Shown here one piece after another: positions 1 through 64,000 of a stretch of 64,000 nucleotides of DNA. Made by a program: the position numbers and the translations under genes. Origin of the DNA: a virus. Its lineage: Duplodnaviria > Caudoviricetes. Where the stretch lies: IMG/VR virus record IMGVR_UViG_3300032285_003957, positions 128,001 to 192,000 of that record, one strand, 5' to 3'. The notes under the pieces were generated by a model. The model saw nothing but the letters and a program-made list of their open reading frames with translations. It searched no databases and was not told where the DNA came from. The first letter of the stretch is position 1. The number at the start of each line of letters is the position of its first letter.

Positions 1-1735
1 GTAAGTCTTTACTGAACGATTCCGAATATTCACCGTCACCCATTACTTGATCAATGACGTTCTTTTTCTTTTGTAAAATATTGTAAATAATCTTTTCAAT
101 CGTATTTTCAAAAACGGGATAATAAACCAATACACTATTTTTTTGACCGTATCTATAAGCTCTATCCTCACCTTGGGAGTGGTCGGCAGGGACAAATGAT
201 AAGTCATTCATAATAACAACCTCAGCAGCAGTTAAAGTAATACCGACGCCCGCAGCTTTAATGTTACCAATGAATACTTTTATTTTATCTTCGTTTTGAA
301 ATTTATCAACAGCTTCTTGTCTTCTGTCTTTAGTCATACGACCATCCAACACCACAGAATTCTTTTTATACTTTTCGTGAAGCATATCTAAAGTCATTGT
401 AAAGTTTGTTAACACAATTACTTTTTTACCTTGATCTAAACATCTATCAATTAGTTCACAAGTATAAGGAATCTTCTCATAAGAAATTAATTGTCTAACT
501 TTCATTAAACGATTTAAAGTTACTGTTATAGTGTCTTCATCTTTCTTTTCATTGCTAATTCTTGTAAATTCTTCCAATTCCTCATCATACATCTTACTTG
601 TTAATTCAACGAAAATCGGCGTGATAATTTTTTCAGGTAAATCAAGAATATCAGTTTTCATTCTTCTTAATACAATGTTCTTTGTTCTTTCGCGCAGTTC
701 GTCCAAATTGCTTGCCCCACTTGTATTCCACACTTTTCTGTTACCCACTCTAAATTGAAAACCTTTACAATATCTACGAACATATGATTGCCAATTCAAT
801 GTCAAAGGCGAATCAACAATCTTTAATAAGTTGAAATAGTTAATTGGTCTTGAGGTCATCGGAGTTCCTGTTAGTAACCAAACCTTAGGAATTTGTTCTA
901 ACACGTCATTTAATAAACGAGTTCTATTTGCTGTTGTATTTGAAACGTAATGCGCTTCATCCACAATTGCTAAATCAAATCCTGCGTTTACTAATAATTT
1001 ATAATCATCACTATCTTCTGATTTATCTGTTGAATGATAGTTTTTAATAATATCATAATTGATAATATAAAAATCAAATGTAGAACCCCATTTACGTCCT
1101 TCAACAATTAAGACTCTCCTATCGGTATAATTTTTAATTTCTCTTTCCCAATTTATTTTAAGAGATGCGGGACAAACAATTAATATTTTTTTTGCACCAC
1201 TTTCTAATGACGCAATGACAGCTGAGGTAGTTTTACCCAAACCCATATCGTCAGCAAGAATAAACTTATCGTTTGCTAATAACTTTTCAATTGCGACTTT
1301 TTGGTGCTCCAATGGAGGACGAGTTTCATACACTGAATAATCAATAACCCTATTTAATTTTTTTTCGGGTTGAACCACAGCCGCTTTAGGTAACCACATT
1401 GCTGATAGTTGGTCGCTATCTAAAACTTTACCCCATATGTGAAAGGCTTTATCGGATTCACATAATAATTTCTCACACCAAATTTGTTCAGGTGCTTTTG
1501 GTAAAAGTCGTTCCTCTTGAATTTTTTCCCCAAACGAAGAAACTATACTAATATACTTTTTAGCAACTTTTGGGGTCACATCTTTATATTTTAAAACATA
1601 CTCAGCTTGAGGTCTTGTTAATTTAAAATTCTTAACATCTATAAATTTTCGCTTAAATTCTAATAAATGGTTGTTAGAACCTTCATACGTCGTCAATACA
1701 TCTCTAGCCTCTATTTCTGGTATCATTGTGCTCAT
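1..1735 (-). CDS. SNF2/SWI2-family SF2 helicase, C-terminus truncated by the window edge (missing from the ORF track)
   Basis: Manual translation from ATG at 1735 gives MSTMIPEIEAR..., motif I LADDMGLGKT, VCPASLKINW, motif II IVDEAHY, LLTGTP and motif VI QAEDRAYRYGQ. Translated segments at both ends share one frame, which is still open at the window edge. Confidence 0.88.
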   Translation of the reverse strand, partial: MSTMIPEIEARDVLTTYEGSNNHLLEFKRKFIDVKNFKLTRPQAEYVLKYKDVTPKVAKKYISIVSSFGEKIQEERLLPKAPEQIWCEKLLCESDKAFHIWGKVLDSDQLSAMWLPKAAVVQPEKKLNRVIDYSVYETRPPLEHQKVAIEKLLANDKFILADDMGLGKTTSAVIASLESGAKKILIVCPASLKINWEREIKNYTDRRVLIVEGRKWGSTFDFYIINYDIIKNYHSTDKSEDSDDYKLLVNAGFDLAIVDEAHYVSNTTANRTRLLNDVLEQIPKVWLLTGTPMTSRPINYFNLLKIVDSPLTLNWQSYVRRYCKGFQFRVGNRKVWNTSGASNLDELRERTKNIVLRRMKTDILDLPEKIITPIFVELTSKMYDEELEEFTRISNEKKDEDTITVTLNRLMKVRQLISYEKIPYTCELIDRCLDQGKKVIVLTNFTMTLDMLHEKYKKNSVVLDGRMTKDRRQEAVDKFQNEDKIKVFIGNIKAAGVGITLTAAEVVIMNDLSFVPADHSQGEDRAYRYGQKNSVLVYYPVFENTIEKIIYNILQKKKNVIDQVMGDGEYSESFSKDL

Positions 1736-1737
1736 TG

Positions 1738-1767
1738 TTATAATATAACTAAATAGAATAAAAGATT
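1738..1767 (-). promoter_or_regulatory. Putative promoter AATCTTT-N9-TAGTTATATTATAA upstream of the SNF2 helicase
   Basis: Matches the copy at 7578-7607 (+) at 20 of 21 conserved positions with the same 9-nt spacer, and ends 2 nt before the ATG. Confidence 0.5.
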
Positions 1768-1771
1768 AAAC

Positions 1772-1779
1772 TATTTATT
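1772..1779 (+). promoter_or_regulatory. Putative late promoter TATTTAT(A/T), first of about 14 gene-proximal copies
   Basis: TATTTATT lies 5 nt before ATG 1785. The same motif precedes most structural transcription units (see findings). Confidence 0.55.
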
Positions 1780-1784
1780 AGGAT

Positions 1785-2294
1785 ATGGCTAAACTACCTA
1801 TAACCAGACTTACCAAATTTTTTGGTCAAGAAGACTACGATTTAAACATCCAAATTGGACAAGAATACCTACATGGCGATTTGGGTATGAAATTAGTATT
1901 GTATCGAGTTGATAGCAGTAAAACTGACGGAGACTCTGTTTATGCTGAGGCGGGCCTTGATCAAATTAGATATTTTCCACCCGTTGAATTTTTTGGGTTG
2001 GTTAAGATAGATGGGCCAAAGAACACAACATATAAAACAGGTATAATGAGATATAATGAACCGGGTAATATGACTGTTTCGGTTTATATGAATCATTTAG
2101 AAGAATTAAAAATCGACATAAAATATGGCGATTATATTGGGTATCCTGAAAATGAGAATAAAATGAGATACTATGTTGTGACAAATGACGGTAAGGTTGT
2201 TACCGATAATAAACATAATATGTGGGGTTATAAACCATTTTATAGAACAATAACTTGTGCGTTTACGCAAGAAGGAGAATTTAGAGGAGTATAA
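1785..2294 (+). CDS. Putative neck/head-closure protein (T4 gp14-like position)
   Basis: 169-aa beta-rich ORF directly upstream of the terminator-like and sheath genes. The call is mainly from synteny. Confidence 0.45.
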   Translation: MAKLPITRLTKFFGQEDYDLNIQIGQEYLHGDLGMKLVLYRVDSSKTDGDSVYAEAGLDQIRYFPPVEFFGLVKIDGPKNTTYKTGIMRYNEPGNMTVSVYMNHLEELKIDIKYGDYIGYPENENKMRYYVVTNDGKVVTDNKHNMWGYKPFYRTITCAFTQEGEFRGV

Positions 2295-2297
2295 TAT

Positions 2298-3527
2298 ATG
2301 CCATTACCAAGAAAAAAAAATATTAAATTATATCAAGAAAACGAACTAACGGCCAGAAGACAAGAGCTTTTGGATGATATAACTAAATCAGATACTTTTT
2401 TACCTGATTCCATTTTACACGATGATTTGGATAAAGGAATGTTAGAATATGTTAAAAAGAATTTTGTGGTTATTTCTGAAGGTAAAAAAATACCTGTTAT
2501 TGATAAAATTCTAACAGTTCAAAGATGGGGTGAGTTTTCACAAAATTGGGAGTTCACTGATGAAGATGGTAATGTTAAATTACCTTTTATTGTTACAATT
2601 AGAAAACCCGATGTTCAACCGGGAACACATCCTGCAGTTCAAAGAACTATACCTGATAGACATCAATTCTATTATGCTTCAGTTCCAACTTGGGACGGAA
2701 CACAAATGGGTGCGGACATATATAAAATACCTCAACCCGTTCCTGTAGATATTTCATATGAAATCACAATTGTTTGTAATAAGTTTAGAGATTTGAATCG
2801 ATTTAATAAAATTGTTTTACAAAGATTTGCATCAAGACAAGATTATACAACAATAAAAGGACATTATATACCTATTCAATTAGAGAGTATAGACGACAAT
2901 ACCCCAATGGATACGTTAGATGGCCGTAGATTTTATGTTCAAAATTATAAATTTACAATGATGGGCTTCTTAATTGATAGTGAAGAATTTGAGGTATCAC
3001 CCGCAGTTAGTAGATTTTTCCTTTTAAATGAATTTATAAAAAGTAATAACTTCTCAAAAAAATATTTAAGCAAAGCTGTCGACATAACTGTGGTAAATTT
3101 TACAGGAGATGGTATGCAAACTCAATTTAGTGTTGGTGAAAGTATTGGTGCGTTGTTTAGCGTATCGATAAATGGTCTATTACAAGAAAGAAATGTTGAT
3201 TATTATCACATACAAGGAACTTCTAAAATATCGTTTGAATCGGCGCCATATGAAGGTAGTATTATAACCATCAAGTATTATAAAGGTAAAAATAACGTCA
3301 TCATTGACAATTATGGTAAACTGATACAAGTAACAACGGAATATTATGAATATACAGGTTCACTAACCTTTAGTGTGACTCAAGCTATTGAAAGTGTTGT
3401 TTCTTTAGATATAAATGGTCTTGTGGAAGAGGAGGGATTAGGATTCAATATAACTGGTTTACATGAAATAACATTAGTTGGTGCACCAGTAATGAATTCT
3501 AAAATAGGTATTACTTATTTGTATTAA
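2298..3527 (+). CDS. Putative tail terminator/completion protein (gp15-like) with two appended small beta domains
   Basis: The N-terminal ~235 aa contain PVPVDISYEITIVCNKFRDLNRF, typical of tail terminators. The C-terminus has two similar repeats (SINGLLQ / DINGLVE). The gene sits just before the sheath gene. Confidence 0.5.
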   Translation: MPLPRKKNIKLYQENELTARRQELLDDITKSDTFLPDSILHDDLDKGMLEYVKKNFVVISEGKKIPVIDKILTVQRWGEFSQNWEFTDEDGNVKLPFIVTIRKPDVQPGTHPAVQRTIPDRHQFYYASVPTWDGTQMGADIYKIPQPVPVDISYEITIVCNKFRDLNRFNKIVLQRFASRQDYTTIKGHYIPIQLESIDDNTPMDTLDGRRFYVQNYKFTMMGFLIDSEEFEVSPAVSRFFLLNEFIKSNNFSKKYLSKAVDITVVNFTGDGMQTQFSVGESIGALFSVSINGLLQERNVDYYHIQGTSKISFESAPYEGSIITIKYYKGKNNVIIDNYGKLIQVTTEYYEYTGSLTFSVTQAIESVVSLDINGLVEEEGLGFNITGLHEITLVGAPVMNSKIGITYLY

Positions 3528-3553
3528 TATATCCCTTCATTTATGTGGTGCAA

Positions 3554-3709
3554 TTATTCACCATATATGTCCTTCTTTTTAGGTTTGCAGTAATCTTCAA
3601 TAAATTTTTCCAAAACTTTATAAATTTTTAAACCATTCTTATCACAATGGTTTTTAAGCATTTCATGGTGTTTTTCACTAATTTTTACGTTTTTCTGTTT
3701 GTTTTCCAT
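3554..3709 (-). CDS. Small ribbon-helix-helix-like DNA-binding protein, 51 aa (missing from the ORF track)
   Basis: Translation is MENKQKNVKISEKHHEMLKNHCDKNGLKIYKVLEKFIEDYCKPKKKDIYGE*. The KNVKI strand followed by two amphipathic helices fits the Arc/CopG/MetJ pattern. Confidence 0.6.
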   Translation of the reverse strand: MENKQKNVKISEKHHEMLKNHCDKNGLKIYKVLEKFIEDYCKPKKKDIYGE

Positions 3710-3826
3710 AATGAAAGATAGTTTTAGATAAATAACTATCTTTTTAAAAAAACTTGGGAAATCTTTGATAAAAACAAAGATATTTATAATAAACTAATAA
3801 AAAAAATCTACTCAAACACAATTTAG

Positions 3827-6685
3827 ATGGCAAATTCAAACAAAGTATTCGTTTCTCCGGGTGTTTACACATCAGAGAAGGATTTAACATTCGTAGCTCA
3901 GAGCGTAGGTGTAACTACTTTAGGATTGGTTGGTGAGACCCTGAAAGGTCCTGCATTTGAACCAATTTTAATCGGAAGTTATGACGAATTCAAAACATAT
4001 TTCGGAACAACATCTCCTGAAAAGGATGGTTCGGGAGCACCAAAGTATGAACTACCTTATGTAGCTAAGGCTTATTTACAAGAATCAAACCAATTATTCG
4101 TAACAAGAATATTGGGTAAAACTGGTTACCTACCATATAAAACATTCGGTATTCAAACAATCGGTGGAATGGTTGTTAATTTAGCATCATTCACACATAG
4201 TGCTTCTACTATGGACCCTGATGCGCATACAGGTATGACAAATAGTAGTTTCTACTCAGCATTAAACGCTCACACATCAGTTGACGGTGTGAACTCTGTT
4301 GCAGCATATATTGAAAAGAACTATAGCGGAAATACACAACATCCTTCAACAGGTGCATGGTTCCAAATCGGTGCAATTCCTGATACAGACGTTCCTGGTG
4401 GAAGTAAATTATTATCTCCATTCAGTGCATATAACAATAAGAATTGGTATAATGTATGGAATAATGGAACTGACGCAGTTTATTCTTATTTATTTGTATG
4501 GAATGTAGGCGGATGGTTTGATGTGACAAGATATGTATATGCTGCTGAAGTTAATGCCGATTATGATGGTATTACTGTTGCAGCTTTAAGATCAAGAGGT
4601 CATTACGATACTCACCAAAATTTAGTGTTAGAAGTAACTGGTGACACAAGCTTCCAATTAGCTGATGTTAGTGGTATTCAAACAAACCCATTGGCGGAGT
4701 TTTCAATAAATGTAACAGGACATACAGGTGGTGTTAAATCATTCACATGTTCATTAGATACAACTTCTACAAAATACATCACTAAAGTTTTAGGAACAGG
4801 TGTATTTGATAAAGACTACAGCGGTCATCCGTTATATGTTCATGAAGTTTATCCTAACTTATTATTAAACGCTTATAATCAAGGGTTTATCAAAGGTTTA
4901 AGTTTAGTTGAAGTTTACAATCTTGAAGGTGATGATTTCAAACAACCTTGGGATACTACAATGTCAAATATGGTTGTATCTGAAGTTAGAGGTAATAAAG
5001 TTGACGAATTATTCTCAGTTCAAACAATTGCGGATGGTGAAGCAGCTAACTTCCAATTAAAAATACAAATTCAAAACATTAACATTGAAACAGGTGAATT
5101 TGATATGGTTCTTCGTGATTTCTACGATACTGATGATAATCAAGTAGTATTAGAGAAATTTACAAGATGTTCAATGAATCCTGATTTACCGGGTTACATC
5201 GCAAGAAAAGTCGGAACATCAGATGGTGAATATCCATTAAATTCAAAATACATTACATTAGTAATGGCAGACGGTGCACCAACAGATGCATTCCCTGCAG
5301 GTTTCAAAGGTTTCGTAAACAATAGCGCGTTTGGTAGTGACAATACTTTAGGTAATGTTTTATATAAAACAAACTATTTTGATGCAGGTGAAACAGTATA
5401 CTACAATGCTGATGGTAGTGTTAAAATGTCTGATGGTGACAAAGTAAGAAGAGTAACTTTAGGTTTATCTACACAATCTGGATTCAAATATGATGAAGAT
5501 TTATTCAAATATAAAGGATACGGCGCAAGTAGTTCAACTTATGGTTTCCACCTTTCAACTAACGCATCTTCAATTGTTGATACACAGAGTAAACAAGTTT
5601 ATCAAACAACAGGTTATGATTTAGAAGGTCAAACAGGTGACGCTAATAACAAATTAACAAACATTAATTACCGTAAATTTACTTTCGCAGTATGTGGTGG
5701 TTTTGATGGTTGGGATATCTACAGAAGCACAAGAACAACTGGAGATGGTTACATCTACGGTAAACACACTTACATTTCAGGTAACACTAACAATGGCGGT
5801 GTATTCAATGCTGATTATGGTAACTCAGATTATTATGCTTACTTAGCAGGTATTCAAACATATTCTAATCCTGAAGCAATTGACATTAACTTATTTGCAA
5901 CTCCTGGTATCAATTTCATTGACCATAGTTCATTAGTTAGTCAAGCAATTGATATGGTTGAAAATGATAGAGCTGACTCATTATACATTATTGGTGCTCC
6001 AGGTCCTAACTCACAACAAGAAGTTGATGGTGTAGTTGGTGATTTAGAATTATCAAATATTGATTCTAACTACTCAGCAACATATTGGCCTTGGATTCAA
6101 GTAAGAGACACTGACAATGCAACTCAAATCTATCTTCCACCAACAGGTGAAGTAGTTAAGAACATTGCTTTAACAGATAATGTAGCTTATCCTTGGTTTG
6201 CACCTGCAGGTTATTCAAGAGGTTTGGTTAATGCAATCAAAGCTTACAAGAAATTAACACTTGATGATAGAGATACATTATACAAAAACAGAATTAACCC
6301 AATTGCAACATTCTCAGATACCGGTACCATTATTTGGGGTAACAAAACGTTACAAGTTAGAGAATCTGCTTTGGACAGAATCAACGTAAGAAGATTATTG
6401 TTAAGAGCAAGAAAGTTAATCTCTGCTGTTGCTGTAAGATTATTGTTTGAACAAAACGATGACCAAGTAAGACAAGAATTCTTAAGATTGGTAAACCCTA
6501 TCTTGGAATCAATTAAGAAAGAAAGAGGTTTGTATGAATTCAAAGTAACTGTGTCTAACGACCCAGAAGATATCGATGCAAATACATTGAGAGGTAAAAT
6601 TTACGTTAAGCCTACTCGTTCTCTTGAATTTATTGATTTGGAATTTGTAATTACTCCAACAGGAGCTTCATTTGAAAATATCTAA
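3827..6685 (+). CDS. Contractile tail sheath protein (T4 gp18-like)
   Basis: N-terminal VFVSPGVYTSEKD and C-terminal WFAPAGYSRG, LYKNRINPI, WGNKTL, DRINVRRLL and KPTRSLEFI are hallmark sheath motifs. Confidence 0.95.
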   Translation: MANSNKVFVSPGVYTSEKDLTFVAQSVGVTTLGLVGETLKGPAFEPILIGSYDEFKTYFGTTSPEKDGSGAPKYELPYVAKAYLQESNQLFVTRILGKTGYLPYKTFGIQTIGGMVVNLASFTHSASTMDPDAHTGMTNSSFYSALNAHTSVDGVNSVAAYIEKNYSGNTQHPSTGAWFQIGAIPDTDVPGGSKLLSPFSAYNNKNWYNVWNNGTDAVYSYLFVWNVGGWFDVTRYVYAAEVNADYDGITVAALRSRGHYDTHQNLVLEVTGDTSFQLADVSGIQTNPLAEFSINVTGHTGGVKSFTCSLDTTSTKYITKVLGTGVFDKDYSGHPLYVHEVYPNLLLNAYNQGFIKGLSLVEVYNLEGDDFKQPWDTTMSNMVVSEVRGNKVDELFSVQTIADGEAANFQLKIQIQNINIETGEFDMVLRDFYDTDDNQVVLEKFTRCSMNPDLPGYIARKVGTSDGEYPLNSKYITLVMADGAPTDAFPAGFKGFVNNSAFGSDNTLGNVLYKTNYFDAGETVYYNADGSVKMSDGDKVRRVTLGLSTQSGFKYDEDLFKYKGYGASSSTYGFHLSTNASSIVDTQSKQVYQTTGYDLEGQTGDANNKLTNINYRKFTFAVCGGFDGWDIYRSTRTTGDGYIYGKHTYISGNTNNGGVFNADYGNSDYYAYLAGIQTYSNPEAIDINLFATPGINFIDHSSLVSQAIDMVENDRADSLYIIGAPGPNSQQEVDGVVGDLELSNIDSNYSATYWPWIQVRDTDNATQIYLPPTGEVVKNIALTDNVAYPWFAPAGYSRGLVNAIKAYKKLTLDDRDTLYKNRINPIATFSDTGTIIWGNKTLQVRESALDRINVRRLLLRARKLISAVAVRLLFEQNDDQVRQEFLRLVNPILESIKKERGLYEFKVTVSNDPEDIDANTLRGKIYVKPTRSLEFIDLEFVITPTGASFENI

Positions 6686-6708
6686 TCTAAAAGGAGATAT
6701 AAAAATAG

Positions 6709-6740
6709 AAAAGGGGATGCTAAAAACATCTCCTTTTTTT
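6709..6740 (+). terminator. Intrinsic terminator after the sheath gene
   Basis: AAAAGGGGATG-CTAAAAA-CATCTCCTTTT stem followed by a T run. Confidence 0.75.
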
Positions 6741-6746
6741 ATTGAA

Positions 6747-6762
6747 TGTTCCACATGGAACC
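6747..6762. other. parS-like palindrome TGTTCCACATGGAACC
   Basis: Two mismatches from the palindromic parS TGTTCCACGTGGAACA; intergenic. Confidence 0.5.
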
Positions 6763-6789
6763 TGTATCCAAATATTTGATTTACCTTAC

Positions 6790-6895
6790 CCAGTATACTG
6801 GAACTAGATACTAGAACTTATATTCTGGTACCTTATATATTATTTATATTTAATTAAAGATTTTATATTTATTTATTCTGGAACTAGTATACTGG
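6790..6895. repeat. Origin-like cluster of palindromes and direct repeats flanking an A/T-only tract
   Basis: CCAGTATACTGG (6790-6801), CTGGAACTAG (6798-6807 and 6878-6887) and CTAGTATACTGG (6884-6895) surround about 45 nt that contain a single G. Confidence 0.5.
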
Positions 6896-7023
6896 TGTAA
6901 AAAACTACGAAAAAAAATTGACAAAAACAAGAAATACCAAGATTTTCTTTAAAAAAAAATTATTTCCAATACCGATATATTTATAAGAAAGCAAAATAAC
7001 ACATTAAATTTAACTAACACAAT

Positions 7024-7512
7024 ATGGCAGATTTATTAATGAAGATGCCGGTTCCATTTGAACCGAAACGTAAAAATCGATTTATCCTAAGATTTCCTTC
7101 TTCCTTGGGTATCAATGAATGGTATATCGCTTCTACGGCAAGACCAACAGCTAAAATCAAATCAGTAGAAATACCATTTTTGAATACGAAGTCTTACGTA
7201 GCAGGACAATTTGAATGGGAAGAAATCAAAGTAACATTTAGAGACCCAATCGGTCCTTCAGCATCTCAAGCTTTAATGGAATGGTTCCGTTTACATGCAG
7301 AATCAGTAACAGGTAGAATGGGTTATGCAGCTGGATACAAAAAAGATGTGGAATTAGAAATGTTAGACCCAACAGGAGTTGTTGTTGAGAAATGGATTTT
7401 ACAAGGATGTTTCTTAACTAACTTAAACTTCGGTGATTTAGATTACTCAAGAGATGATTTAGCGACAATCGATTGTAGTTTGAGAATGGATAGATGTATT
7501 CAAGTTTATTAA
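7024..7512 (+). CDS. Tail tube protein (T4 gp19-like)
   Basis: 162 aa after the sheath gene, with FEPKRKNRF, EWFRL and EKWILQGCF..LNFGDLDY motifs typical of gp19-like tubes. Confidence 0.9.
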   Translation: MADLLMKMPVPFEPKRKNRFILRFPSSLGINEWYIASTARPTAKIKSVEIPFLNTKSYVAGQFEWEEIKVTFRDPIGPSASQALMEWFRLHAESVTGRMGYAAGYKKDVELEMLDPTGVVVEKWILQGCFLTNLNFGDLDYSRDDLATIDCSLRMDRCIQVY

Positions 7513-7537
7513 TATTACATTTTTTTCATATGTAAAG

Positions 7538-7571
7538 ACCGGTATTTCAGAAATGGATACCGGTTTTTTTT
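7538..7571 (+). terminator. Intrinsic terminator after the tube gene
   Basis: ACCGGTAT...ATACCGGT inverted repeat followed by a T run. Confidence 0.75.
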
Positions 7572-7577
7572 ATTTAA

Positions 7578-7607
7578 AATCTTTACTTTCTTGTAGTTAT
7601 AGTATAA
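7578..7607 (+). promoter_or_regulatory. Putative promoter AATCTTT-N9-TAGTTATAGTATAA
   Basis: Near-identical to the minus-strand element at 1738-1767; ends 9 nt before ATG 7617. Confidence 0.5.
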
Positions 7608-7616
7608 ACTTACAAT

Positions 7617-8366
7617 ATGAACAATCAATATATTGACCCAACAATTGCATATGACGTAGTTGAATTACCTAGTATGGGGATTTACTACCCAAATAAGAAA
7701 AAGTCCGTTAAAGTGGCTTATTTGACCGCCTCTGACGAAAATATATTAGCTGCACCCAACTTAACACAGACCAATCAAATCGTTACCGAAATTCTTAAAA
7801 GAAAAGTAGTAGATAAAGATATTGATGTTGAAGATTTAGTTGATGAGGATAGACAAGCTATTTTAATCTTTTTAAGAAATACTGCATTTGGAACTGAATA
7901 TAAAGTATCGTTAACTGACCCAAAAACAAATGAGTCTTTTGATGTTGAAGTTGATTTAAGTTCGTTATCATATAAGAAATTTGATTTAGTAGCTGACTCA
8001 AATGGTGAGTATTCGTATACAATGCCAAAAAGTGGTGCCGATGTAACATTTGTATTTGTTAATCAAAAACAAGAATTAGAATTAGACCAAATTCAAAAAA
8101 GTTGGAATGGTAATGGTGCTGCACCAATTATCACAAAAAGAATGGAAATGATGATTAAATCGGTTAGAGGTAATAGAGACCCAATGTCTATCAGACATTT
8201 CATCGAAAGTTTACCAATTAAAGATTCCCAAGATTTTAGAAAATATACACAAGAAAAGAAACCAGGTCTTGATTTAACCCAAAAAACAACAACCCCGTCA
8301 GGAGAAGAAGTCCAATTTAATATTGGATTCGGGGTGGAATTTTTTCGTCCTTTCTACGGATTATAA
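7617..8366 (+). CDS. Tail/baseplate-hub assembly chaperone (T4 gp26-like)
   Basis: Lies between the tube and tape-measure genes. Contains ELPSMGIYY, LTASDENIL, AILIFLR and a C-terminal GVEFFRP. Confidence 0.7.
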   Translation: MNNQYIDPTIAYDVVELPSMGIYYPNKKKSVKVAYLTASDENILAAPNLTQTNQIVTEILKRKVVDKDIDVEDLVDEDRQAILIFLRNTAFGTEYKVSLTDPKTNESFDVEVDLSSLSYKKFDLVADSNGEYSYTMPKSGADVTFVFVNQKQELELDQIQKSWNGNGAAPIITKRMEMMIKSVRGNRDPMSIRHFIESLPIKDSQDFRKYTQEKKPGLDLTQKTTTPSGEEVQFNIGFGVEFFRPFYGL

Positions 8367-8502
8367 AAAAGACCAACTTACCGAGATTTTATTTTTAGTC
8401 AAAAGAGGATTCACTTATGGTGATGTCCTTACTATGCCTGTATATGTAAGGAGATATTACATCCAATATATCATTGAGATGGAAGAAGAAAATAACAAAT
8501 AA
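8341..8502 (+). CDS. gp51-like chaperone extension in the +1 frame, probably reached by a frameshift (missing from the ORF track)
   Basis: The frame reads FFVLSTDYKKDQLTEILFLVKRGFTYGDVLTMPVYVRRYYIQYIIEMEEENNK*. It has no ATG before 8434 and overlaps a T6 run in the upstream gene. Confidence 0.6.
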   Translation, partial: FFVLSTDYKKDQLTEILFLVKRGFTYGDVLTMPVYVRRYYIQYIIEMEEENNK

Positions 8503-8516
8503 CCTATTTATATACT

Positions 8517-10466
8517 ATGGGACTAACACCGTTAGAATATTTAGGAAAGAATCCAAAAATGAGTCTTAAGGATTTGAAAGATGCTTATCCAAATGAGGAT
8601 CATTCAAAGTTAGAGACTATTTTCAATAACCATAATAGCAATGCAAGTAGCACTAATTCATATAGTGATGTAAAAAGCGATGTAGGGTCAGGTGCTAAGG
8701 AACAGGGACGAAGTATTGGTAATGTTGTTGTAAAGGGTATTCAAGAAGCTTTTACTGCATCAGAAAGTAACGTAATGACCACCGCTAAGGATGAGTTTGT
8801 TACGGTAAACGATTTATTCAATAAAGTATTCACAGCTGAAGGTAAATTAAGAAGTGCAGGTGACATGTTCAAAGGTATTATGGAATCAGCCTTTAACGGC
8901 ATTAAAACATACTACCAACAACAAAGTGCGTTAATTACTGAAGTTAATACAAAAACAGGATTAACAGGTGAGTTATCAAAACAATTTAGAGAAGAATTAA
9001 CACAATCAAATATTAGTTTAACAAGGTTTGGAATAAGTTTTGAAGATTTATCAAATGCCGCAACAAAGTTAGTTTCTGAAAGTGGTAGATTTTTATTATA
9101 CAACAAAGAATCATTTGATTTATTTGCAAAAGTAGGACAAGCATATGTTGGTAACTTAGAAAAGTTAACAGCAATGTTACCTGAATTTGAAAAAGTAGGT
9201 ATTGGTGGTGTAAGTGCAGCAACAGCAATAGGTGATGCAGGACAAAAAGCTTTAACCTTAGGTTTGAATTCCCAAAAAGTAACGGGAATGATTGGTGAAA
9301 ATATTGGTAAATTAAATCAATACGGTTTTAAAAATGGTGTTGAAGGTTTATCAGCAATGACAAGAAAAGCCATTGAGTTTAGAACAGAATTAGGTAGTGC
9401 ATTTAGTATTGCTGAAAAAGTTATGGACCCTAAAGGTGCATTAGAATTTTCTGCTAAATTACAAGTTATTGGTGGTGCTATTGGTGATTTTGGTGACCCA
9501 CTTAAGTTAATGTATATGGCTACAAATAATGTTGAGGGATTACAAGATGCATTTATAAAAGCAGCAGGTGGTTTAGCAACATATAATGCGCAGCAAGGTA
9601 AATTTGAAATTAACTCTCTTAACATGAGAAGAGTTAGAGACATGGCTGAGGCGACAGGACAAAGTGTTGAGAATTTAACTAAAACAGCAATTGCATTCCA
9701 AGAAAGAGCATTTGCTAAAAATCAATTAATTAATTTAGGATTAAAACCTGAACAAGAAGAATTCATTACTAACCTCTCAAGAATGGAAGGTGGTAAGATG
9801 ACAATTGATTTACAAGGAACATCAATGAGAAGTATGTTTGCAGACATTGCTCAAAATGGTAAAGTCACTTTAGACCAAGTTAGAGATAACAAACAATTAC
9901 GTGAGGCGATAATAAAAAATCAAGATGAATTTGCAAAGAAAACACCTGAGCAAATTATTGCAAGTCAAGCATCAGATGTAAAACAAATTACAAGATATGT
10001 TAGCTTCTTAGTTGCAAGAGCAAGATTTGAAATGGGTAAAACGGCAGATGCGGGTATTGGAAAAGCATTAAGTGCTGCGTTTGGTGTTGATACAGATATT
10101 GTTGGGGCGATAAAAGGTAAATTAGCTTCAGGTGAAGTTAAGATGAAAGATTTAGGTGAAGATGTTAGAAAATTCATTGGCGCTAATGATGCTCGATTAA
10201 AAAGTTTAACAGCTAACGCAACAAAAAATGAAAACGATAGAGTGAACTTAGCCAATACTGCAGAAGCTCAAATGAAAAAAGATAAACAAGCTAACGCAAC
10301 TACAACTGCTAATACTAATAATCCACAAGAAGTTAAACATACTGTTGAAATAAAAGCACCTGCATTAATGGATGGTTGGTCAAGAGAAATGGTTAGAGAT
10401 TCAAGCATAGCTGATTCATTTACTTACGTAAACCCAAGATCATATACAGCGTCAGAAAAAAAATAA
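8517..10466 (+). CDS. Tape measure protein
   Basis: 649 aa, Ala/Gly/Lys-rich and predicted helical, in the canonical position after the tube and chaperone genes. Confidence 0.75.
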   Translation: MGLTPLEYLGKNPKMSLKDLKDAYPNEDHSKLETIFNNHNSNASSTNSYSDVKSDVGSGAKEQGRSIGNVVVKGIQEAFTASESNVMTTAKDEFVTVNDLFNKVFTAEGKLRSAGDMFKGIMESAFNGIKTYYQQQSALITEVNTKTGLTGELSKQFREELTQSNISLTRFGISFEDLSNAATKLVSESGRFLLYNKESFDLFAKVGQAYVGNLEKLTAMLPEFEKVGIGGVSAATAIGDAGQKALTLGLNSQKVTGMIGENIGKLNQYGFKNGVEGLSAMTRKAIEFRTELGSAFSIAEKVMDPKGALEFSAKLQVIGGAIGDFGDPLKLMYMATNNVEGLQDAFIKAAGGLATYNAQQGKFEINSLNMRRVRDMAEATGQSVENLTKTAIAFQERAFAKNQLINLGLKPEQEEFITNLSRMEGGKMTIDLQGTSMRSMFADIAQNGKVTLDQVRDNKQLREAIIKNQDEFAKKTPEQIIASQASDVKQITRYVSFLVARARFEMGKTADAGIGKALSAAFGVDTDIVGAIKGKLASGEVKMKDLGEDVRKFIGANDARLKSLTANATKNENDRVNLANTAEAQMKKDKQANATTTANTNNPQEVKHTVEIKAPALMDGWSREMVRDSSIADSFTYVNPRSYTASEKK

Positions 10467-10486
10467 AACCTATTTATAAATAAAAA

Positions 10487-13400
10487 ATGCCAAGTTATTT
10501 AGATTTTGAATCAAGCAGAAATGGAAAAAATATCCCTGATTCCCAAACGGGCTTCAGAGATTATTTATTGGCTAAAACATTAAAAAGACCAAATGGTCCG
10601 CAAACATTTACTGCTGCAAATTATTCTGAACAAAGTTTATCTGAACTACCGAACAAAGATGTTGGTGGTATAGATAACAGTGAAAATTTTAATTTGAATA
10701 GTAGTTTGGTAAAAACTTCGGCAACAAACACATACAAACCAATTCAGTTTTTAGTTAAAGATACTTTGGTAACATTACCAAGAGCAAAGAATCTAAATTT
10801 ATATCCATATTTTGAAAGTTCAAATCATACCTTAATTGGTATTATGAGTGGAACAATAGACAATAAAGAATCGGATATGATTCAATTCGCTGAAAATTTT
10901 ATCAAGAACGATAGAAACGGACCCGTGTTTGCAAGATTAGCAAGAAATATTGACACTGAATTTAATGGTAAAAATAGATTATTAGATGCATTAAATGGTA
11001 ATACTGCAACAGCTATTAATTTAGTTACGGGTAGAGAACCATTAATTGAATATAATAATTCAATCACTGTTGCAAAAACATTACCGGGTAAAGCAATAGA
11101 TTTTTTAGAAAAGATAGCAGGTGTTACGGCACCATTTAGTGAAATACCTGGTGATTATTTAACTAATCCCGCACATCCAATTAACTATAGACAAACAATT
11201 GACCCAAAAACAGGACAACCTGTTGACCAATCACAATCAAATAAATTGTGGCAAGATATCACAGGTGCTATAGGTTCATTAATTGGTATACAAAGAAGAC
11301 CTAATTTCACAAGAAAGCCATCTGACTTAATGATTGAGTATTTGGGTGAAGGTCAAAAAATGAAATTATATAATGCGTTAACATTTAACACATATTCACC
11401 AAACTATTCAACAACAGCAATGTCACAAAACTCGTCAAAGGTTTTTAATTTCATTGATAAAGTTGCAAGTTTTGGTAAAAAATTAATTGGTGAAGAAGCA
11501 CCAAATGGTAAAGGTGTTTATGATAAACAAGGTAATTTAGTTGGACGTCGTTCAGCATATATTGGCGATGATAGAGGTGAGGATGTAAAACATGCAATGT
11601 CTGATTTTTACAGCATCATGTATAAGAGTCCTTTTTATCTTAGTCAAATGTTTGATGCAATACCTGGTGGTGGTTATTATGATGGAACAGATTTATTTCA
11701 TCAAAATAAACCATTAGTTTGGGTTAAAGCAAGTGGTGTAACAGATGGTTCAGCTGATATGAATTTCAGACCCGATTCATTATTAGATTATACACAATTT
11801 ATTGTTGGCCTTTCATCTAAAGATGGTGAAGACCACGTATCAAGAGCTATTGATCAAACATCAAAATATTTTGTTGACGGTGGTAAAAAATTTTCAAAGG
11901 GTTCAGCTGTTAAATTACTAAAAGACAAAAGTAGTGATGTTATTGGTGCGGAATATGGTAGAGTGTGGACAAAAACAAATGGTTACAATAGTTTAGACAA
12001 AACAATGAAGCAAGGTTCAAACATAAGAAAGTTTGAAGGTAGCGTATTAGGTGGTAAAAGTAGAGTTTGGAATTTAAACATGGCACCAATGTCAAATGGT
12101 AAAAAATCATTTGAAGGTTCAACAAATATTTTTGAAAGAACAAATGGTGCTAAAGATTTCTATGCTAAAAAATATATGTTCTCTATTGAGAACTTAGCGT
12201 GGAAAACATCAACAATGCCGGGTTTCACATATGATTCATTACCTGCTTGTGAAAGAGGTAATAACTTTGGTAGAGTTATGTGGTTCCCACCATATGGTTT
12301 ACAAATTAGTGAACAGAACAATGCAAAATGGGAGGAGAATACCTTTTTAGGTAGACCTGAACCAATTTACACATATCAAAACACATCAAGAGGTGGACAA
12401 TTGAAATTTAAAATAATTGTTGACCACCCAAGTATTCTTAATTTATTAATAAGAGAACATTTTAAAGATATGACTGATGAACAAGCTGAAGAACATATCT
12501 TAGCTTTTTTTGCGGGAACAGAAACTTTTGATTTTTACACATTAATAAAAACATACACAACATTGGATGCTAATGATGTTGGGTTAATTAAAGCATTTAT
12601 GAATGCACACAATAAACCTGACACATCAACAATTAAAAAGTATAGATATACAAGTGAACCCGTTCCAACAGACAACCCATCAAAACCAGATAATACTAAA
12701 CCCGGAGCACCAATAAAAGCATCTTTTTATTTTGAAAATGATGTTCCTGGTAAATTTTCTGAAAAGAAATCAACATCTGATTTTACTTATGCTCAATTAT
12801 ATGCACCTTATTTAAACAAGAAAGAACAATATCAAGTAGACTTAGCAACGGATTTAAATCAATTATTAACAGGAACAACAGCTGATTACAAATCGGATAT
12901 AAAAGTTATATTTGGAAATGATGTAAAATCTGAAGAAAAAGCAACCGCAATTTCAAAAAGAGTTGAATCTGTTGGTAAAATCTTTGATAAGATGAGAGAC
13001 GATTTTGCAGGCTTAAATACAAGTCTTGCAGATTTGAAAAAACAAATATCAGGTAATACGGTTGATGACGTTACAATTGTTATTGAAAGTTCCACATCAG
13101 AAGTCGGCGAAGATAACCCAAACTTTTATTTAGGTGTTAGAAGAGCTCATAGCATTGCACAAACAGTATTTGAGTTATTAACTGCACCGGGAACTAAAAT
13201 AGATTTTTTAAAATGGCCATCAAGTAGCGATTTAAAAGATAGTTCTAAGAAAGGTTCTGACTTTTTAAAGAATGAATATCCGTTATCAAGTTTTGGTTGG
13301 AAAGAAAATAAAGGTAAATTAAAGTTATCATTCAAATCATACGGTGAAGACTATCAATCAGGTGACTTTAGTTGTAAACAAGTTATTAAAACAAAATTTG

Positions 13401-15268
13401 GTTTAAAGAAAACCGCACCGGTTGCAGTTGGTTGTAGAACTGGTTCTGTTAAGATTACATATGATGTTAAAAATAATCCTGCAACAGTAACAACTGTTCC
13501 ACAAAAAATTAAAATAATTGTGGACGAAGAACCACTGGTTCCTATTCCTAAACCTACAATTGATGTTATGAAACGTATCATCATGAAAACTTTAGGTGAA
13601 TGTTATTATTTTAAAAAATTAGAAGATACAGATCCATTAGTATTCAATGCGTTAAGAGATAAATTAAAATATTTTCATCCTGCATTTCATTCAACAACAC
13701 CTGAAGGTTTAAATACAAGATTAACATTCTTGTTACAATGTGTTAGACCAGGTGATACAATACCTATTAAAGGATTAACTGATGCTTTGGACCAAAATGC
13801 GAGAAATACAACTTTTGGACCACCACCAATTTGTATATTAAGAATTGGTGATTTCTATCATTCAAAAATTATTATTCGTGATGTTAATATCGATTATGAA
13901 GATAATTTATGGGATATGAATCCTGAGGGAATTGGTGTGCAACCAATGATTGCTAACGTTAGTTTATCAATAAACTTTATTGGCGGACAAGGTTTAGAGA
14001 AACCCGTTGAAAGATTACAAAATGCATTATCGTCAAACTTCTTCGCTAATACAGAAATGTATGACGAAAGATCAACATCAACTAACACAATAATTGACGG
14101 TAAAGTAGCTGAAGATTTTGAATATGAATTTTTACATGAATTAGAAAAGAAACCTGAATATCAATTAGTTGATGATGCTGACAAAGGTAACAATGTTTTT
14201 GAAGGACAAACAGTAGGAAAAGCAGATATAAACAATCAAGGACCAATTTTAAGTTATAATTGGTTAATCGATAGTATATATAACTATTCTAAAGTTTACA
14301 CCGACGGAGTTACATCTGCATATGAAAAAATGGTAAAAGATTATGGATTCAAAATTGCAAATCCATTCTTTAATCCTTCAATTAGAACTATAAACCAATA
14401 TGATGTTCAAACACCAAGCGGAACAACACCAATAGGATTTATCGGTTTACACCCAAAAGGTAGTGATATACAAACAACAATTTTAAAAATAAAAACGGCC
14501 GTTCTTGATGCTGTTGAAAACAGTAATTTAGCGGTTGATATTTTAAAGTTAGTTGATAACGCAGACGACGGCCCTGTAACGGAATTAGAAAGAGCGTTAA
14601 AACCATTAATTAAAAAAGTTATTACTGACAAATTAGATGCTATTTCAAGTATTGGCGCTTTAAAAGAAATTGATGACAAGAGAAATGCTGTAACTAGTGA
14701 TTTTGATTACATGAACTATGTTATAAAATACGGAAAAGACGGTTTTATAACAGGAACAACATATAATGACGTTTCATTAAATGGTTTCACAAAAGAAGAA
14801 TTATTTGGTGGATATTCAAATGTTGTAGGTTATCTTTTAGATTTTAATAATAATATGATTCAATCATTAGATACGAGCCTTGATTTTATGGCCATACAAG
14901 GTTTACCGGCTCAAGAAGCAAAAGTTATTATACCTTATTTGATTAAAGATGATGAAAACAAAATTATTGAAGAATTAAAAAAAGAAGAAATTCTTTCATT
15001 AAGTGATTCAACTGGTTTACCATATATTAATAAAATAACGATTAATTTATATAGTCAATCACCTAAACCAATAACAGATTTCAAATACAAGAAAACGACT
15101 GAAGTAAAAAGAAAAGATACTAAAAAATACGAATACGTTAAAGGTGCTGTAGAAGAAATCGCTGCCGAAGACCCTGATGGTAAAAAACCAATTTTGAACA
15201 ATCTTTGGATTAATAAAAATATTGAACCAACAGGAACTAAATTAAATTATTATAAAAAGAAAGGATAA
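10487..15268 (+). CDS. Large baseplate/tube-initiator protein (gp48/gp54-like domains) with an internal OmpA-like segment
   Basis: Two tube-like segments (WFPPYGLQISEQNNAKWEENTFLGRPEPIYTY; PPICILRIGDFY...PMIANVSL) flank YFENDVP...NFYLGVRRAHSIA. It follows the tape-measure gene. Confidence 0.55.
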   Translation: MPSYLDFESSRNGKNIPDSQTGFRDYLLAKTLKRPNGPQTFTAANYSEQSLSELPNKDVGGIDNSENFNLNSSLVKTSATNTYKPIQFLVKDTLVTLPRAKNLNLYPYFESSNHTLIGIMSGTIDNKESDMIQFAENFIKNDRNGPVFARLARNIDTEFNGKNRLLDALNGNTATAINLVTGREPLIEYNNSITVAKTLPGKAIDFLEKIAGVTAPFSEIPGDYLTNPAHPINYRQTIDPKTGQPVDQSQSNKLWQDITGAIGSLIGIQRRPNFTRKPSDLMIEYLGEGQKMKLYNALTFNTYSPNYSTTAMSQNSSKVFNFIDKVASFGKKLIGEEAPNGKGVYDKQGNLVGRRSAYIGDDRGEDVKHAMSDFYSIMYKSPFYLSQMFDAIPGGGYYDGTDLFHQNKPLVWVKASGVTDGSADMNFRPDSLLDYTQFIVGLSSKDGEDHVSRAIDQTSKYFVDGGKKFSKGSAVKLLKDKSSDVIGAEYGRVWTKTNGYNSLDKTMKQGSNIRKFEGSVLGGKSRVWNLNMAPMSNGKKSFEGSTNIFERTNGAKDFYAKKYMFSIENLAWKTSTMPGFTYDSLPACERGNNFGRVMWFPPYGLQISEQNNAKWEENTFLGRPEPIYTYQNTSRGGQLKFKIIVDHPSILNLLIREHFKDMTDEQAEEHILAFFAGTETFDFYTLIKTYTTLDANDVGLIKAFMNAHNKPDTSTIKKYRYTSEPVPTDNPSKPDNTKPGAPIKASFYFENDVPGKFSEKKSTSDFTYAQLYAPYLNKKEQYQVDLATDLNQLLTGTTADYKSDIKVIFGNDVKSEEKATAISKRVESVGKIFDKMRDDFAGLNTSLADLKKQISGNTVDDVTIVIESSTSEVGEDNPNFYLGVRRAHSIAQTVFELLTAPGTKIDFLKWPSSSDLKDSSKKGSDFLKNEYPLSSFGWKENKGKLKLSFKSYGEDYQSGDFSCKQVIKTKFGLKKTAPVAVGCRTGSVKITYDVKNNPATVTTVPQKIKIIVDEEPLVPIPKPTIDVMKRIIMKTLGECYYFKKLEDTDPLVFNALRDKLKYFHPAFHSTTPEGLNTRLTFLLQCVRPGDTIPIKGLTDALDQNARNTTFGPPPICILRIGDFYHSKIIIRDVNIDYEDNLWDMNPEGIGVQPMIANVSLSINFIGGQGLEKPVERLQNALSSNFFANTEMYDERSTSTNTIIDGKVAEDFEYEFLHELEKKPEYQLVDDADKGNNVFEGQTVGKADINNQGPILSYNWLIDSIYNYSKVYTDGVTSAYEKMVKDYGFKIANPFFNPSIRTINQYDVQTPSGTTPIGFIGLHPKGSDIQTTILKIKTAVLDAVENSNLAVDILKLVDNADDGPVTELERALKPLIKKVITDKLDAISSIGALKEIDDKRNAVTSDFDYMNYVIKYGKDGFITGTTYNDVSLNGFTKEELFGGYSNVVGYLLDFNNNMIQSLDTSLDFMAIQGLPAQEAKVIIPYLIKDDENKIIEELKKEEILSLSDSTGLPYINKITINLYSQSPKPITDFKYKKTTEVKRKDTKKYEYVKGAVEEIAAEDPDGKKPILNNLWINKNIEPTGTKLNYYKKKG

Positions 15269-15594
15269 TGAGTAGAAGTTATGTAGATAGGTATCAGTAT
15301 TTTATGAACGATGGTGAATATAAAATCGTTCCAGGTATTGATATACCATTTAAAGGAACCGACCGATATACCCAATACAAAAAAGGTAGAGACAGATTAG
15401 ATAGGATTTCCCAAGAAAACTACGGGTCACCTTTATTCGGATGGTTAATATTAATTGCTAACCCAAGGGTTGGTAGTATTGAGTTTGAAATTCCTGATAA
15501 TTCGTATTTAAGAATACCATATCCATTAATTAGTTCATTACAAGACTATAAAAATCAGGTGGATTTGTATAAATTGTATTATGGCGAACAGTAA
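15268..15594 (+). CDS. LysM-like baseplate wedge protein (T4 gp53 / P2 gpX-like)
   Basis: DRLDRISQENYGSPLFGWLILIANP...LRIP LysM-like motif, located between the initiator and hub genes. Confidence 0.75.
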   Translation: MSRSYVDRYQYFMNDGEYKIVPGIDIPFKGTDRYTQYKKGRDRLDRISQENYGSPLFGWLILIANPRVGSIEFEIPDNSYLRIPYPLISSLQDYKNQVDLYKLYYGEQ

Positions 15595-18500
15595 TATTCC
15601 GGGTAATGAAAATATACTTGTTAAAGTAGACCAAAACAACATCGTATTTATTGACCCCAATAGCGTTGTTGAGAATGGTGATGTTAAAACAAGAAATGTC
15701 CAACAAGAAAATCTTGTTATCTATGTTAATTTAGAAGCGGATTTAATTGAAAGAACTGTATTGGCAGTTAACAATACTGAAGAACCTTCAGCAAAATCCT
15801 CATTGTTATCTGTTGCTAAGGGAACGTTAAACATGTTAAAAAATAACAATGGTAATGATTTTGATACAACATGGACAAATTCATTTATTGAGAATACAAA
15901 AACTACAACAAACAATGGTAAAACAACCAAAACATTTGTTGATAGTATGGCAGATTCATCTGCACAATCATTCGGTATTGAAAGTGTTAATATAACAATT
16001 GCAGGTGCTAACTTTATACCACAAATCAACATCAACTTTATTGATGTTAGAGGGAAGACATTATTTGAGTCACCAAAGAACTCACCATATTCAGCATTTT
16101 TCCATTTACCTTGGCCAATATTTTATTTAACGGTTAAGGGGTTTTATGGTAAAGCAATTAGATACAGATTACACTTAGTTGATTTTTCATCATCATTTAA
16201 TGGAACAACGGGTAACTTTGATATCAACACAACATTTGTTGGTTCAACGTATGCGTATTTGAATGATATCCCATTAGACGGTGCGTTCACCGCTCCATAT
16301 CTTTATTCAATTGAAAAAGATAGAAAATCAACAACAGTTGAAAAACAAGTAACAAACAATGGTAAAACGACAACCGAAAAAACAACAACAACAAAAATTA
16401 ACATCTCTAAGAATTCCAAAGGATACCAAATGTTACATTCGGTATATCAGGAATATATTCAAAAGGGGTTACTACCTAAAAATTTTAGAACAATCACATT
16501 AAGCGAATTGGTGAATAAAGCCAAAAGCTTGGATATGGTTATTGAACAATCAATTTTTAAAGGTGTTGATGCTAAAGTTTTTGCAGGTATAAAAGAATAT
16601 GAGGATACGTTAAATGATTTTGAAACATCATTAAATGCGTGGAAATCTTCTTATACCGATACCAAACCAATAACTGTAGGTAATAAAGTTTATTACCCAT
16701 TAAAAGCAAGTCTTAACGGAAAAACTGATTCTGTTTTTAACACAAGCGACGCAAATTCGTTGGTTAGTATTTTAAAATCTTATCCTGAAAAATTATCTAA
16801 ATCTGCAATTTTCATTGATAAATTTGTTAAAGATAAAACTAACGCTTCATTTAAAGGATTGTCGTTCGTTTATAAAAATTATATACAAGATGTTGGGAAA
16901 TATACATTAGAAGATAGTCCAAATTTCTTGGTTAACATCAGTGGAGACGAAACAAATCCAACAAGTATATTAAATGACTTGTATAGAATGTTCGCATCGT
17001 TTGTTGAACAAAGAGATAAGTTTCAGAAAAAAATTGAAGAATTAATCAATAACGTAATTAGAGATTCTAAAACAGGTTTAGGATTTGAACCAACGGTAAG
17101 AAACGTTATTGGTGTTTTATTAGCAAATGCGGATGTGTATGTTAGATTATTAAAAGATGTTCATACAAGAGCATTTAACGCAGGTGCAAAACGAAAAGAT
17201 AAAGTTACTCCGATGTGTAATGAAACAATCGGTAAAAATGAAGTTTATCCTTGGCCTGAAATCACAAAAGCCTCATCAGGTAGTAAACAAAAAGTAATTG
17301 TATATCCGGGTGACGAAAGTATGTATAGAACATTGGGTTCAAATGACCCATCATTATGGCCAGAGGTTGAGTTTGTTGAAAACTATATTGCTGTATCAAC
17401 AAAAAGAGTTGACCCAAAAGCAGACAAAGAAGGTGGTGTTAATAAAGTGGATTTTGTTTTTGAACAAGATGAAAAGTATTCTAAAACAAAAAGAATATCT
17501 ACATTATTTCAATTGTGGGATGACGCACCTTATGTTAATAAAACCTTAAGTTCGGTATTATTTGAAATTTGGGAAAGAGCAAGATATGCTACTTTTTATG
17601 ATTCATATGATTTAAAGGTTGTCGAAGAAATTGCAAAAATAGAATCGGAAAATTTAAAAGAATGTATAACTGAAGATTTGGACATTATTGAAATGTTAAA
17701 ATCGGTATTAACAGTTAATAAAGATGATAACGCTGCAGGCATTACCGATTCATATCATAAATTTTTAGCATATTTGGATAGTTTTTCACCATTTGAAAGA
17801 GCACCTTATCTAAAAGATTTTTTACCAACAGTTCCATATGTTAAGGATATTATAACACAGTCATTTACATTAGAACAATATGGTGATGCAACGATTTTTG
17901 TAAATAACGATAAGGATTATCCAAAATTAAGCACGTTTATAAAATCATATGAACCTGAAAAATACAGAGCAGACATATATCCATTCAAGTCACCAACTTA
18001 TTTGTCATATCTTAATTTAACTAAGTTTGATAAGGTTAAACAATTAAGAATGTCCAACATATTGAATGTGAACACTGAAGATGGTTTAATTAGCACATCG
18101 AACAATTTAAAATGGGTTAAAAGCGGATTTGAGGATAATTTATTTAAAAACCAAATTACATTCCCTAACCAAACAAAGGTTCATATTTTAAACACACCAT
18201 ATTTTCATAAAGCATTACTTTATGATGTATCAAGACCTGTATCATATGCAAAATATGTTGGTTCAGCTTATTTGTTATTGAACTCATTACCATTTAAGGA
18301 CTTATCTGACACAATGATTGATGAGACAACAAAGAGTGAGGTGATGTTATCAACAATGTTTAAAGAAGCTGGTGCTTCTCATACAATACCATATCATTTA
18401 ATTTGTAAGTGGGGTTCAATATATCATAGATATAAAAACTATGTTTTAGACGGCGGTGATATTTTATCAGGATTTACAACAAGTAATATGATAAACCCAA

Positions 18501-21367
18501 TAAGCGGTTCAACGGCTTTTGATGACAATGCGGGTTTAACATATGTATTGTATGGCAAGAACGTATCAGATGATACCAATGATATTGGTATTCATCCATT
18601 TTATGATGATGTTTTTTATCAAGTTGTAAATGGTTATAGTTTCTTTGACCCACATGCGGGTAGTGTTGAATACAACGAAAAAATTGATAATGGAATTGTT
18701 AAAAACAGAATCAGAACAAAAGTAGGAACAAGGTATTACACCAATTATATTCAAAATTTTAATATTGACGCTACGGATGCTTTTTATACGTTACTACCAT
18801 GTGATGGCGCAAATACGCCTGATACAAATTTAAATGTAAACAAAGATTTAGCATTAGATGCTCAAAATGGTTATAGAATATTATGGTATACTGGTGAAAC
18901 GGCTAATGTAGATTATTCTAACAAAAAAATACCAAGCCCTTATGAATATATGTCAACACTTGTAACAGGTGGCACAAGAAACGGTGATAATATCTATGGG
19001 TTTGCTGACAACTACAGAAAAGTTATTGATTTAATTGCGACGTTTAGTCCTGAAATATTAGACAAGTTTGAAGAAACATTTTTAGAATTTGCATCTGAAA
19101 ATTTAAACTTAGAAATACCTTATGTTAGATATCCAAATGTCAGCATGAGTAAATTCCAAGATTTATTGAAATCCATTGTTACGGTAGGTAAGTCTAATAT
19201 TACTTCAACAGAAACGGATGCGGTTATTAAAGAGTTGAGTGAAAAACAAGGTGCAAGACTTAAAACAATGACCACAGCTATGCTTGCACAAAATAGTTTA
19301 ATGAAACTTACAATATCAAATCCAAAAGATATTGATATTAACATTTTAGGTGGATTTGTTGGCTTTGAAAAAATTAGAACATCATATGGTCCATATCAGG
19401 AATACAAATACGAAGACAACAAAAAATATATCGATTTATACATCGGGGAAGAATTAGACATAACTAAAAAGTATAAAAGATTCTTCATGGATAATAACAT
19501 TGACCTCAATGAACAAAATGTTAGAGCGCTAAGACCATTGGTTTATATATATGCAGGTGGGATGGCACATAACTTTAATACCCCTGAGGGATTTAAAGTT
19601 TATTTGACGGAAAATATTATCCTTCCTTATACAACAAGAAATAGATTATTCATCGATTTAATTATTAGAGGATTTAAAGATTTGCAAAATACAAACGGCG
19701 GAAGTCCGTTAAGTTTATACAAAGGTTATAATACCGAAATCAACAAAATAAACATGTATAGTGATTTTAAATCATTTAACGATAAATGGGTTGCAGGTAA
19801 CTCAATCGGTCAGCGTTTATTATTAGAAGAATTTTTGTTTATCGATAGAGCAAACAGAGATATTGGTGATAACGCTTATGTTGATATTGGTAAAATCATT
19901 TCACTTGACGACTCCCAAAATACTAAAACATCAATATATAGTGCAATAGGGACACTCATTGAAGGTTCTAACTTTATATTCAGAGGATTACCTGCGTATG
20001 TAAATTTCTACGGCTCAAATTTATCTACCAAATCAAAATTGGAAGGTTCTAAAAAAACAGCAAGAAATATTTTTGGAACATTCTTGGAAGTAGATTACCA
20101 AGAAGCAAGTCCAAAGATGATTATTCAATACGTTGGCCCAACATCAAAACATCTTGATATGGAATATATTCAAGACAAGATGAAATTTAAAAATGATAGC
20201 GGTAATTTATTTGACATGAACGCAAGTCCATTAATCATTACCAATAACGATATTCTAAAAACAGGAGATTTAAATAAATCAAATAAGGTTGTTGCGTTTG
20301 AAATTAGTATTGGTGACCAAGCAAATGGTTTGTTTAAAGGAATAAAACTTGACCAAGCAACGTTAAGAAATTCATATGCATCACAAATTGTAAATGAAAA
20401 CATGGGTCGTTCTGAAACTGGTTCGGGTGTTTATCAAGTTGATATCGGGTTGTTTGACATATACAGACAAGTATCCTATACTTGCGAAGTAACAATGATG
20501 GGATGTGCAATGATACAACCGTCCATGTATTTCTATTTGAAAAATGTTCCAATGTTTAAGGGTTCATATTGGATTACGGAAGTAAAACATAACATTAGAA
20601 ATAATGGTATGGAAACATCCTTTACGGGATATAGAATGCCATATGCTGCATTACCTGACCCTAAGGATTCAATCATGTTAGCTTATAGAGCATTATTCGA
20701 ATCAATAACTAATAAAGCAATAGCGTTAGTTAAATCTGAAAATACAAACATTGCAAGCAAATCAAATGTTGCGACTCAAAACGATAAAAATATTATAGAC
20801 CAAAAAGGTAAACAAAAAACAATCAACGAAGGTGACCCTAAAGCATTACCTAAAAACTTTGTTGAAACCAAAATTAATAAATCCGATTTATACAATGAGG
20901 TTATACCTTATAATGGTTACGAAGGTGAAAAGCTTATTCAATTAGTTAAACTTGAAGATGGTGTTGAATGGTTAAAAGCAGTTGCATGCACATTGGGTGG
21001 TAAAAATAATTCACTTGACGATAATACAGCATTCTATATTGCCACTTTCGCTTCAGGAACTCAAACAACATGGAAAAATTTGAAAGGATTTACAGATACA
21101 GCCAGTATGTATACAACAAAATTCAAACAAGACCATTTGAATGAATTACAAATAACCAATTTACAAAACAAGAGCACAGTATTTTTAAACCCGTATAATA
21201 ATAAAACATTGAATGTAACACATTCATTATGTCCTAATTGTCCAATCCCTAACGGACCAATTGGTATAGGGCCAAATAGCAACAAGTATGGTATTGCATT
21301 ATCTAAAGCAGCTATGTCTCGTTTAGGGTTATACGAAGGTCAAACAGTTTATTTCAGGTTTAAATAG
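15581..21367 (+). CDS. Very large baseplate hub protein (gp27/VgrG-like) with a C-terminal DPBB-like tail
   Basis: YTCEVTMMGCAMIQPSMYFYLKNVPMFKGSYWITEVKHNI is a typical hub C-terminal motif; synteny after the LysM gene agrees. Confidence 0.65.
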   Translation: MANSNIPGNENILVKVDQNNIVFIDPNSVVENGDVKTRNVQQENLVIYVNLEADLIERTVLAVNNTEEPSAKSSLLSVAKGTLNMLKNNNGNDFDTTWTNSFIENTKTTTNNGKTTKTFVDSMADSSAQSFGIESVNITIAGANFIPQININFIDVRGKTLFESPKNSPYSAFFHLPWPIFYLTVKGFYGKAIRYRLHLVDFSSSFNGTTGNFDINTTFVGSTYAYLNDIPLDGAFTAPYLYSIEKDRKSTTVEKQVTNNGKTTTEKTTTTKINISKNSKGYQMLHSVYQEYIQKGLLPKNFRTITLSELVNKAKSLDMVIEQSIFKGVDAKVFAGIKEYEDTLNDFETSLNAWKSSYTDTKPITVGNKVYYPLKASLNGKTDSVFNTSDANSLVSILKSYPEKLSKSAIFIDKFVKDKTNASFKGLSFVYKNYIQDVGKYTLEDSPNFLVNISGDETNPTSILNDLYRMFASFVEQRDKFQKKIEELINNVIRDSKTGLGFEPTVRNVIGVLLANADVYVRLLKDVHTRAFNAGAKRKDKVTPMCNETIGKNEVYPWPEITKASSGSKQKVIVYPGDESMYRTLGSNDPSLWPEVEFVENYIAVSTKRVDPKADKEGGVNKVDFVFEQDEKYSKTKRISTLFQLWDDAPYVNKTLSSVLFEIWERARYATFYDSYDLKVVEEIAKIESENLKECITEDLDIIEMLKSVLTVNKDDNAAGITDSYHKFLAYLDSFSPFERAPYLKDFLPTVPYVKDIITQSFTLEQYGDATIFVNNDKDYPKLSTFIKSYEPEKYRADIYPFKSPTYLSYLNLTKFDKVKQLRMSNILNVNTEDGLISTSNNLKWVKSGFEDNLFKNQITFPNQTKVHILNTPYFHKALLYDVSRPVSYAKYVGSAYLLLNSLPFKDLSDTMIDETTKSEVMLSTMFKEAGASHTIPYHLICKWGSIYHRYKNYVLDGGDILSGFTTSNMINPISGSTAFDDNAGLTYVLYGKNVSDDTNDIGIHPFYDDVFYQVVNGYSFFDPHAGSVEYNEKIDNGIVKNRIRTKVGTRYYTNYIQNFNIDATDAFYTLLPCDGANTPDTNLNVNKDLALDAQNGYRILWYTGETANVDYSNKKIPSPYEYMSTLVTGGTRNGDNIYGFADNYRKVIDLIATFSPEILDKFEETFLEFASENLNLEIPYVRYPNVSMSKFQDLLKSIVTVGKSNITSTETDAVIKELSEKQGARLKTMTTAMLAQNSLMKLTISNPKDIDINILGGFVGFEKIRTSYGPYQEYKYEDNKKYIDLYIGEELDITKKYKRFFMDNNIDLNEQNVRALRPLVYIYAGGMAHNFNTPEGFKVYLTENIILPYTTRNRLFIDLIIRGFKDLQNTNGGSPLSLYKGYNTEINKINMYSDFKSFNDKWVAGNSIGQRLLLEEFLFIDRANRDIGDNAYVDIGKIISLDDSQNTKTSIYSAIGTLIEGSNFIFRGLPAYVNFYGSNLSTKSKLEGSKKTARNIFGTFLEVDYQEASPKMIIQYVGPTSKHLDMEYIQDKMKFKNDSGNLFDMNASPLIITNNDILKTGDLNKSNKVVAFEISIGDQANGLFKGIKLDQATLRNSYASQIVNENMGRSETGSGVYQVDIGLFDIYRQVSYTCEVTMMGCAMIQPSMYFYLKNVPMFKGSYWITEVKHNIRNNGMETSFTGYRMPYAALPDPKDSIMLAYRALFESITNKAIALVKSENTNIASKSNVATQNDKNIIDQKGKQKTINEGDPKALPKNFVETKINKSDLYNEVIPYNGYEGEKLIQLVKLEDGVEWLKAVACTLGGKNNSLDDNTAFYIATFASGTQTTWKNLKGFTDTASMYTTKFKQDHLNELQITNLQNKSTVFLNPYNNKTLNVTHSLCPNCPIPNGPIGIGPNSNKYGIALSKAAMSRLGLYEGQTVYFRFK

Positions 21368-21412
21368 AAATAATAAGATTATTGGGATATTTATATTAAT
21401 AAAAAGAATATT

Positions 21413-21616
21413 ATGGAAAATAATAGATTAAACAATGCAATGGATCAATTCTTACAACCAAAACAAGTTAAGAGAGTATCTCAAGACGGTATGGAAAGAG
21501 AAGAGTGTGATTTAATGACAGGCGAATGTTATACAATCAGAGAAAAAGACGGTATAGTTGAAAGAATAAATAAAAGATACATTACCAACGACGGTAGACA
21601 ATTATTACAAGATTAA
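21413..21616 (+). CDS. Hypothetical protein (67 aa)
   Basis: ORF preceded by a TATTTATA motif; codon usage is normal. Confidence 0.6.
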   Translation: MENNRLNNAMDQFLQPKQVKRVSQDGMEREECDLMTGECYTIREKDGIVERINKRYITNDGRQLLQD

Positions 21617-21619
21617 GCT

Positions 21620-22300
21620 ATGTTAGAACAAAAATTACAAGAAGAATTAAATCGTTATAAAGCCATTAACAAATATGGTAAAAAAATGATTATGGAACAA
21701 GACGCACCGCCAGATGCAGCAGCAGGCGCAGCGCCTCCAGACCCTTCAGCGGCGGCAGCACCGGACCCATCGGCAGGAGCAGCGGCAGCACCTGACCCTT
21801 CAGCAGCACCCGCACCAGGTGGTGCAACTCCCCCTCCTGCAGCAGGCGCAGCAGCACCGGCAGCGGATAAAACTGAAGAATTAGATATTACTGATTTAGT
21901 TGATATGGTGAAAAGTATTAAAAACCATCAAGAACAATCAGGAAATGGTGATTCTGAAGCAACAAGCAAAATGGATGACGTATTCTCTAAATTAAACGAT
22001 TTAGAAAGTAAGTTAGGTGTTATGGACCAATTGATTAATAAAATTGACCAATTAGGTTCAGAAGTTAAGCAAATGAAACCAAAAACAGAACAAGAGAAAT
22101 TAGAGATGCGTTCATTGGATTCATATCCGTTTAACCAAAATCCTCAGCAATTCTTTGCACAAAAGCAACCTGAAATGCAAGCAACAGGTAAAAACGAATA
22201 TGTGTTAACTAAGAATGATGTTAATGATTACTCAAATAATATGATAAGAGACACCTTCGGTGGTGAAAATAATACTAACGAAGATGAATTTAAGTTCTAA
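21620..22300 (+). CDS. Hypothetical protein with a Pro/Ala-rich linker and coiled coil
   Basis: PDPSA repeats followed by a heptad-like segment (MDDVFSKLNDLESKLGVMDQLINKIDQL). Confidence 0.65.
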   Translation: MLEQKLQEELNRYKAINKYGKKMIMEQDAPPDAAAGAAPPDPSAAAAPDPSAGAAAAPDPSAAPAPGGATPPPAAGAAAPAADKTEELDITDLVDMVKSIKNHQEQSGNGDSEATSKMDDVFSKLNDLESKLGVMDQLINKIDQLGSEVKQMKPKTEQEKLEMRSLDSYPFNQNPQQFFAQKQPEMQATGKNEYVLTKNDVNDYSNNMIRDTFGGENNTNEDEFKF

Positions 22301-22655
22301 TGTAAATTTCTTTTTGGGGCTACAATGCCAAATAAAAATAATGCACTGGCAAACTAAGGGTTATGCAAGACATAAAGCTTTGGACGATACATTTGGTGAA
22401 TTATTAGATTTGGTAGATACCTTTGTTGAAGAAGCAATGGGTAAGTATGGTCGCTTTAAATTAGATGATGAAACTAATACAATAAAATTAGCAAACTTAA
22501 GTGAACTTGACCCTAAAGCAATGGTTAAAACAGTTTGCGAAGCATTAATACAAATAACAGACCAAGTTGAAGAAACGGATACAAATTTATTAAACGTAAG
22601 AGACGAAATGTTAGGCTTATTTAATAAATTAAACTATCTTTTAACTTTAGAATAA
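22284..22655 (+). CDS. Ferritin/Dps-like four-helix-bundle protein
   Basis: IMHWQTKGYARHKALDDTFGELLDLVDTFVEE resembles the Dps ferroxidase pattern (HW..H...D...E). The probable start is ATG 22284. Confidence 0.6.
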   Translation: MNLSSNVNFFLGLQCQIKIMHWQTKGYARHKALDDTFGELLDLVDTFVEEAMGKYGRFKLDDETNTIKLANLSELDPKAMVKTVCEALIQITDQVEETDTNLLNVRDEMLGLFNKLNYLLTLE

Positions 22656-22668
22656 AAACAATTTAAAA

Positions 22669-23544
22669 ATGATATCAGGATCAGCAGCAGCATCTGCATC
22701 TAGCACAACAAGGGGAACCTTATCATATATAAACAATTTAATAACTGGTGCAACATTATCCGGTTCATACACTGTTTATGCAAATGAAAAAACCATGGAC
22801 GATAACATGGCCTATGTGTTAAGAACAACATATGGTTATAATGTAACCAAACTAAATGAATTTATGGGGACACTTTCTGAATATTCAATCAATTGGGGCG
22901 GACCTGCAGCAAGTTCAGGAACAATATTATTTAACGGACAAGACCCGACTAACAATGGTTCATACGTTTCAGCACCAAGAGCAACTATTGCAACATGGTT
23001 ACCAGGAAATGATGACTTCACAGTAGAGTGGTTCCAATATCAAACACAATTAACATCACACCCAAGAGTGTTCTCTATTGGTCCTGATACAACACCAAAA
23101 TATGGTGTTAGTATTGAAGGAAATAGCATATATACATGGCCAGGAGGAAATGCATATGCTATAGGAAAGACATATCAAAATACTTGGATACATGTTGCGC
23201 TTGTAAGAACTTCAGGTTCAACTAAATGTTATATCGATGGAACACAAGTAGGAACAGCACAATCTAATGCTGTTACAATAAGTGGAGCAACATATGACTT
23301 CTTTATTGGTGCGGATGGATTGTCAGCGGGTGATGGATTCCCTGGTAAAATTACTAACTTCCGTTGGACAAATTCAGCGGTTTACAGCTCAAACTTTACA
23401 AGACCAAGCTCACCATTGACAGTATTACCACAAACTAAGTTATTATTATTAGGTGGTTCTCCTGCGAACCCTGTGGTGGATTCAACGGGAATCAATACAT
23501 TGACAAACTTCAATACAACATGGGGGCCTGAGTCACCATTCTAA
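22669..23544 (+). CDS. Putative virion protein with a LamG/concanavalin-A-like domain
   Basis: DFTVEWF, TWIHVALVRTSGSTKCYIDG, FFIGADG and FPGKITNFRWT are LamG-like motifs. Confidence 0.75.
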   Translation: MISGSAAASASSTTRGTLSYINNLITGATLSGSYTVYANEKTMDDNMAYVLRTTYGYNVTKLNEFMGTLSEYSINWGGPAASSGTILFNGQDPTNNGSYVSAPRATIATWLPGNDDFTVEWFQYQTQLTSHPRVFSIGPDTTPKYGVSIEGNSIYTWPGGNAYAIGKTYQNTWIHVALVRTSGSTKCYIDGTQVGTAQSNAVTISGATYDFFIGADGLSAGDGFPGKITNFRWTNSAVYSSNFTRPSSPLTVLPQTKLLLLGGSPANPVVDSTGINTLTNFNTTWGPESPF

Positions 23545-23569
23545 TAACAAAAATACATTTAAAATAATT

Positions 23570-23599
23570 AAGCCCGGATTTTTTAATTCGGGTTTTTTT
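23570..23599 (+). terminator. Intrinsic terminator
   Basis: AAGCCCGGATT-TTTT-AATTCGGGTTT followed by Ts. Confidence 0.7.
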
Positions 23600-23643
23600 A
23601 TTTATATTTTCTTATAACAATTTTCTAATTAAAATTTTTTATT

Positions 23644-24489
23644 ATGTCAACATTTGATGCAGTTCTCGCTCAATACGAGAAAAACAAAAACGCCGCAAGC
23701 GGCAGCGCAAACAAGATGTCTCAAGAAGACAGATTAAAACGTTATTTCACAACAGTATTACCTAAAGGGGTAAGAAATGAAGAAAGACGTATCCGTATTT
23801 TACCTACAAGTGATGGTTCATCACCATTTAAAGAGGTAAATTTCCATGAAATCCAAGTGGATGGTAAATGGACAAAATTATACGACCCTGCTCAAGAAGG
23901 GAAGCGTTCTCCTTTAAATGAAGTTAGAGAAGCTTTAAGTATGACAGGTATTGAAGCTGACAGAGAGTTAGCTCGTCAATATCGTTCTCGCAAGTTTTTT
24001 ATTGTTAAGGTAATCGATAGAGACCACGAAGAAGATGGTCCTAAGTTTTGGAGATTTAAAAACAATGTTAAACAAGATGGTATCTTAGACAAGATTTTCC
24101 CAATCTTCCAAAAGAAAGGTGACATTACCCACCCTGAAACAGGTAGAGATTTAACTTTATTTTTATCTTTAACTAAAGCAGGAACAGGTAAAGAATACAC
24201 AACAATCAATTCAGTAATTCCTGAAGACCCAAGTCCATTACATGCGGACGCAAATGTTGCAAAAACATGGGTTGAAGATCCTGCAACTTGGTCTGATGTT
24301 TACTCTAAAAAGAGTGAAGATTATCTTGACATGGTTGCTAAAGGTGAAGTTCCACGTTGGGATTCAGTTACAGGTAAATGGGTTTCAAACTCACAAGCTG
24401 AAGAAACTTTAGGTGCACCACAAAAAACAGTAACAACTGTTGAGGACCCACAAGAAAACGACGAAGCGGACGAGGACTTACCGTTCTAA
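23644..24489 (+). CDS. Single-stranded DNA-binding protein (T4 gp32-like)
   Basis: RIRILP, FFIVKVIDR, GPKFWRF and GDITHPETGRDL motifs, an acidic C-terminus, and position next to the recombinase. Confidence 0.8.
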   Translation: MSTFDAVLAQYEKNKNAASGSANKMSQEDRLKRYFTTVLPKGVRNEERRIRILPTSDGSSPFKEVNFHEIQVDGKWTKLYDPAQEGKRSPLNEVREALSMTGIEADRELARQYRSRKFFIVKVIDRDHEEDGPKFWRFKNNVKQDGILDKIFPIFQKKGDITHPETGRDLTLFLSLTKAGTGKEYTTINSVIPEDPSPLHADANVAKTWVEDPATWSDVYSKKSEDYLDMVAKGEVPRWDSVTGKWVSNSQAEETLGAPQKTVTTVEDPQENDEADEDLPF

Positions 24490-24544
24490 TTATTAATGGA
24501 GGGGTGGAGATAACGTCAGAAACCCCATTTTTAAAAACAATTTT

Positions 24545-25549
24545 ATGGGTATAAAGAAAAATAAATTTAATTCGGACGACATAAAGAAAAAATTCTCATC
24601 GACAACAAAATATAAAGAAGCAAGTTTTTATAATTGCGGTGAGGCTTTTTTAAGAGCAACAGGTTTACCGGGTCCTATTATGGGTGGTATTAATATGTTG
24701 TTAGGTCACTCTAATACATCCAAAACAACTGCATTAATTTTAGCTGCGGCAGATGCACAAAAGAAAGGTCATCTTCCTGTATTCATTATTACTGAAAAGA
24801 AATGGAATTGGGAACACGCCGTTCAATTAGGATTACAAGCAGAAAAAGATGAGAATGGTGAATGGGTTGGAGACTTCATTTTTAACGATAGCTTTGAATA
24901 TATTGAGCAAATTACTGACTTCATGAACGAAGTATTAGATGCTCAAGAAAAAGGAGATTTAGACCAATCAATTTTATTCTTATGGGACTCAGTTGGTTCT
25001 GTTCCTTGTAAGATGACATTTGAAGGTAAAGGTGGTAAGCAACATAATGCTGCAGCCTTAGCTGACAAAATTGGTATGGGTCTTCATTCAAGAATTTCAA
25101 AATCTAAAAAAGAAGATTATCCAACAAAAGAAAACCCATTATACAGCACATTGATTGTTGTTAACCAACCTTGGGTAGATTTACCAGATAATCCATTTGG
25201 ACAACCTGAAATCAAAGCAAAAGGTGGTGAAGCATTATGGTTAGCATCATCATTTGTATTCTTATTTGGTAATCAAAAGAAAGCGGGTATCAATCATATT
25301 GACGCAACTAAAGACGGAAGAAAAGTTGCATTTGCTATCAGAACTAAAATCTCAGTATTAAAAAACCACGTAAATGGTTTACAATATAAAGACGGTAAGG
25401 TGATTGCCGTTCCAACGGGTTATATTGATGATACAAAAGAAGCTTTAGAGGAATACAAGAAAGAATATTCAAAAAATTGGAAGGACAGTATGGGTAACAT
25501 AACTCCTCTTGAATTATTTGAAAACGAAGAAGACAATATTGAAGAATAA
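24545..25549 (+). CDS. RecA/UvsX-like recombinase
   Basis: Walker A variant GHSNTSKT, Walker B LFLWDSVGS, IVVNQ and KGGEAL. Confidence 0.85.
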   Translation: MGIKKNKFNSDDIKKKFSSTTKYKEASFYNCGEAFLRATGLPGPIMGGINMLLGHSNTSKTTALILAAADAQKKGHLPVFIITEKKWNWEHAVQLGLQAEKDENGEWVGDFIFNDSFEYIEQITDFMNEVLDAQEKGDLDQSILFLWDSVGSVPCKMTFEGKGGKQHNAAALADKIGMGLHSRISKSKKEDYPTKENPLYSTLIVVNQPWVDLPDNPFGQPEIKAKGGEALWLASSFVFLFGNQKKAGINHIDATKDGRKVAFAIRTKISVLKNHVNGLQYKDGKVIAVPTGYIDDTKEALEEYKKEYSKNWKDSMGNITPLELFENEEDNIEE

Positions 25550-25564
25550 TAAACAAAATTTAAA

Positions 25565-26596
25565 ATGTCGGTTTTATTAGTAGATGGAGACAATTTACTC
25601 ACAATTGGTTTTTACGGCTACAAAAATGCCTTTTATAAGGGACAACATATTGGAGGAATTTTTCATTTTCTTAATACTCTTAGGAGAGAATTTGAAAAAC
25701 ACCATTTAGATAAAATCGTTGTCTTTTGGGATGGTAAAGACGGGGCATTAAGCCGTAAAAAAATCTACCCCTACTATAAAGAAAATAGAAAGGAAAGAAT
25801 AAGAACCGAGGAAGAATTAAATTCGTATCAATACCAAAGACATAGAATCAAAGAATATCTTGAAGAACTTTACGTTAGACAAGGTGAATTTGAACAATGT
25901 GAAACCGACGATTGCATTGCTTATTATACACAAAATTCAAACAAAGAAAACAAAATAGTTTATTCATCCGATGGGGATTTAACACAATTGGTTTCACCAA
26001 CAACACAAATTTACAACCCATCACATCAAAAACTTTACAAACAGAACGATACGATTGTTTATGACCACGAAGAGATTTTAATTGAAAATGTTAAAATTGT
26101 TAAAATGTTATGTGGGGACAATTCAGACAATATTGCAGGCATAAGAGGAATGGGAGTTAGAAGGTTTTTATCTTTAATCCCTGAACTAAAGACAGAGCAC
26201 TTATCTGTCCAACAAGTAAAAGACAAATGTAACGCGATTTTTGAAGCTGACAAGTATAATAAGTCAGTTGCAAATTTACTTACAGGAGTAACAAAGCACG
26301 GCGTATTAGGTGAAGAATTTTTCGATATAAACAATCGTATTGTAAGTTTGGAGGAGCCACTTTTAACTGATGAAGCAAAAGAAGTTATCACGCTATTAAT
26401 TAATGAAATATTAGAGCAAGAAGGTAGGTCCTATAAAAATGCCATGAAAATGATGAAGGACGACGGCTTGTTTAATCTCCTACCTAAATCAGAAGACGGA
26501 TGGATTAATTTTTTAGACCCATTCCTTAGGTTAACAAGAAAAGAAAAAAATAATAATAATAAAAAAAAAATGATTAAAATTAAAAATTATGAGTAA
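25565..26596 (+). CDS. 5'-3' exonuclease / flap endonuclease (T4 RNase H-like)
   Basis: LLVDGDNL, VFWDG, YKENR, ETDDCIA, SSDGDLTQL and GDNSDNIAGIRGMG (helix-hairpin-helix). Confidence 0.9.
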   Translation: MSVLLVDGDNLLTIGFYGYKNAFYKGQHIGGIFHFLNTLRREFEKHHLDKIVVFWDGKDGALSRKKIYPYYKENRKERIRTEEELNSYQYQRHRIKEYLEELYVRQGEFEQCETDDCIAYYTQNSNKENKIVYSSDGDLTQLVSPTTQIYNPSHQKLYKQNDTIVYDHEEILIENVKIVKMLCGDNSDNIAGIRGMGVRRFLSLIPELKTEHLSVQQVKDKCNAIFEADKYNKSVANLLTGVTKHGVLGEEFFDINNRIVSLEEPLLTDEAKEVITLLINEILEQEGRSYKNAMKMMKDDGLFNLLPKSEDGWINFLDPFLRLTRKEKNNNNKKKMIKIKNYE

Positions 26597-27038
26597 TCAA
26601 CAGTTAGACATCACAAAATTTGAGTTCTTGTTATCATTAGACGGTAACATTATTTGTCAACGATTTTTCAATGTCAAAGACCACAATCCTGCTGCTCGCA
26701 GAAGTATGGATTTACATTATTATGTAAAAAATATTTGTGAGGATATTAGTGAGGATTTAAAAATAAAAAGTTCCAATTATCTATGCGAAAATCAAAATTA
26801 TATCCTAAATTTTGAAAATGTGGAAGATTCAAAAATCAATGAAAAAGAAGAATTTTTATTGGAAATTAAGATAGGAGAGGACGTATTTATTCAAAGGATG
26901 TTCCCCGCTTATTACTACCACCCAAAGGTTAGATATGCCGTGGACATCAGACCGAGACTTAAGACTATATTGACAGACTTGACTGACATTTTGTCTTCAG
27001 AAGAATTGGAAACAACTTATTTACAATACGAATTATAA
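26589..27038 (+). CDS. Hypothetical protein in the replication operon
   Basis: 149-aa ORF overlapping the upstream gene by 8 nt. Confidence 0.65.
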   Translation: MSNQQLDITKFEFLLSLDGNIICQRFFNVKDHNPAARRSMDLHYYVKNICEDISEDLKIKSSNYLCENQNYILNFENVEDSKINEKEEFLLEIKIGEDVFIQRMFPAYYYHPKVRYAVDIRPRLKTILTDLTDILSSEELETTYLQYEL

Positions 27039-27049
27039 TAAAAACAAAC

Positions 27050-28429
27050 ATGATAACAGAAGAAAAAAATTTCGGGAGATTAGGATTTTCATTCCAACAA
27101 TCGCTAATAAAAGCAATAATTGAAGATAGAAAATATGGTGAAACAATTATTGACGTGATTGAAAGCAAATTTTTTGATAACGCCTCTTTCAAATATATAA
27201 TGGAGAATTTGAAGGAATTGTATAAGTCTTACAAAAAGATACCAGACTATCCTTCAATTTCACAAAAGATAATGGCTGAAAATGGCGATACAACATCAAC
27301 CAGAGCACATTTAGATACTTTAGAACAAATACAAAACAACGAGCAACAATCCGATTTAGTTAAGGATACTGCACTTAATTTTTGTAAACAACAAAACTTA
27401 AGAAGAGAGTTAAAAAATGTTCAAAACATCATCGAACAAGGTGAGTTTGAATCGTATAACAAAATCGAAGAAATCATCCAAAAAGCGCTTCAGGTTGGCA
27501 TATCTGGTGAAGATGCTACGGATGTATTCCACGACATTGAATCGGCTTTAGAAAAGGATAACAGACATCCAATACCAACAGGTATAACAGGTATTGATAA
27601 CCTTTTAAATGGTGGTTTAGGTAGAGGTGAATTAGGAGTGGTATTAGCACCAACTGGAACTGGTAAAACAACAATACTTACCAAAATTGCTAATACAGCA
27701 TACAATAATGATTATAATGTTCTTCAAATATTTTTTGAGGATAATCCGGGTAACATTAAAAGAAAGCATTACACTATTTGGTCTAATATTGCACCTGACC
27801 AACAACCTGAAAATAAGGAAGAGGTAATGAGAATTGTTGAAGAGCATCAGTCTCGTTCAAAGGGTAACTTAAAGCTTTTAAAATTGCCAAGTGATAATGT
27901 TACAATATCTGAAATTAAAAACAAAATCAGAAAATTAAACTCTGACGGTTTTAAATTAGATTTGTTAATCATTGACTATGTTGACTGTATTAGTCCTGAA
28001 AGAACGGCATTAGGTGAAGAATGGAAAGGCGAAGGTTCAATTATGAGAAGTTTAGAATCAATGACAGGCGAGTTTGATATTGCAGTTTGGACAGCAACAC
28101 AAGGTAATCGTGAATCAATTTCAAGCGAAGTTGTAACAGGAGACCAAATGGGTGGTTCAATCAAGAAAGCACAAATTGCCCACGTTATTATGTCGATTGG
28201 TAAAACATTAGAACAAAAAGAACATAACTTAGCAACATTATCATTAATCAAATCTCGTATTGGACGTGACGGTGTGGTATTCTCAAATTGTAAATTTAAC
28301 AATGAGATGCTAATTATTGATACCGAATCACAAAGCACATTATTAGGACACGAACAACAAGTGGCTCAGAATAATGTAAACAGAGCTGCTGATTTATATA
28401 AGAAGAGACAAGAATTACTAAAAAAATAA
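27050..28429 (+). CDS. dnaB: Replicative DNA helicase (DnaB / T4 gp41-like)
   Basis: Walker A APTGTGKT, LIIDYVD, VWTATQGNR, SIKKAQIAH and KSRIG. Confidence 0.9.
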   Translation: MITEEKNFGRLGFSFQQSLIKAIIEDRKYGETIIDVIESKFFDNASFKYIMENLKELYKSYKKIPDYPSISQKIMAENGDTTSTRAHLDTLEQIQNNEQQSDLVKDTALNFCKQQNLRRELKNVQNIIEQGEFESYNKIEEIIQKALQVGISGEDATDVFHDIESALEKDNRHPIPTGITGIDNLLNGGLGRGELGVVLAPTGTGKTTILTKIANTAYNNDYNVLQIFFEDNPGNIKRKHYTIWSNIAPDQQPENKEEVMRIVEEHQSRSKGNLKLLKLPSDNVTISEIKNKIRKLNSDGFKLDLLIIDYVDCISPERTALGEEWKGEGSIMRSLESMTGEFDIAVWTATQGNRESISSEVVTGDQMGGSIKKAQIAHVIMSIGKTLEQKEHNLATLSLIKSRIGRDGVVFSNCKFNNEMLIIDTESQSTLLGHEQQVAQNNVNRAADLYKKRQELLKK

Positions 28430-28443
28430 ATTAAATAGATAAC

Positions 28444-29457
28444 ATGAGTAAATTATTTACGGAGAGAATACCGTTTAAACCATTTGAATATCCTGATTAT
28501 TATAATGAAGGGTGGTTAAAGCAAATGCAAGCGTTTTGGTTACATACCGAAATACCTATGCAAGGGGATGTTAAAGATTGGAATGAAAATTTAAATGAAT
28601 CGGAAAAACACTTAGTAGGTAATATACTTTTAGGTTTTGCACAAACTGAATGTGCTGTATCGGACTATTGGACTGGTATGGTTACTAAATGGTTTCCAAA
28701 GCATGAGATTAGACAAATGGCAATGGCGTTTGGTTCACAAGAAACAATTCACTCAATTGCGTATTCATATTTAAATGAAACATTGGGATTAGATGACTTT
28801 GAAGGATTCTTACATGATGAAGCAATGAAAGAAAGATTTGAATTATTAACTAATACATCCGCAGATTGGACCCCAAAAGATTTAGATACTAATCCAAAAG
28901 CGAGAGTTGAAGTTGCTCGTTCACTTGCTATCTTTTCGGCATTTGCGGAAGGCGTTGCATTATATTCTTCGTTCGCTGTATTATATTCTTTTCAAATGAG
29001 AAATCTATTGAAAGGGATTGGACAACAAATGAAATGGAGCGTTAGAGATGAATCTTTACACTCAAAGATGGGTTGTCAATTATTCAGACATATGTGTGAA
29101 GAATTTCCTGAATTATTAGAAGAAGCTAAAGCTGACATATACAAAGCAGCTGAACTTATCAGAGATTTAGAACATAAGTTTATTGACAAGATTTTTGAAA
29201 TGGGTGATTTAGATAATCTTAAAAAGAATGACTTAAAAGAATTCATAACAAAAAGAGTTAATGAAAAGTTAGCAGAGTTAGGATACAATCCAATTAAGGG
29301 TGGTAGCGACTACTTTGAATTTAACGAAAAGAAAGCATCTGAATTAGATTGGTTCTATCATCTTACAGGTGGAGTTACACATACCGATTTCTTTGCTATG
29401 AGACCTACTGATTACAGTAAGGCAGGTGAAGGTGAAAATTGGGATGACATTTTTTAA
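28444..29457 (+). CDS. nrdB: Class I ribonucleotide reductase beta subunit
   Basis: FKPFEYP, QTE, ETIHSIAY, EGVALYSSF, DESLH and DFF at the C-terminus. Confidence 0.95.
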   Translation: MSKLFTERIPFKPFEYPDYYNEGWLKQMQAFWLHTEIPMQGDVKDWNENLNESEKHLVGNILLGFAQTECAVSDYWTGMVTKWFPKHEIRQMAMAFGSQETIHSIAYSYLNETLGLDDFEGFLHDEAMKERFELLTNTSADWTPKDLDTNPKARVEVARSLAIFSAFAEGVALYSSFAVLYSFQMRNLLKGIGQQMKWSVRDESLHSKMGCQLFRHMCEEFPELLEEAKADIYKAAELIRDLEHKFIDKIFEMGDLDNLKKNDLKEFITKRVNEKLAELGYNPIKGGSDYFEFNEKKASELDWFYHLTGGVTHTDFFAMRPTDYSKAGEGENWDDIF

Positions 29458-29476
29458 ATAAAAAAAATTATATATT

Positions 29477-31255
29477 ATGAAATATTACGGCGAAGAATTT
29501 GGCTGGGAGATTGGTGTCGACTACCCTGAATGGGCTAACACCGAGATTTACGTTAAAACAATATCAAAAGGTTATTTACAAGAAGGTGAAAAACCAAAAG
29601 ATGCATATTGGAGAGTATCAACTGCGGTTGCAAAAAGATTAGGTAAACCTGCTTTAGCAACTAAGTTTTTCGATTACATTTGGAAAGGATGGTTATGTTT
29701 AGCCACACCAGTTTTATCAAATACAGGAACGGATAGAGGTTTACCAATCAGTTGTTTTGGTATTGATGTTGGTGATAGTATTTTTGAAATTGGTAACAAA
29801 AACTTAGAGTTAATGTTATTGGCAAAGCATGGTGGCGGTGTTGGTATCGGTATCAACATGATTAGACCTGCAGGTGCAAAAATTACAGGTAACGGAACAT
29901 CAGATGGCGTTGTTCCATTTGTTAAAATTTATGATTCAACAATTCTTGCAACAAATCAAGGTTCAGTTCGTAGAGGTGCGGCATCTGTTAATATTAAAAT
30001 AGACCACAAAGACTTTGATGAATTTTTAGAAATCAGAGAACCAAAAGGTGATGTAAATCGCCAATCACTTAACTTACATCAATGTGTTGTGGTTAGTGAT
30101 AAGTTCATGAAAAAATTAGAAGAAGGCGATAATGAAGCTCGTAGAAAATGGGGTAAGTTATTACAAAAAAGAAAAGCGACTGGCGAACCTTATATCATGT
30201 ATAAAGGAAACGTTAACAAACAAAATCCTGACATGTATAAGAAGAACGGATTGAAAGTTCACATGACAAATATTTGTTCTGAAATTGTTTTGCACACTGA
30301 CGAACAACATTCATTTGTTTGTTGTTTAAGTTCTTTAAATTTAGCAAAATATGATGAATGGAAAGATACTGATTTAGTTTACACCTCAACAATGTTCTTA
30401 GATGGAGTTTTAGAAGAATTTATTCAAAGAGCTAAGAATATGCGTGGTTTTGAAAATGCTGTTCGTTCTGCCGAAAGAGGAAGAGCATTAGGTTTAGGTG
30501 TATTAGGATGGCACACTTACTTACAACAAAAAGGGATTCCATTTGAAGGCTTACCTGCTCAATTTGAAACTCGTAAAATCTTCTCTCAAATTAAGATTGA
30601 ATCTGAAAGAGCAAGTAGAGATATGGCTAAAGAATTTGGTGAACCATTATGGTGTAAAGATTTCGGTATGAGAAATACACACTTAAGAGCTGTAGCACCT
30701 ACTGTATCAAATTCTAAGTTGAGTGGTAACGTAAGTAGTGGTATTGAGCCATGGGCGGCTAATGTATTCACAGAGCAAACAGCAAAAGGAACTTTCATTA
30801 GAAAAAATCCTGAATTAAGAAAAGTCTTGAAAAAAATAGGTTATGACACAAAAGAAGTTTGGGACCAAATTTTAGCTGATGGTGGTTCTGTATTAGGATT
30901 AGATTTCTTAGATGATTATTGCTACATTGATACTAAGATTGTTGAAGTAAAAGATGTGGACGATAGTAATAAATTTAAAATTGTCCCCGTTAAAGATGTT
31001 TTTAAAACATTTAAAGAAATAAATCAATTGGATTTAGTAAGACAAGCAGGTATTAGACAACAATATATAGACCAAGCGGTATCATTAAATTTAGCGTTCC
31101 CTGCTACAGCAGAACCAAAATGGATTAACCAAGTTCATTTGGAAGCGTGGAAGCAAGGTGTTAAAACACTTTATTATATGAGAACCGAATCGGTTTTAAG
31201 AGGCGATATAGCTGCACAAGCAATGAATCCTGATTGTGTTAGTTGTGAAGCATAA
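29477..31255 (+). CDS. nrdA: Class I ribonucleotide reductase alpha subunit without an ATP cone
   Basis: ATPVL, ISCF, GGGVG, TNICSE, CCLSSLNL, APTVSNS, KTLYY and a C-terminal CVSC. Confidence 0.95.
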   Translation: MKYYGEEFGWEIGVDYPEWANTEIYVKTISKGYLQEGEKPKDAYWRVSTAVAKRLGKPALATKFFDYIWKGWLCLATPVLSNTGTDRGLPISCFGIDVGDSIFEIGNKNLELMLLAKHGGGVGIGINMIRPAGAKITGNGTSDGVVPFVKIYDSTILATNQGSVRRGAASVNIKIDHKDFDEFLEIREPKGDVNRQSLNLHQCVVVSDKFMKKLEEGDNEARRKWGKLLQKRKATGEPYIMYKGNVNKQNPDMYKKNGLKVHMTNICSEIVLHTDEQHSFVCCLSSLNLAKYDEWKDTDLVYTSTMFLDGVLEEFIQRAKNMRGFENAVRSAERGRALGLGVLGWHTYLQQKGIPFEGLPAQFETRKIFSQIKIESERASRDMAKEFGEPLWCKDFGMRNTHLRAVAPTVSNSKLSGNVSSGIEPWAANVFTEQTAKGTFIRKNPELRKVLKKIGYDTKEVWDQILADGGSVLGLDFLDDYCYIDTKIVEVKDVDDSNKFKIVPVKDVFKTFKEINQLDLVRQAGIRQQYIDQAVSLNLAFPATAEPKWINQVHLEAWKQGVKTLYYMRTESVLRGDIAAQAMNPDCVSCEA

Positions 31256-31279
31256 ACAAGTATATTTATTTAAAAAAGT

Positions 31280-31543
31280 ATGTTAGAAGTAAAGAAATTT
31301 TCAGCAGCATGGTGTGGTCCTTGTAAAGCTTTGGCCCCCATTATAAACGAAGTTAAAACACAATTTAACAACGTAATGTTCACTGAACATGATGTAGATA
31401 ACGATTATGAGGCGGCGACAAAATACAGTATACGCTCAGTCCCAACAGTAATAATTCTGAAAGACGGGGTGGAGATTGAAAGAGTCACGGGGTTATCAAG
31501 TAAATCTAACTACATGAAGCTAATTAATGAAGCGGTAAAATAA
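31280..31543 (+). CDS. trxA: Thioredoxin
   Basis: WCGPC active site and IRSVPT; adjacent to nrdA. Confidence 0.92.
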   Translation: MLEVKKFSAAWCGPCKALAPIINEVKTQFNNVMFTEHDVDNDYEAATKYSIRSVPTVIILKDGVEIERVTGLSSKSNYMKLINEAVK

Positions 31544-31548
31544 GAGTA

Positions 31549-31581
31549 AAGTCAGGACCAAAAATCCTGACTTCTTTTTTT
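31549..31581 (+). terminator. Intrinsic terminator ending the replication block
   Basis: AAGTCAGGA-CCAAAAA-TCCTGACTT followed by Ts. Confidence 0.8.
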
Positions 31582-31622
31582 CAGTATACACAACCATTTT
31601 ACCTTTGTTTATATTTATTAAC

Positions 31623-32075
31623 ATGGCAGTAAAGTATGGTTTAGATTTCCCCTTTAGAACGAGTTTAGAGGGACTTTATTTGAAGATGACCACATCTAAC
31701 GAAAGAGAGGTGCGTGCAAATCTCATTCATTTATTATTAACCAGAAAGGGTAGTAGATACTTTTTACCTGATTTTGGAACAAGATTATATCAATACATTT
31801 TTGACCAAAATGATGCAGTAACATGGGGTTTAATTGAAGAAGAAATAAGAAATTCTGTTAGAACATATATTCCTAATTTAGATATTCAAGATATAACAAT
31901 TGTAGCTGCAGACCAAGACCCTGAACAAAGCACAACCTTTGCGCAACAAGAAGACGAAAGATTATTTAGAGTGAGTGACCATACAAATGATTCATATACC
32001 GCAAAGGTAAAAATAAGCTACAACGTAAATAACGGGACATTCACGTCGTCCGATTTTTTAATAATTAACATATAA
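31623..32075 (+). CDS. Baseplate wedge/sheath initiator (T4 gp25-like)
   Basis: NLIHLLLTRKGSRYFLPDFGTRL motif. The start was moved to ATG 31623, 3 nt after TATTTATT. Confidence 0.85.
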   Translation: MAVKYGLDFPFRTSLEGLYLKMTTSNEREVRANLIHLLLTRKGSRYFLPDFGTRLYQYIFDQNDAVTWGLIEEEIRNSVRTYIPNLDIQDITIVAADQDPEQSTTFAQQEDERLFRVSDHTNDSYTAKVKISYNVNNGTFTSSDFLIINI

Positions 32076-33907
32076 TGGCAAAAAAAATATCATACGCAGT
32101 AAGAGATTTTGCGGGTTTAAGACAAGAATTAGTAAACCTTACAAAAGATTATTATCCTGACTTAGTAAAGAATACTAACGACGCATCAATCTATTCAGTT
32201 CTTTTAGATTTGAATGCAGCTATCGCAGATAACTTACATTTTCACATTGATAGAGTTTGGCAAGAAACTATGTTGGATTTTGCTCAACAAAGACAGTCAT
32301 TATATCATATTGCAAAAACATACGGTATTAAAATACCCGGTAATAGACCATCGGTTTCATTAGTTGATTTTTCAATAAACGTTCCTGTTAGAGGTGATAA
32401 AGAAGATGAAAGATATTTGGGTATCATAAAAACAGGATGTCAGGTTTCTGGCGGAGGTGCAATATTTGAAACAGTTGATGATATTGATTTTTCAAATCCA
32501 TTTAATACCAAAGGTGAACCAAATAGATTAAAAATACCAAATTTTGATGCAAACAATACTTTGATTTCATATACAATAACAAAAAGAGAAGCGGTTGTTA
32601 ATGGGGTTACTAAAGTATATAGAAGAGTTATTACAGAATTGGATCAGAAACCATTTTTAAAAATTTATCTACCTGAACAAAATGTTTTGGGTGTAACAGC
32701 CGTTATTCATAAAGACGGAACTAATTTTGCAACAAACCCATCATCATCAGAATTTTTATCATCAAATACTAAATGGTATGAAGTTGATAGTTTGATGCAA
32801 GATAAAGTATTCATACCAGACCCAACTGCAATATCCGATACATTAAATTTTAAAGCAGGTAATTTTTTAACTGTTACAAATAAATTTGTTACAGAAACAA
32901 CGCCTGAAAATTATTATTCGTTAACATTTGGTTCAGGAACAGTTGACCCAATGAATAACTTAGACAATTACATGAGTGGCACAATGAAAGTAAATTTAGC
33001 CACATATCTTAATAATGTTTCTTTAGGCGCTGTTCCAAAAGCAAATACAACAGTTTTTGTAAAATATAGAATCGGTGGTGGTAAAGAATCAAATTTAGGT
33101 GTGGACGTCTTATCAAGTATAGATAGCGTTGAATTTGATGTTAATGGCCCTAATTCGTCTTATAATGACCAAGTAACACAATCTCTAAGATGCACAAACG
33201 TAACACCTGCAATTGGTGGTGCAGACCAACCAACAATAGAGGAATTAAGAAATATGATTGCATATAATTTTGCAGCACAAAAAAGAGCGGTAACATTGAA
33301 TGATTACAAATCAATGGTTGAAAACATGCCTGCAACATATGGTGCACCTGCAAAAGTTAATGTGATGGAGGAAAACAATAAAATAAAAGTTAAACTTGTT
33401 TCATATGATGAAAATGGTAATTTAACTGACATTGTTTCTAACACATTGAAAAGCAATATTTTAAATTATCTTTCAGGTTATAGAATGATTAATGACTACA
33501 TCGATATTACAAGTGGTGAGGTTGTCGATATGGGATTAGAAATTGATTTAATAATTGATAAAAATCAAATACCAACAGATATTATTAGAGAAAGTGTTGC
33601 AACAGCAACTGACTTCTTTGATATTAATAAAAGAAAAATGGGTGACCCATTGTTTGTTGGAGATTTAATTAGACAAATTGGACAAGTTAATGGTGTTGTT
33701 AACGTAGTTGATATCAGAGTTTACGGTAAAACAGGTGGTAGTTATTCTTCTTCAGAAGTGGCACAAACTTATAAAAACGCTGTAACAAAAGAAATCCAAC
33801 AGTTTGATATGTCAATCTTTATGAAGAGTAATCAAATATTCCAAATTAGATTCCCTGGTCAAGATATCAAAGTAAGAACCAAAACTTTAGGAACGACTAC
33901 ATACTAA
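32075..33907 (+). CDS. Baseplate wedge protein (T4 gp6 / P2 gpJ-like)
   Basis: RDFAGLRQEL, AQQRQSLYHIAKTYG, GGADQPTIEELR and QKRAVTLNDY. Confidence 0.88.
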   Translation: MAKKISYAVRDFAGLRQELVNLTKDYYPDLVKNTNDASIYSVLLDLNAAIADNLHFHIDRVWQETMLDFAQQRQSLYHIAKTYGIKIPGNRPSVSLVDFSINVPVRGDKEDERYLGIIKTGCQVSGGGAIFETVDDIDFSNPFNTKGEPNRLKIPNFDANNTLISYTITKREAVVNGVTKVYRRVITELDQKPFLKIYLPEQNVLGVTAVIHKDGTNFATNPSSSEFLSSNTKWYEVDSLMQDKVFIPDPTAISDTLNFKAGNFLTVTNKFVTETTPENYYSLTFGSGTVDPMNNLDNYMSGTMKVNLATYLNNVSLGAVPKANTTVFVKYRIGGGKESNLGVDVLSSIDSVEFDVNGPNSSYNDQVTQSLRCTNVTPAIGGADQPTIEELRNMIAYNFAAQKRAVTLNDYKSMVENMPATYGAPAKVNVMEENNKIKVKLVSYDENGNLTDIVSNTLKSNILNYLSGYRMINDYIDITSGEVVDMGLEIDLIIDKNQIPTDIIRESVATATDFFDINKRKMGDPLFVGDLIRQIGQVNGVVNVVDIRVYGKTGGSYSSSEVAQTYKNAVTKEIQQFDMSIFMKSNQIFQIRFPGQDIKVRTKTLGTTTY

Positions 33908-33961
33908 AATGTTTTTTCCTTATAATAGTAGAAAATCGGTTAGTTTCTATTTATTATAGGT

Positions 33962-36900
33962 ATGGCGCAAAATTACAGAATTTCAACAAATATTGGTAAA
34001 GAACAGAAGGTAACCTTCCAAATGAACCAAGACTACGATTTTTTAGAAATCCTTTCTTTAAAATTCAGTCAAAAAGAGGTTTATACATCCTTATGTTCGG
34101 ATTATGGAGTTGTTTGTGGTAGAGTTACAGCAAACGATGGATTGGGTATTCCTAACGTAAAAGTTGCAATATTCATTCCCGTTTCGGAAATTGACAAATT
34201 AGACCCCGTTGTTTCAGCGGTGTATCCTTATGAAACGATTACATCTCAAGATGCTGATAACATTAGATTTAATGTATTACCTGCAAGAAAACAACATTCA
34301 GGACACACACCAACAGGAACATTTCCTGACCAATCAGACTTACTACAACAAGAAGAATTAATTTATGTTTTTGAAACATATTACAAATACACAGCAAAAA
34401 CAAATGATGCAGGTGATTTTATGATATGGGGAGTGCCAATTGGTCAGCACACAATTCACTTTGATGCCGATTTGTCAGATATTGGTTGTCAATCACTTGT
34501 TCCATACGATTTAATGTATGAAGGTGTTTCACAAGAAAAATTTGAAAACAAATACACATTTTTATCATCAACAAATTTAGATACACTTCCACAAATTATT
34601 TCAATTGATAAAACAATTAATGTTTATCCATTTTGGGGTAATCAAGATTTATGTGAAATAGGTATCACAAGAGTTGACTTTGATTTAAAAGAAAGAGGTG
34701 TTAGGATTGACCCATATGCATTAATTATGGGCGGAACAGTTAGTGATGGTGTTGATGATATGATGTCATACAATTGCGATGTTGGTGAAAGACAAGGTGA
34801 GAAATGTAGACTTATTACAAAGAAAGGTGATATTGAAGCAATTCGTTTTACAGGAAAATATGAAACGGATACAAACGGAACACCAAATCCAAGAAGACCA
34901 ATATTAGAAATGTTCAAAGTAGATAGCACTATTGATGAACACGGAACATTTTTCTTCAGAGTTCCTATGAACATGAAGTATATTAAAACTGATGAGTTTG
35001 GTGAAATTGTGGAATCTAAAGACCCAAATATTGGTATTGCAACAGCGGGAACATATCGTTTTAGATTAACACTTACAGACGAATCAGGTGGTGCTAACAA
35101 AGGAATTAATGGAACATACTTAGTTCCAAATATTAGAGAATATCATACAAACGACCCATCTTTCATTGGTGCTCCGTCAACAATTGACCCAAAGTCATAT
35201 GCGTTTAGTCCTAATTTAGATGATTACCCTACGGCAGCACTGGATGAAATAGTTGGATTAAGTCAGACCGCAATAGACGATAATAAAATTGGAATACCAC
35301 AAGATTACTTTTATCAATTTAGATACAGTAGAGTATACACGGTAGCACAATTTATTAATAGATACATGTCAGCCAACGCACATCAAAGTGGGAATTGGTT
35401 TTGGTCAAGAACAACAAGAGATAAAGAGTTCTTAGCATTCAAAGACATCTATCCCGATAAAGAAACAGATTGTTCTAATACACACGTTCATTTACCAGTG
35501 AACGATGCAACAAAGAAAAATAGAGTTAATTTATTTTTAATTACAACATTGAATTGGGTTAACTATGGTAACCTTACATATTCTTTAGCAGTAAGAGAAT
35601 TTAACGTAATGATTAACTGGTTATTTGGAGGTTTTTTTGGTGGTTCAAGTGCAGCGGCATCAAGAAGAAGAAACAAAGAATATCAGTTTAAAAATATAAT
35701 GAAACTTAAGTTAACGGTTTATCCTGATTGTTATGATTGTGAAGAAGACACGCAAACAAATGGTCTTGATTATGGAGTTTCAGCGATTAATATTGGTGAT
35801 TATACAGGAACAACTTCTTTAAATAATGCTACGTTTTACATGGGCGAAAAGTATTATGCTGCAAGAAGTGCTGGCACATGTTCACAATTTACTATTAATA
35901 ATACAAATAGTGACCCAAAGACAATTACTTACACAGACTGTAATAACAACCCACAAACATTAACATTAGCTGCTGCAGAAAATGGTAGAACAATTTGCGC
36001 AAAAAGTTTAGGTTCTTTACCTTCAGGAGTATCATCAACCGTTGATGATTCATCGTCAAATGCATGTTTAGCTTATGACCCTAATGGTGATTTATATTTT
36101 CACAATGATACCAATGGAGTATATGCACAATACAATCTAACTAATTTACCTGCATCAGCAACATCATCCCTATATGATGGTAAGTTATTAAAACAACAAT
36201 ATGTTATTGGTGTTAATGTTTTAGGTGCAGGTTTACAATATTATACTATTGGTATCGGACAACAATTTCCAATAGTTTATGATTCAGCAACATCATATTG
36301 GAAAATACAAGGTTTATATACCAATATTTCAACACAAATTGCTAACGCTTATAACCAACCACTTGATGGTGTTGTGAGTGGAACCGCGCATAATAAAACT
36401 AATTTAGTTGATATTGAAAAGATATGGTTGGTAACGTATAACTACACTGGTAGCACAACTGGTGTAGAACAAGAAACTGGTTGTCAAAAATACGATACGA
36501 TATACGATAACTATAATGAAGCACCTGGTTTATTTTCACAAGGTAATATGCGTTTAAGGTCAGTTAAATTTCCTATAACATTAAAAAATGGAACAACGTT
36601 AGCAACTTATGTTGATGCGTTGAATTATCTTGAAGAAAATCCACCTGATAATTATACGGGTAATGCTGCAAGTGGTTGGACAACAACTAATAATGTGTTA
36701 TTATGGAATGCATTAGATAATAACTATTACACAGAGATTTATGGATTGAATGAAGACGAATGTCAACCAAGACCACAATACAATTATGGTGCGGTTACAT
36801 CTGTTTATGCTAAATGGCCAGGAACTAATTCAGGTAATTTTAGAAACGATGATGTGAGATGTGTAAGATATGGAAAATATGCGGGAACATCTGGTAAAGG

Positions 36901-38443
36901 TAAAGGTAGCTCTAAAGAAATGGTTGACCCGTTAGCCACAACTGGTGGAACAATGTCAGGTTACTCAGAATTTAGAGATGGTGTTTATACAATTGTCCCA
37001 ATGGCGGGTCGAACTTTTGAAATGTTAGCTGATTTTAGAAGAAGAAAAACATTTGCAGCATTTATGTGCGGCGGTATTGTTAATTATACATTCTCTAACT
37101 CTTGGATAAATGGTATGTTATACTTCTTTAAATTTGCAAAAAACAATCAAGATTTTTGTAAAGATAATGTGTATAAGAAAATTGGTGAAACTGATAATAA
37201 AACATATTATTATTATCGTTCAACACCATATAATCCGGGTTATAGTGGTAAAACCGATTCAACATATACTCAAATTATAACACAAGCAACAACAAGTCAT
37301 CTTGAATTACAATATGATTATGACCCTGACACTGGTGTAAAATCATCAACACCAAATACTGGTTTAACAAAAACATATTTAAGTCAAACAAATGGTTTCC
37401 ATGGTCATCAAAGATTATTAGATTTTACTGAAGGTTATGGTGGTTTATGGTTTTTATTTAGTCCGCTAGCTACTTGGATTAAATTGACTTTATTAGTCTT
37501 TGAAGGTAACGATAATTCACTAAAAAGATATAAACGTGAAATAAATTTCCCAACAACAATTGTAGATTTAGGTCCAAGACAAACGTGGATTAGAGAAATA
37601 TGCACAGACCCTTCAATGGATGTCAACTGCGCTATTACAAGAAGTATTGGAAACACATCATTTAAGAACATAACAGATTTAATGGAATATGTTATTGGAT
37701 CTAAAGAACTTAAAGAAAGAGGTCGTTTAACAATTGATTCGTTATTTTCCAATAGAGGATTAAATCTAATTGACGGTGACGTTGCTCAACTATTAAATTT
37801 CAATACTCAAACAGGTATATATCCATTTGAATATTCGTCAGGCTCAATTTCACCTTATGGTCATTTATATGATAATTTATTTGATGGTAGAGGTGCGGTT
37901 AATCTTGATTTTGTATATAGTGTTGATGACCCTGATACAAAAACAATTGAAGCTAATGGTAGAGAAATTAGATTATGTATTAATCAACCTGGTAGATTAG
38001 GTGATAATTCACAAAGAGTTCCGTATTTCAAATGGGATACTGTAGGAAATGGTTATGGTGATTCAAAGTCAACATTATTTGGTATTACACCAACAGATAC
38101 AAAAACAAGCGAAATGCAAAACTATTTCACAGCTTATGTTTATAACCAAAGATTACAAGAATTTAAAGCAAATTTAAATGCAGATGTTAATAATAACATA
38201 TTAGATAATAATTTCATTGGTAATTCATCAACATCTGTAACTCCGTGGTTATTACCACCAATTAGAGATTGTATTGAAATTAATGGTGTTAAGAAAAAAG
38301 GTTATGACAACTATAAAGAATATACTGTAGGAGGTAAAGCTCGACATCTTATGGAAATAGGCGTTCCTTTCCATTATTGTTTTGGAATTAAAAAAGGCTC
38401 AACAGCATATGATAAGTTTTTAGAAAGTTATGGTCCATTATAA
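33962..38443 (+). CDS. Large putative baseplate-associated virion protein
   Basis: Follows gp6. The N-terminal GRVTANDGLGIPNVKV segment is carboxypeptidase-regulatory/Ig-like; the protein is Cys-rich with many [ST]GxT motifs. Confidence 0.55.
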   Translation: MAQNYRISTNIGKEQKVTFQMNQDYDFLEILSLKFSQKEVYTSLCSDYGVVCGRVTANDGLGIPNVKVAIFIPVSEIDKLDPVVSAVYPYETITSQDADNIRFNVLPARKQHSGHTPTGTFPDQSDLLQQEELIYVFETYYKYTAKTNDAGDFMIWGVPIGQHTIHFDADLSDIGCQSLVPYDLMYEGVSQEKFENKYTFLSSTNLDTLPQIISIDKTINVYPFWGNQDLCEIGITRVDFDLKERGVRIDPYALIMGGTVSDGVDDMMSYNCDVGERQGEKCRLITKKGDIEAIRFTGKYETDTNGTPNPRRPILEMFKVDSTIDEHGTFFFRVPMNMKYIKTDEFGEIVESKDPNIGIATAGTYRFRLTLTDESGGANKGINGTYLVPNIREYHTNDPSFIGAPSTIDPKSYAFSPNLDDYPTAALDEIVGLSQTAIDDNKIGIPQDYFYQFRYSRVYTVAQFINRYMSANAHQSGNWFWSRTTRDKEFLAFKDIYPDKETDCSNTHVHLPVNDATKKNRVNLFLITTLNWVNYGNLTYSLAVREFNVMINWLFGGFFGGSSAAASRRRNKEYQFKNIMKLKLTVYPDCYDCEEDTQTNGLDYGVSAINIGDYTGTTSLNNATFYMGEKYYAARSAGTCSQFTINNTNSDPKTITYTDCNNNPQTLTLAAAENGRTICAKSLGSLPSGVSSTVDDSSSNACLAYDPNGDLYFHNDTNGVYAQYNLTNLPASATSSLYDGKLLKQQYVIGVNVLGAGLQYYTIGIGQQFPIVYDSATSYWKIQGLYTNISTQIANAYNQPLDGVVSGTAHNKTNLVDIEKIWLVTYNYTGSTTGVEQETGCQKYDTIYDNYNEAPGLFSQGNMRLRSVKFPITLKNGTTLATYVDALNYLEENPPDNYTGNAASGWTTTNNVLLWNALDNNYYTEIYGLNEDECQPRPQYNYGAVTSVYAKWPGTNSGNFRNDDVRCVRYGKYAGTSGKGKGSSKEMVDPLATTGGTMSGYSEFRDGVYTIVPMAGRTFEMLADFRRRKTFAAFMCGGIVNYTFSNSWINGMLYFFKFAKNNQDFCKDNVYKKIGETDNKTYYYYRSTPYNPGYSGKTDSTYTQIITQATTSHLELQYDYDPDTGVKSSTPNTGLTKTYLSQTNGFHGHQRLLDFTEGYGGLWFLFSPLATWIKLTLLVFEGNDNSLKRYKREINFPTTIVDLGPRQTWIREICTDPSMDVNCAITRSIGNTSFKNITDLMEYVIGSKELKERGRLTIDSLFSNRGLNLIDGDVAQLLNFNTQTGIYPFEYSSGSISPYGHLYDNLFDGRGAVNLDFVYSVDDPDTKTIEANGREIRLCINQPGRLGDNSQRVPYFKWDTVGNGYGDSKSTLFGITPTDTKTSEMQNYFTAYVYNQRLQEFKANLNADVNNNILDNNFIGNSSTSVTPWLLPPIRDCIEINGVKKKGYDNYKEYTVGGKARHLMEIGVPFHYCFGIKKGSTAYDKFLESYGPL

Positions 38444-39137
38444 TATGAAGATATTTGATATTTTTAAAAAAAGAAAACCAAATCATTTAATAATTTACGT
38501 TGATTATAAAAGACGTGAATTATGGCTTTATAAGCTATTGTCTAAATTAACATATAGTGTTGGTCCTTTTACTGAAATGGATAAAGTTATTGATGGCGTT
38601 AAAAAATTTATTTACAAATATCCTGAACCATTAAAACAAATAAACATAACAAGTTTTGGTAGAGGTAGAAATTTAGTTGAAACGATTGAAGGTAGTGAAA
38701 AAATAAAAGAACTTGTTGACGCATTACGTCCAATCATTACACCTGAAACAAAATTAATGTTCACAACTTGCTTTAGTGGTATTTCATATAGAATGGCGGT
38801 AGAAATGTCAGAATATCTTGATGGTATTGAAATCTACGCTATGAAAAGAAGATACGGTATAAATGCGTTAATGACAAAATGTCAATGTAAAGAAAGTGGA
38901 TATAGCCAAAAAGTGATTGATTCAATACCATTAAGCAAAAGAGGGTTTTATGTTGATGAAAAAAATATGATTGACATTGTTAAGTGGCAACTTAATCAAG
39001 AAGTTAATTGGGTAACATCGGGAATGGCATATGAATATAACAAAAGAATGTTTGAAGATGGTATATGTGATACAAGTAAACAACCTAAAACAGTTTTGGA
39101 TGGAATAAAAAATTATTTATTTAATACTCAAGATTAA
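38430..39137 (+). CDS. Hypothetical protein, possibly a degenerate caspase-fold (DUF4347-like) domain
   Basis: INITSFGRG...LMFTTCFSG pattern; lacks the Thr/Gly bias of its neighbours. Confidence 0.5.
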   Translation: MVHYNMKIFDIFKKRKPNHLIIYVDYKRRELWLYKLLSKLTYSVGPFTEMDKVIDGVKKFIYKYPEPLKQINITSFGRGRNLVETIEGSEKIKELVDALRPIITPETKLMFTTCFSGISYRMAVEMSEYLDGIEIYAMKRRYGINALMTKCQCKESGYSQKVIDSIPLSKRGFYVDEKNMIDIVKWQLNQEVNWVTSGMAYEYNKRMFEDGICDTSKQPKTVLDGIKNYLFNTQD

Positions 39138-40987
39138 TGGACGAAAATAAACAAATATTACTTCCAAGTAAAAAATATCAAAAAGCTAACGACGAAGATG
39201 TTACTATTAGAATGGGGTTGGAAAACACCGAATCTTTAGTTAGAATTGGCGATAGAGAAATTGTATTAGACATTGCGGAACAATTTAATACCGAAAGACA
39301 AGCAAGCACCAAATATAAAATATACGGTAAAATGAGAATGGTGTTTCGTAATATGTATTCTGGTTCAACAACATATACAAATTTACAACGTAATTTATAT
39401 TTAAACGGTGACGGTAGTGAAGATATTGCACAATTTCCAAATAAATGGAAAGAAGGTTATATGTCTTATGAAGAGTTTGCATTGTTAAGAAACGATGTGT
39501 TAAGACAATCCTTTAATGTTCAAACAGGTGATACTTTATCATCATTCACCACATCAACAGATTTAATGGGTAATTCATATACGGGCCATACATTATTAAC
39601 ACCAATTACGGCCCCGTATCAAAATTGGAACATATATCTTTCTTATGTGTATGCACAAGATAGCTCATTTCCTATGGGTTATTCTTTTTCAGGAACAACC
39701 ACAGGATGTGGTGATGGAACAACGTTTTGTTTTACATCGGGTGATGGTATTCCATTTAGAATAACTGATGATGGAAAATATTATACATTAACAAGTCCTG
39801 TTGAACATGGATTTAGTGTTGGCCAATATATTTTATTATCAGGCGGAACATGTAATTTTAACGACTACGCTCATTCATTATTCCAAGTCAACACCGTTGG
39901 AAATCAAACATTCAATTCTGACAAATACAGCATTCAAATTAGTAAAGCTCAATTTAAATCTACAGCGTCAATAAACGGACAAATATTTGCTTTAGGTAAA
40001 AGAGTTACAGATATTAAAGATATAAGCGGTTCAACATCAAATTATTATGTTCACAAACATAAAACATTAACAGGTGTTAATGACTATATATTAGATTATG
40101 TTGGTTTTGAAAAACCAATATGGGAAGAAGAAAGAAAATTATTATTTGAAAATGTTGATGGCACATCAGATTATTTAGTTACTCAAAACAGAATGGAAGC
40201 TGTTTTATATGATTTTAAAGATACGTTAGATATATCTGGTTTAACAAATAACATGGGATTCACACCATTGGAAGTATATGTGACAACAATACTAAGAAAT
40301 GGTAATGGTTATTTTGATTATCCACCTAAAGTTGGATATAAATTTAATTTTCATGATTCATGGATAGACCAACACTTTAGTGGAACAACATCATACGAAA
40401 AAAGTATGACTGGTAACACATATACATTTAGTCCTAATTCTGCTGTAAGCGGATTTCCAACATTTACAGGTGGGACTGCATTACCTATTGGAACAATATT
40501 AACTGGTGCTTATGTTGAATATAACCCAAAGGAACACAAAGAAAGAATTATAAGTGAATCGTTTCATAAGTTTACAATTAAAAAAAGTGTTTTTAATCAT
40601 AGTCAAGACCAAGGCGTAATTGGATTTTTAGGTGCAACATCCGCAAATCCATTTGGGATGTATTACCAACCGCATCATCGTATTAAACTTAGACAATTAT
40701 CACCATATATTGAAATTGCAAATACTAATGACATTTACAATTTACCTGAAAATTGCACCTATGATGCTCACGATGGTGTGTGGAGATGGAGAGATTTATA
40801 TGACCACGGATATGTTGACCCCGATAATTACGGAACAAACTTTCCATTTGTAAATGGACAACATTATGTAATGAATGAAATTAATTTTTATTTAAGAAAT
40901 GAAAAATATTACACAAATAAAAAAGATGGTATTATTGATTTTAATGACATAATCAACAATAAGAATAAAAATGTAACAAATTGCTAA
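39137..40987 (+). CDS. Putative virion structural protein
   Basis: 616 aa inside the structural cluster, with 10 [ST]GxT motifs. Confidence 0.6.
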   Translation: MDENKQILLPSKKYQKANDEDVTIRMGLENTESLVRIGDREIVLDIAEQFNTERQASTKYKIYGKMRMVFRNMYSGSTTYTNLQRNLYLNGDGSEDIAQFPNKWKEGYMSYEEFALLRNDVLRQSFNVQTGDTLSSFTTSTDLMGNSYTGHTLLTPITAPYQNWNIYLSYVYAQDSSFPMGYSFSGTTTGCGDGTTFCFTSGDGIPFRITDDGKYYTLTSPVEHGFSVGQYILLSGGTCNFNDYAHSLFQVNTVGNQTFNSDKYSIQISKAQFKSTASINGQIFALGKRVTDIKDISGSTSNYYVHKHKTLTGVNDYILDYVGFEKPIWEEERKLLFENVDGTSDYLVTQNRMEAVLYDFKDTLDISGLTNNMGFTPLEVYVTTILRNGNGYFDYPPKVGYKFNFHDSWIDQHFSGTTSYEKSMTGNTYTFSPNSAVSGFPTFTGGTALPIGTILTGAYVEYNPKEHKERIISESFHKFTIKKSVFNHSQDQGVIGFLGATSANPFGMYYQPHHRIKLRQLSPYIEIANTNDIYNLPENCTYDAHDGVWRWRDLYDHGYVDPDNYGTNFPFVNGQHYVMNEINFYLRNEKYYTNKKDGIIDFNDIINNKNKNVTNC

Positions 40988-42364
40988 ATGAAAATTTTAA
41001 GAAATTATGTTGACCAAAATATAGTAATTAATACCGAAACCGATATTCAAACTAATGCGGGATGGGAAGAAAGTTTACAAGAATTTGAAACTGAAATCCT
41101 AAAAGAAATTGTCAACCCAATTGAAAATTATGAAACGGTAAGATATATTCATGCGCCATATACAACAACTAATGGTGGGTTAACATTCCAACAAGTTGAT
41201 TTATGGTTTGAATTTTATTTTTTAAGTGGCGGAACATATTCAACAGACTATACTTCGGCAGGTATAACACTTCACGAAAACACACAATTTCTAACTCAAT
41301 TTAGCAAATCATTTTTTAGAATTGAATTTTATAAAACACCTGGCGTAGTTGTTAATAATGTTTTAACTTGTCAACCACCAACAAGAACCAATAGAAAATT
41401 AGTTTTTGCTAAAAATTTACCAACAACGTTAAGTGAAAAATTTCATTTGAATTCAGTTGCAGACACAATACATATACCAATATTTCATGCATCTAACTAT
41501 AAAAACAGGGAGATGATTTACCAATTTTGGTTCCAAGATGAATCGGTTTTAGCTGAAACAAATTTAAGTGGAACAACAACAGGTAACACGTTTTTCATGA
41601 CTGCTAAATTTTACAATACAAAAGATGGTTCTATTGTGGATTTTACAAATGACGATTTTTGTCATACGTATGAAATAACTGAACAGTTTGACATGTATTA
41701 TCAAGTTGATTTTGATTACGTCAATCATAATTACATGATTTATAGATATAATGGAACTAAAGGTTCAAGAATTGGTGAAAGTGGTGACCCCATTTTATTT
41801 TATGAAAAGGGTGGTAAAATCAATTGTGCAACACCAACACCAACACCTACACCAACAAAAACACCAACAAATGGACCAGCGGTTACACCAACGTTAACAC
41901 CGACTCCAACAATTACACCTACAAGAACATCTTCAACACCATACAGTCAACCCGTTGATTTTACATTGGCTAATGATTGTGAAAATTTTGGCGTTAGGGT
42001 TGCAAACATGACTGGCGGCCATAATCAATTTCAAGGAACTGGTTTGTATTTTAGTGCGGCAGAAGCCACAGGTGCAACATTCTTTAATATCTCACAAATA
42101 AATAACACCACGGGTTATAATGCATCAAGGATATCAGGTAATTTATTTTATGCAAATGGAGTTACAATGTATGTTGCTGTTAGAGATTTACAAAATCCAT
42201 CAAACATAAGTGTTAAATCAATTGTTTTATCTAACTGCACACCACCATCTCCGTCACCACCAGTAAATCCAAGTGATTTATATACTAATACCATAACACT
42301 AAGTTACATTTCTTCTTTCCAAAGTAGTAAATGTGAAGCCTACACTAATTGCACGTGGGCATAA
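40988..42364 (+). CDS. Putative virion protein with a Pro-Thr linker and Cys-containing C-terminal domain
   Basis: [13 protein letters not shown] linker near 41827-41940. Confidence 0.6.
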   Translation: MKILRNYVDQNIVINTETDIQTNAGWEESLQEFETEILKEIVNPIENYETVRYIHAPYTTTNGGLTFQQVDLWFEFYFLSGGTYSTDYTSAGITLHENTQFLTQFSKSFFRIEFYKTPGVVVNNVLTCQPPTRTNRKLVFAKNLPTTLSEKFHLNSVADTIHIPIFHASNYKNREMIYQFWFQDESVLAETNLSGTTTGNTFFMTAKFYNTKDGSIVDFTNDDFCHTYEITEQFDMYYQVDFDYVNHNYMIYRYNGTKGSRIGESGDPILFYEKGGKINCATPTPTPTPTKTPTNGPAVTPTLTPTPTITPTRTSSTPYSQPVDFTLANDCENFGVRVANMTGGHNQFQGTGLYFSAAEATGATFFNISQINNTTGYNASRISGNLFYANGVTMYVAVRDLQNPSNISVKSIVLSNCTPPSPSPPVNPSDLYTNTITLSYISSFQSSKCEAYTNCTWA

Positions 42365-42388
42365 AATATTAAAAAAAATTTAAAAAAA

Positions 42389-42919
42389 ATGTCAAGACCC
42401 TGTGATAAAGGAACATATTTTTATGATAGTGTAGGATATTTGGCTGTAGGTCAAAAGTTTTATGCTACATCTAACGGTGGAGATGTAATGCAAGGCTATT
42501 ATTCAGGAAAATATAATGGAACTTTTTACATTTTTACTGTTGATGCTGGAGGATTTATAACGGCGATGGAAACAATTTCATCATTAGGATGTGCGGGAAC
42601 TACACCAGACCCAACACCATCACCAATACCACAAGGTAATTCATTATTATTAGCGTTTAGAACCACACAAGGGCTTTCTTGCACAATTGGGTCTGAAATC
42701 AGTCAAAGAACGGAAATGTGGTCAAACGCTAATGAATCAAGTTTACAAAATGTAGCAGATTCAATTACACCATCAGATAGTCTATTGGATTTAAATTATT
42801 ACATGTATGCTGACGTCAATATGACAACCACTAAAAATAACGGATATTATTCTGATGGAAACTATTGGTATCGTGTATACGGTAGTGCAGGTAAAATAAT
42901 AGATGCGGGTCGCTGTTAA
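42389..42919 (+). CDS. Putative fibre/decoration protein made of two Cys-bounded modules
   Basis: LAVGQKFY...GYYSG and YMYAD...NGYYSDGNYWYRV...C modules joined by PDPTPSP. Confidence 0.55.
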   Translation: MSRPCDKGTYFYDSVGYLAVGQKFYATSNGGDVMQGYYSGKYNGTFYIFTVDAGGFITAMETISSLGCAGTTPDPTPSPIPQGNSLLLAFRTTQGLSCTIGSEISQRTEMWSNANESSLQNVADSITPSDSLLDLNYYMYADVNMTTTKNNGYYSDGNYWYRVYGSAGKIIDAGRC

Positions 42920-42955
42920 TTCAGGATAAAATAAAAAATCGTTTATTTATAGTAG

Positions 42956-45900
42956 GTGAAAAGGACAAAATATTCCATAAAAAGAGATAATATAGTATCA
43001 GGTTCGTTAATTGATTTAACAACCCACGCATGGCTTGATAGCAATGGTAATACTATTCCTTGGAGTGGAATGACAACAGGTAGCTTTCCTGTTAGTGGAA
43101 GTGTTATTTATAATACTAATACAGGCAGCCTATACGAAGGTTATTACCAATATGATGGCAATTTATGGCATCAAATAACTGGTTCACCATCAGTGGTCTC
43201 AAGCAAAATATACCCTGATTATCAAATCCCAATTTATTTGGATTCAAAAGCCGATGAAATGGGTCAGATGGTTGATTTTGATGGTAATGTTGGTCAAAAT
43301 ACAATCAGTGCAAATTTTGCTTATTCAGGTGTATGTTATGGTAGTGGTTATACAATTACCGTATGGAACACAACAAATTTTGGAAAACAAAAAAATAATT
43401 TAAAAGCTAATTTTACGGTTGCTTGGGATAAAGACAATTATCACGATGATTTACCTGCAAATTCTTCTAAATCTTTTACATATACACAAAACGGGACATA
43501 TAACTTAAAAATATTCATGCAGGCGCCATGGACTACGGAAGTTATTACTAAAGAAGTTGTGGTTGTATGTTTCGTTACACCAACACCAACAACTACACCA
43601 ACAAACACGGTGACACCTACAATTACACCTACGAGTAGTATTACACCAACTATTACGGTTACACCAACAATTACACCTACTAATACCTTAACCCCAACAA
43701 TTACACCAACAGTAACTCATACATCCACAGTAACACCAACGGTTACTCAAACACATACTCCAACAGTTACAGTAACTAAAACACCACTTTATTGTGAATT
43801 AGGCGGTAATGCAACTTATGTAATGCCGACACCTACACCAACCGTAACAATAACAGTTACACCAACAACCACACCTGCGATAACTCATACACCTACTGTA
43901 ACACCAACGATTACACATACGCCATTGTATTGTGAATTAGGTGGATCAGCAGAATACATTATTCCAACACCAACACCTACTCCGACAAATACGGTAACAC
44001 CTACTTTAACGCCAACAAATACTGTTACACCAACGTTAACACCTACAGTAACTAAAACACCACTTTATTGTGAAATGGGTGGTAGTGCAGAGTATATCGC
44101 ACCTACACCTACTCCAACTGTAACTTCTACAACAACACCAACAGTTACACCAACAATTACTATCACTCAAACTGTAACACCTACAAATACACCAACAAAC
44201 ACGGTAACACCTACGGTGACTAAAACGCCGCTTTATTGTGAGCTTGGCGGTAGTGCAGAATATATAGCCCCTACACCTACACCAACGGCTACACCAACTG
44301 AAACGCCAACATTAACACCTACCGCAACTATAACACAAACAGTAACACCTACTAGTAGCATTGCACCAACAGTTACACCAACAAACACTGGTACACCAAC
44401 GTTAACACCTACAGTAACTAAAACACCACTTTATTGTGAATTAGGCGGTAATGCTACGTATGTTGCACCTACACCTACCCCAACTGTAACTTCTACAACA
44501 ACACCGACATTAACACCAACAGTTACACCAACAAATACCATTACATTAACGGTTACACCTACAAATACAATTACGTCTACTGTAACACCAACAAATACAA
44601 TTACGTCTACTGTAACACCTACAGTAACTAAGACACCACTTTATTGTGAGTTGGGAGGTAATGCCACATATGTCGCACCAACACCTACACCAACAAATAC
44701 AGTTACAACAACACCAACTGTGACCCCAACTATTACTAATACGTCAACTGTAACTGTGACTCCAACTAATACTCCAACTGTAACCTTAACTCCTACTAAC
44801 ACACCTACAGTTACACCAACAAACACTGTTACACCAACGTTAACACCTACGGTGACTAAAACGCCATTGTATTGTGAACTTGGAGGTAACGCACAATATA
44901 TTGCACCTACACCAACCCCTACACCAACAAATACGGTTACACCGACTGTTACAGTAACACCAACATCAGCAGTTACTTCAACACCAACACCTACACCAAC
45001 CATTACACAAACTATAACACCAACAAGTTCAATTGCTGCAACTTCTACAGTTACACCGACAAAATCTGTTGCCGCAACACCAACGGTTACGCCAACAACA
45101 ACAGTAACACCATCATATACACCAACCAAAACAGTTACACCAACTGTTACACCGACTGTGACACCTACAAATACCGTAACACCGACGGTTACGCCAACGT
45201 TACCTGCATTAATTCTTTCTGTTTCAAGTTCAACAGTTCAATCATGTTATAATGTTAGTGATGCATCATTTACATTAAGTGCAAGTGGTGGTAATGGTGC
45301 TTCATATGAATATTCAAAAGATAATGTAAACTGGCAAACAGGCACAACATTTAGTAGTTTAGCGGGAACAACTTATACAGGTTATGTTAGAAATAGTAAT
45401 AGAACAGGAACGGTTACATCTGTTTCAGTTGGTAGTTTGGCAAGAAGTGCACCAAGTGCAACAATTACAACATCAAACTACAATGGTTATAGTATTGCAT
45501 GTAATGGTGGAACAGATTCGATTGTAGTTTCAGCATTAACAGGTGGCCAAGGTGCACCGTATCAAGTTAAATTAAATTCTGGTGGAACATATCAAACAAC
45601 AACAACATCAAGAACATATTCAAGTTTAGGTGCGGGTTCATATACAATATATGTTAAAGATTCTGCGGGTTGTGAAAATACAATTTCAGTTACATTAACT
45701 CAACCGTCTGCAGTTACATCAACAATATCAGCATCATCTTTACCAACATGTTATAATGGTGCTAATGGTTCAGTAACAGCTACAGCGGGAGGCGGAGTTG
45801 GCGGCTATACATATTCTTTAAATGGCGGAGCTTATCAATCAAGTGCTACATTTAGTAGTTTAGCTAATGGGACATATAGTATCACAGTTAAAGATGCGAA

Positions 45901-46753
45901 TGGTTGCACAGCAACATCGTCTTCAACTACATTGAATAGAACAGCACCAAATGCAACATTTACGGTATCCAACTTTAATGGTTATAGTATAAGTTGTAAC
46001 GGTGGTGCGGATGGTTCAATTGCTGTAAGTGGAGGCTCAGGTGGTTCTGGCGCAGGTTACAGTGGTTCAACAGATAATTTAACATATTATTCATTACCAA
46101 AAACATTTGGTTCATTAAATGCAGCAAATAGTCCATATACGATATTCATTAAAGATAGTAGTGGTTGCGTTCAATCATATGATTTCACAATTACACAACC
46201 ACCTGCACAAACAGCAACAGCTTCAGTTATAACTACCGACGATGGAACTGGTATTGGACGTATTGATGTGGCAGTTAATGGAGGCGCAGGATTGAAAACA
46301 ATTAGATTATATATTGACTCATCAACACCATATACAGATAATAGTAAAACAACATTGGTTGCAACAGCGACAAACGTAGCAAACAATACAACATATTCGT
46401 TTACCGGATTATTATGTTCAGTTGGCCGTCATTGGGCTGAGATTACGGATGCAAATGGTTGTGTTAAAAATAGTAACTCAGTTCAACTTTGTGGATACTA
46501 CTATATCGGTAAGTATACTTCAAGCAATACAATACAATGTACACCATCAGGTAGCTTAGTTAATACATATTTGTCTTATACCGATTACACAAATTATGTG
46601 GCAGGAGGTAATGTATTAGCACCAGGTATGATAGTCTATAAAGATGATATTGGAACAGTATTCACAACAACGAGAATTTATGACCCTGCAACAACAAATA
46701 TATGGGGTTTAAGTTCAGGCGTAATTAGTGCTAATCCATACCAAAGCTGTTAA
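42956..46753 (+). CDS. Fibre/adhesin-like protein with a mucin-like Pro-Thr stalk and SprB-like repeats
   Basis: About 540 aa of TPT repeats, then GGxGxYxYS...TFxxLxxGTYxIxVKDxxGC repeats and a C-terminal Cys module. Confidence 0.7.
43573..45200 (+). repeat. In-frame Pro-Thr low-complexity array punctuated by 7 copies of T[KH]TPLYCE[LM]GG[NS]A[TEQ]Y[VI]
   Basis: Near-identical DNA copies of acacc(a/g)ctttattgtga... and a 30-bp tandem duplication near 44558-44617. Confidence 0.9.
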
Positions 46754-46777
46754 ACCATGGTATGCAAATAATATAAT

Positions 46778-46805
46778 AAAACCCCTTTATTTAAAGGGGT
46801 TTTTT
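46778..46805. terminator. Intrinsic, possibly bidirectional, terminator
   Basis: AAAACCCCTTTA-T-TTAAAGGGGTTTTT. Confidence 0.75.
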
Positions 46806-46836
46806 GTTTAAATTATCTCTGAAGATATTTAATAAT

Positions 46837-47400
46837 ATGCCAGACTTGGGAACATTAACATTTACAATACCATCTTACTTATTGGAAGATGGGACAAGTG
46901 CACCCGCAACCACGGTTAATCAAAATTATTTAAACAATTTAGATTACGTTGCGAATACAGGTGTAACCGCAGGATATACGGGAATGACATATTATGCCAT
47001 AGGAGGAAGTCGTATTCAAGAAAAGAAACTTTACGGTGGTGGGTATAGTGGTGTAACAACTGGAATGACAGAAGACAATGTTATTTACAGCGCATATAGT
47101 TTCACCTACAGTGGTCAAACTATGGGTAATCAAACATTATATTATGCCGATTTTCCTGATGGTCATACAATGATTACGGGGCATACAACAGGTTTTACAG
47201 AACAAGCGGTTTTTAATTCTGTCCTAACTCGAAATGAACATTTCCTTGGATTTGTTGAACAACCAAGAATATATTCGGACATTTTTGTTGAAAGAGGAAA
47301 AATGGGAGTTTTAGAGAATAACCACAGATTGGGAGAAATTGGAACATTAGGTGACCTTGAGTATTATGGAAACAAATACTTTAACGTCAAAAAACTATAA
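46837..47400 (+). CDS. Putative virion protein (start moved to ATG 46837)
   Basis: The track start lies inside the terminator. TATTTAAT sits 3 nt before ATG 46837. The protein has 7 [ST]GxT motifs. Confidence 0.65.
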   Translation: MPDLGTLTFTIPSYLLEDGTSAPATTVNQNYLNNLDYVANTGVTAGYTGMTYYAIGGSRIQEKKLYGGGYSGVTTGMTEDNVIYSAYSFTYSGQTMGNQTLYYADFPDGHTMITGHTTGFTEQAVFNSVLTRNEHFLGFVEQPRIYSDIFVERGKMGVLENNHRLGEIGTLGDLEYYGNKYFNVKKL

Positions 47401-47425
47401 AATTTATATTTATTAATAAAAAGAT

Positions 47426-48346
47426 ATGGCAGTAGGAAGTTATGGAATGGTAAGGCCGGCAGATGTATCACCTGCAGATGTAGATATCTATTATCATTTT
47501 GTTGCTGATAGAACTACCACATCTCAGGTTACATTACAAAAGTTGTCACCATCAGCAAATTATCTAACTCCGGTTTATCAAAACTCAGGAACAACAGATA
47601 ACCAAAATGCGGTGAATAAAGAATTGTTAGGTGGTTTATATAATTTAAAGCTAACATCTGATAAATTCTCACAATTAGGTATATACACACTTCACATAAG
47701 ACCAAAACAAATTAGAGCGTCAATCATGGATTGTGGAGTCTTAAGCTCACTTCCTTCAGTTAGAGGTTTAGTTATTGATTTAAATAATATAGCGGCTGAA
47801 GATAGAGCAAAATTTACCCCACAAGGGATGGTCGGATATCGTGTAGAATATCTAAACGATGACTACACAAAGACACCTAATTTTTATAGAATTGTTACAT
47901 CAAGTTTCTATTGTCAACCAATAGTAGCCAATTTATCAAATACAACGGATAAAGCAATTAGATATAGATATGTTGACCAATCAAGCAACTTAGTTTTTTT
48001 AACGTTAACACCAACATCCTCACCATCAAGTAGACCGAACTTTGTTCCGTTTATTGGTAAACCTGGTCAAAATATTATATTATCAAATACATATTTCAAT
48101 CCAACAACAATTGAAGTTGAAATGGTTGAACATGATGCATCTACATTGGCTAATGCTCTTTACGGTAATCAAACTAAAGCAGTTGCTCCAGGTATTTACA
48201 CAATTTACGATAAGGATAATCAAATCTATAAACAATACAACTTATACGAAATCAAAGACGAATTCAACGATACTCTATATGAAGTTAGAGAAGAAAGGAA
48301 TAATATCGATGAGACGCTTGGTTTCAACAACATAACTAACGTTTAA
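47426..48346 (+). CDS. Putative structural protein, function unknown
   Basis: 306-aa ORF after a TATTTATT motif, translationally coupled to the next gene. Confidence 0.6.
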   Translation: MAVGSYGMVRPADVSPADVDIYYHFVADRTTTSQVTLQKLSPSANYLTPVYQNSGTTDNQNAVNKELLGGLYNLKLTSDKFSQLGIYTLHIRPKQIRASIMDCGVLSSLPSVRGLVIDLNNIAAEDRAKFTPQGMVGYRVEYLNDDYTKTPNFYRIVTSSFYCQPIVANLSNTTDKAIRYRYVDQSSNLVFLTLTPTSSPSSRPNFVPFIGKPGQNIILSNTYFNPTTIEVEMVEHDASTLANALYGNQTKAVAPGIYTIYDKDNQIYKQYNLYEIKDEFNDTLYEVREERNNIDETLGFNNITNV

Positions 48347-51300
48347 TGGCAACATCAAGAACGGTAAGATTAAAAATACCAAATCAGGCTGCGAGCGGAG
48401 CGGATACATTTAGTGACAATCTTGTTGGTAATCAAATTACCGATGGAACTGGTCAATTGACCAATAGCAACTTTGCGTTAGATAAAGTAATAGTTGAAAA
48501 GGATAGTAAAGAATTTAAAACAGCAAAATTTTCTGAATTCTTAACTTTAGATAGTTTAAAAAAAGAAACATCCGCACCAACAACACAAGACACAACTGAT
48601 GGTTCTGTTAGTCAAACCAAAGATGAAAAAATTAAATTCAGAAGTTCAAAAAATGATGCAAGTAGGTCTTTGTTTGGTTCTTTAAAAGACAGAACATTTA
48701 TTTCGTTAAAAAAAATAATTACAAAGTTTCCTGCCGCCCTTTATGCTGACCCCGATTCTGTAGTCGGTATTTCTGAATTTACAGCAAAAAATATTACATA
48801 TAGTAAAGTATCTAATATAACTTCATTTGATATTGAGTATGGTAAAATATACAATCCATTAAGTATTAATTTAGTTGCACCAAATAGTGCAGATTCATTA
48901 ACTACGGATAATGATATTAAAAACATATATTCAGCTTATAAAAAATATGTTTTAGTTTATAATGGTAATCAATATGATGTTGTGGGATATGTTCAACCAA
49001 CATCATTAAATTATAACACAACAACATTTAGAGTTAAAGGTTTACCATTTGGTGATAATACTGGTGTTAGTGACTCTTTCTTAATAAGACCAAATGATGG
49101 AATAACTGAAGAGTTTTTCTTAAATTTAGATGATTTAGAATCTTTATTATTGAATAGAGATACAAGTCCAATTTATCAAGTAAATTTCAAAGTTCCAAGA
49201 GATTCGGCAGACTTAACGGGAACCGAAATGACAACATTAAGTTATAACTGGCCACTATCAAAAGACGGTTATAACATACAAATCGTAGGTTTAGATTACG
49301 AGGAATATGTTGACGCTTTAAGTAGCACAGCTCAAGAGATTGATGACTATAAATCAAATTTAGTTGTTAGATTTTTAACGGCGCCCCAATTATTTGAATT
49401 TGATACCGATGACCAAAGAGCACAAGCAATTTTTCAATTATATGGTCAATCATTCGATAGAGTAAAAAAATATATAGATAATATTGCTTACATGAGAAAT
49501 GTAAGTTATGACGGTATCAATAATGTTCCTGATGTATTATTAAAGAATTTATCAGAAACATTAGGGTTCAATACTGTTAATTTATTTGACGAAAAAACAT
49601 TAGACGAATCATTATATAGAAAACACGATACACAATATACTGCACTTGATTCAGGTAAAAGCTTAGTTGAGGCTGAAAACGAATTTTATAAAAGATTAAT
49701 AATTAATCTTGTTCATTTATATAAATCAAAAGGGACTAAAAACGCATTAACATTTTTTTTAAAGTTTTTAGGTGCACCCGAACCATTAATTAAAATTGAC
49801 GAGTATGTTTATGATGTTGATTCATCATCATTACCTACGTCAACACAAGATGATATATATAACACAATTAATGGTAATTTTGTTGAAACTATCATTACAG
49901 GTTTTTCACAAACAACTTATGCATACTCAACGGGAACAACAATACACACAACAGCATTAACTCGAGATGAATATCCAATTGACACATATAATGTCCCAAA
50001 AAGTGTTTCAAATGTTAGTGATGACATTTTCTTTCAAAAAGGAGCTGGTTGGTATGATTTAACAATAGACCATAGGTCACCAAATATTACTGATACAGCA
50101 AATTCAGTATTAACTGGTAGAATTAAAAGTGTTGTAACTAAATCAGCACCATTTACATATGGAGAAGATTATTTTCAAAATTTTAGAAAATTCCCTGGTT
50201 TAGATTATGGGTTTCAACTTACAGCAAGAGTAGTTGATAACAAAGGTGATGTTGATAATGTATTATCTGATTTTACACTTAATAGAAAAAATATTGGAAT
50301 ATATTTGTCATCAGCACGAGCTGTGGATTATGATATTTGGAGACAATCAAGAAACTTAGAACTTACTTTTGGTTCGTTGGGACCACAAACAGGATACACA
50401 TTTGCGGAGTATTTAGATTCAGCATTAAATGAAGTTATTAAAAATTCACATGTTGCTAAATTTAAACCTCACTATCCTGATTTAGTTACTGTTTACAATT
50501 CATATATTAGTAGCACACAAATTACACCATATGATTTTATTGCAATAAATGATTTCATTTATAAAATGAGTCCAATGTGGACTCAACTAATTGAACAATT
50601 TGTTCCTGCTACAACATTGTGGACTGGCGGTAATTTAATTGAAAACAATAGATTCCAAAGGTCAAAATATACATATAAAAAACCTTGTCAAGTATTTGAA
50701 TTAATTGACGACACGTATCCTGAACCAACAGGAACAACCACTTCATATTTTGTAGATGAGATAAATTATCTATGGAATCAATTAGGATTTGTGCATGACG
50801 GATCTAATGATTATCCTCAATTAAGAGATTGGCTCGAAGATGGCTACATGCAATTCTTTCCTATTTTTAAAATAGATGGTGTAACATATTCAGGTTCAAC
50901 AGACCATGTATTGATTCCACCACCACCAATCCATGCGGGATATGTTGATGCGGAAAACTATGAAGCTAAAGCAGCTTACACAGGTTATACTGGTTGCACG
51001 TATGCACTATTATCAGGCGCAACAACAAATATTAGTCCCGTAAACGGTCAATATGAAAATGCGAGATTATATAAAGATAAAAGTTCAGGAGATGACGAAC
51101 AAAATATAGATTTTGTAGGATTAAAAGCAATGTGGAAACAAGCAATTGTTAACACAGTAAGATACATTAACACATATAGTGGTTATACTGGAACAAATAA
51201 TCAATTAACATTTACACCTAATGCAGTTGGTAAAGATACTGCTTATGGAAATTCTATCAATAATCCAAGTATTACAGGAACAACAATATTACCAATATTA

Positions 51301-52932
51301 TCATATGAATTTTTTGTTAATAAAGATGGTGTTGAAAAAGTAAGATTTAAATCATACAAATATGGTCCACATAATTGCACAGTAATGAATTCATTTGATT
51401 TCTTATTTGCATATGGTTATGCGTCACCAGACCCAACACCGACTGTTACACCAACAATGACGGTAACACCAACACACACACCAACTGTTACACCAACACC
51501 GACTGTTACACCAACTATGACCGTCACACCAACAATGACGGTAACACCAACACAATCAATACCATGTGTAATTAATGCTAGCGCTGAATATAGAAGTAGC
51601 GCATGTCCGGTAACACCAACACCAACACCTACACCAACATCTGCAGCAATTGCTGTTACGCCTTCAGTTACCGTAACACCATCAACACCTTTACCAGGTT
51701 GTGGTAGCACAGTTTCAGGTAGTTGGGCATCAGGAACTAATGTTGTTCAAACAAGATATCTTGATTTAACGGCGGCAACAAATGGTGGTTTAATTACATT
51801 ACATTATACAGCAAATGAAAGACCTGACAGATTTAACATATATGATAGTTCAGATAATTTAGTTGTTACTAGTGGATGGGTTGGTTCGGATTATAACTAT
51901 ACAGGTCCGTGGACAGGCGGTGGTGGCATTGCTGATACTGATGGCGATGGATATATGTCATTTACATATGATAGTTCTAAAACATATCGTTTAACTGTTG
52001 ATGTCGGACCATGGAATCCTGCTAATCAACTTTCAGATAGTTGGTCGGTTACAATTACATGTGCAGGCGTCATAGCACCAACACCAACAGTTACAACATC
52101 ACCATCTATGACACCAACACCAACACCAAGACAAAGATACCAAGTGCAATTATGTGCAGGTAGTGGTGGTAATGGAACACAAATTTATAACATAGAAATT
52201 GCATTATCGGTTACAGTTGGTAAAACATATACATTATTAGGTTATCCTGGTGCACCTGCATTAATGAATGGTGCAAATTGTTGGAATATTAATAATGCTA
52301 ATTTTGATAACACATATGATGGAACTGCAACTTATAATGAAGAATATCCAGATTGTGCACATTGTTCAGCGGCCCCATTAACCGCATATACGGGTAGCAC
52401 ATTATTAAATGCGTGTAATGGAGTTAATGGTCAAACAACATTATGGTATAGAGGTAATTTAGGCGTTGGAACTGTATTATATAGTGATAGAAGTTTATTA
52501 GCGGATTACTTAGTGCCAACACCGGGTTATTATTACGATGTTGATAATGATAGAGTTTTACACGTTGGTGTGTTTAGTCAATATCCAAATATTCCATCAC
52601 CAGAAGATGGGTATGTTACCGACATTCAATATTGTCCTGCACCAACACCAACACCAACACCTTCACCAATTGGAGTAGCGTTAGGTGGATATATGGCATT
52701 ATCTTATGGTAGCACAGGACCTGGTGCATGTTCAGGAAGTAGTGGAACAATTAATGTTTATTATGCTTCTACTGATCCACATGGAGGTGATTTATGGTCA
52801 GGAACAACATATTATAATTTTAATGGTTTCCCATTTGATGGTAGTTCATATGGTTATTTTTCCGATGGAGTTAGTTATTATGGAACAATAAGTGAAAATG
52901 GTTATTACCAACAAGAAGGAACTTGTGAATAA
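48346..52932 (+). CDS. Baseplate wedge protein (T4 gp7 / P2 gpI-like core) fused to Pro-Thr linkers and adhesin-like modules
   Basis: FYKRLIINLVHLYKSKGTKNALTFFLKFLG motif; C-terminal PT repeats and Cys-bounded modules. Confidence 0.6.
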   Translation: MATSRTVRLKIPNQAASGADTFSDNLVGNQITDGTGQLTNSNFALDKVIVEKDSKEFKTAKFSEFLTLDSLKKETSAPTTQDTTDGSVSQTKDEKIKFRSSKNDASRSLFGSLKDRTFISLKKIITKFPAALYADPDSVVGISEFTAKNITYSKVSNITSFDIEYGKIYNPLSINLVAPNSADSLTTDNDIKNIYSAYKKYVLVYNGNQYDVVGYVQPTSLNYNTTTFRVKGLPFGDNTGVSDSFLIRPNDGITEEFFLNLDDLESLLLNRDTSPIYQVNFKVPRDSADLTGTEMTTLSYNWPLSKDGYNIQIVGLDYEEYVDALSSTAQEIDDYKSNLVVRFLTAPQLFEFDTDDQRAQAIFQLYGQSFDRVKKYIDNIAYMRNVSYDGINNVPDVLLKNLSETLGFNTVNLFDEKTLDESLYRKHDTQYTALDSGKSLVEAENEFYKRLIINLVHLYKSKGTKNALTFFLKFLGAPEPLIKIDEYVYDVDSSSLPTSTQDDIYNTINGNFVETIITGFSQTTYAYSTGTTIHTTALTRDEYPIDTYNVPKSVSNVSDDIFFQKGAGWYDLTIDHRSPNITDTANSVLTGRIKSVVTKSAPFTYGEDYFQNFRKFPGLDYGFQLTARVVDNKGDVDNVLSDFTLNRKNIGIYLSSARAVDYDIWRQSRNLELTFGSLGPQTGYTFAEYLDSALNEVIKNSHVAKFKPHYPDLVTVYNSYISSTQITPYDFIAINDFIYKMSPMWTQLIEQFVPATTLWTGGNLIENNRFQRSKYTYKKPCQVFELIDDTYPEPTGTTTSYFVDEINYLWNQLGFVHDGSNDYPQLRDWLEDGYMQFFPIFKIDGVTYSGSTDHVLIPPPPIHAGYVDAENYEAKAAYTGYTGCTYALLSGATTNISPVNGQYENARLYKDKSSGDDEQNIDFVGLKAMWKQAIVNTVRYINTYSGYTGTNNQLTFTPNAVGKDTAYGNSINNPSITGTTILPILSYEFFVNKDGVEKVRFKSYKYGPHNCTVMNSFDFLFAYGYASPDPTPTVTPTMTVTPTHTPTVTPTPTVTPTMTVTPTMTVTPTQSIPCVINASAEYRSSACPVTPTPTPTPTSAAIAVTPSVTVTPSTPLPGCGSTVSGSWASGTNVVQTRYLDLTAATNGGLITLHYTANERPDRFNIYDSSDNLVVTSGWVGSDYNYTGPWTGGGGIADTDGDGYMSFTYDSSKTYRLTVDVGPWNPANQLSDSWSVTITCAGVIAPTPTVTTSPSMTPTPTPRQRYQVQLCAGSGGNGTQIYNIEIALSVTVGKTYTLLGYPGAPALMNGANCWNINNANFDNTYDGTATYNEEYPDCAHCSAAPLTAYTGSTLLNACNGVNGQTTLWYRGNLGVGTVLYSDRSLLADYLVPTPGYYYDVDNDRVLHVGVFSQYPNIPSPEDGYVTDIQYCPAPTPTPTPSPIGVALGGYMALSYGSTGPGACSGSSGTINVYYASTDPHGGDLWSGTTYYNFNGFPFDGSSYGYFSDGVSYYGTISENGYYQQEGTCE

Positions 52933-52947
52933 AAATAAAAAAGAATT

Positions 52948-54522
52948 ATGGCAATATCGGGAATCATAACAATAGCGGATACAACAACAGCAAGTATAAC
53001 ATCTTTTGATTTATATTCATGCACGTCATCAAGTAATAGTTCTTGTAGTGGAACAGCTTTTGCTACGAACGTATCGAGAGCAAGCTTGTTGGATGGTTAT
53101 TGTAGTGATTTAATTCCAGATGGAACAACATATATAAAAGTTAATGCAAATAGCGGTGCTTGTCAAAACATTAACCCTGCTATAGTTGAATTATCGGGTG
53201 TTCCAATAATACCAACGTCAACACCTACACCAACACCGGCAGCACCAACACCAACACCAACACCAAGTAAAGCACCGGGTAGCGGATTGACAGCACATTA
53301 TTTATCAACGGGTTCAACATATGCTGAAGCGTGTGCAAATTTCAGCATACACACGGACCCATATTATGTTTACAATGACGCCACATTACAAGCAGGTAAC
53401 GTATTATGTCAAAACAATAACTGTTCAACCAAAGCACTTAATGGATATTATTCTGATGGGACAAATTATTGGCTTGTGGGAGATGGCGTTGGAGGAATTA
53501 GTGCAGGACCAACATCATGCTCAATTGTTGATATAACAACAATTGATTTAGGTGGTGTTAATTGTAGATTAGTTGGTTCTTGTAATGACAACGGCACATG
53601 TTCGGTGAGATATAATATTAACTTTGCAAATGGTAGACCATCTGCAACTCAAGTATTTGTTCAACCTATAGGTAGTAATACAGCATCTGTTGCTGTTTAT
53701 AACGATTTAGGTAATAACACAGATGTTTATTTAGATTATAGCGAAAGTAATGGGTCACAATCAATTAATTTTAGATTAATATTAAAATCATTCCCAAGTG
53801 GAAATGAAATATGTAGGTCAGGAGATTTAACTTTAAATCACAATCATGGTGGTGCACCATGGAATATGATTAGTGCATGTAGTAGTGGTACTAGTGGAAC
53901 TTCAGGTTCGTCAGGTGGTGGTGGAACATCATATTACTCATTCACTGTAGGAACTGGTTATACGGCGCATGATGCTTGTGCAGATGCGGTAAATAATACA
54001 TTAACATTATATACAACCGATAGTGCAAATAGAAATTTGGTTGACCAAACGTCATATTATAGTAATAATAGTGGAGCATTATTTACAAGCTCAGGATTCA
54101 TACGCTTCTCTGACGGAACAAATTACGGTATAATAGATCAATATGGTGTTTATTATCAAACAGATGCATGCACCAATTTACCGGTATTAGGAACAATTAC
54201 CGGATTCACATATGATACTCAAGGAACATATGATTACGGTAGCGACACAACATCATATGTGACAACCGTAACTGGACATACTAATGGTGTAGGTCCAATT
54301 ATAGCGGGTGTTTCTAATTTAGCATTAAGTGTTAAAGTATATTCCGCAAATAGAGATGAATATGCTTACGTGATGTTAGGTGGAACTGTCGGTAGTGGAA
54401 CGGAGGTAGTCGGTGAATATTCTTGGAATGGTGGATATGACCCGTATATACTTACATTATGTTTCGACCAATGGTATGCGCAAGCACAAGGTAATGTTGA
54501 CCCAACATTAAACTGTCATTAA
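52948..54522 (+). CDS. Putative fibre/decoration protein with modular Cys-bounded domains
   Basis: N-terminal module shared with 54574, a PT linker, and NGYYSDGTNY modules. Confidence 0.55.
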   Translation: MAISGIITIADTTTASITSFDLYSCTSSSNSSCSGTAFATNVSRASLLDGYCSDLIPDGTTYIKVNANSGACQNINPAIVELSGVPIIPTSTPTPTPAAPTPTPTPSKAPGSGLTAHYLSTGSTYAEACANFSIHTDPYYVYNDATLQAGNVLCQNNNCSTKALNGYYSDGTNYWLVGDGVGGISAGPTSCSIVDITTIDLGGVNCRLVGSCNDNGTCSVRYNINFANGRPSATQVFVQPIGSNTASVAVYNDLGNNTDVYLDYSESNGSQSINFRLILKSFPSGNEICRSGDLTLNHNHGGAPWNMISACSSGTSGTSGSSGGGGTSYYSFTVGTGYTAHDACADAVNNTLTLYTTDSANRNLVDQTSYYSNNSGALFTSSGFIRFSDGTNYGIIDQYGVYYQTDACTNLPVLGTITGFTYDTQGTYDYGSDTTSYVTTVTGHTNGVGPIIAGVSNLALSVKVYSANRDEYAYVMLGGTVGSGTEVVGEYSWNGGYDPYILTLCFDQWYAQAQGNVDPTLNCH

Positions 54523-54573
54523 AACTAAAAACTAATATTTATATAATAACAAAAAAATAGTAAATTAAACTAT

Positions 54574-55443
54574 ATGTCATTCTTAACTAAAATAACCCTA
54601 ACAACTGCAGGATCATCAACTGGACCTTTTGATATATACCAAAATTCGGATAACTATGCTACGGCGGTAGCTACAGGTGTAACTAAATCCGATTTAGTTG
54701 CGGGGTATACAATTTCAGTAAATGATACTACAACAAGTGTATTGGTCCAATCTTTAGGTCTATGTAACACAAGTAATATTACATTACCAATAAGTGGATT
54801 CCCAACATCAACTCCAACACCTACACCAACATTAACACCAACAGCATCCCCTGTGGGCGCTGGTGTTAGTCATATATCACTTTCAAGTGGTCATACGGTA
54901 GCAAGCGCTTGTACTGGTGCAACTCAAACTTATTACTATTCAGGTTCATTTATTAATGGTGCACAATTATGGGTAGACGCTCAATTTACAGATAATGCAC
55001 CTGGTACAAATGGTAGTCCAGTTTATTATTATTCATACGATTTCAATTCAATATATTATATTAATGATAGTGAAGGTCACAAATATGCTTCATCCGAAGT
55101 TTGTCCTACAGCGACACCGGTTGTAAACGCTAATTCATATTGGGTGAGCACAGTAGATGGGCCAACAGCAGCTACTTGTGGTGGTGATGACGTATTTGGT
55201 GTTCCTCACACGCAATTAACAGGTTTTACAGTTTATGGTAGTGCAATTTCAGGTATTTGTGATGCAACAATGATTGTTGATATGCCTGCAATTGTTAAAT
55301 CTGAAGTTCCGTTTAATGGCACATTCTGGGTTGGTAAAAAAGTTGGTGGTAATTTCTACTATAGAAAATATGTCAGAGATTCGTCAGGAACATCAGCAAC
55401 ACCAGATGGAGCATGCGTAGTTTATAATACTCCTTGTAATTAA
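54574..55443 (+). CDS. Putative fibre/decoration protein, paralogous to 52948 at the N-terminus
   Basis: ITLTTAGSSTGPFDIY...TGVTKSDLVAGY module followed by a PT linker. Confidence 0.55.
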   Translation: MSFLTKITLTTAGSSTGPFDIYQNSDNYATAVATGVTKSDLVAGYTISVNDTTTSVLVQSLGLCNTSNITLPISGFPTSTPTPTPTLTPTASPVGAGVSHISLSSGHTVASACTGATQTYYYSGSFINGAQLWVDAQFTDNAPGTNGSPVYYYSYDFNSIYYINDSEGHKYASSEVCPTATPVVNANSYWVSTVDGPTAATCGGDDVFGVPHTQLTGFTVYGSAISGICDATMIVDMPAIVKSEVPFNGTFWVGKKVGGNFYYRKYVRDSSGTSATPDGACVVYNTPCN

Positions 55444-55460
55444 AAAATATAAATTAAAAA

Positions 55461-57491
55461 ATGAGCTTTTTAGATAAGAATAACCAAGAATATATAACAG
55501 CAAGATTAACGCAAGAAGGTCGTAATGCAATCGCTAAAGGCGATTTTAAAATCGATTACTTTGCTGTTGGTGATTCTGAATATAACTATAATTTTACAAC
55601 AGGTTCACAAATGGTGTTAGCACCAATGGATAAAGATACTCAAGTAAAATATCCGTTATTATATCAAAGCGGCTCAGCAACAATATACGGAGTTCCAATT
55701 ACCGGTTCAACAACTGAAACGATTAAAAATGTGATGGGTGAAGCAGGATTTATTTCTGGTAACACATTTTCAGATGGTGCATTAGTTACATCAGGTAGTT
55801 TCACAAATATAAGCGGCGCAACTACATTAACATTAACAGTTCCAAGTGGTAAAACATATTTCGATTCAGGATATATTACATTATTCACAAATGGAGTATC
55901 AAATAAAACATTGACATCTTTTTCCAATAGTTACACCTATAAACTATTAAGTGTTTCAGGATTAACGTCAACAAGCGAAATGTTGACATTAGATAGAGCA
56001 ACACCAAATTTGTCAGGATTAACTGGTAATTTTTATATTGTTGGTAATAATTGTGAAAATGAATTCACAGTGGCAAGTGACATCAATAACACTTGTTTAC
56101 CTCCATTACCTGACCCATCTGCACAACACAATCCTTGGAAGTTGAATACTGTGTGGTCACAAAATCCAATCGGGTTTAGAACAACAGACGACAAAACAAC
56201 CGGCTTTGTCAGTGCAAAATATCATTCTGCAAAAGAATTATTAGGTTATTATTCAAATAGCGGTCAAACATTTACAGATATAACTGGTGGCACAATATCG
56301 GGAATTACATATGTTAATTCATTTGGTGAGGAAATAATGTTAAACCCTAATCAAGCAAATACAATAGCAATTGTTCATTATTCTGAAATTGGAGATTTTA
56401 TTAACGACCCTGATAGATATTACAAATATGATGATTACATAGCACATACAGGACAAACAGATAATACAAATTTTAAAATACACATTCCTTTCATAAATTA
56501 TCATAGAAACACTGGAACCACAATTGGTGCATATTTTTATATGGGAACGAGTAACAAATACATTTCATCCACACCAAATTCTTTACATAAAATAAAATAT
56601 AGAGATTTGATTGATGAACAAAATATTAAAGTTGGTAAAGTATTTGTTAATAATAAATTAATTGTTTTTGATGACCAAGAAATTGCAGCAGTTTTAGACC
56701 ATAAATCAAATAGAAATTTCACATTACCTGCACCAAAATTAGAATTAACACACTCAACAGACGGAACATATCTATTAGGTGGCACAACAGGTGAAACGCT
56801 TTATATTTCATATCTATTCTCAGGTGCAACAGGTTTAAATTCATATCCATGTAATGCAATAACAAACGTAAAATTAGAATACGAAACAGTAAAAGACGAA
56901 TGTTCTGTTACTGCGATATTACCCCCATCAGATGTTGTGGTTAAATTTACAGGTAGCACACAATTTGATTTTTTACAAACGGATAACGCTAATTTAAAGA
57001 GCGGAGTAACTATGACTAAGTTCTACATCCTTGCACAAAAAACGCAAAACAACACGTTACCAACATCAAATGGATGGAGATTAATTGATACTAATACATC
57101 ATTAACAAATGGTTATATTGCTGAGTCATCAGTTTATAATTCAATAACTAAAATTACAAAATATCAATACGATAATGCATCGATATTTTCATTGTCAGAC
57201 CATACCGGTCAATCATATTCAAATGCGACCACACAATTTGGTGACGAACAACCATTTGCAGGTTCAGTTAAATTAACAAGAGCATCCGACATTGAAGAAA
57301 TGAAATTCTTGGTAAACTTACCATCAGGTAAATTTGCAACATCACAAAATCCAACACACACAACGGGTAATCCTATGATTACTGAAATTGCGTTATTGGA
57401 TGAAAGTAAGAATGTTTTGGTTATGGGAAAAACACCTTCACCTATTTCAAGAAATTCTTCACAAGTATTTGCTGTTAAATTAGACTTCTAA
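55461..57491 (+). CDS. Tail-fibre attachment protein (P2 gpH N-terminal / DUF3751-like) with a large insertion
   Basis: N-terminal ARLTQEGRNAIA...FAVGDSE and C-terminal ITEIALLDESKNVLVMGKTPSP. Confidence 0.55.
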   Translation: MSFLDKNNQEYITARLTQEGRNAIAKGDFKIDYFAVGDSEYNYNFTTGSQMVLAPMDKDTQVKYPLLYQSGSATIYGVPITGSTTETIKNVMGEAGFISGNTFSDGALVTSGSFTNISGATTLTLTVPSGKTYFDSGYITLFTNGVSNKTLTSFSNSYTYKLLSVSGLTSTSEMLTLDRATPNLSGLTGNFYIVGNNCENEFTVASDINNTCLPPLPDPSAQHNPWKLNTVWSQNPIGFRTTDDKTTGFVSAKYHSAKELLGYYSNSGQTFTDITGGTISGITYVNSFGEEIMLNPNQANTIAIVHYSEIGDFINDPDRYYKYDDYIAHTGQTDNTNFKIHIPFINYHRNTGTTIGAYFYMGTSNKYISSTPNSLHKIKYRDLIDEQNIKVGKVFVNNKLIVFDDQEIAAVLDHKSNRNFTLPAPKLELTHSTDGTYLLGGTTGETLYISYLFSGATGLNSYPCNAITNVKLEYETVKDECSVTAILPPSDVVVKFTGSTQFDFLQTDNANLKSGVTMTKFYILAQKTQNNTLPTSNGWRLIDTNTSLTNGYIAESSVYNSITKITKYQYDNASIFSLSDHTGQSYSNATTQFGDEQPFAGSVKLTRASDIEEMKFLVNLPSGKFATSQNPTHTTGNPMITEIALLDESKNVLVMGKTPSPISRNSSQVFAVKLDF

Positions 57492-57530
57492 CACTTTACA
57501 TTTCAATTAATTTGTTTTAATTTTTATACT

Positions 57531-58148
57531 ATGAGTATAGATGTAAAATTTAAAAACAAGCCAAAAATTTTAGGATTGGATATTTCCACTAAAACTATTG
57601 GGTGGGCTTTGTTTGATATGACAGGGTCCAAACTATTGGAGCTAACTCACTTTTCTCCAAAAATTAAACCTCAACCTGAAGATAAGATTGAAGAGTTAAT
57701 AAAAAAAGCAGATGCTTTCAAAAAACATTTGGAAGGATATAAGGACATGGGTATTGTTCAAGTCGTTATTGAAGAACCATTATTAAGTTCAAATAATGTT
57801 TACACAATCCAAACGTTACTACGTTACAACACAATGATTTTGAAATGCTGTTATGATACATTAGGTGTAGTTCCAAATTTCATTTCAACATACAACGCAA
57901 GAAAATTTGCGTTTCCAAGTTTAGTTGGACCAAACGATAAAGGACGTAATGTATTGTTTGGTGGTTATCCAAAAGATATAGATAAAAAACAAGTTGTTTG
58001 GGAACACGTTAATGCGGTATGTCCTGATATCGAATGGTTATACGGTAAGACTGGTAATTTGAAAAAAGAAAATTTCGATATGAGTGATGCTGCTACTGCT
58101 GTGATTGGATATGTGAATATGATTAAGTCAGAAAAATCCGGCAACTAA
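57531..58148 (+). CDS. RuvC-like Holliday junction resolvase
   Basis: ILGLDISTKTIGWA, VVIEEP and FDMSDAATAV acidic catalytic pattern. Confidence 0.85.
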   Translation: MSIDVKFKNKPKILGLDISTKTIGWALFDMTGSKLLELTHFSPKIKPQPEDKIEELIKKADAFKKHLEGYKDMGIVQVVIEEPLLSSNNVYTIQTLLRYNTMILKCCYDTLGVVPNFISTYNARKFAFPSLVGPNDKGRNVLFGGYPKDIDKKQVVWEHVNAVCPDIEWLYGKTGNLKKENFDMSDAATAVIGYVNMIKSEKSGN

Positions 58149-58189
58149 AATTTGTATTTACGCTGAAGTTGATTTATATTTATTAAAGG

Positions 58190-58260
58190 ACGGGACGAGG
58201 GTTAAAATCCTCGTTTGGTTGGTAGGGAGTCGAGGTGGTGTTCGACTCCCATTTTTTTTT
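58190..58260 (+). ncRNA. Candidate ~70-nt two-hairpin small RNA with its own promoter motif and terminator
   Basis: TATTTATT at 58177-58184; hairpin 58193-58216; hairpin 58225-58250 followed by a T run; GC-rich and non-coding. Confidence 0.4.
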
Positions 58261-58289
58261 ATCATATTTTTTATGTATATTCTATCATT

Positions 58290-59228
58290 ATGGTAGAACA
58301 AGAAACCGATTATTCAGCTGTCGTTGAAATTTTAGAAGACATTTTGGGTGATTATAGAAATCACAACGACTATCGCGGTCAAATATCTTTTGATTGTCCT
58401 ACATGTTCCTATGATATAAAAGGATTGGATGAATTGGATGGTAAAGGTAATCTTGAGGTAAATTATAAGCACAATGTTTACAAATGTTGGGTGTGCGCTG
58501 AAACTCATGATACACATGGTTCTGTTTACAAATTAATAAAAAAATTTGGTAATCCTCGTCAGTTAAAGAAATATTTGTTACTAAGACCTGATGAAGATGA
58601 ATCGGTGCAAAGAGTTTATAAGACTGTTAAATTACCAAAAGAATTTATACCATTCTCATCTGCAAGTGCGGGTTTAAAGATGACACCACAATATAGACAA
58701 GCATACAACTATATTAAAAGTAGAAACATAACTGAATTGATGTGTCAAAAATTCAACATTGGTTTTTGTTACACTGGTTTATATGAAAATAGAATTATAA
58801 TACCATCTTACGATGAAAATGGATTCGTAAATTATTTTGTTGCTCGTTCTTATTTGCAAAAGACGAAAAGAAAATATATGAATCCCGAAGCCCAAAAGGA
58901 AATATTAATATTCAATGAAAAATTAATTAATTGGGAAGAACCAATCTATTTGGTTGAAGGTGCATTTGATAGTATTTTTTTAAATAACGCAATTCCAATG
59001 CTTGGCAAGTATATGAGTGAACACTTATATAATACGCTTTATAATAAGGCGGTTAAAATTATAATAGTATTAGACCCCGACGCATGGGGTGATGCTGAAA
59101 GATTATATCACAAACTTAATTGTGGTAAACTTATGAACAAAATTTGGATTATTAAATTAGAAGGAAACCAAGACATAGCTGATTTACAAGGAAAAATTAA
59201 TGAAAACGATATAAAACAATTAGATTAA
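58290..59228 (+). CDS. DNA primase (DnaG / T4 gp61-like); probable start is ATG 58290
   Basis: Zn finger CPTC...CWVC, RIIIP, and Toprim motifs YLVEGAFD and LDPD. Confidence 0.88.
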   Translation: MVEQETDYSAVVEILEDILGDYRNHNDYRGQISFDCPTCSYDIKGLDELDGKGNLEVNYKHNVYKCWVCAETHDTHGSVYKLIKKFGNPRQLKKYLLLRPDEDESVQRVYKTVKLPKEFIPFSSASAGLKMTPQYRQAYNYIKSRNITELMCQKFNIGFCYTGLYENRIIIPSYDENGFVNYFVARSYLQKTKRKYMNPEAQKEILIFNEKLINWEEPIYLVEGAFDSIFLNNAIPMLGKYMSEHLYNTLYNKAVKIIIVLDPDAWGDAERLYHKLNCGKLMNKIWIIKLEGNQDIADLQGKINENDIKQLD

Positions 59229-60097
59229 TGACAATTAAAAATTTAGAAGAAGTTTCTTTAGAGATTAAGGACCTACTTGAAAAAAGAAGACAAAATTTAG
59301 AATTAACTTTCGTAGAAGAAAAACACATTTACTTTATGAAAGATAATGATGGTAAATTAAAATCAAATTTCCCATCTGTTTCTAAGTTAGTTAAGAAATT
59401 CCACAAACCATTTGATGCGGAAGGTATGGCCCTTAGAATGAGTAAAGGTGACCCTGAAGCTGCTAAGTTGTTACAAGAACAATGGAGAAAAGCCGGTGAC
59501 TTATCTACCAACATGGGTAGTCGTGTCCACTTTGAATTGGAATCTGATTTAATTGGAAGATATGGTGATTATAAAGAAGTAAGACAACCAATCTTTGAAA
59601 TTGACGATGAACAAAAACGCAAGAGTGATAATATGATTCAAGCAGGTAAAAGCTTCTTGGATATTATGCATGATAGAGGTGCAACATTATTGGATACCGA
59701 AATTGTGTTGGGTGACCCTAACTTGCAATACACTGGCCAACCTGATAAAGTATGGTTGATGATGAACAAAGATAAAAATGATTTTGGTTTTGTTATTACG
59801 GATTGGAAATCAAACCAACCTAAGAATTTTGAAGTGCAACACTACACAGGTAAAATGTATTCACCATTCGCTAACGTTCACGATAACGCTTTAGGTCATT
59901 ACTATTTACAATTACCATTTTATGGTAGATTATTATTAAAAATGTTGGAAGGAACAAAATTCAATGATAAAAAATTGTTAGGTTCAGTTATTGTCTTATT
60001 GAAAGATGATGCAACATATAATGAATACAAAGTTCCACCTGAAGTTCAAAGGAATGTATTCAACTTGGATTTAAACAAATATATTAACAGATGGTAA
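59228..60097 (+). CDS. PD-(D/E)XK family exonuclease
   Basis: GSRVH, TEIVL, GQPDKV, ITDWKS and YYLQLPFY. Confidence 0.8.
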   Translation: MTIKNLEEVSLEIKDLLEKRRQNLELTFVEEKHIYFMKDNDGKLKSNFPSVSKLVKKFHKPFDAEGMALRMSKGDPEAAKLLQEQWRKAGDLSTNMGSRVHFELESDLIGRYGDYKEVRQPIFEIDDEQKRKSDNMIQAGKSFLDIMHDRGATLLDTEIVLGDPNLQYTGQPDKVWLMMNKDKNDFGFVITDWKSNQPKNFEVQHYTGKMYSPFANVHDNALGHYYLQLPFYGRLLLKMLEGTKFNDKKLLGSVIVLLKDDATYNEYKVPPEVQRNVFNLDLNKYINRW

Positions 60098-60900
60098 AGA
60101 AAATTATACATATTGCTGATTTACATATCAGAACCATTCAATTGCATGATTTGTATAAAACACAATTTGAAAAGTTATTAATTGATTTAACCGTTCAATT
60201 GAGTGATGTTAATTATGATGAAACCAGAATAGTAATTGCAGGAGATATTGCACACCAAAAAATTAACATTTCTAACGAACAATTAATGTTAACAAGTTGG
60301 TTTATTAAATCATTATGCGAACTTGGTCAGGTGGTTATTATACCAGGTAATCACGATTTCTTAGAGAATAACACACAACGATTAGATAGTATTAGTCCTG
60401 TTGTTGATTTATTGAGTAATTCAAACATTACGTATCTAAAAGATAGTGGAGACTATGTTGATACCGATGGAGGTATCCAATGGGTTGTTTATTCATTATA
60501 TCAACACAATGTTAGACCTGAATTTACAAAACAAGAAGGGTTATTAACTGTGGGATTATTTCACGGACCAATTCAAGGTCTATCAACCGATTTGGGATAT
60601 GAGTTTGAAGATGCGTATGACCAATTAAATTTTGTTGGGTTAGATTTATTATTATGTGGCGATATACATAAACGCCAACAATTTGTTTTACCTAATGGCG
60701 GTAAAGCTGTTATGATTGGAAGTTTAATACAACAAAATTTTGGGGAGACAGTAAAACATCATGGTTACGGTATATATGATGTAGAGAATGATGAATATGA
60801 ATTTTTTGATTTACCAAATGAACAACCATTCCTTCATTTCTCAATAAACGATATTAAAGACATTGAAAATGGCGCAGAAGAGCACCTTAACCTTGGATAA
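60091..60900 (+). CDS. Mre11/SbcD (T4 gp47-like) phosphoesterase, short form
   Basis: IHIADLH, AGDIAH, PGNHD, FHG, GDIHKRQ and GSLIQQNFGE. Confidence 0.88.
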   Translation: MVKKIIHIADLHIRTIQLHDLYKTQFEKLLIDLTVQLSDVNYDETRIVIAGDIAHQKINISNEQLMLTSWFIKSLCELGQVVIIPGNHDFLENNTQRLDSISPVVDLLSNSNITYLKDSGDYVDTDGGIQWVVYSLYQHNVRPEFTKQEGLLTVGLFHGPIQGLSTDLGYEFEDAYDQLNFVGLDLLLCGDIHKRQQFVLPNGGKAVMIGSLIQQNFGETVKHHGYGIYDVENDEYEFFDLPNEQPFLHFSINDIKDIENGAEEHLNLG

Positions 60901-61396
60901 GGAATTTATAAGTTACTGTGAATTAAATGATATTGCCGATATTAATAGTTTAGCAAAAAAAACTTTTGATAGAGGCTTTACCATTTTAAAATATGGTGAA
61001 ACACCAAAAGGTAATTTTGAAGAAGTAGTTGTTGAAAAAGAAATCATAAAAGAAGTCATCAAGGAAGTGGTGGTTGAAAAAATTGTTGAGGTTCCTGTTG
61101 AAGTAATCAAAGAGGTTATTAAAGAAGTAAAAGTTGAAGTTCCTGTTGAAGTTATAAAAGAAGTTAAGGTTAAAGGTAAAAGCAACACAATAACTAAAGA
61201 AATTATTAAAGAAGTTCCTGTTGAAATTATTGTAGAAAAAATAGTGGAAGTGATAAATGACAAAGAGATTGAAATTTTGAAACAAGAGAATGAAAGACTT
61301 AAAAATGAATTAGACAATATAACTTCATCGCTTAGTAGATTTACCAAAGCTAAATTTATGAAAAACAGCGACATGTCTGACTTATATGGTGAATAA
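60869..61396 (+). CDS. Hypothetical protein with EVIKEV/EKIVEVP charged repeats and a coiled coil
   Basis: Central Val/Ile/Glu/Lys repeat tract; probable start is ATG 60869. Confidence 0.7.
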   Translation: MAQKSTLTLDKEFISYCELNDIADINSLAKKTFDRGFTILKYGETPKGNFEEVVVEKEIIKEVIKEVVVEKIVEVPVEVIKEVIKEVKVEVPVEVIKEVKVKGKSNTITKEIIKEVPVEIIVEKIVEVINDKEIEILKQENERLKNELDNITSSLSRFTKAKFMKNSDMSDLYGE

Positions 61397-61463
61397 ATTT
61401 TCGGCAATATAATTTTTTATTACCCATAATTTTTAGTATATTTTATATAATAAATGCAATGTT

Positions 61464-61772
61464 ATGATACTATTATTATGGATTTTATCGGCCTACGGAA
61501 TGACCAGTATTCTTGTTTGGGGCTCAATATTTGAAGGTTTAAGAACGTGGTTAAAAAAACATTCTAACTTTTTTGGAACATTAATTGGATGCACATTGTG
61601 CACATCGACATGGGTAGGATTTTTCATGTCATTTGTATTCGGTGGTTTAACGAATCATTATTTAAACTGTCCTTGGTTTGTATGCTTTTTCTTTGATGGA
61701 ATGGCCACTGCAGGTGGGGTATGGGCTCTTAACGCCATAATCGAATTCTTCGAAGAGAGTCGTATTAAGTAA
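61464..61772 (+). CDS. Small membrane protein with CxxC (DUF1360-like)
   Basis: Three hydrophobic segments and IGCTLCTSTWVG. Confidence 0.6.
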   Translation: MILLLWILSAYGMTSILVWGSIFEGLRTWLKKHSNFFGTLIGCTLCTSTWVGFFMSFVFGGLTNHYLNCPWFVCFFFDGMATAGGVWALNAIIEFFEESRIK

Positions 61773-62242
61773 TGAGAAAATTAGACACATACACAGTTGA
61801 TTGGTTTAAAATTGCAGAAGGATTTAGATTACCCATTGACCAAACAATACAATGCTTTTATGATGGTAGAATGATGGGTAGGATTGGGGAATTCATGCAC
61901 AAAGTAGAAACAGGTGGAGAAAGGGAAGGTGAAAATTCAAGTTTTGATATTACTGAATCAGACGGTATTAGAAGTGAAGTTAGGTCGATAACCAATAAGG
62001 TTAGTTTTGCACCATCTAAACAAACTGGTTTTGGTAGAAAAGTAACTGAAGAAGGGTTCCAAGAAAAATTAAGAAATCTTGATAGATTTGTTTTATTGGA
62101 TTTGAGAGAATTAGAAGATGGTATTATTCATAGTATTGAAGTAACAAAAGAAGATATATTTAATTTACCTTTAGGAAAAAACAAAGCAATCAATTCCAAA
62201 AAGTTTTACGAAATTTATGATAGAGCTCAACAAAATTTATAA
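61772..62242 (+). CDS. Hypothetical protein, possible PD-(D/E)XK endonuclease
   Basis: FDITESDGIRSEVRS resembles D-x(n)-E-x-K/R; it overlaps the methyltransferase start. Confidence 0.45.
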   Translation: MRKLDTYTVDWFKIAEGFRLPIDQTIQCFYDGRMMGRIGEFMHKVETGGEREGENSSFDITESDGIRSEVRSITNKVSFAPSKQTGFGRKVTEEGFQEKLRNLDRFVLLDLRELEDGIIHSIEVTKEDIFNLPLGKNKAINSKKFYEIYDRAQQNL

Positions 62243-63068
62243 TGAAAATTGTTTAGATACTTTAGCTAAGATAAAGGACAACACAATTGATTTAACAATA
62301 ACATCACCACCATATGATGATTTAAGAACATATAATGACCATATTAAAGGTAACAAAACCGAATTCAATGGTTATTCATTTGATTTTGAAAACATCGCAA
62401 GAGAATTATATCGAACCACCAAGAAAGGTGGTGTTGTTGTTTGGGTGGTAGGTGATGGCACTGAAAATGGTAGTGAAACGGGAACTTCTTTTAGACAAGC
62501 TTTGTTTTTTAAAGAAATTGGGTTTAAATTGCACGACACCATGATTTATATGAAGAACAACTTCTCAAATCCGTCGTCAACAAGATATCATCAAATTTTT
62601 GAATATATGTTTGTGTTTTCAAAAGGAAAACCAAATACATTTAATTCAATTAAGGATAGAAAGAACATTTATGCGGGCGTAGTTCCATGGGGTAAAAATA
62701 CTGTTACTCAAAAGGATGGAACAAAAATCGAAAGACCAAAAAAAGCATACAGCGATTATGGCCAGAGATATAACATATGGAAGTATAAAACATCTAAGAA
62801 CGGACAGGAAGATGAAATTGCTTATCAACATCCTGCTATATTTCCTTTACAATTAGTTAAAGATCATGTAATTTCTTGGAGCAATGAAAACGATTTAGTC
62901 TATGACCCATTTATGGGTAGCGGGACCACAGCTAGAGGTTGTAAACAACTTAATCGTAATTTTATCGGTAGTGAATTGAACCCTGATTACGTTAAAATAG
63001 CTGAAGAAAGGTTGACATTAAAAGATAAAGAAATTAAAAACTCATACATTAGTGACGAATCTGAATAA
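62217..63068 (+). CDS. DNA amino-methyltransferase, beta class (probably N4-cytosine)
   Basis: Catalytic TSPPY precedes the SAM-binding YDPFMGSGTT; HPAIFP is also present. Confidence 0.9.
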   Translation: MIELNKIYNENCLDTLAKIKDNTIDLTITSPPYDDLRTYNDHIKGNKTEFNGYSFDFENIARELYRTTKKGGVVVWVVGDGTENGSETGTSFRQALFFKEIGFKLHDTMIYMKNNFSNPSSTRYHQIFEYMFVFSKGKPNTFNSIKDRKNIYAGVVPWGKNTVTQKDGTKIERPKKAYSDYGQRYNIWKYKTSKNGQEDEIAYQHPAIFPLQLVKDHVISWSNENDLVYDPFMGSGTTARGCKQLNRNFIGSELNPDYVKIAEERLTLKDKEIKNSYISDESE

Positions 63069-64000
63069 TCCATTTATAAAGGTAACGTGGTCAGACACAG
63101 CCGAAAACTTTACTCCTGAAAAAATCAGGAGAGTTAAATCGTATTTTCAAAACAAATACAATACTAAGCACGTTCAGGTTATCACAAAGAATTTAACGCA
63201 CATTGAAAACACTCGTTTACATTCTTTGGAAGTTACTGATAGCATATTAGACCCACAATATCAAAAAACCTTAATGAAGGATTTCATTAAAGAAAACAAT
63301 ATTGATATCAAATGGGAATTGGTTAATCGTTTGGATGATAAGGTTAACAAACAAATAGATAAGGTTAATGAGAATAAAATTAGATACAATAAATGGTATA
63401 TTAAAAAAGTTGAATTCTCCAACTTTCTTTCATTTGGTGATAATAATGTTATTGATTTTACAAATCTTGACGGCATTACTGTAATTGAATCAACACCTAA
63501 GAACTTCGGTGGTAAGTCAACATCATCTGTTGATTTGTTGTTATTTTTATTTTTCAACACAACAACGAAGACAAAAACAAATGCTGAAATTTTTAATAAA
63601 TTTACGGACAAGAATGAAGTTAGCGTTCGCGGTGAAATATCAATTGATGGTAACGATTATGTAATTGAAAGAAAAACATTAAGAAAGCAAAGTAAATCAG
63701 GTGATTATACTGTTACCAACAAGCTTGAGTTCTATCAAATGAATGATGATGGAACTGTTGTGAATTTATCTGGTGAACAAAGAAGAGAAACTGAAGCATT
63801 CATTGCATCTGCAATTGGAACCGAAGAAGATTTCTTATCAACAATCATGACCACTGGTAATAACTTAGAACAATTGGTTGATTCTAAACCAACTGCTCGC
63901 GGACAAACTCTTACCAAGTTCTTGGGGTTAGAAAATCTTAAATCAAAAGAAGAAGTTGCTAAAGGAATATTTGACGAATGGAAAGTTAAGTTGGTTTCAA
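63052..64000 (+). CDS. Rad50/SbcC (T4 gp46-like) ATPase with an N-terminal extension, truncated by the window edge (missing from the ORF track)
   Basis: From GTG 63052 (upstream in-frame TAA at 63019): WYIKKVEFSNFLSFG, Walker A KNFGGKST and EEDFLSTIM; the frame is open to 64000. Confidence 0.85.
   Translation, partial: MTNLNNPFIKVTWSDTAENFTPEKIRRVKSYFQNKYNTKHVQVITKNLTHIENTRLHSLEVTDSILDPQYQKTLMKDFIKENNIDIKWELVNRLDDKVNKQIDKVNENKIRYNKWYIKKVEFSNFLSFGDNNVIDFTNLDGITVIESTPKNFGGKSTSSVDLLLFLFFNTTTKTKTNAEIFNKFTDKNEVSVRGEISIDGNDYVIERKTLRKQSKSGDYTVTNKLEFYQMNDDGTVVNLSGEQRRETEAFIASAIGTEEDFLSTIMTTGNNLEQLVDSKPTARGQTLTKFLGLENLKSKEEVAKGIFDEWKVKLVS

Follow-up and report, generated by a model that had tools for sequence, protein, structure and literature searches.

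The tetrapeptide [S/T]-G-x-T ([ST]GxT) occurs about six-fold more often than expected by chance in mutually unrelated proteins of the tail, baseplate, sheath and capsid of a large uncultured jumbo-phage group, and its enrichment is restricted to one jumbo-phage clade and, there, to outward-facing virion proteins. It is best explained as a short linear motif kept by selection for itself in length-variable, putatively exposed loops, and its best reading, to which we give a probability of roughly 40%, is that of a sequon-like motif for phage-directed O-glycosylation.

In the window, that is, the whole 64,000-nucleotide stretch analysed here (coordinates written with two dots refer to the + strand), [ST]GxT was found 64 times in the module at 33962-57491 without the Thr/Pro-rich protein encoded at 42956, compared with 10.9 expected from composition-preserving shuffles (binomial P ~1e-25). 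Shuffling in 20-residue windows, which controls local composition, gave a module total of 12.2±3.4 expected versus 63 observed; the saturation claimed from hand counts in the original prediction therefore exceeds both global and local shuffled controls. When all a-b-x-c patterns were scanned without bias, TG.T and SG.T ranked highest apart from low-complexity ones. Threonine occupied position +3 after 46% of the [ST]G dipeptides of the module, compared with 7-10% for the enzymes of this phage and 5-15% for five control phages. The controls showed no enrichment; they include the three phages whose baseplate wedge is nearest, examined in their syntenic modules. Codon usage at the motif sites equals background usage and serine is drawn from both TCN and AGY codons, indicating that this is not a DNA motif and that selection acts at the protein level. 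The tetrapeptide is also mildly over-represented (1.5-1.7x) in the early genes of this phage and in phage immuto, which points to a degree of intrinsic preference for it.

The densest large protein is a 676-aa conserved virion protein with no assigned function (55461..57491), which carries 15 sites versus 1.35 expected (z 11.7 against composition-preserving shuffles). Its 15 sites had been predicted among 24 [ST]G dipeptides; the sites stand, and the denominator is 25. More than 1271 metagenomic homologues were found, with a mean of 15.0 sites versus 1.35 expected in 118 of them. Searches of Pfam, PHROG and PDB returned no match to this protein, and residues ~104-198 are predicted to form a small beta-barrel of the phage-tail-protein kind, with weak fold matches (Z 8 or less). 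In the 187-aa protein (46837..47400), all seven [ST]G dipeptides are followed by x-T, as originally counted, including the doublets SGVTTGMT and TGHTTGFT (0.42 expected, z 10.5, same shuffles); its C-terminal half is highly conserved, and the family (395 homologues) averages 6.95 sites versus 0.74 expected in 57 homologues. The original count of 10 of 15 was likewise reproduced in a 616-aa conserved virion protein (39137..40987; 0.78 expected, z 10.3, same shuffles), most of whose sites are positionally conserved across the clade; 988 homologues were found, and 120 of them average 12.9 sites versus 0.77 expected, with 12 conserved columns.

A 1528-aa putative tail-fibre or baseplate protein (48346..52932) has 11 sites among 30 [ST]G (2.5 expected, z 5.6), a number reached by 0 of 2000 local shuffles. 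Directly downstream of a gp6-like baseplate wedge gene (32075-33907, PHROG 219/6) lies a gene for a 1493-aa protein (33962..38443) with seven sites among 22 [ST]G, compared with 1.7 expected from composition-preserving shuffles. Enrichment was modest in a 458-aa protein (40988..42364; 4/9, 0.76 expected) and weak in a 524-aa protein (52948..54522; 5 sites versus 1.7 expected, with 64 of 2000 local shuffles reaching 5) and a 289-aa protein (54574..55443; 4 versus 0.95 expected). Two very large virion-module proteins of 1593 and 1928 aa (10487..21367) were mildly enriched (5 versus 1.2 and 4 versus 1.3 expected), and the recurrence noted at 15581 (4/15) and 22669 (3/7) was also found.

The sequence rules of the motif were derived from 118, 120 and 57 homologues of the 55461, 39137 and 46837 families, in which [ST]GxT stands at 11x, 17x and 9x expectation, respectively. 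The motif is directional; Gly is not replaceable by A, N, D or S, nor Thr(+3) by S, V or I. In these families most near-variants ([ST]GxS, [ST]AxT, [ST]NxT, [ND]GxT, [AV]GxT, TxG[ST], [ST]GxxT and [ST]Gx[VI]) stand at 0.4-2.4x, isolated values of 3-5x resting mostly on one well-conserved column each, and shifted or reversed patterns of equal composition reach a maximum of 1.7-3.9x (most 1-2.4x). The x position had been described as free; many residues are indeed accepted, but Pro never occurs there (0/311 sites versus 14 expected) and charged residues are under-represented. The preceding residue is usually I/Y/W/L/T. The surroundings of the sites are uncharged, with Tyr, Trp, His, Thr, Ser and Asn abundant and Arg, Lys, Asp and Glu strongly depleted, which is odd for ordinary exposed loops and counts against the glycosylation reading.

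The motif carriers are outward-facing: proteins of the baseplate and fibres and, within the sheath and the capsid protein, the outer domain and the insertion domain, respectively. The tail sheath (3827..6685; Pfam PF04984 and PF17482) has the five predicted sites (5/20 [ST]G; residues 135, 167, 271, 297 and 651), of which 4-5 precede the conserved sheath domains (residues 664-943). Three sheath orthologues have 5, 7 and 7 sites, with a single column common to all three. Among 77 orthologues of the capsid protein, the variable insertion holds 2.42 sites versus 0.51 expected and the conserved core 0.16 versus 0.16; the sites are spread over 39 columns, none of which is filled in half of the sequences. 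Shared columns drop to 7% at ~70% identity, and the changes are single substitutions (e.g., ATGFHG / TAGFTP / TTGFTN). In both proteins, sites thus come and go at different positions without a change in density. Sites lie within two residues of indel-prone columns in 84-95% of cases, versus 33-58% for random positions, an association possibly inflated by the tendency of aligners to put gaps near Gly, Ser and Thr. Because both AlphaFold models are poor (pLDDT ~58), we infer surface exposure from the variable domains and indel-prone columns. The motif is missing from enzymes, portal, terminase and tail tube: the zero counts reported for the ribonucleotide reductase NrdA (29477..31255; PHROG 84 at E 9e-154; 0/5) and the single-strand DNA-binding protein (23644..24489; PHROG 1192; 0/5) were reproduced, and the sheath-covered tail tube (7024..7512; PHROG 4542; 0/2) serves as a negative control inside the virion.

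The motif is present in the orthologous module of two relatives (G001 and G004), and hundreds of metagenomic homologues keep its density at 9-17x. Most likely, a clade-specific factor would read the motif in trans. The leading candidate process is O-glycosylation of one motif hydroxyl residue by the phage's own glycosyltransferases in the host cytoplasm, which, if true, would give the particle a glycan coat. The original prediction stated that the window encodes no such enzyme; glycosyltransferases do exist in the genome and are located outside the window. A sugar-gene cluster there includes a PF11397/GT60 gene (E 6e-70) of the polypeptide GlcNAc-transferase type, and the genome outside the window also has genes of the GT10-like, GT25, GT2 and GT2_5 types, together with FkbM and TylF methyltransferases and a sugar epimerase. 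One 696-aa protein ~3 kb downstream of the cluster contains a low-complexity stretch made of the motif. GT60 occurs in all three relatives that are at least 90% complete, and a PF13712 glycosyltransferase occurs in 5 clade genomes versus 0/3 controls. However, Xanthomonas phage XacN1 and Stenotrophomonas phage RAS14 have GT60 homologues (45-47% identical) with motif observed/expected ratios of 1.04 and 0.80 and no enriched protein, so the motif cannot be predicted from the presence of GT60. Alternative targets of the sugar enzymes could be DNA, host envelope glycans, or the phage's Thr/Pro tracts or Ser/Gly-rich fibres, the last two being more classical O-glycosylation substrates. The proposal of a modifying-enzyme site thus gains from the enrichment, the absence from enzymes, the turnover and the sugar genes, and loses from the failed GT60 co-occurrence and the many positionally conserved sites.

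To our knowledge, mycobacteriophages offer the only established precedent of phage-directed virion glycosylation, and we know of no tetrapeptide sequon described for them. As reported in two later papers, phages of the Che8, Rita and Corndog type undergo virion O-glycosylation (Freeman et al. 2023, via PMC12619734, PMC11256854); their own glycosyltransferases modify structural proteins in the host cytoplasm, giving a glycan shield, with glycans at the C-termini of capsid and tail-tube subunits (PMC12619734, PMC11256854). This jumbo phage also encodes its own glycosyltransferases, whereas its candidate sites lie in internal loops, in the baseplate, fibre, sheath and capsid-insertion domains, with none in the tail tube, and the host phylum and enzyme families differ for a modification that is here putative. 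In chlorovirus PBCV-1, the capsid is glycosylated by virus-encoded cytoplasmic multi-enzyme machinery, with methyltransferase domains and GDP-sugar-modifying enzymes, at non-canonical sequons whose target sequence has x-T-x-T-like elements; the glycans are N-linked to Asn, at four sites in one protein of a eukaryotic giant virus. By description, the two resemble each other in having virus-encoded sugar and methyltransferase genes and a short virus-specific sequence in structural proteins; here, unlike in PBCV-1, a hydroxyl residue is the candidate acceptor and about a dozen proteins are concerned.

GT60 polypeptide alpha-GlcNAc-transferases, such as the Skp1 hydroxyproline GlcNAc-transferase Gnt1 and the mucin-type Thr/Ser GlcNAc-transferases of trypanosomes and Dictyostelium, place the first sugar directly onto protein, often on Thr, in the cytoplasm or Golgi. 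This genome has a strong PF11397 member; however, known GT60 acceptors are hydroxyproline or Thr-rich mucin tracts rather than the candidate acceptor [ST]GxT, and no prolyl hydroxylase was found. Short O-sequons exist in Bacteroidota, the predicted host phylum, where D-[S/T]-[A/I/L/V/M/T] is glycosylated proteome-wide outside the cytoplasm on exported proteins; here, in contrast, Asp at -1 is depleted to 0.15x and virions assemble in the cytoplasm. The N-x-S/T sequon of enveloped viruses is a gapped tripeptide without Pro at x, with sites in variable exposed regions that shift among relatives at kept density. The present motif likewise excludes Pro and shifts position at constant density, whereas N-linked chemistry, compartment and enzymes differ and N-x-[ST] is not enriched (0.7-0.9x in the three families). 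In BclA of Bacillus anthracis, a long triple-helical repeat, the Thr of GxT/GPT triplets carries O-glycans with unusual, methylated sugars. This phage likewise has G-x-T units and runs such as TGxTGxT among its motif sites, which are otherwise isolated in globular proteins; its collagen-like G-x-y fibres are built with Ser rather than Thr and are motif-depleted.

A possible, somewhat less probable explanation is an intrinsic structural element without modification, in which phi-[S/T]-G-x-T-phi is the lineage's preferred strand-end/strand-start link, e.g., a tight turn or strand cap that depends on Gly and in which the hydroxyls of Ser/Thr and Thr satisfy hydrogen bonds of the backbone; it would recur because the carriers are all-beta with many loops. 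Beta-hairpin turns of the Gly-dependent two-residue kind (type II'/I') occur universally, as do ST-turns, and both accept Asn or Asp. The obligatory Gly, the preceding hydroxyl residue, the beta-branched Thr after it, a hydrophobic or beta-branched -1 residue (61%), an aromatic or aliphatic +4 residue and the missing Pro all fit the type II'-like geometry of beta-hairpins, and where the models are partly confident, a strand ends at the Ser/Thr and the next begins within a few residues. Moreover, the 55461, 39137 and 46837 families have 9, 12 and 5 columns, respectively, in which at least half of the homologues keep the site; some of these sites are nearly invariant, including YHRNTGTTIG and MITGxTTGFT. 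Such positional conservation, in the 39137 and 55461 families, and the hydrophobic flanks resemble a fold element and count against glycosylation. This explanation requires no unknown enzyme and accommodates the mild general excess in unrelated proteins. However, it leaves the clade and outward-facing restriction unexplained, since the beta-rich tail modules of five other phages stand at 0.8-1.8x, and we know of no tenfold amplification of such turns in one viral lineage. Asn/Asp at position 0 and Ser at +3 fit turn statistics yet are mostly not enriched. Sites tolerate indels, and turnover is fast in the sheath and in the insertion domain of the capsid protein; in the models (pLDDT ~58), the motif is followed by loops of about five residues rather than two, and the excess of doublets at a spacing of 3 or 4 leaves no space for strands between two hairpin turns.

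It is unlikely that the motif is a non-covalent contact element that binds host surface polysaccharide, another environmental glycan or anion, or an assembly factor, e.g., a clade-specific factor or chaperone reading the loops in tail and baseplate assembly. Carbohydrate-binding surfaces are uncharged and rich in the same residues as the loops around the sites, and the motif is limited to tail, baseplate, sheath-exterior and capsid-exterior proteins. In addition, T/S-x-T-G-x-T is the phosphate-binding loop of flavodoxins (PMC7084853), indicating that the tetrapeptide can form an anion-binding nest. However, 15 sites per protein with rapid positional turnover fit binding pockets or a defined chaperone site poorly, Pfam revealed no lectin or CBM domain, and no candidate partner was found. 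The docking site for a decoration protein offered in the original prediction is unsupported, and proteins with as many as 15 sites make it a poor fit.

An artefact of Thr/Ser/Gly-rich composition, hidden paralogy or remnants of low-complexity tracts of [ST]GxT or collagen-like G-x-T, without selection on the motif, is very improbable, and the controls largely refute it: Thr is abundant in the module proteins (10.7% versus 5.6% in early genes), sites cluster within domains and the genome has G-x-y fibre genes and one motif-built tract, but the counts are beyond the reach of both kinds of shuffle and of the shifted and reversed controls, carriers are mutually unrelated by blastp and profile-profile comparison (hhalign probability <3%), site spacing in the carriers has no periodicity, the capsid protein still gains sites by point substitution, and the Ser/Gly-rich fibres are depleted (0.48x).

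The 1265-aa Thr/Pro-rich protein (42956..46753; 25% Thr; PHROG 26672, virion structural protein) carries no more [ST]GxT than its composition predicts (5 sites versus ~8 expected). It has seven repeats with an 11-residue ending, and the TxTP tracts between the repeats are candidate classical mucin-like O-glycosylation substrates.

The window spans bases 128001-192000 of its source record, a single virus sequence of 234,116 bp (~33% GC), classed as linear in IMG/VR and estimated by CheckV to be ~70% complete, and the virus is a jumbo myophage. Within the window, the tail sheath (3827-6685; Pfam PF04984/PF17482), tail tube (7024-7512) and baseplate hub (7617-8366) are encoded upstream of SSB (23644), a DnaB-like helicase (27050), NrdA (29477) and a gp6-like baseplate wedge protein (32075-33907). 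A run of twelve plus-strand genes (33962-57491, hereafter the module), nearly without Pfam or PHROG matches, lies between the wedge gene and a RuvC-like resolvase gene (57531), and the motif-dense proteins matched nothing in either database. Terminase and portal were identified outside the window, elsewhere in the genome, and the major capsid protein (PHROG 138) is encoded at genome positions 97431-99191 (L172:12431-14191).

According to the original prediction, the tetrapeptide [ST]GxT (Ser or Thr at position 0, Gly at +1, Thr at +3) is concentrated in putative virion proteins, and our recount was nearly identical. Compared with whole-protein shuffles, the motif was in excess in 55461 (676 aa; 15 observed vs 1.35 expected), 39137 (616 aa; 10 vs 0.78), 46837 (187 aa, counted as 46804/46837; 7 vs 0.42), 48346 (11 vs 2.5) and 33962 (7 vs 1.7), the proteins being named by the window position of their ORF start. 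When the Thr/Pro-rich protein 42956 was left out of the module, x-T followed [ST]G in 64 of 140 cases, with 10.9 expected (binomial P ~1e-25), and shuffles confined to 20-residue windows, which keep the local composition, gave 12.2±3.4 against 63 observed. The enrichment was present with both types of shuffle, which rules out an origin in global or local composition. Because the pattern had been picked by eye, an unbiased scan was run over every a-b-x-c pattern, and TG.T and SG.T ranked top after removal of TP/PT low-complexity patterns. Given [ST]G, Thr stood at +3 with a probability of 0.46 in the module, 0.18 in the region with the sheath and giant virion proteins, 0.07-0.10 in the early and replication regions and 0.04 in the Ser/Gly-rich fibre genes at the genome end. 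As an observation, the enrichment of [ST]GxT is real and solid.

In the three dense families, [ST]GxT exceeded expectation 11-fold (55461, 118 homologues), 17-fold (39137, 120 homologues) and 9-fold (46837, 57 homologues). Most near-variants, namely [ST]GxS, [ST]AxT, [ST]NxT, [ST]DxT, [ND]GxT, [AV]GxT, [ST]Gx[VI], the reversed TxG[ST] and the shifted [ST]GxxT, stayed at 0.4-2.4x; isolated exceptions at 3-5x came mostly from single well-conserved columns. N-x-[ST] was found at 0.7-0.9x. The shifted [ST]GT reached 1.7-3.9x, indicating that local richness in Thr, Ser and Gly accounts for at most a 2-4-fold excess, not a ten-fold one. Relative to composition, Ser and Thr were used equally at position 0, whereas +3 was specific for Thr (64 Thr vs 13 Ser after [ST]G). 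Among 311 sites pooled from three genomes, Pro never occupied the x position (14 expected), I/Y/W/L/T were favoured at -1 and Y/F/I/A at +4. Charged residues were excluded at -1, where Arg did not occur and Asp, Glu and Lys stood at 0.14-0.24x, and hardly any Arg was seen between -5 and +9. At the sites, the codons for Thr, Gly and Ser occurred in background proportions, Ser being drawn from both TCN and AGY, so the constraint acts on the protein, and a DNA-level motif for restriction, methylation or packaging is ruled out.

Hidden paralogy and internal repeats were likewise rejected as the source of the sites. Blastp of the module proteins against each other, and of each against itself off the diagonal, gave no significant match (nothing below E 0.002, and that match lay outside the dense proteins), and hhalign profile-profile comparison of the three dense families returned probabilities of only 2.5%, 0.4% and 0.2%. 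The histogram of inter-site distances had no period; spacings were in excess only at 3-4, as doublets such as SGVTTGMT or TGxTGxT, and at 11, the latter attributed to one low-complexity tract. An apparent 18-19-residue spacing in two proteins, which would have pointed to a solenoid, was lost in the pooled histogram.

Conserved and changing sites occur side by side in the families. In the capsid protein, a variable insertion of ~225 aa is enclosed by near-invariant N- and C-terminal parts, and among 77 distinct orthologues the insertion carried 2.42 sites vs 0.51 expected from its own composition, compared with 0.16 observed and 0.16 expected in the core. At least one site was present in 74 of the 77, yet the sites occupied 39 different columns, none of them in half of the sequences, and the fraction of shared columns fell from 0.48 at ~90% identity to 0.07 at ~70%. 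Gains and losses were single substitutions (for example, ATGFHG / TAGFTP / TTGFTN). Every site of the sheath is located upstream of that protein's conserved domains, and three orthologues with 5, 7 and 7 sites had one column common to all. Thus, the shift of positions at maintained density, the outcome that would favour the original prediction, was seen in the capsid insertion and the sheath, in parts that face outward. The 55461 family combined nine columns found in at least half of the sequences with 5.1 intermediate and 3.7 sporadic sites per sequence, and the sites of the 39137 family were mostly conserved (12 columns shared by half or more of the sequences). No more than one site each was present in the tail tube, hub, portal, terminase, polymerase, NrdA, SSB and RuvC. 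New copies of the motif keep appearing in unrelated virion proteins, in regions that are variable and face outward.

The dense proteins belong to large metagenomic families, with more than 1271 matches for 55461, 988 for 39137 and 395 for 46837 on contigs of up to ~350 kb. IMG/VR contains at least 267 stretches with a gene for a 55461 relative and at least 597 with one for a relative of the major capsid protein, the latter indicating that the clade, which is predicted to infect Bacteroidota, is very common in metagenomes. Density was kept among 26 sampled 55461 homologues, with 8-22 sites per ~700-aa protein. The same module with the same enrichment occurs in the relatives G001 (335 kb) and G004 (288 kb), both nearly complete, with module proteins showing, for example, 17 vs 1.03, 18 vs 1.53 and 19 vs 1.33 sites observed and expected. 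The clade may be the same lineage as the "moraphages", freshwater jumbo phages with predicted Flavobacteriia hosts, in which four glycosyltransferase orthogroups are among those common to at least 80% of genomes (PMC12619734).

Control phages lacked the signal. Flavobacterium phage immuto had 84 sites vs 49.8 expected over the whole phage and no protein above 5 vs 1.3, and the observed/expected ratio was 1.04 in Xanthomonas phage XacN1 and 0.80 in Stenotrophomonas phage RAS14. For the three phages whose wedge protein is nearest, Thr followed [ST]G at +3 in the syntenic modules with a probability of 0.06 (LR756508), 0.05 (Microcystis phage Mel-JY01) and 0.15 (immuto). Since none of these five phages showed it, the enrichment cannot be put down to beta-rich tail proteins in general. 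A tblastn search with 55461 against isolate phages found no match. The motif is thus strict, directional, protein-level and maintained by selection, and was seen in one phage lineage only.

Given this strictness, the renewal of sites and the restriction to one lineage, a lineage-specific reader factor is the most economical explanation. Together with the protein-type and glycan-building enzymes of the lineage and the mycobacteriophage precedent, it leads us to rank first the reading of [ST]GxT as a sequon for phage-directed O-glycosylation, with a probability of roughly 0.4; the acceptor residue, sugar and enzyme of this putative modification are all inferred. To our knowledge, phage virion glycosylation has been shown for some mycobacteriophages only, and we know of no sequence rule for it. 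The precedent is summarised in two papers (PMC12619734, PMC11256854). As in the mycobacteriophages, glycosyltransferases are encoded by the present genome. Unlike the C-terminal glycans of mycobacteriophage capsid and tail-tube proteins, the candidate sites are internal, those of the capsid falling in its internal insertion domain, and the tail tube has none. The candidate also differs from the Bacteroidota sequon D-[S/T]-[A/I/L/V/M/T], since only Gly occurs at +1 and Asp is depleted to 0.15x at -1. A literature search for the [ST]GxT motif or for GT60 in phages yielded nothing relevant.

The remark in the original prediction that the window encodes no modifying enzyme does not extend to the genome, in which glycosyltransferases are encoded at 42461-50541 and elsewhere (genome coordinates here and below). 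The Pfam families found were PF11397, PF00852, PF01755, PF00535, PF13712 and PF09612, along with methyltransferases and an epimerase. Specifically, the sugar-enzyme cluster at 42461-50541, outside the window, encodes a PF11397 (GT60 family) glycosyltransferase (42461-43711; E 6e-70), GT10-like and GT25 proteins, an FkbM methyltransferase, a TylF O-methyltransferase fused to HtrL_YibB, and an NAD-dependent sugar epimerase/dehydratase. Additional genes encode a GT2 enzyme (2095-2814) and a PF13712 glycosyltransferase (57437-58165, minus strand). About 3 kb downstream of the cluster, a 696-aa protein without a Pfam match (53674-55764; L006:674-2764) contains, at residues 458-605, a low-complexity tract of nearly pure concatenated [ST]GxT units (TSGST-SGDT-STT-SGTT-SGAT...). 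The region 107243-113852 gave no glycosyltransferase family at Pfam E <=0.001, only a weak match to Sigma70_r2 together with PhoH and dUTPase.

All three relatives with a completeness of at least 90% encode GT60; searches of three incomplete relatives and of immuto, which is also without motif enrichment, did not find it. The presence of a GT60 enzyme recalls GT60-dependent O-GlcNAcylation, but here the sequon does not co-occur with it across genomes: XacN1 and RAS14 encode GT60 homologues (45-47% identical) at motif ratios of 1.04 and 0.80, which weakens the link to GT60. The known acceptors of GT60 enzymes are hydroxyproline, which needs a prolyl 4-hydroxylase, or Thr-rich mucin tracts. No PF13640 match, as sought for a prolyl 4-hydroxylase, was found in the ~70% complete source record. 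In a small sample, the PF13712 glycosyltransferase was present in five clade genomes and in 0 of 3 controls and thus tracks the clade better than GT60 does; tblastn against isolate phages found no homologue of it. HtrL_YibB was rejected as a motif-linked gene, since it does not track the clade.

In its more specific form, which we advance tentatively, the O-glycosylation reading would have this widespread clade of uncultured jumbo phages, with Bacteroidota as predicted hosts, run its own cytoplasmic system with the sequon phi-[S/T]-G-x(not P)-T, initiated by a clade glycosyltransferase and coating exposed loops at shifting sites. The loops concerned would belong to the insertion domain of the capsid, the outside of the sheath, the baseplate and the fibres, and sites would be gained and lost continually, as happens in the glycan shields that enveloped viruses carry. 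Initiation might fall to the clade-restricted PF13712 protein, or GT60 with a changed acceptor specificity.

In the main rival reading, which we consider somewhat less likely, [ST]GxT would be an element intrinsic to strand ends or loops. This would explain why the flanks are hydrophobic, why Gly is obligatory and Pro excluded, and why some sites are invariant, and several features of a Gly beta-hairpin are indeed present (obligatory Gly, Pro 0/311, I/Y/W/L/T at -1 and Y/F/I/A at +4). However, it leaves the lineage restriction, the turnover, the association with indels and the adjacent doublets unexplained. A hairpin loop of fixed length with a strand on either side does not agree with the doublets in excess at spacing 3-4, nor with the location of 84-95% of sites in the three dense families within two residues of an indel-prone column (33-58% for random positions), an association that may be inflated because aligners may favour gaps near Gly, Ser and Thr. 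Structural models bear on the same point. AlphaFold2 reached a pLDDT of 58 for 55461 (26 sequences) and 57.6 for 46837 (72 sequences); in the better-modelled stretches of these weak models, a strand ends with the Ser/Thr and another starts ~5 residues on, so that the modelled loops would be ~5 residues long rather than two-residue hairpin turns. PDB sequence and profile searches found no relatives, a VIA-align fold search with the 55461 model gave Z <=8 only, and the ESM Atlas returned only unnamed viral clusters; a weak resemblance links residues 104-198 of the 55461 model to small beta-barrels found in phage tail proteins.

The motif could also be read as serving non-covalent binding or assembly, which is improbable. 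The sugar enzymes might instead have targets other than [ST]GxT, namely the TxTP tracts of 42956 (a separate pattern), the fibres rich in Ser and Gly, host glycans or DNA. That the [ST]GxT counts are an artefact is very improbable.

If [ST]GxT is a sequon, virus-encoded glycosylation of structural proteins would exist in a new form that follows a defined rule, bacterial viruses would be seen to evolve in the manner of glycan shields, and a new orthogonal tag for O-glycosylation would become available. If it is structural, one lineage would have converged on a loop "dialect" of its own across unrelated proteins, which bears on fold prediction for proteins that model poorly. Under either reading, the observation is common to hundreds of environmental genomes, and the strict motif, by marking candidate sites in these jumbo phages, turns the idea into one testable by co-expression and mass spectrometry: it supplies exact peptides for the latter and a short list of candidate enzymes for the former, with the 187-aa protein and the capsid insertion domain as short natural substrates.

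Several further features of these proteins and genes were observed. The virion protein 42956 (window 42956-46753, plus strand; 1265 aa, 25% Thr) contains seven repeats of a unit in which eleven residues (not reproduced here) precede [NS]A.Y..PTPTPT, with one Cys per unit; long TxTP tracts space the repeats over residues ~250-690, and the protein looks like a mucin- or extensin-like spacer. Genome positions 217351-231594 encode a pair of giant proteins rich in Ser and Gly (2012 and 1442 aa; Ser content up to 31%), whose collagen-like G-x-y triplets have Ser rather than Thr in the third position, and [ST]GxT is depleted in this region (0.48x). Homologues of the GT60 gene, 45-49% identical, occur in jumbo phages of Xanthomonas and Stenotrophomonas; that of XacN1 adjoins a carbamoyltransferase gene, and an HtrL_YibB-like gene lies nearby in XacN1 and RAS14. 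This suggests a mobile phage glycan module common to phages of different host phyla. About half of the homologues of the 187-aa protein 46837 (P0136, P0146 and others) are ~320 aa long and have an extra N-terminal domain with a TINWGDG motif that appears PKD-like by eye, and the C-terminal LTRNEHFLGF...FVERGKQGVME of the family is near-invariant, yet modelled with very low confidence.
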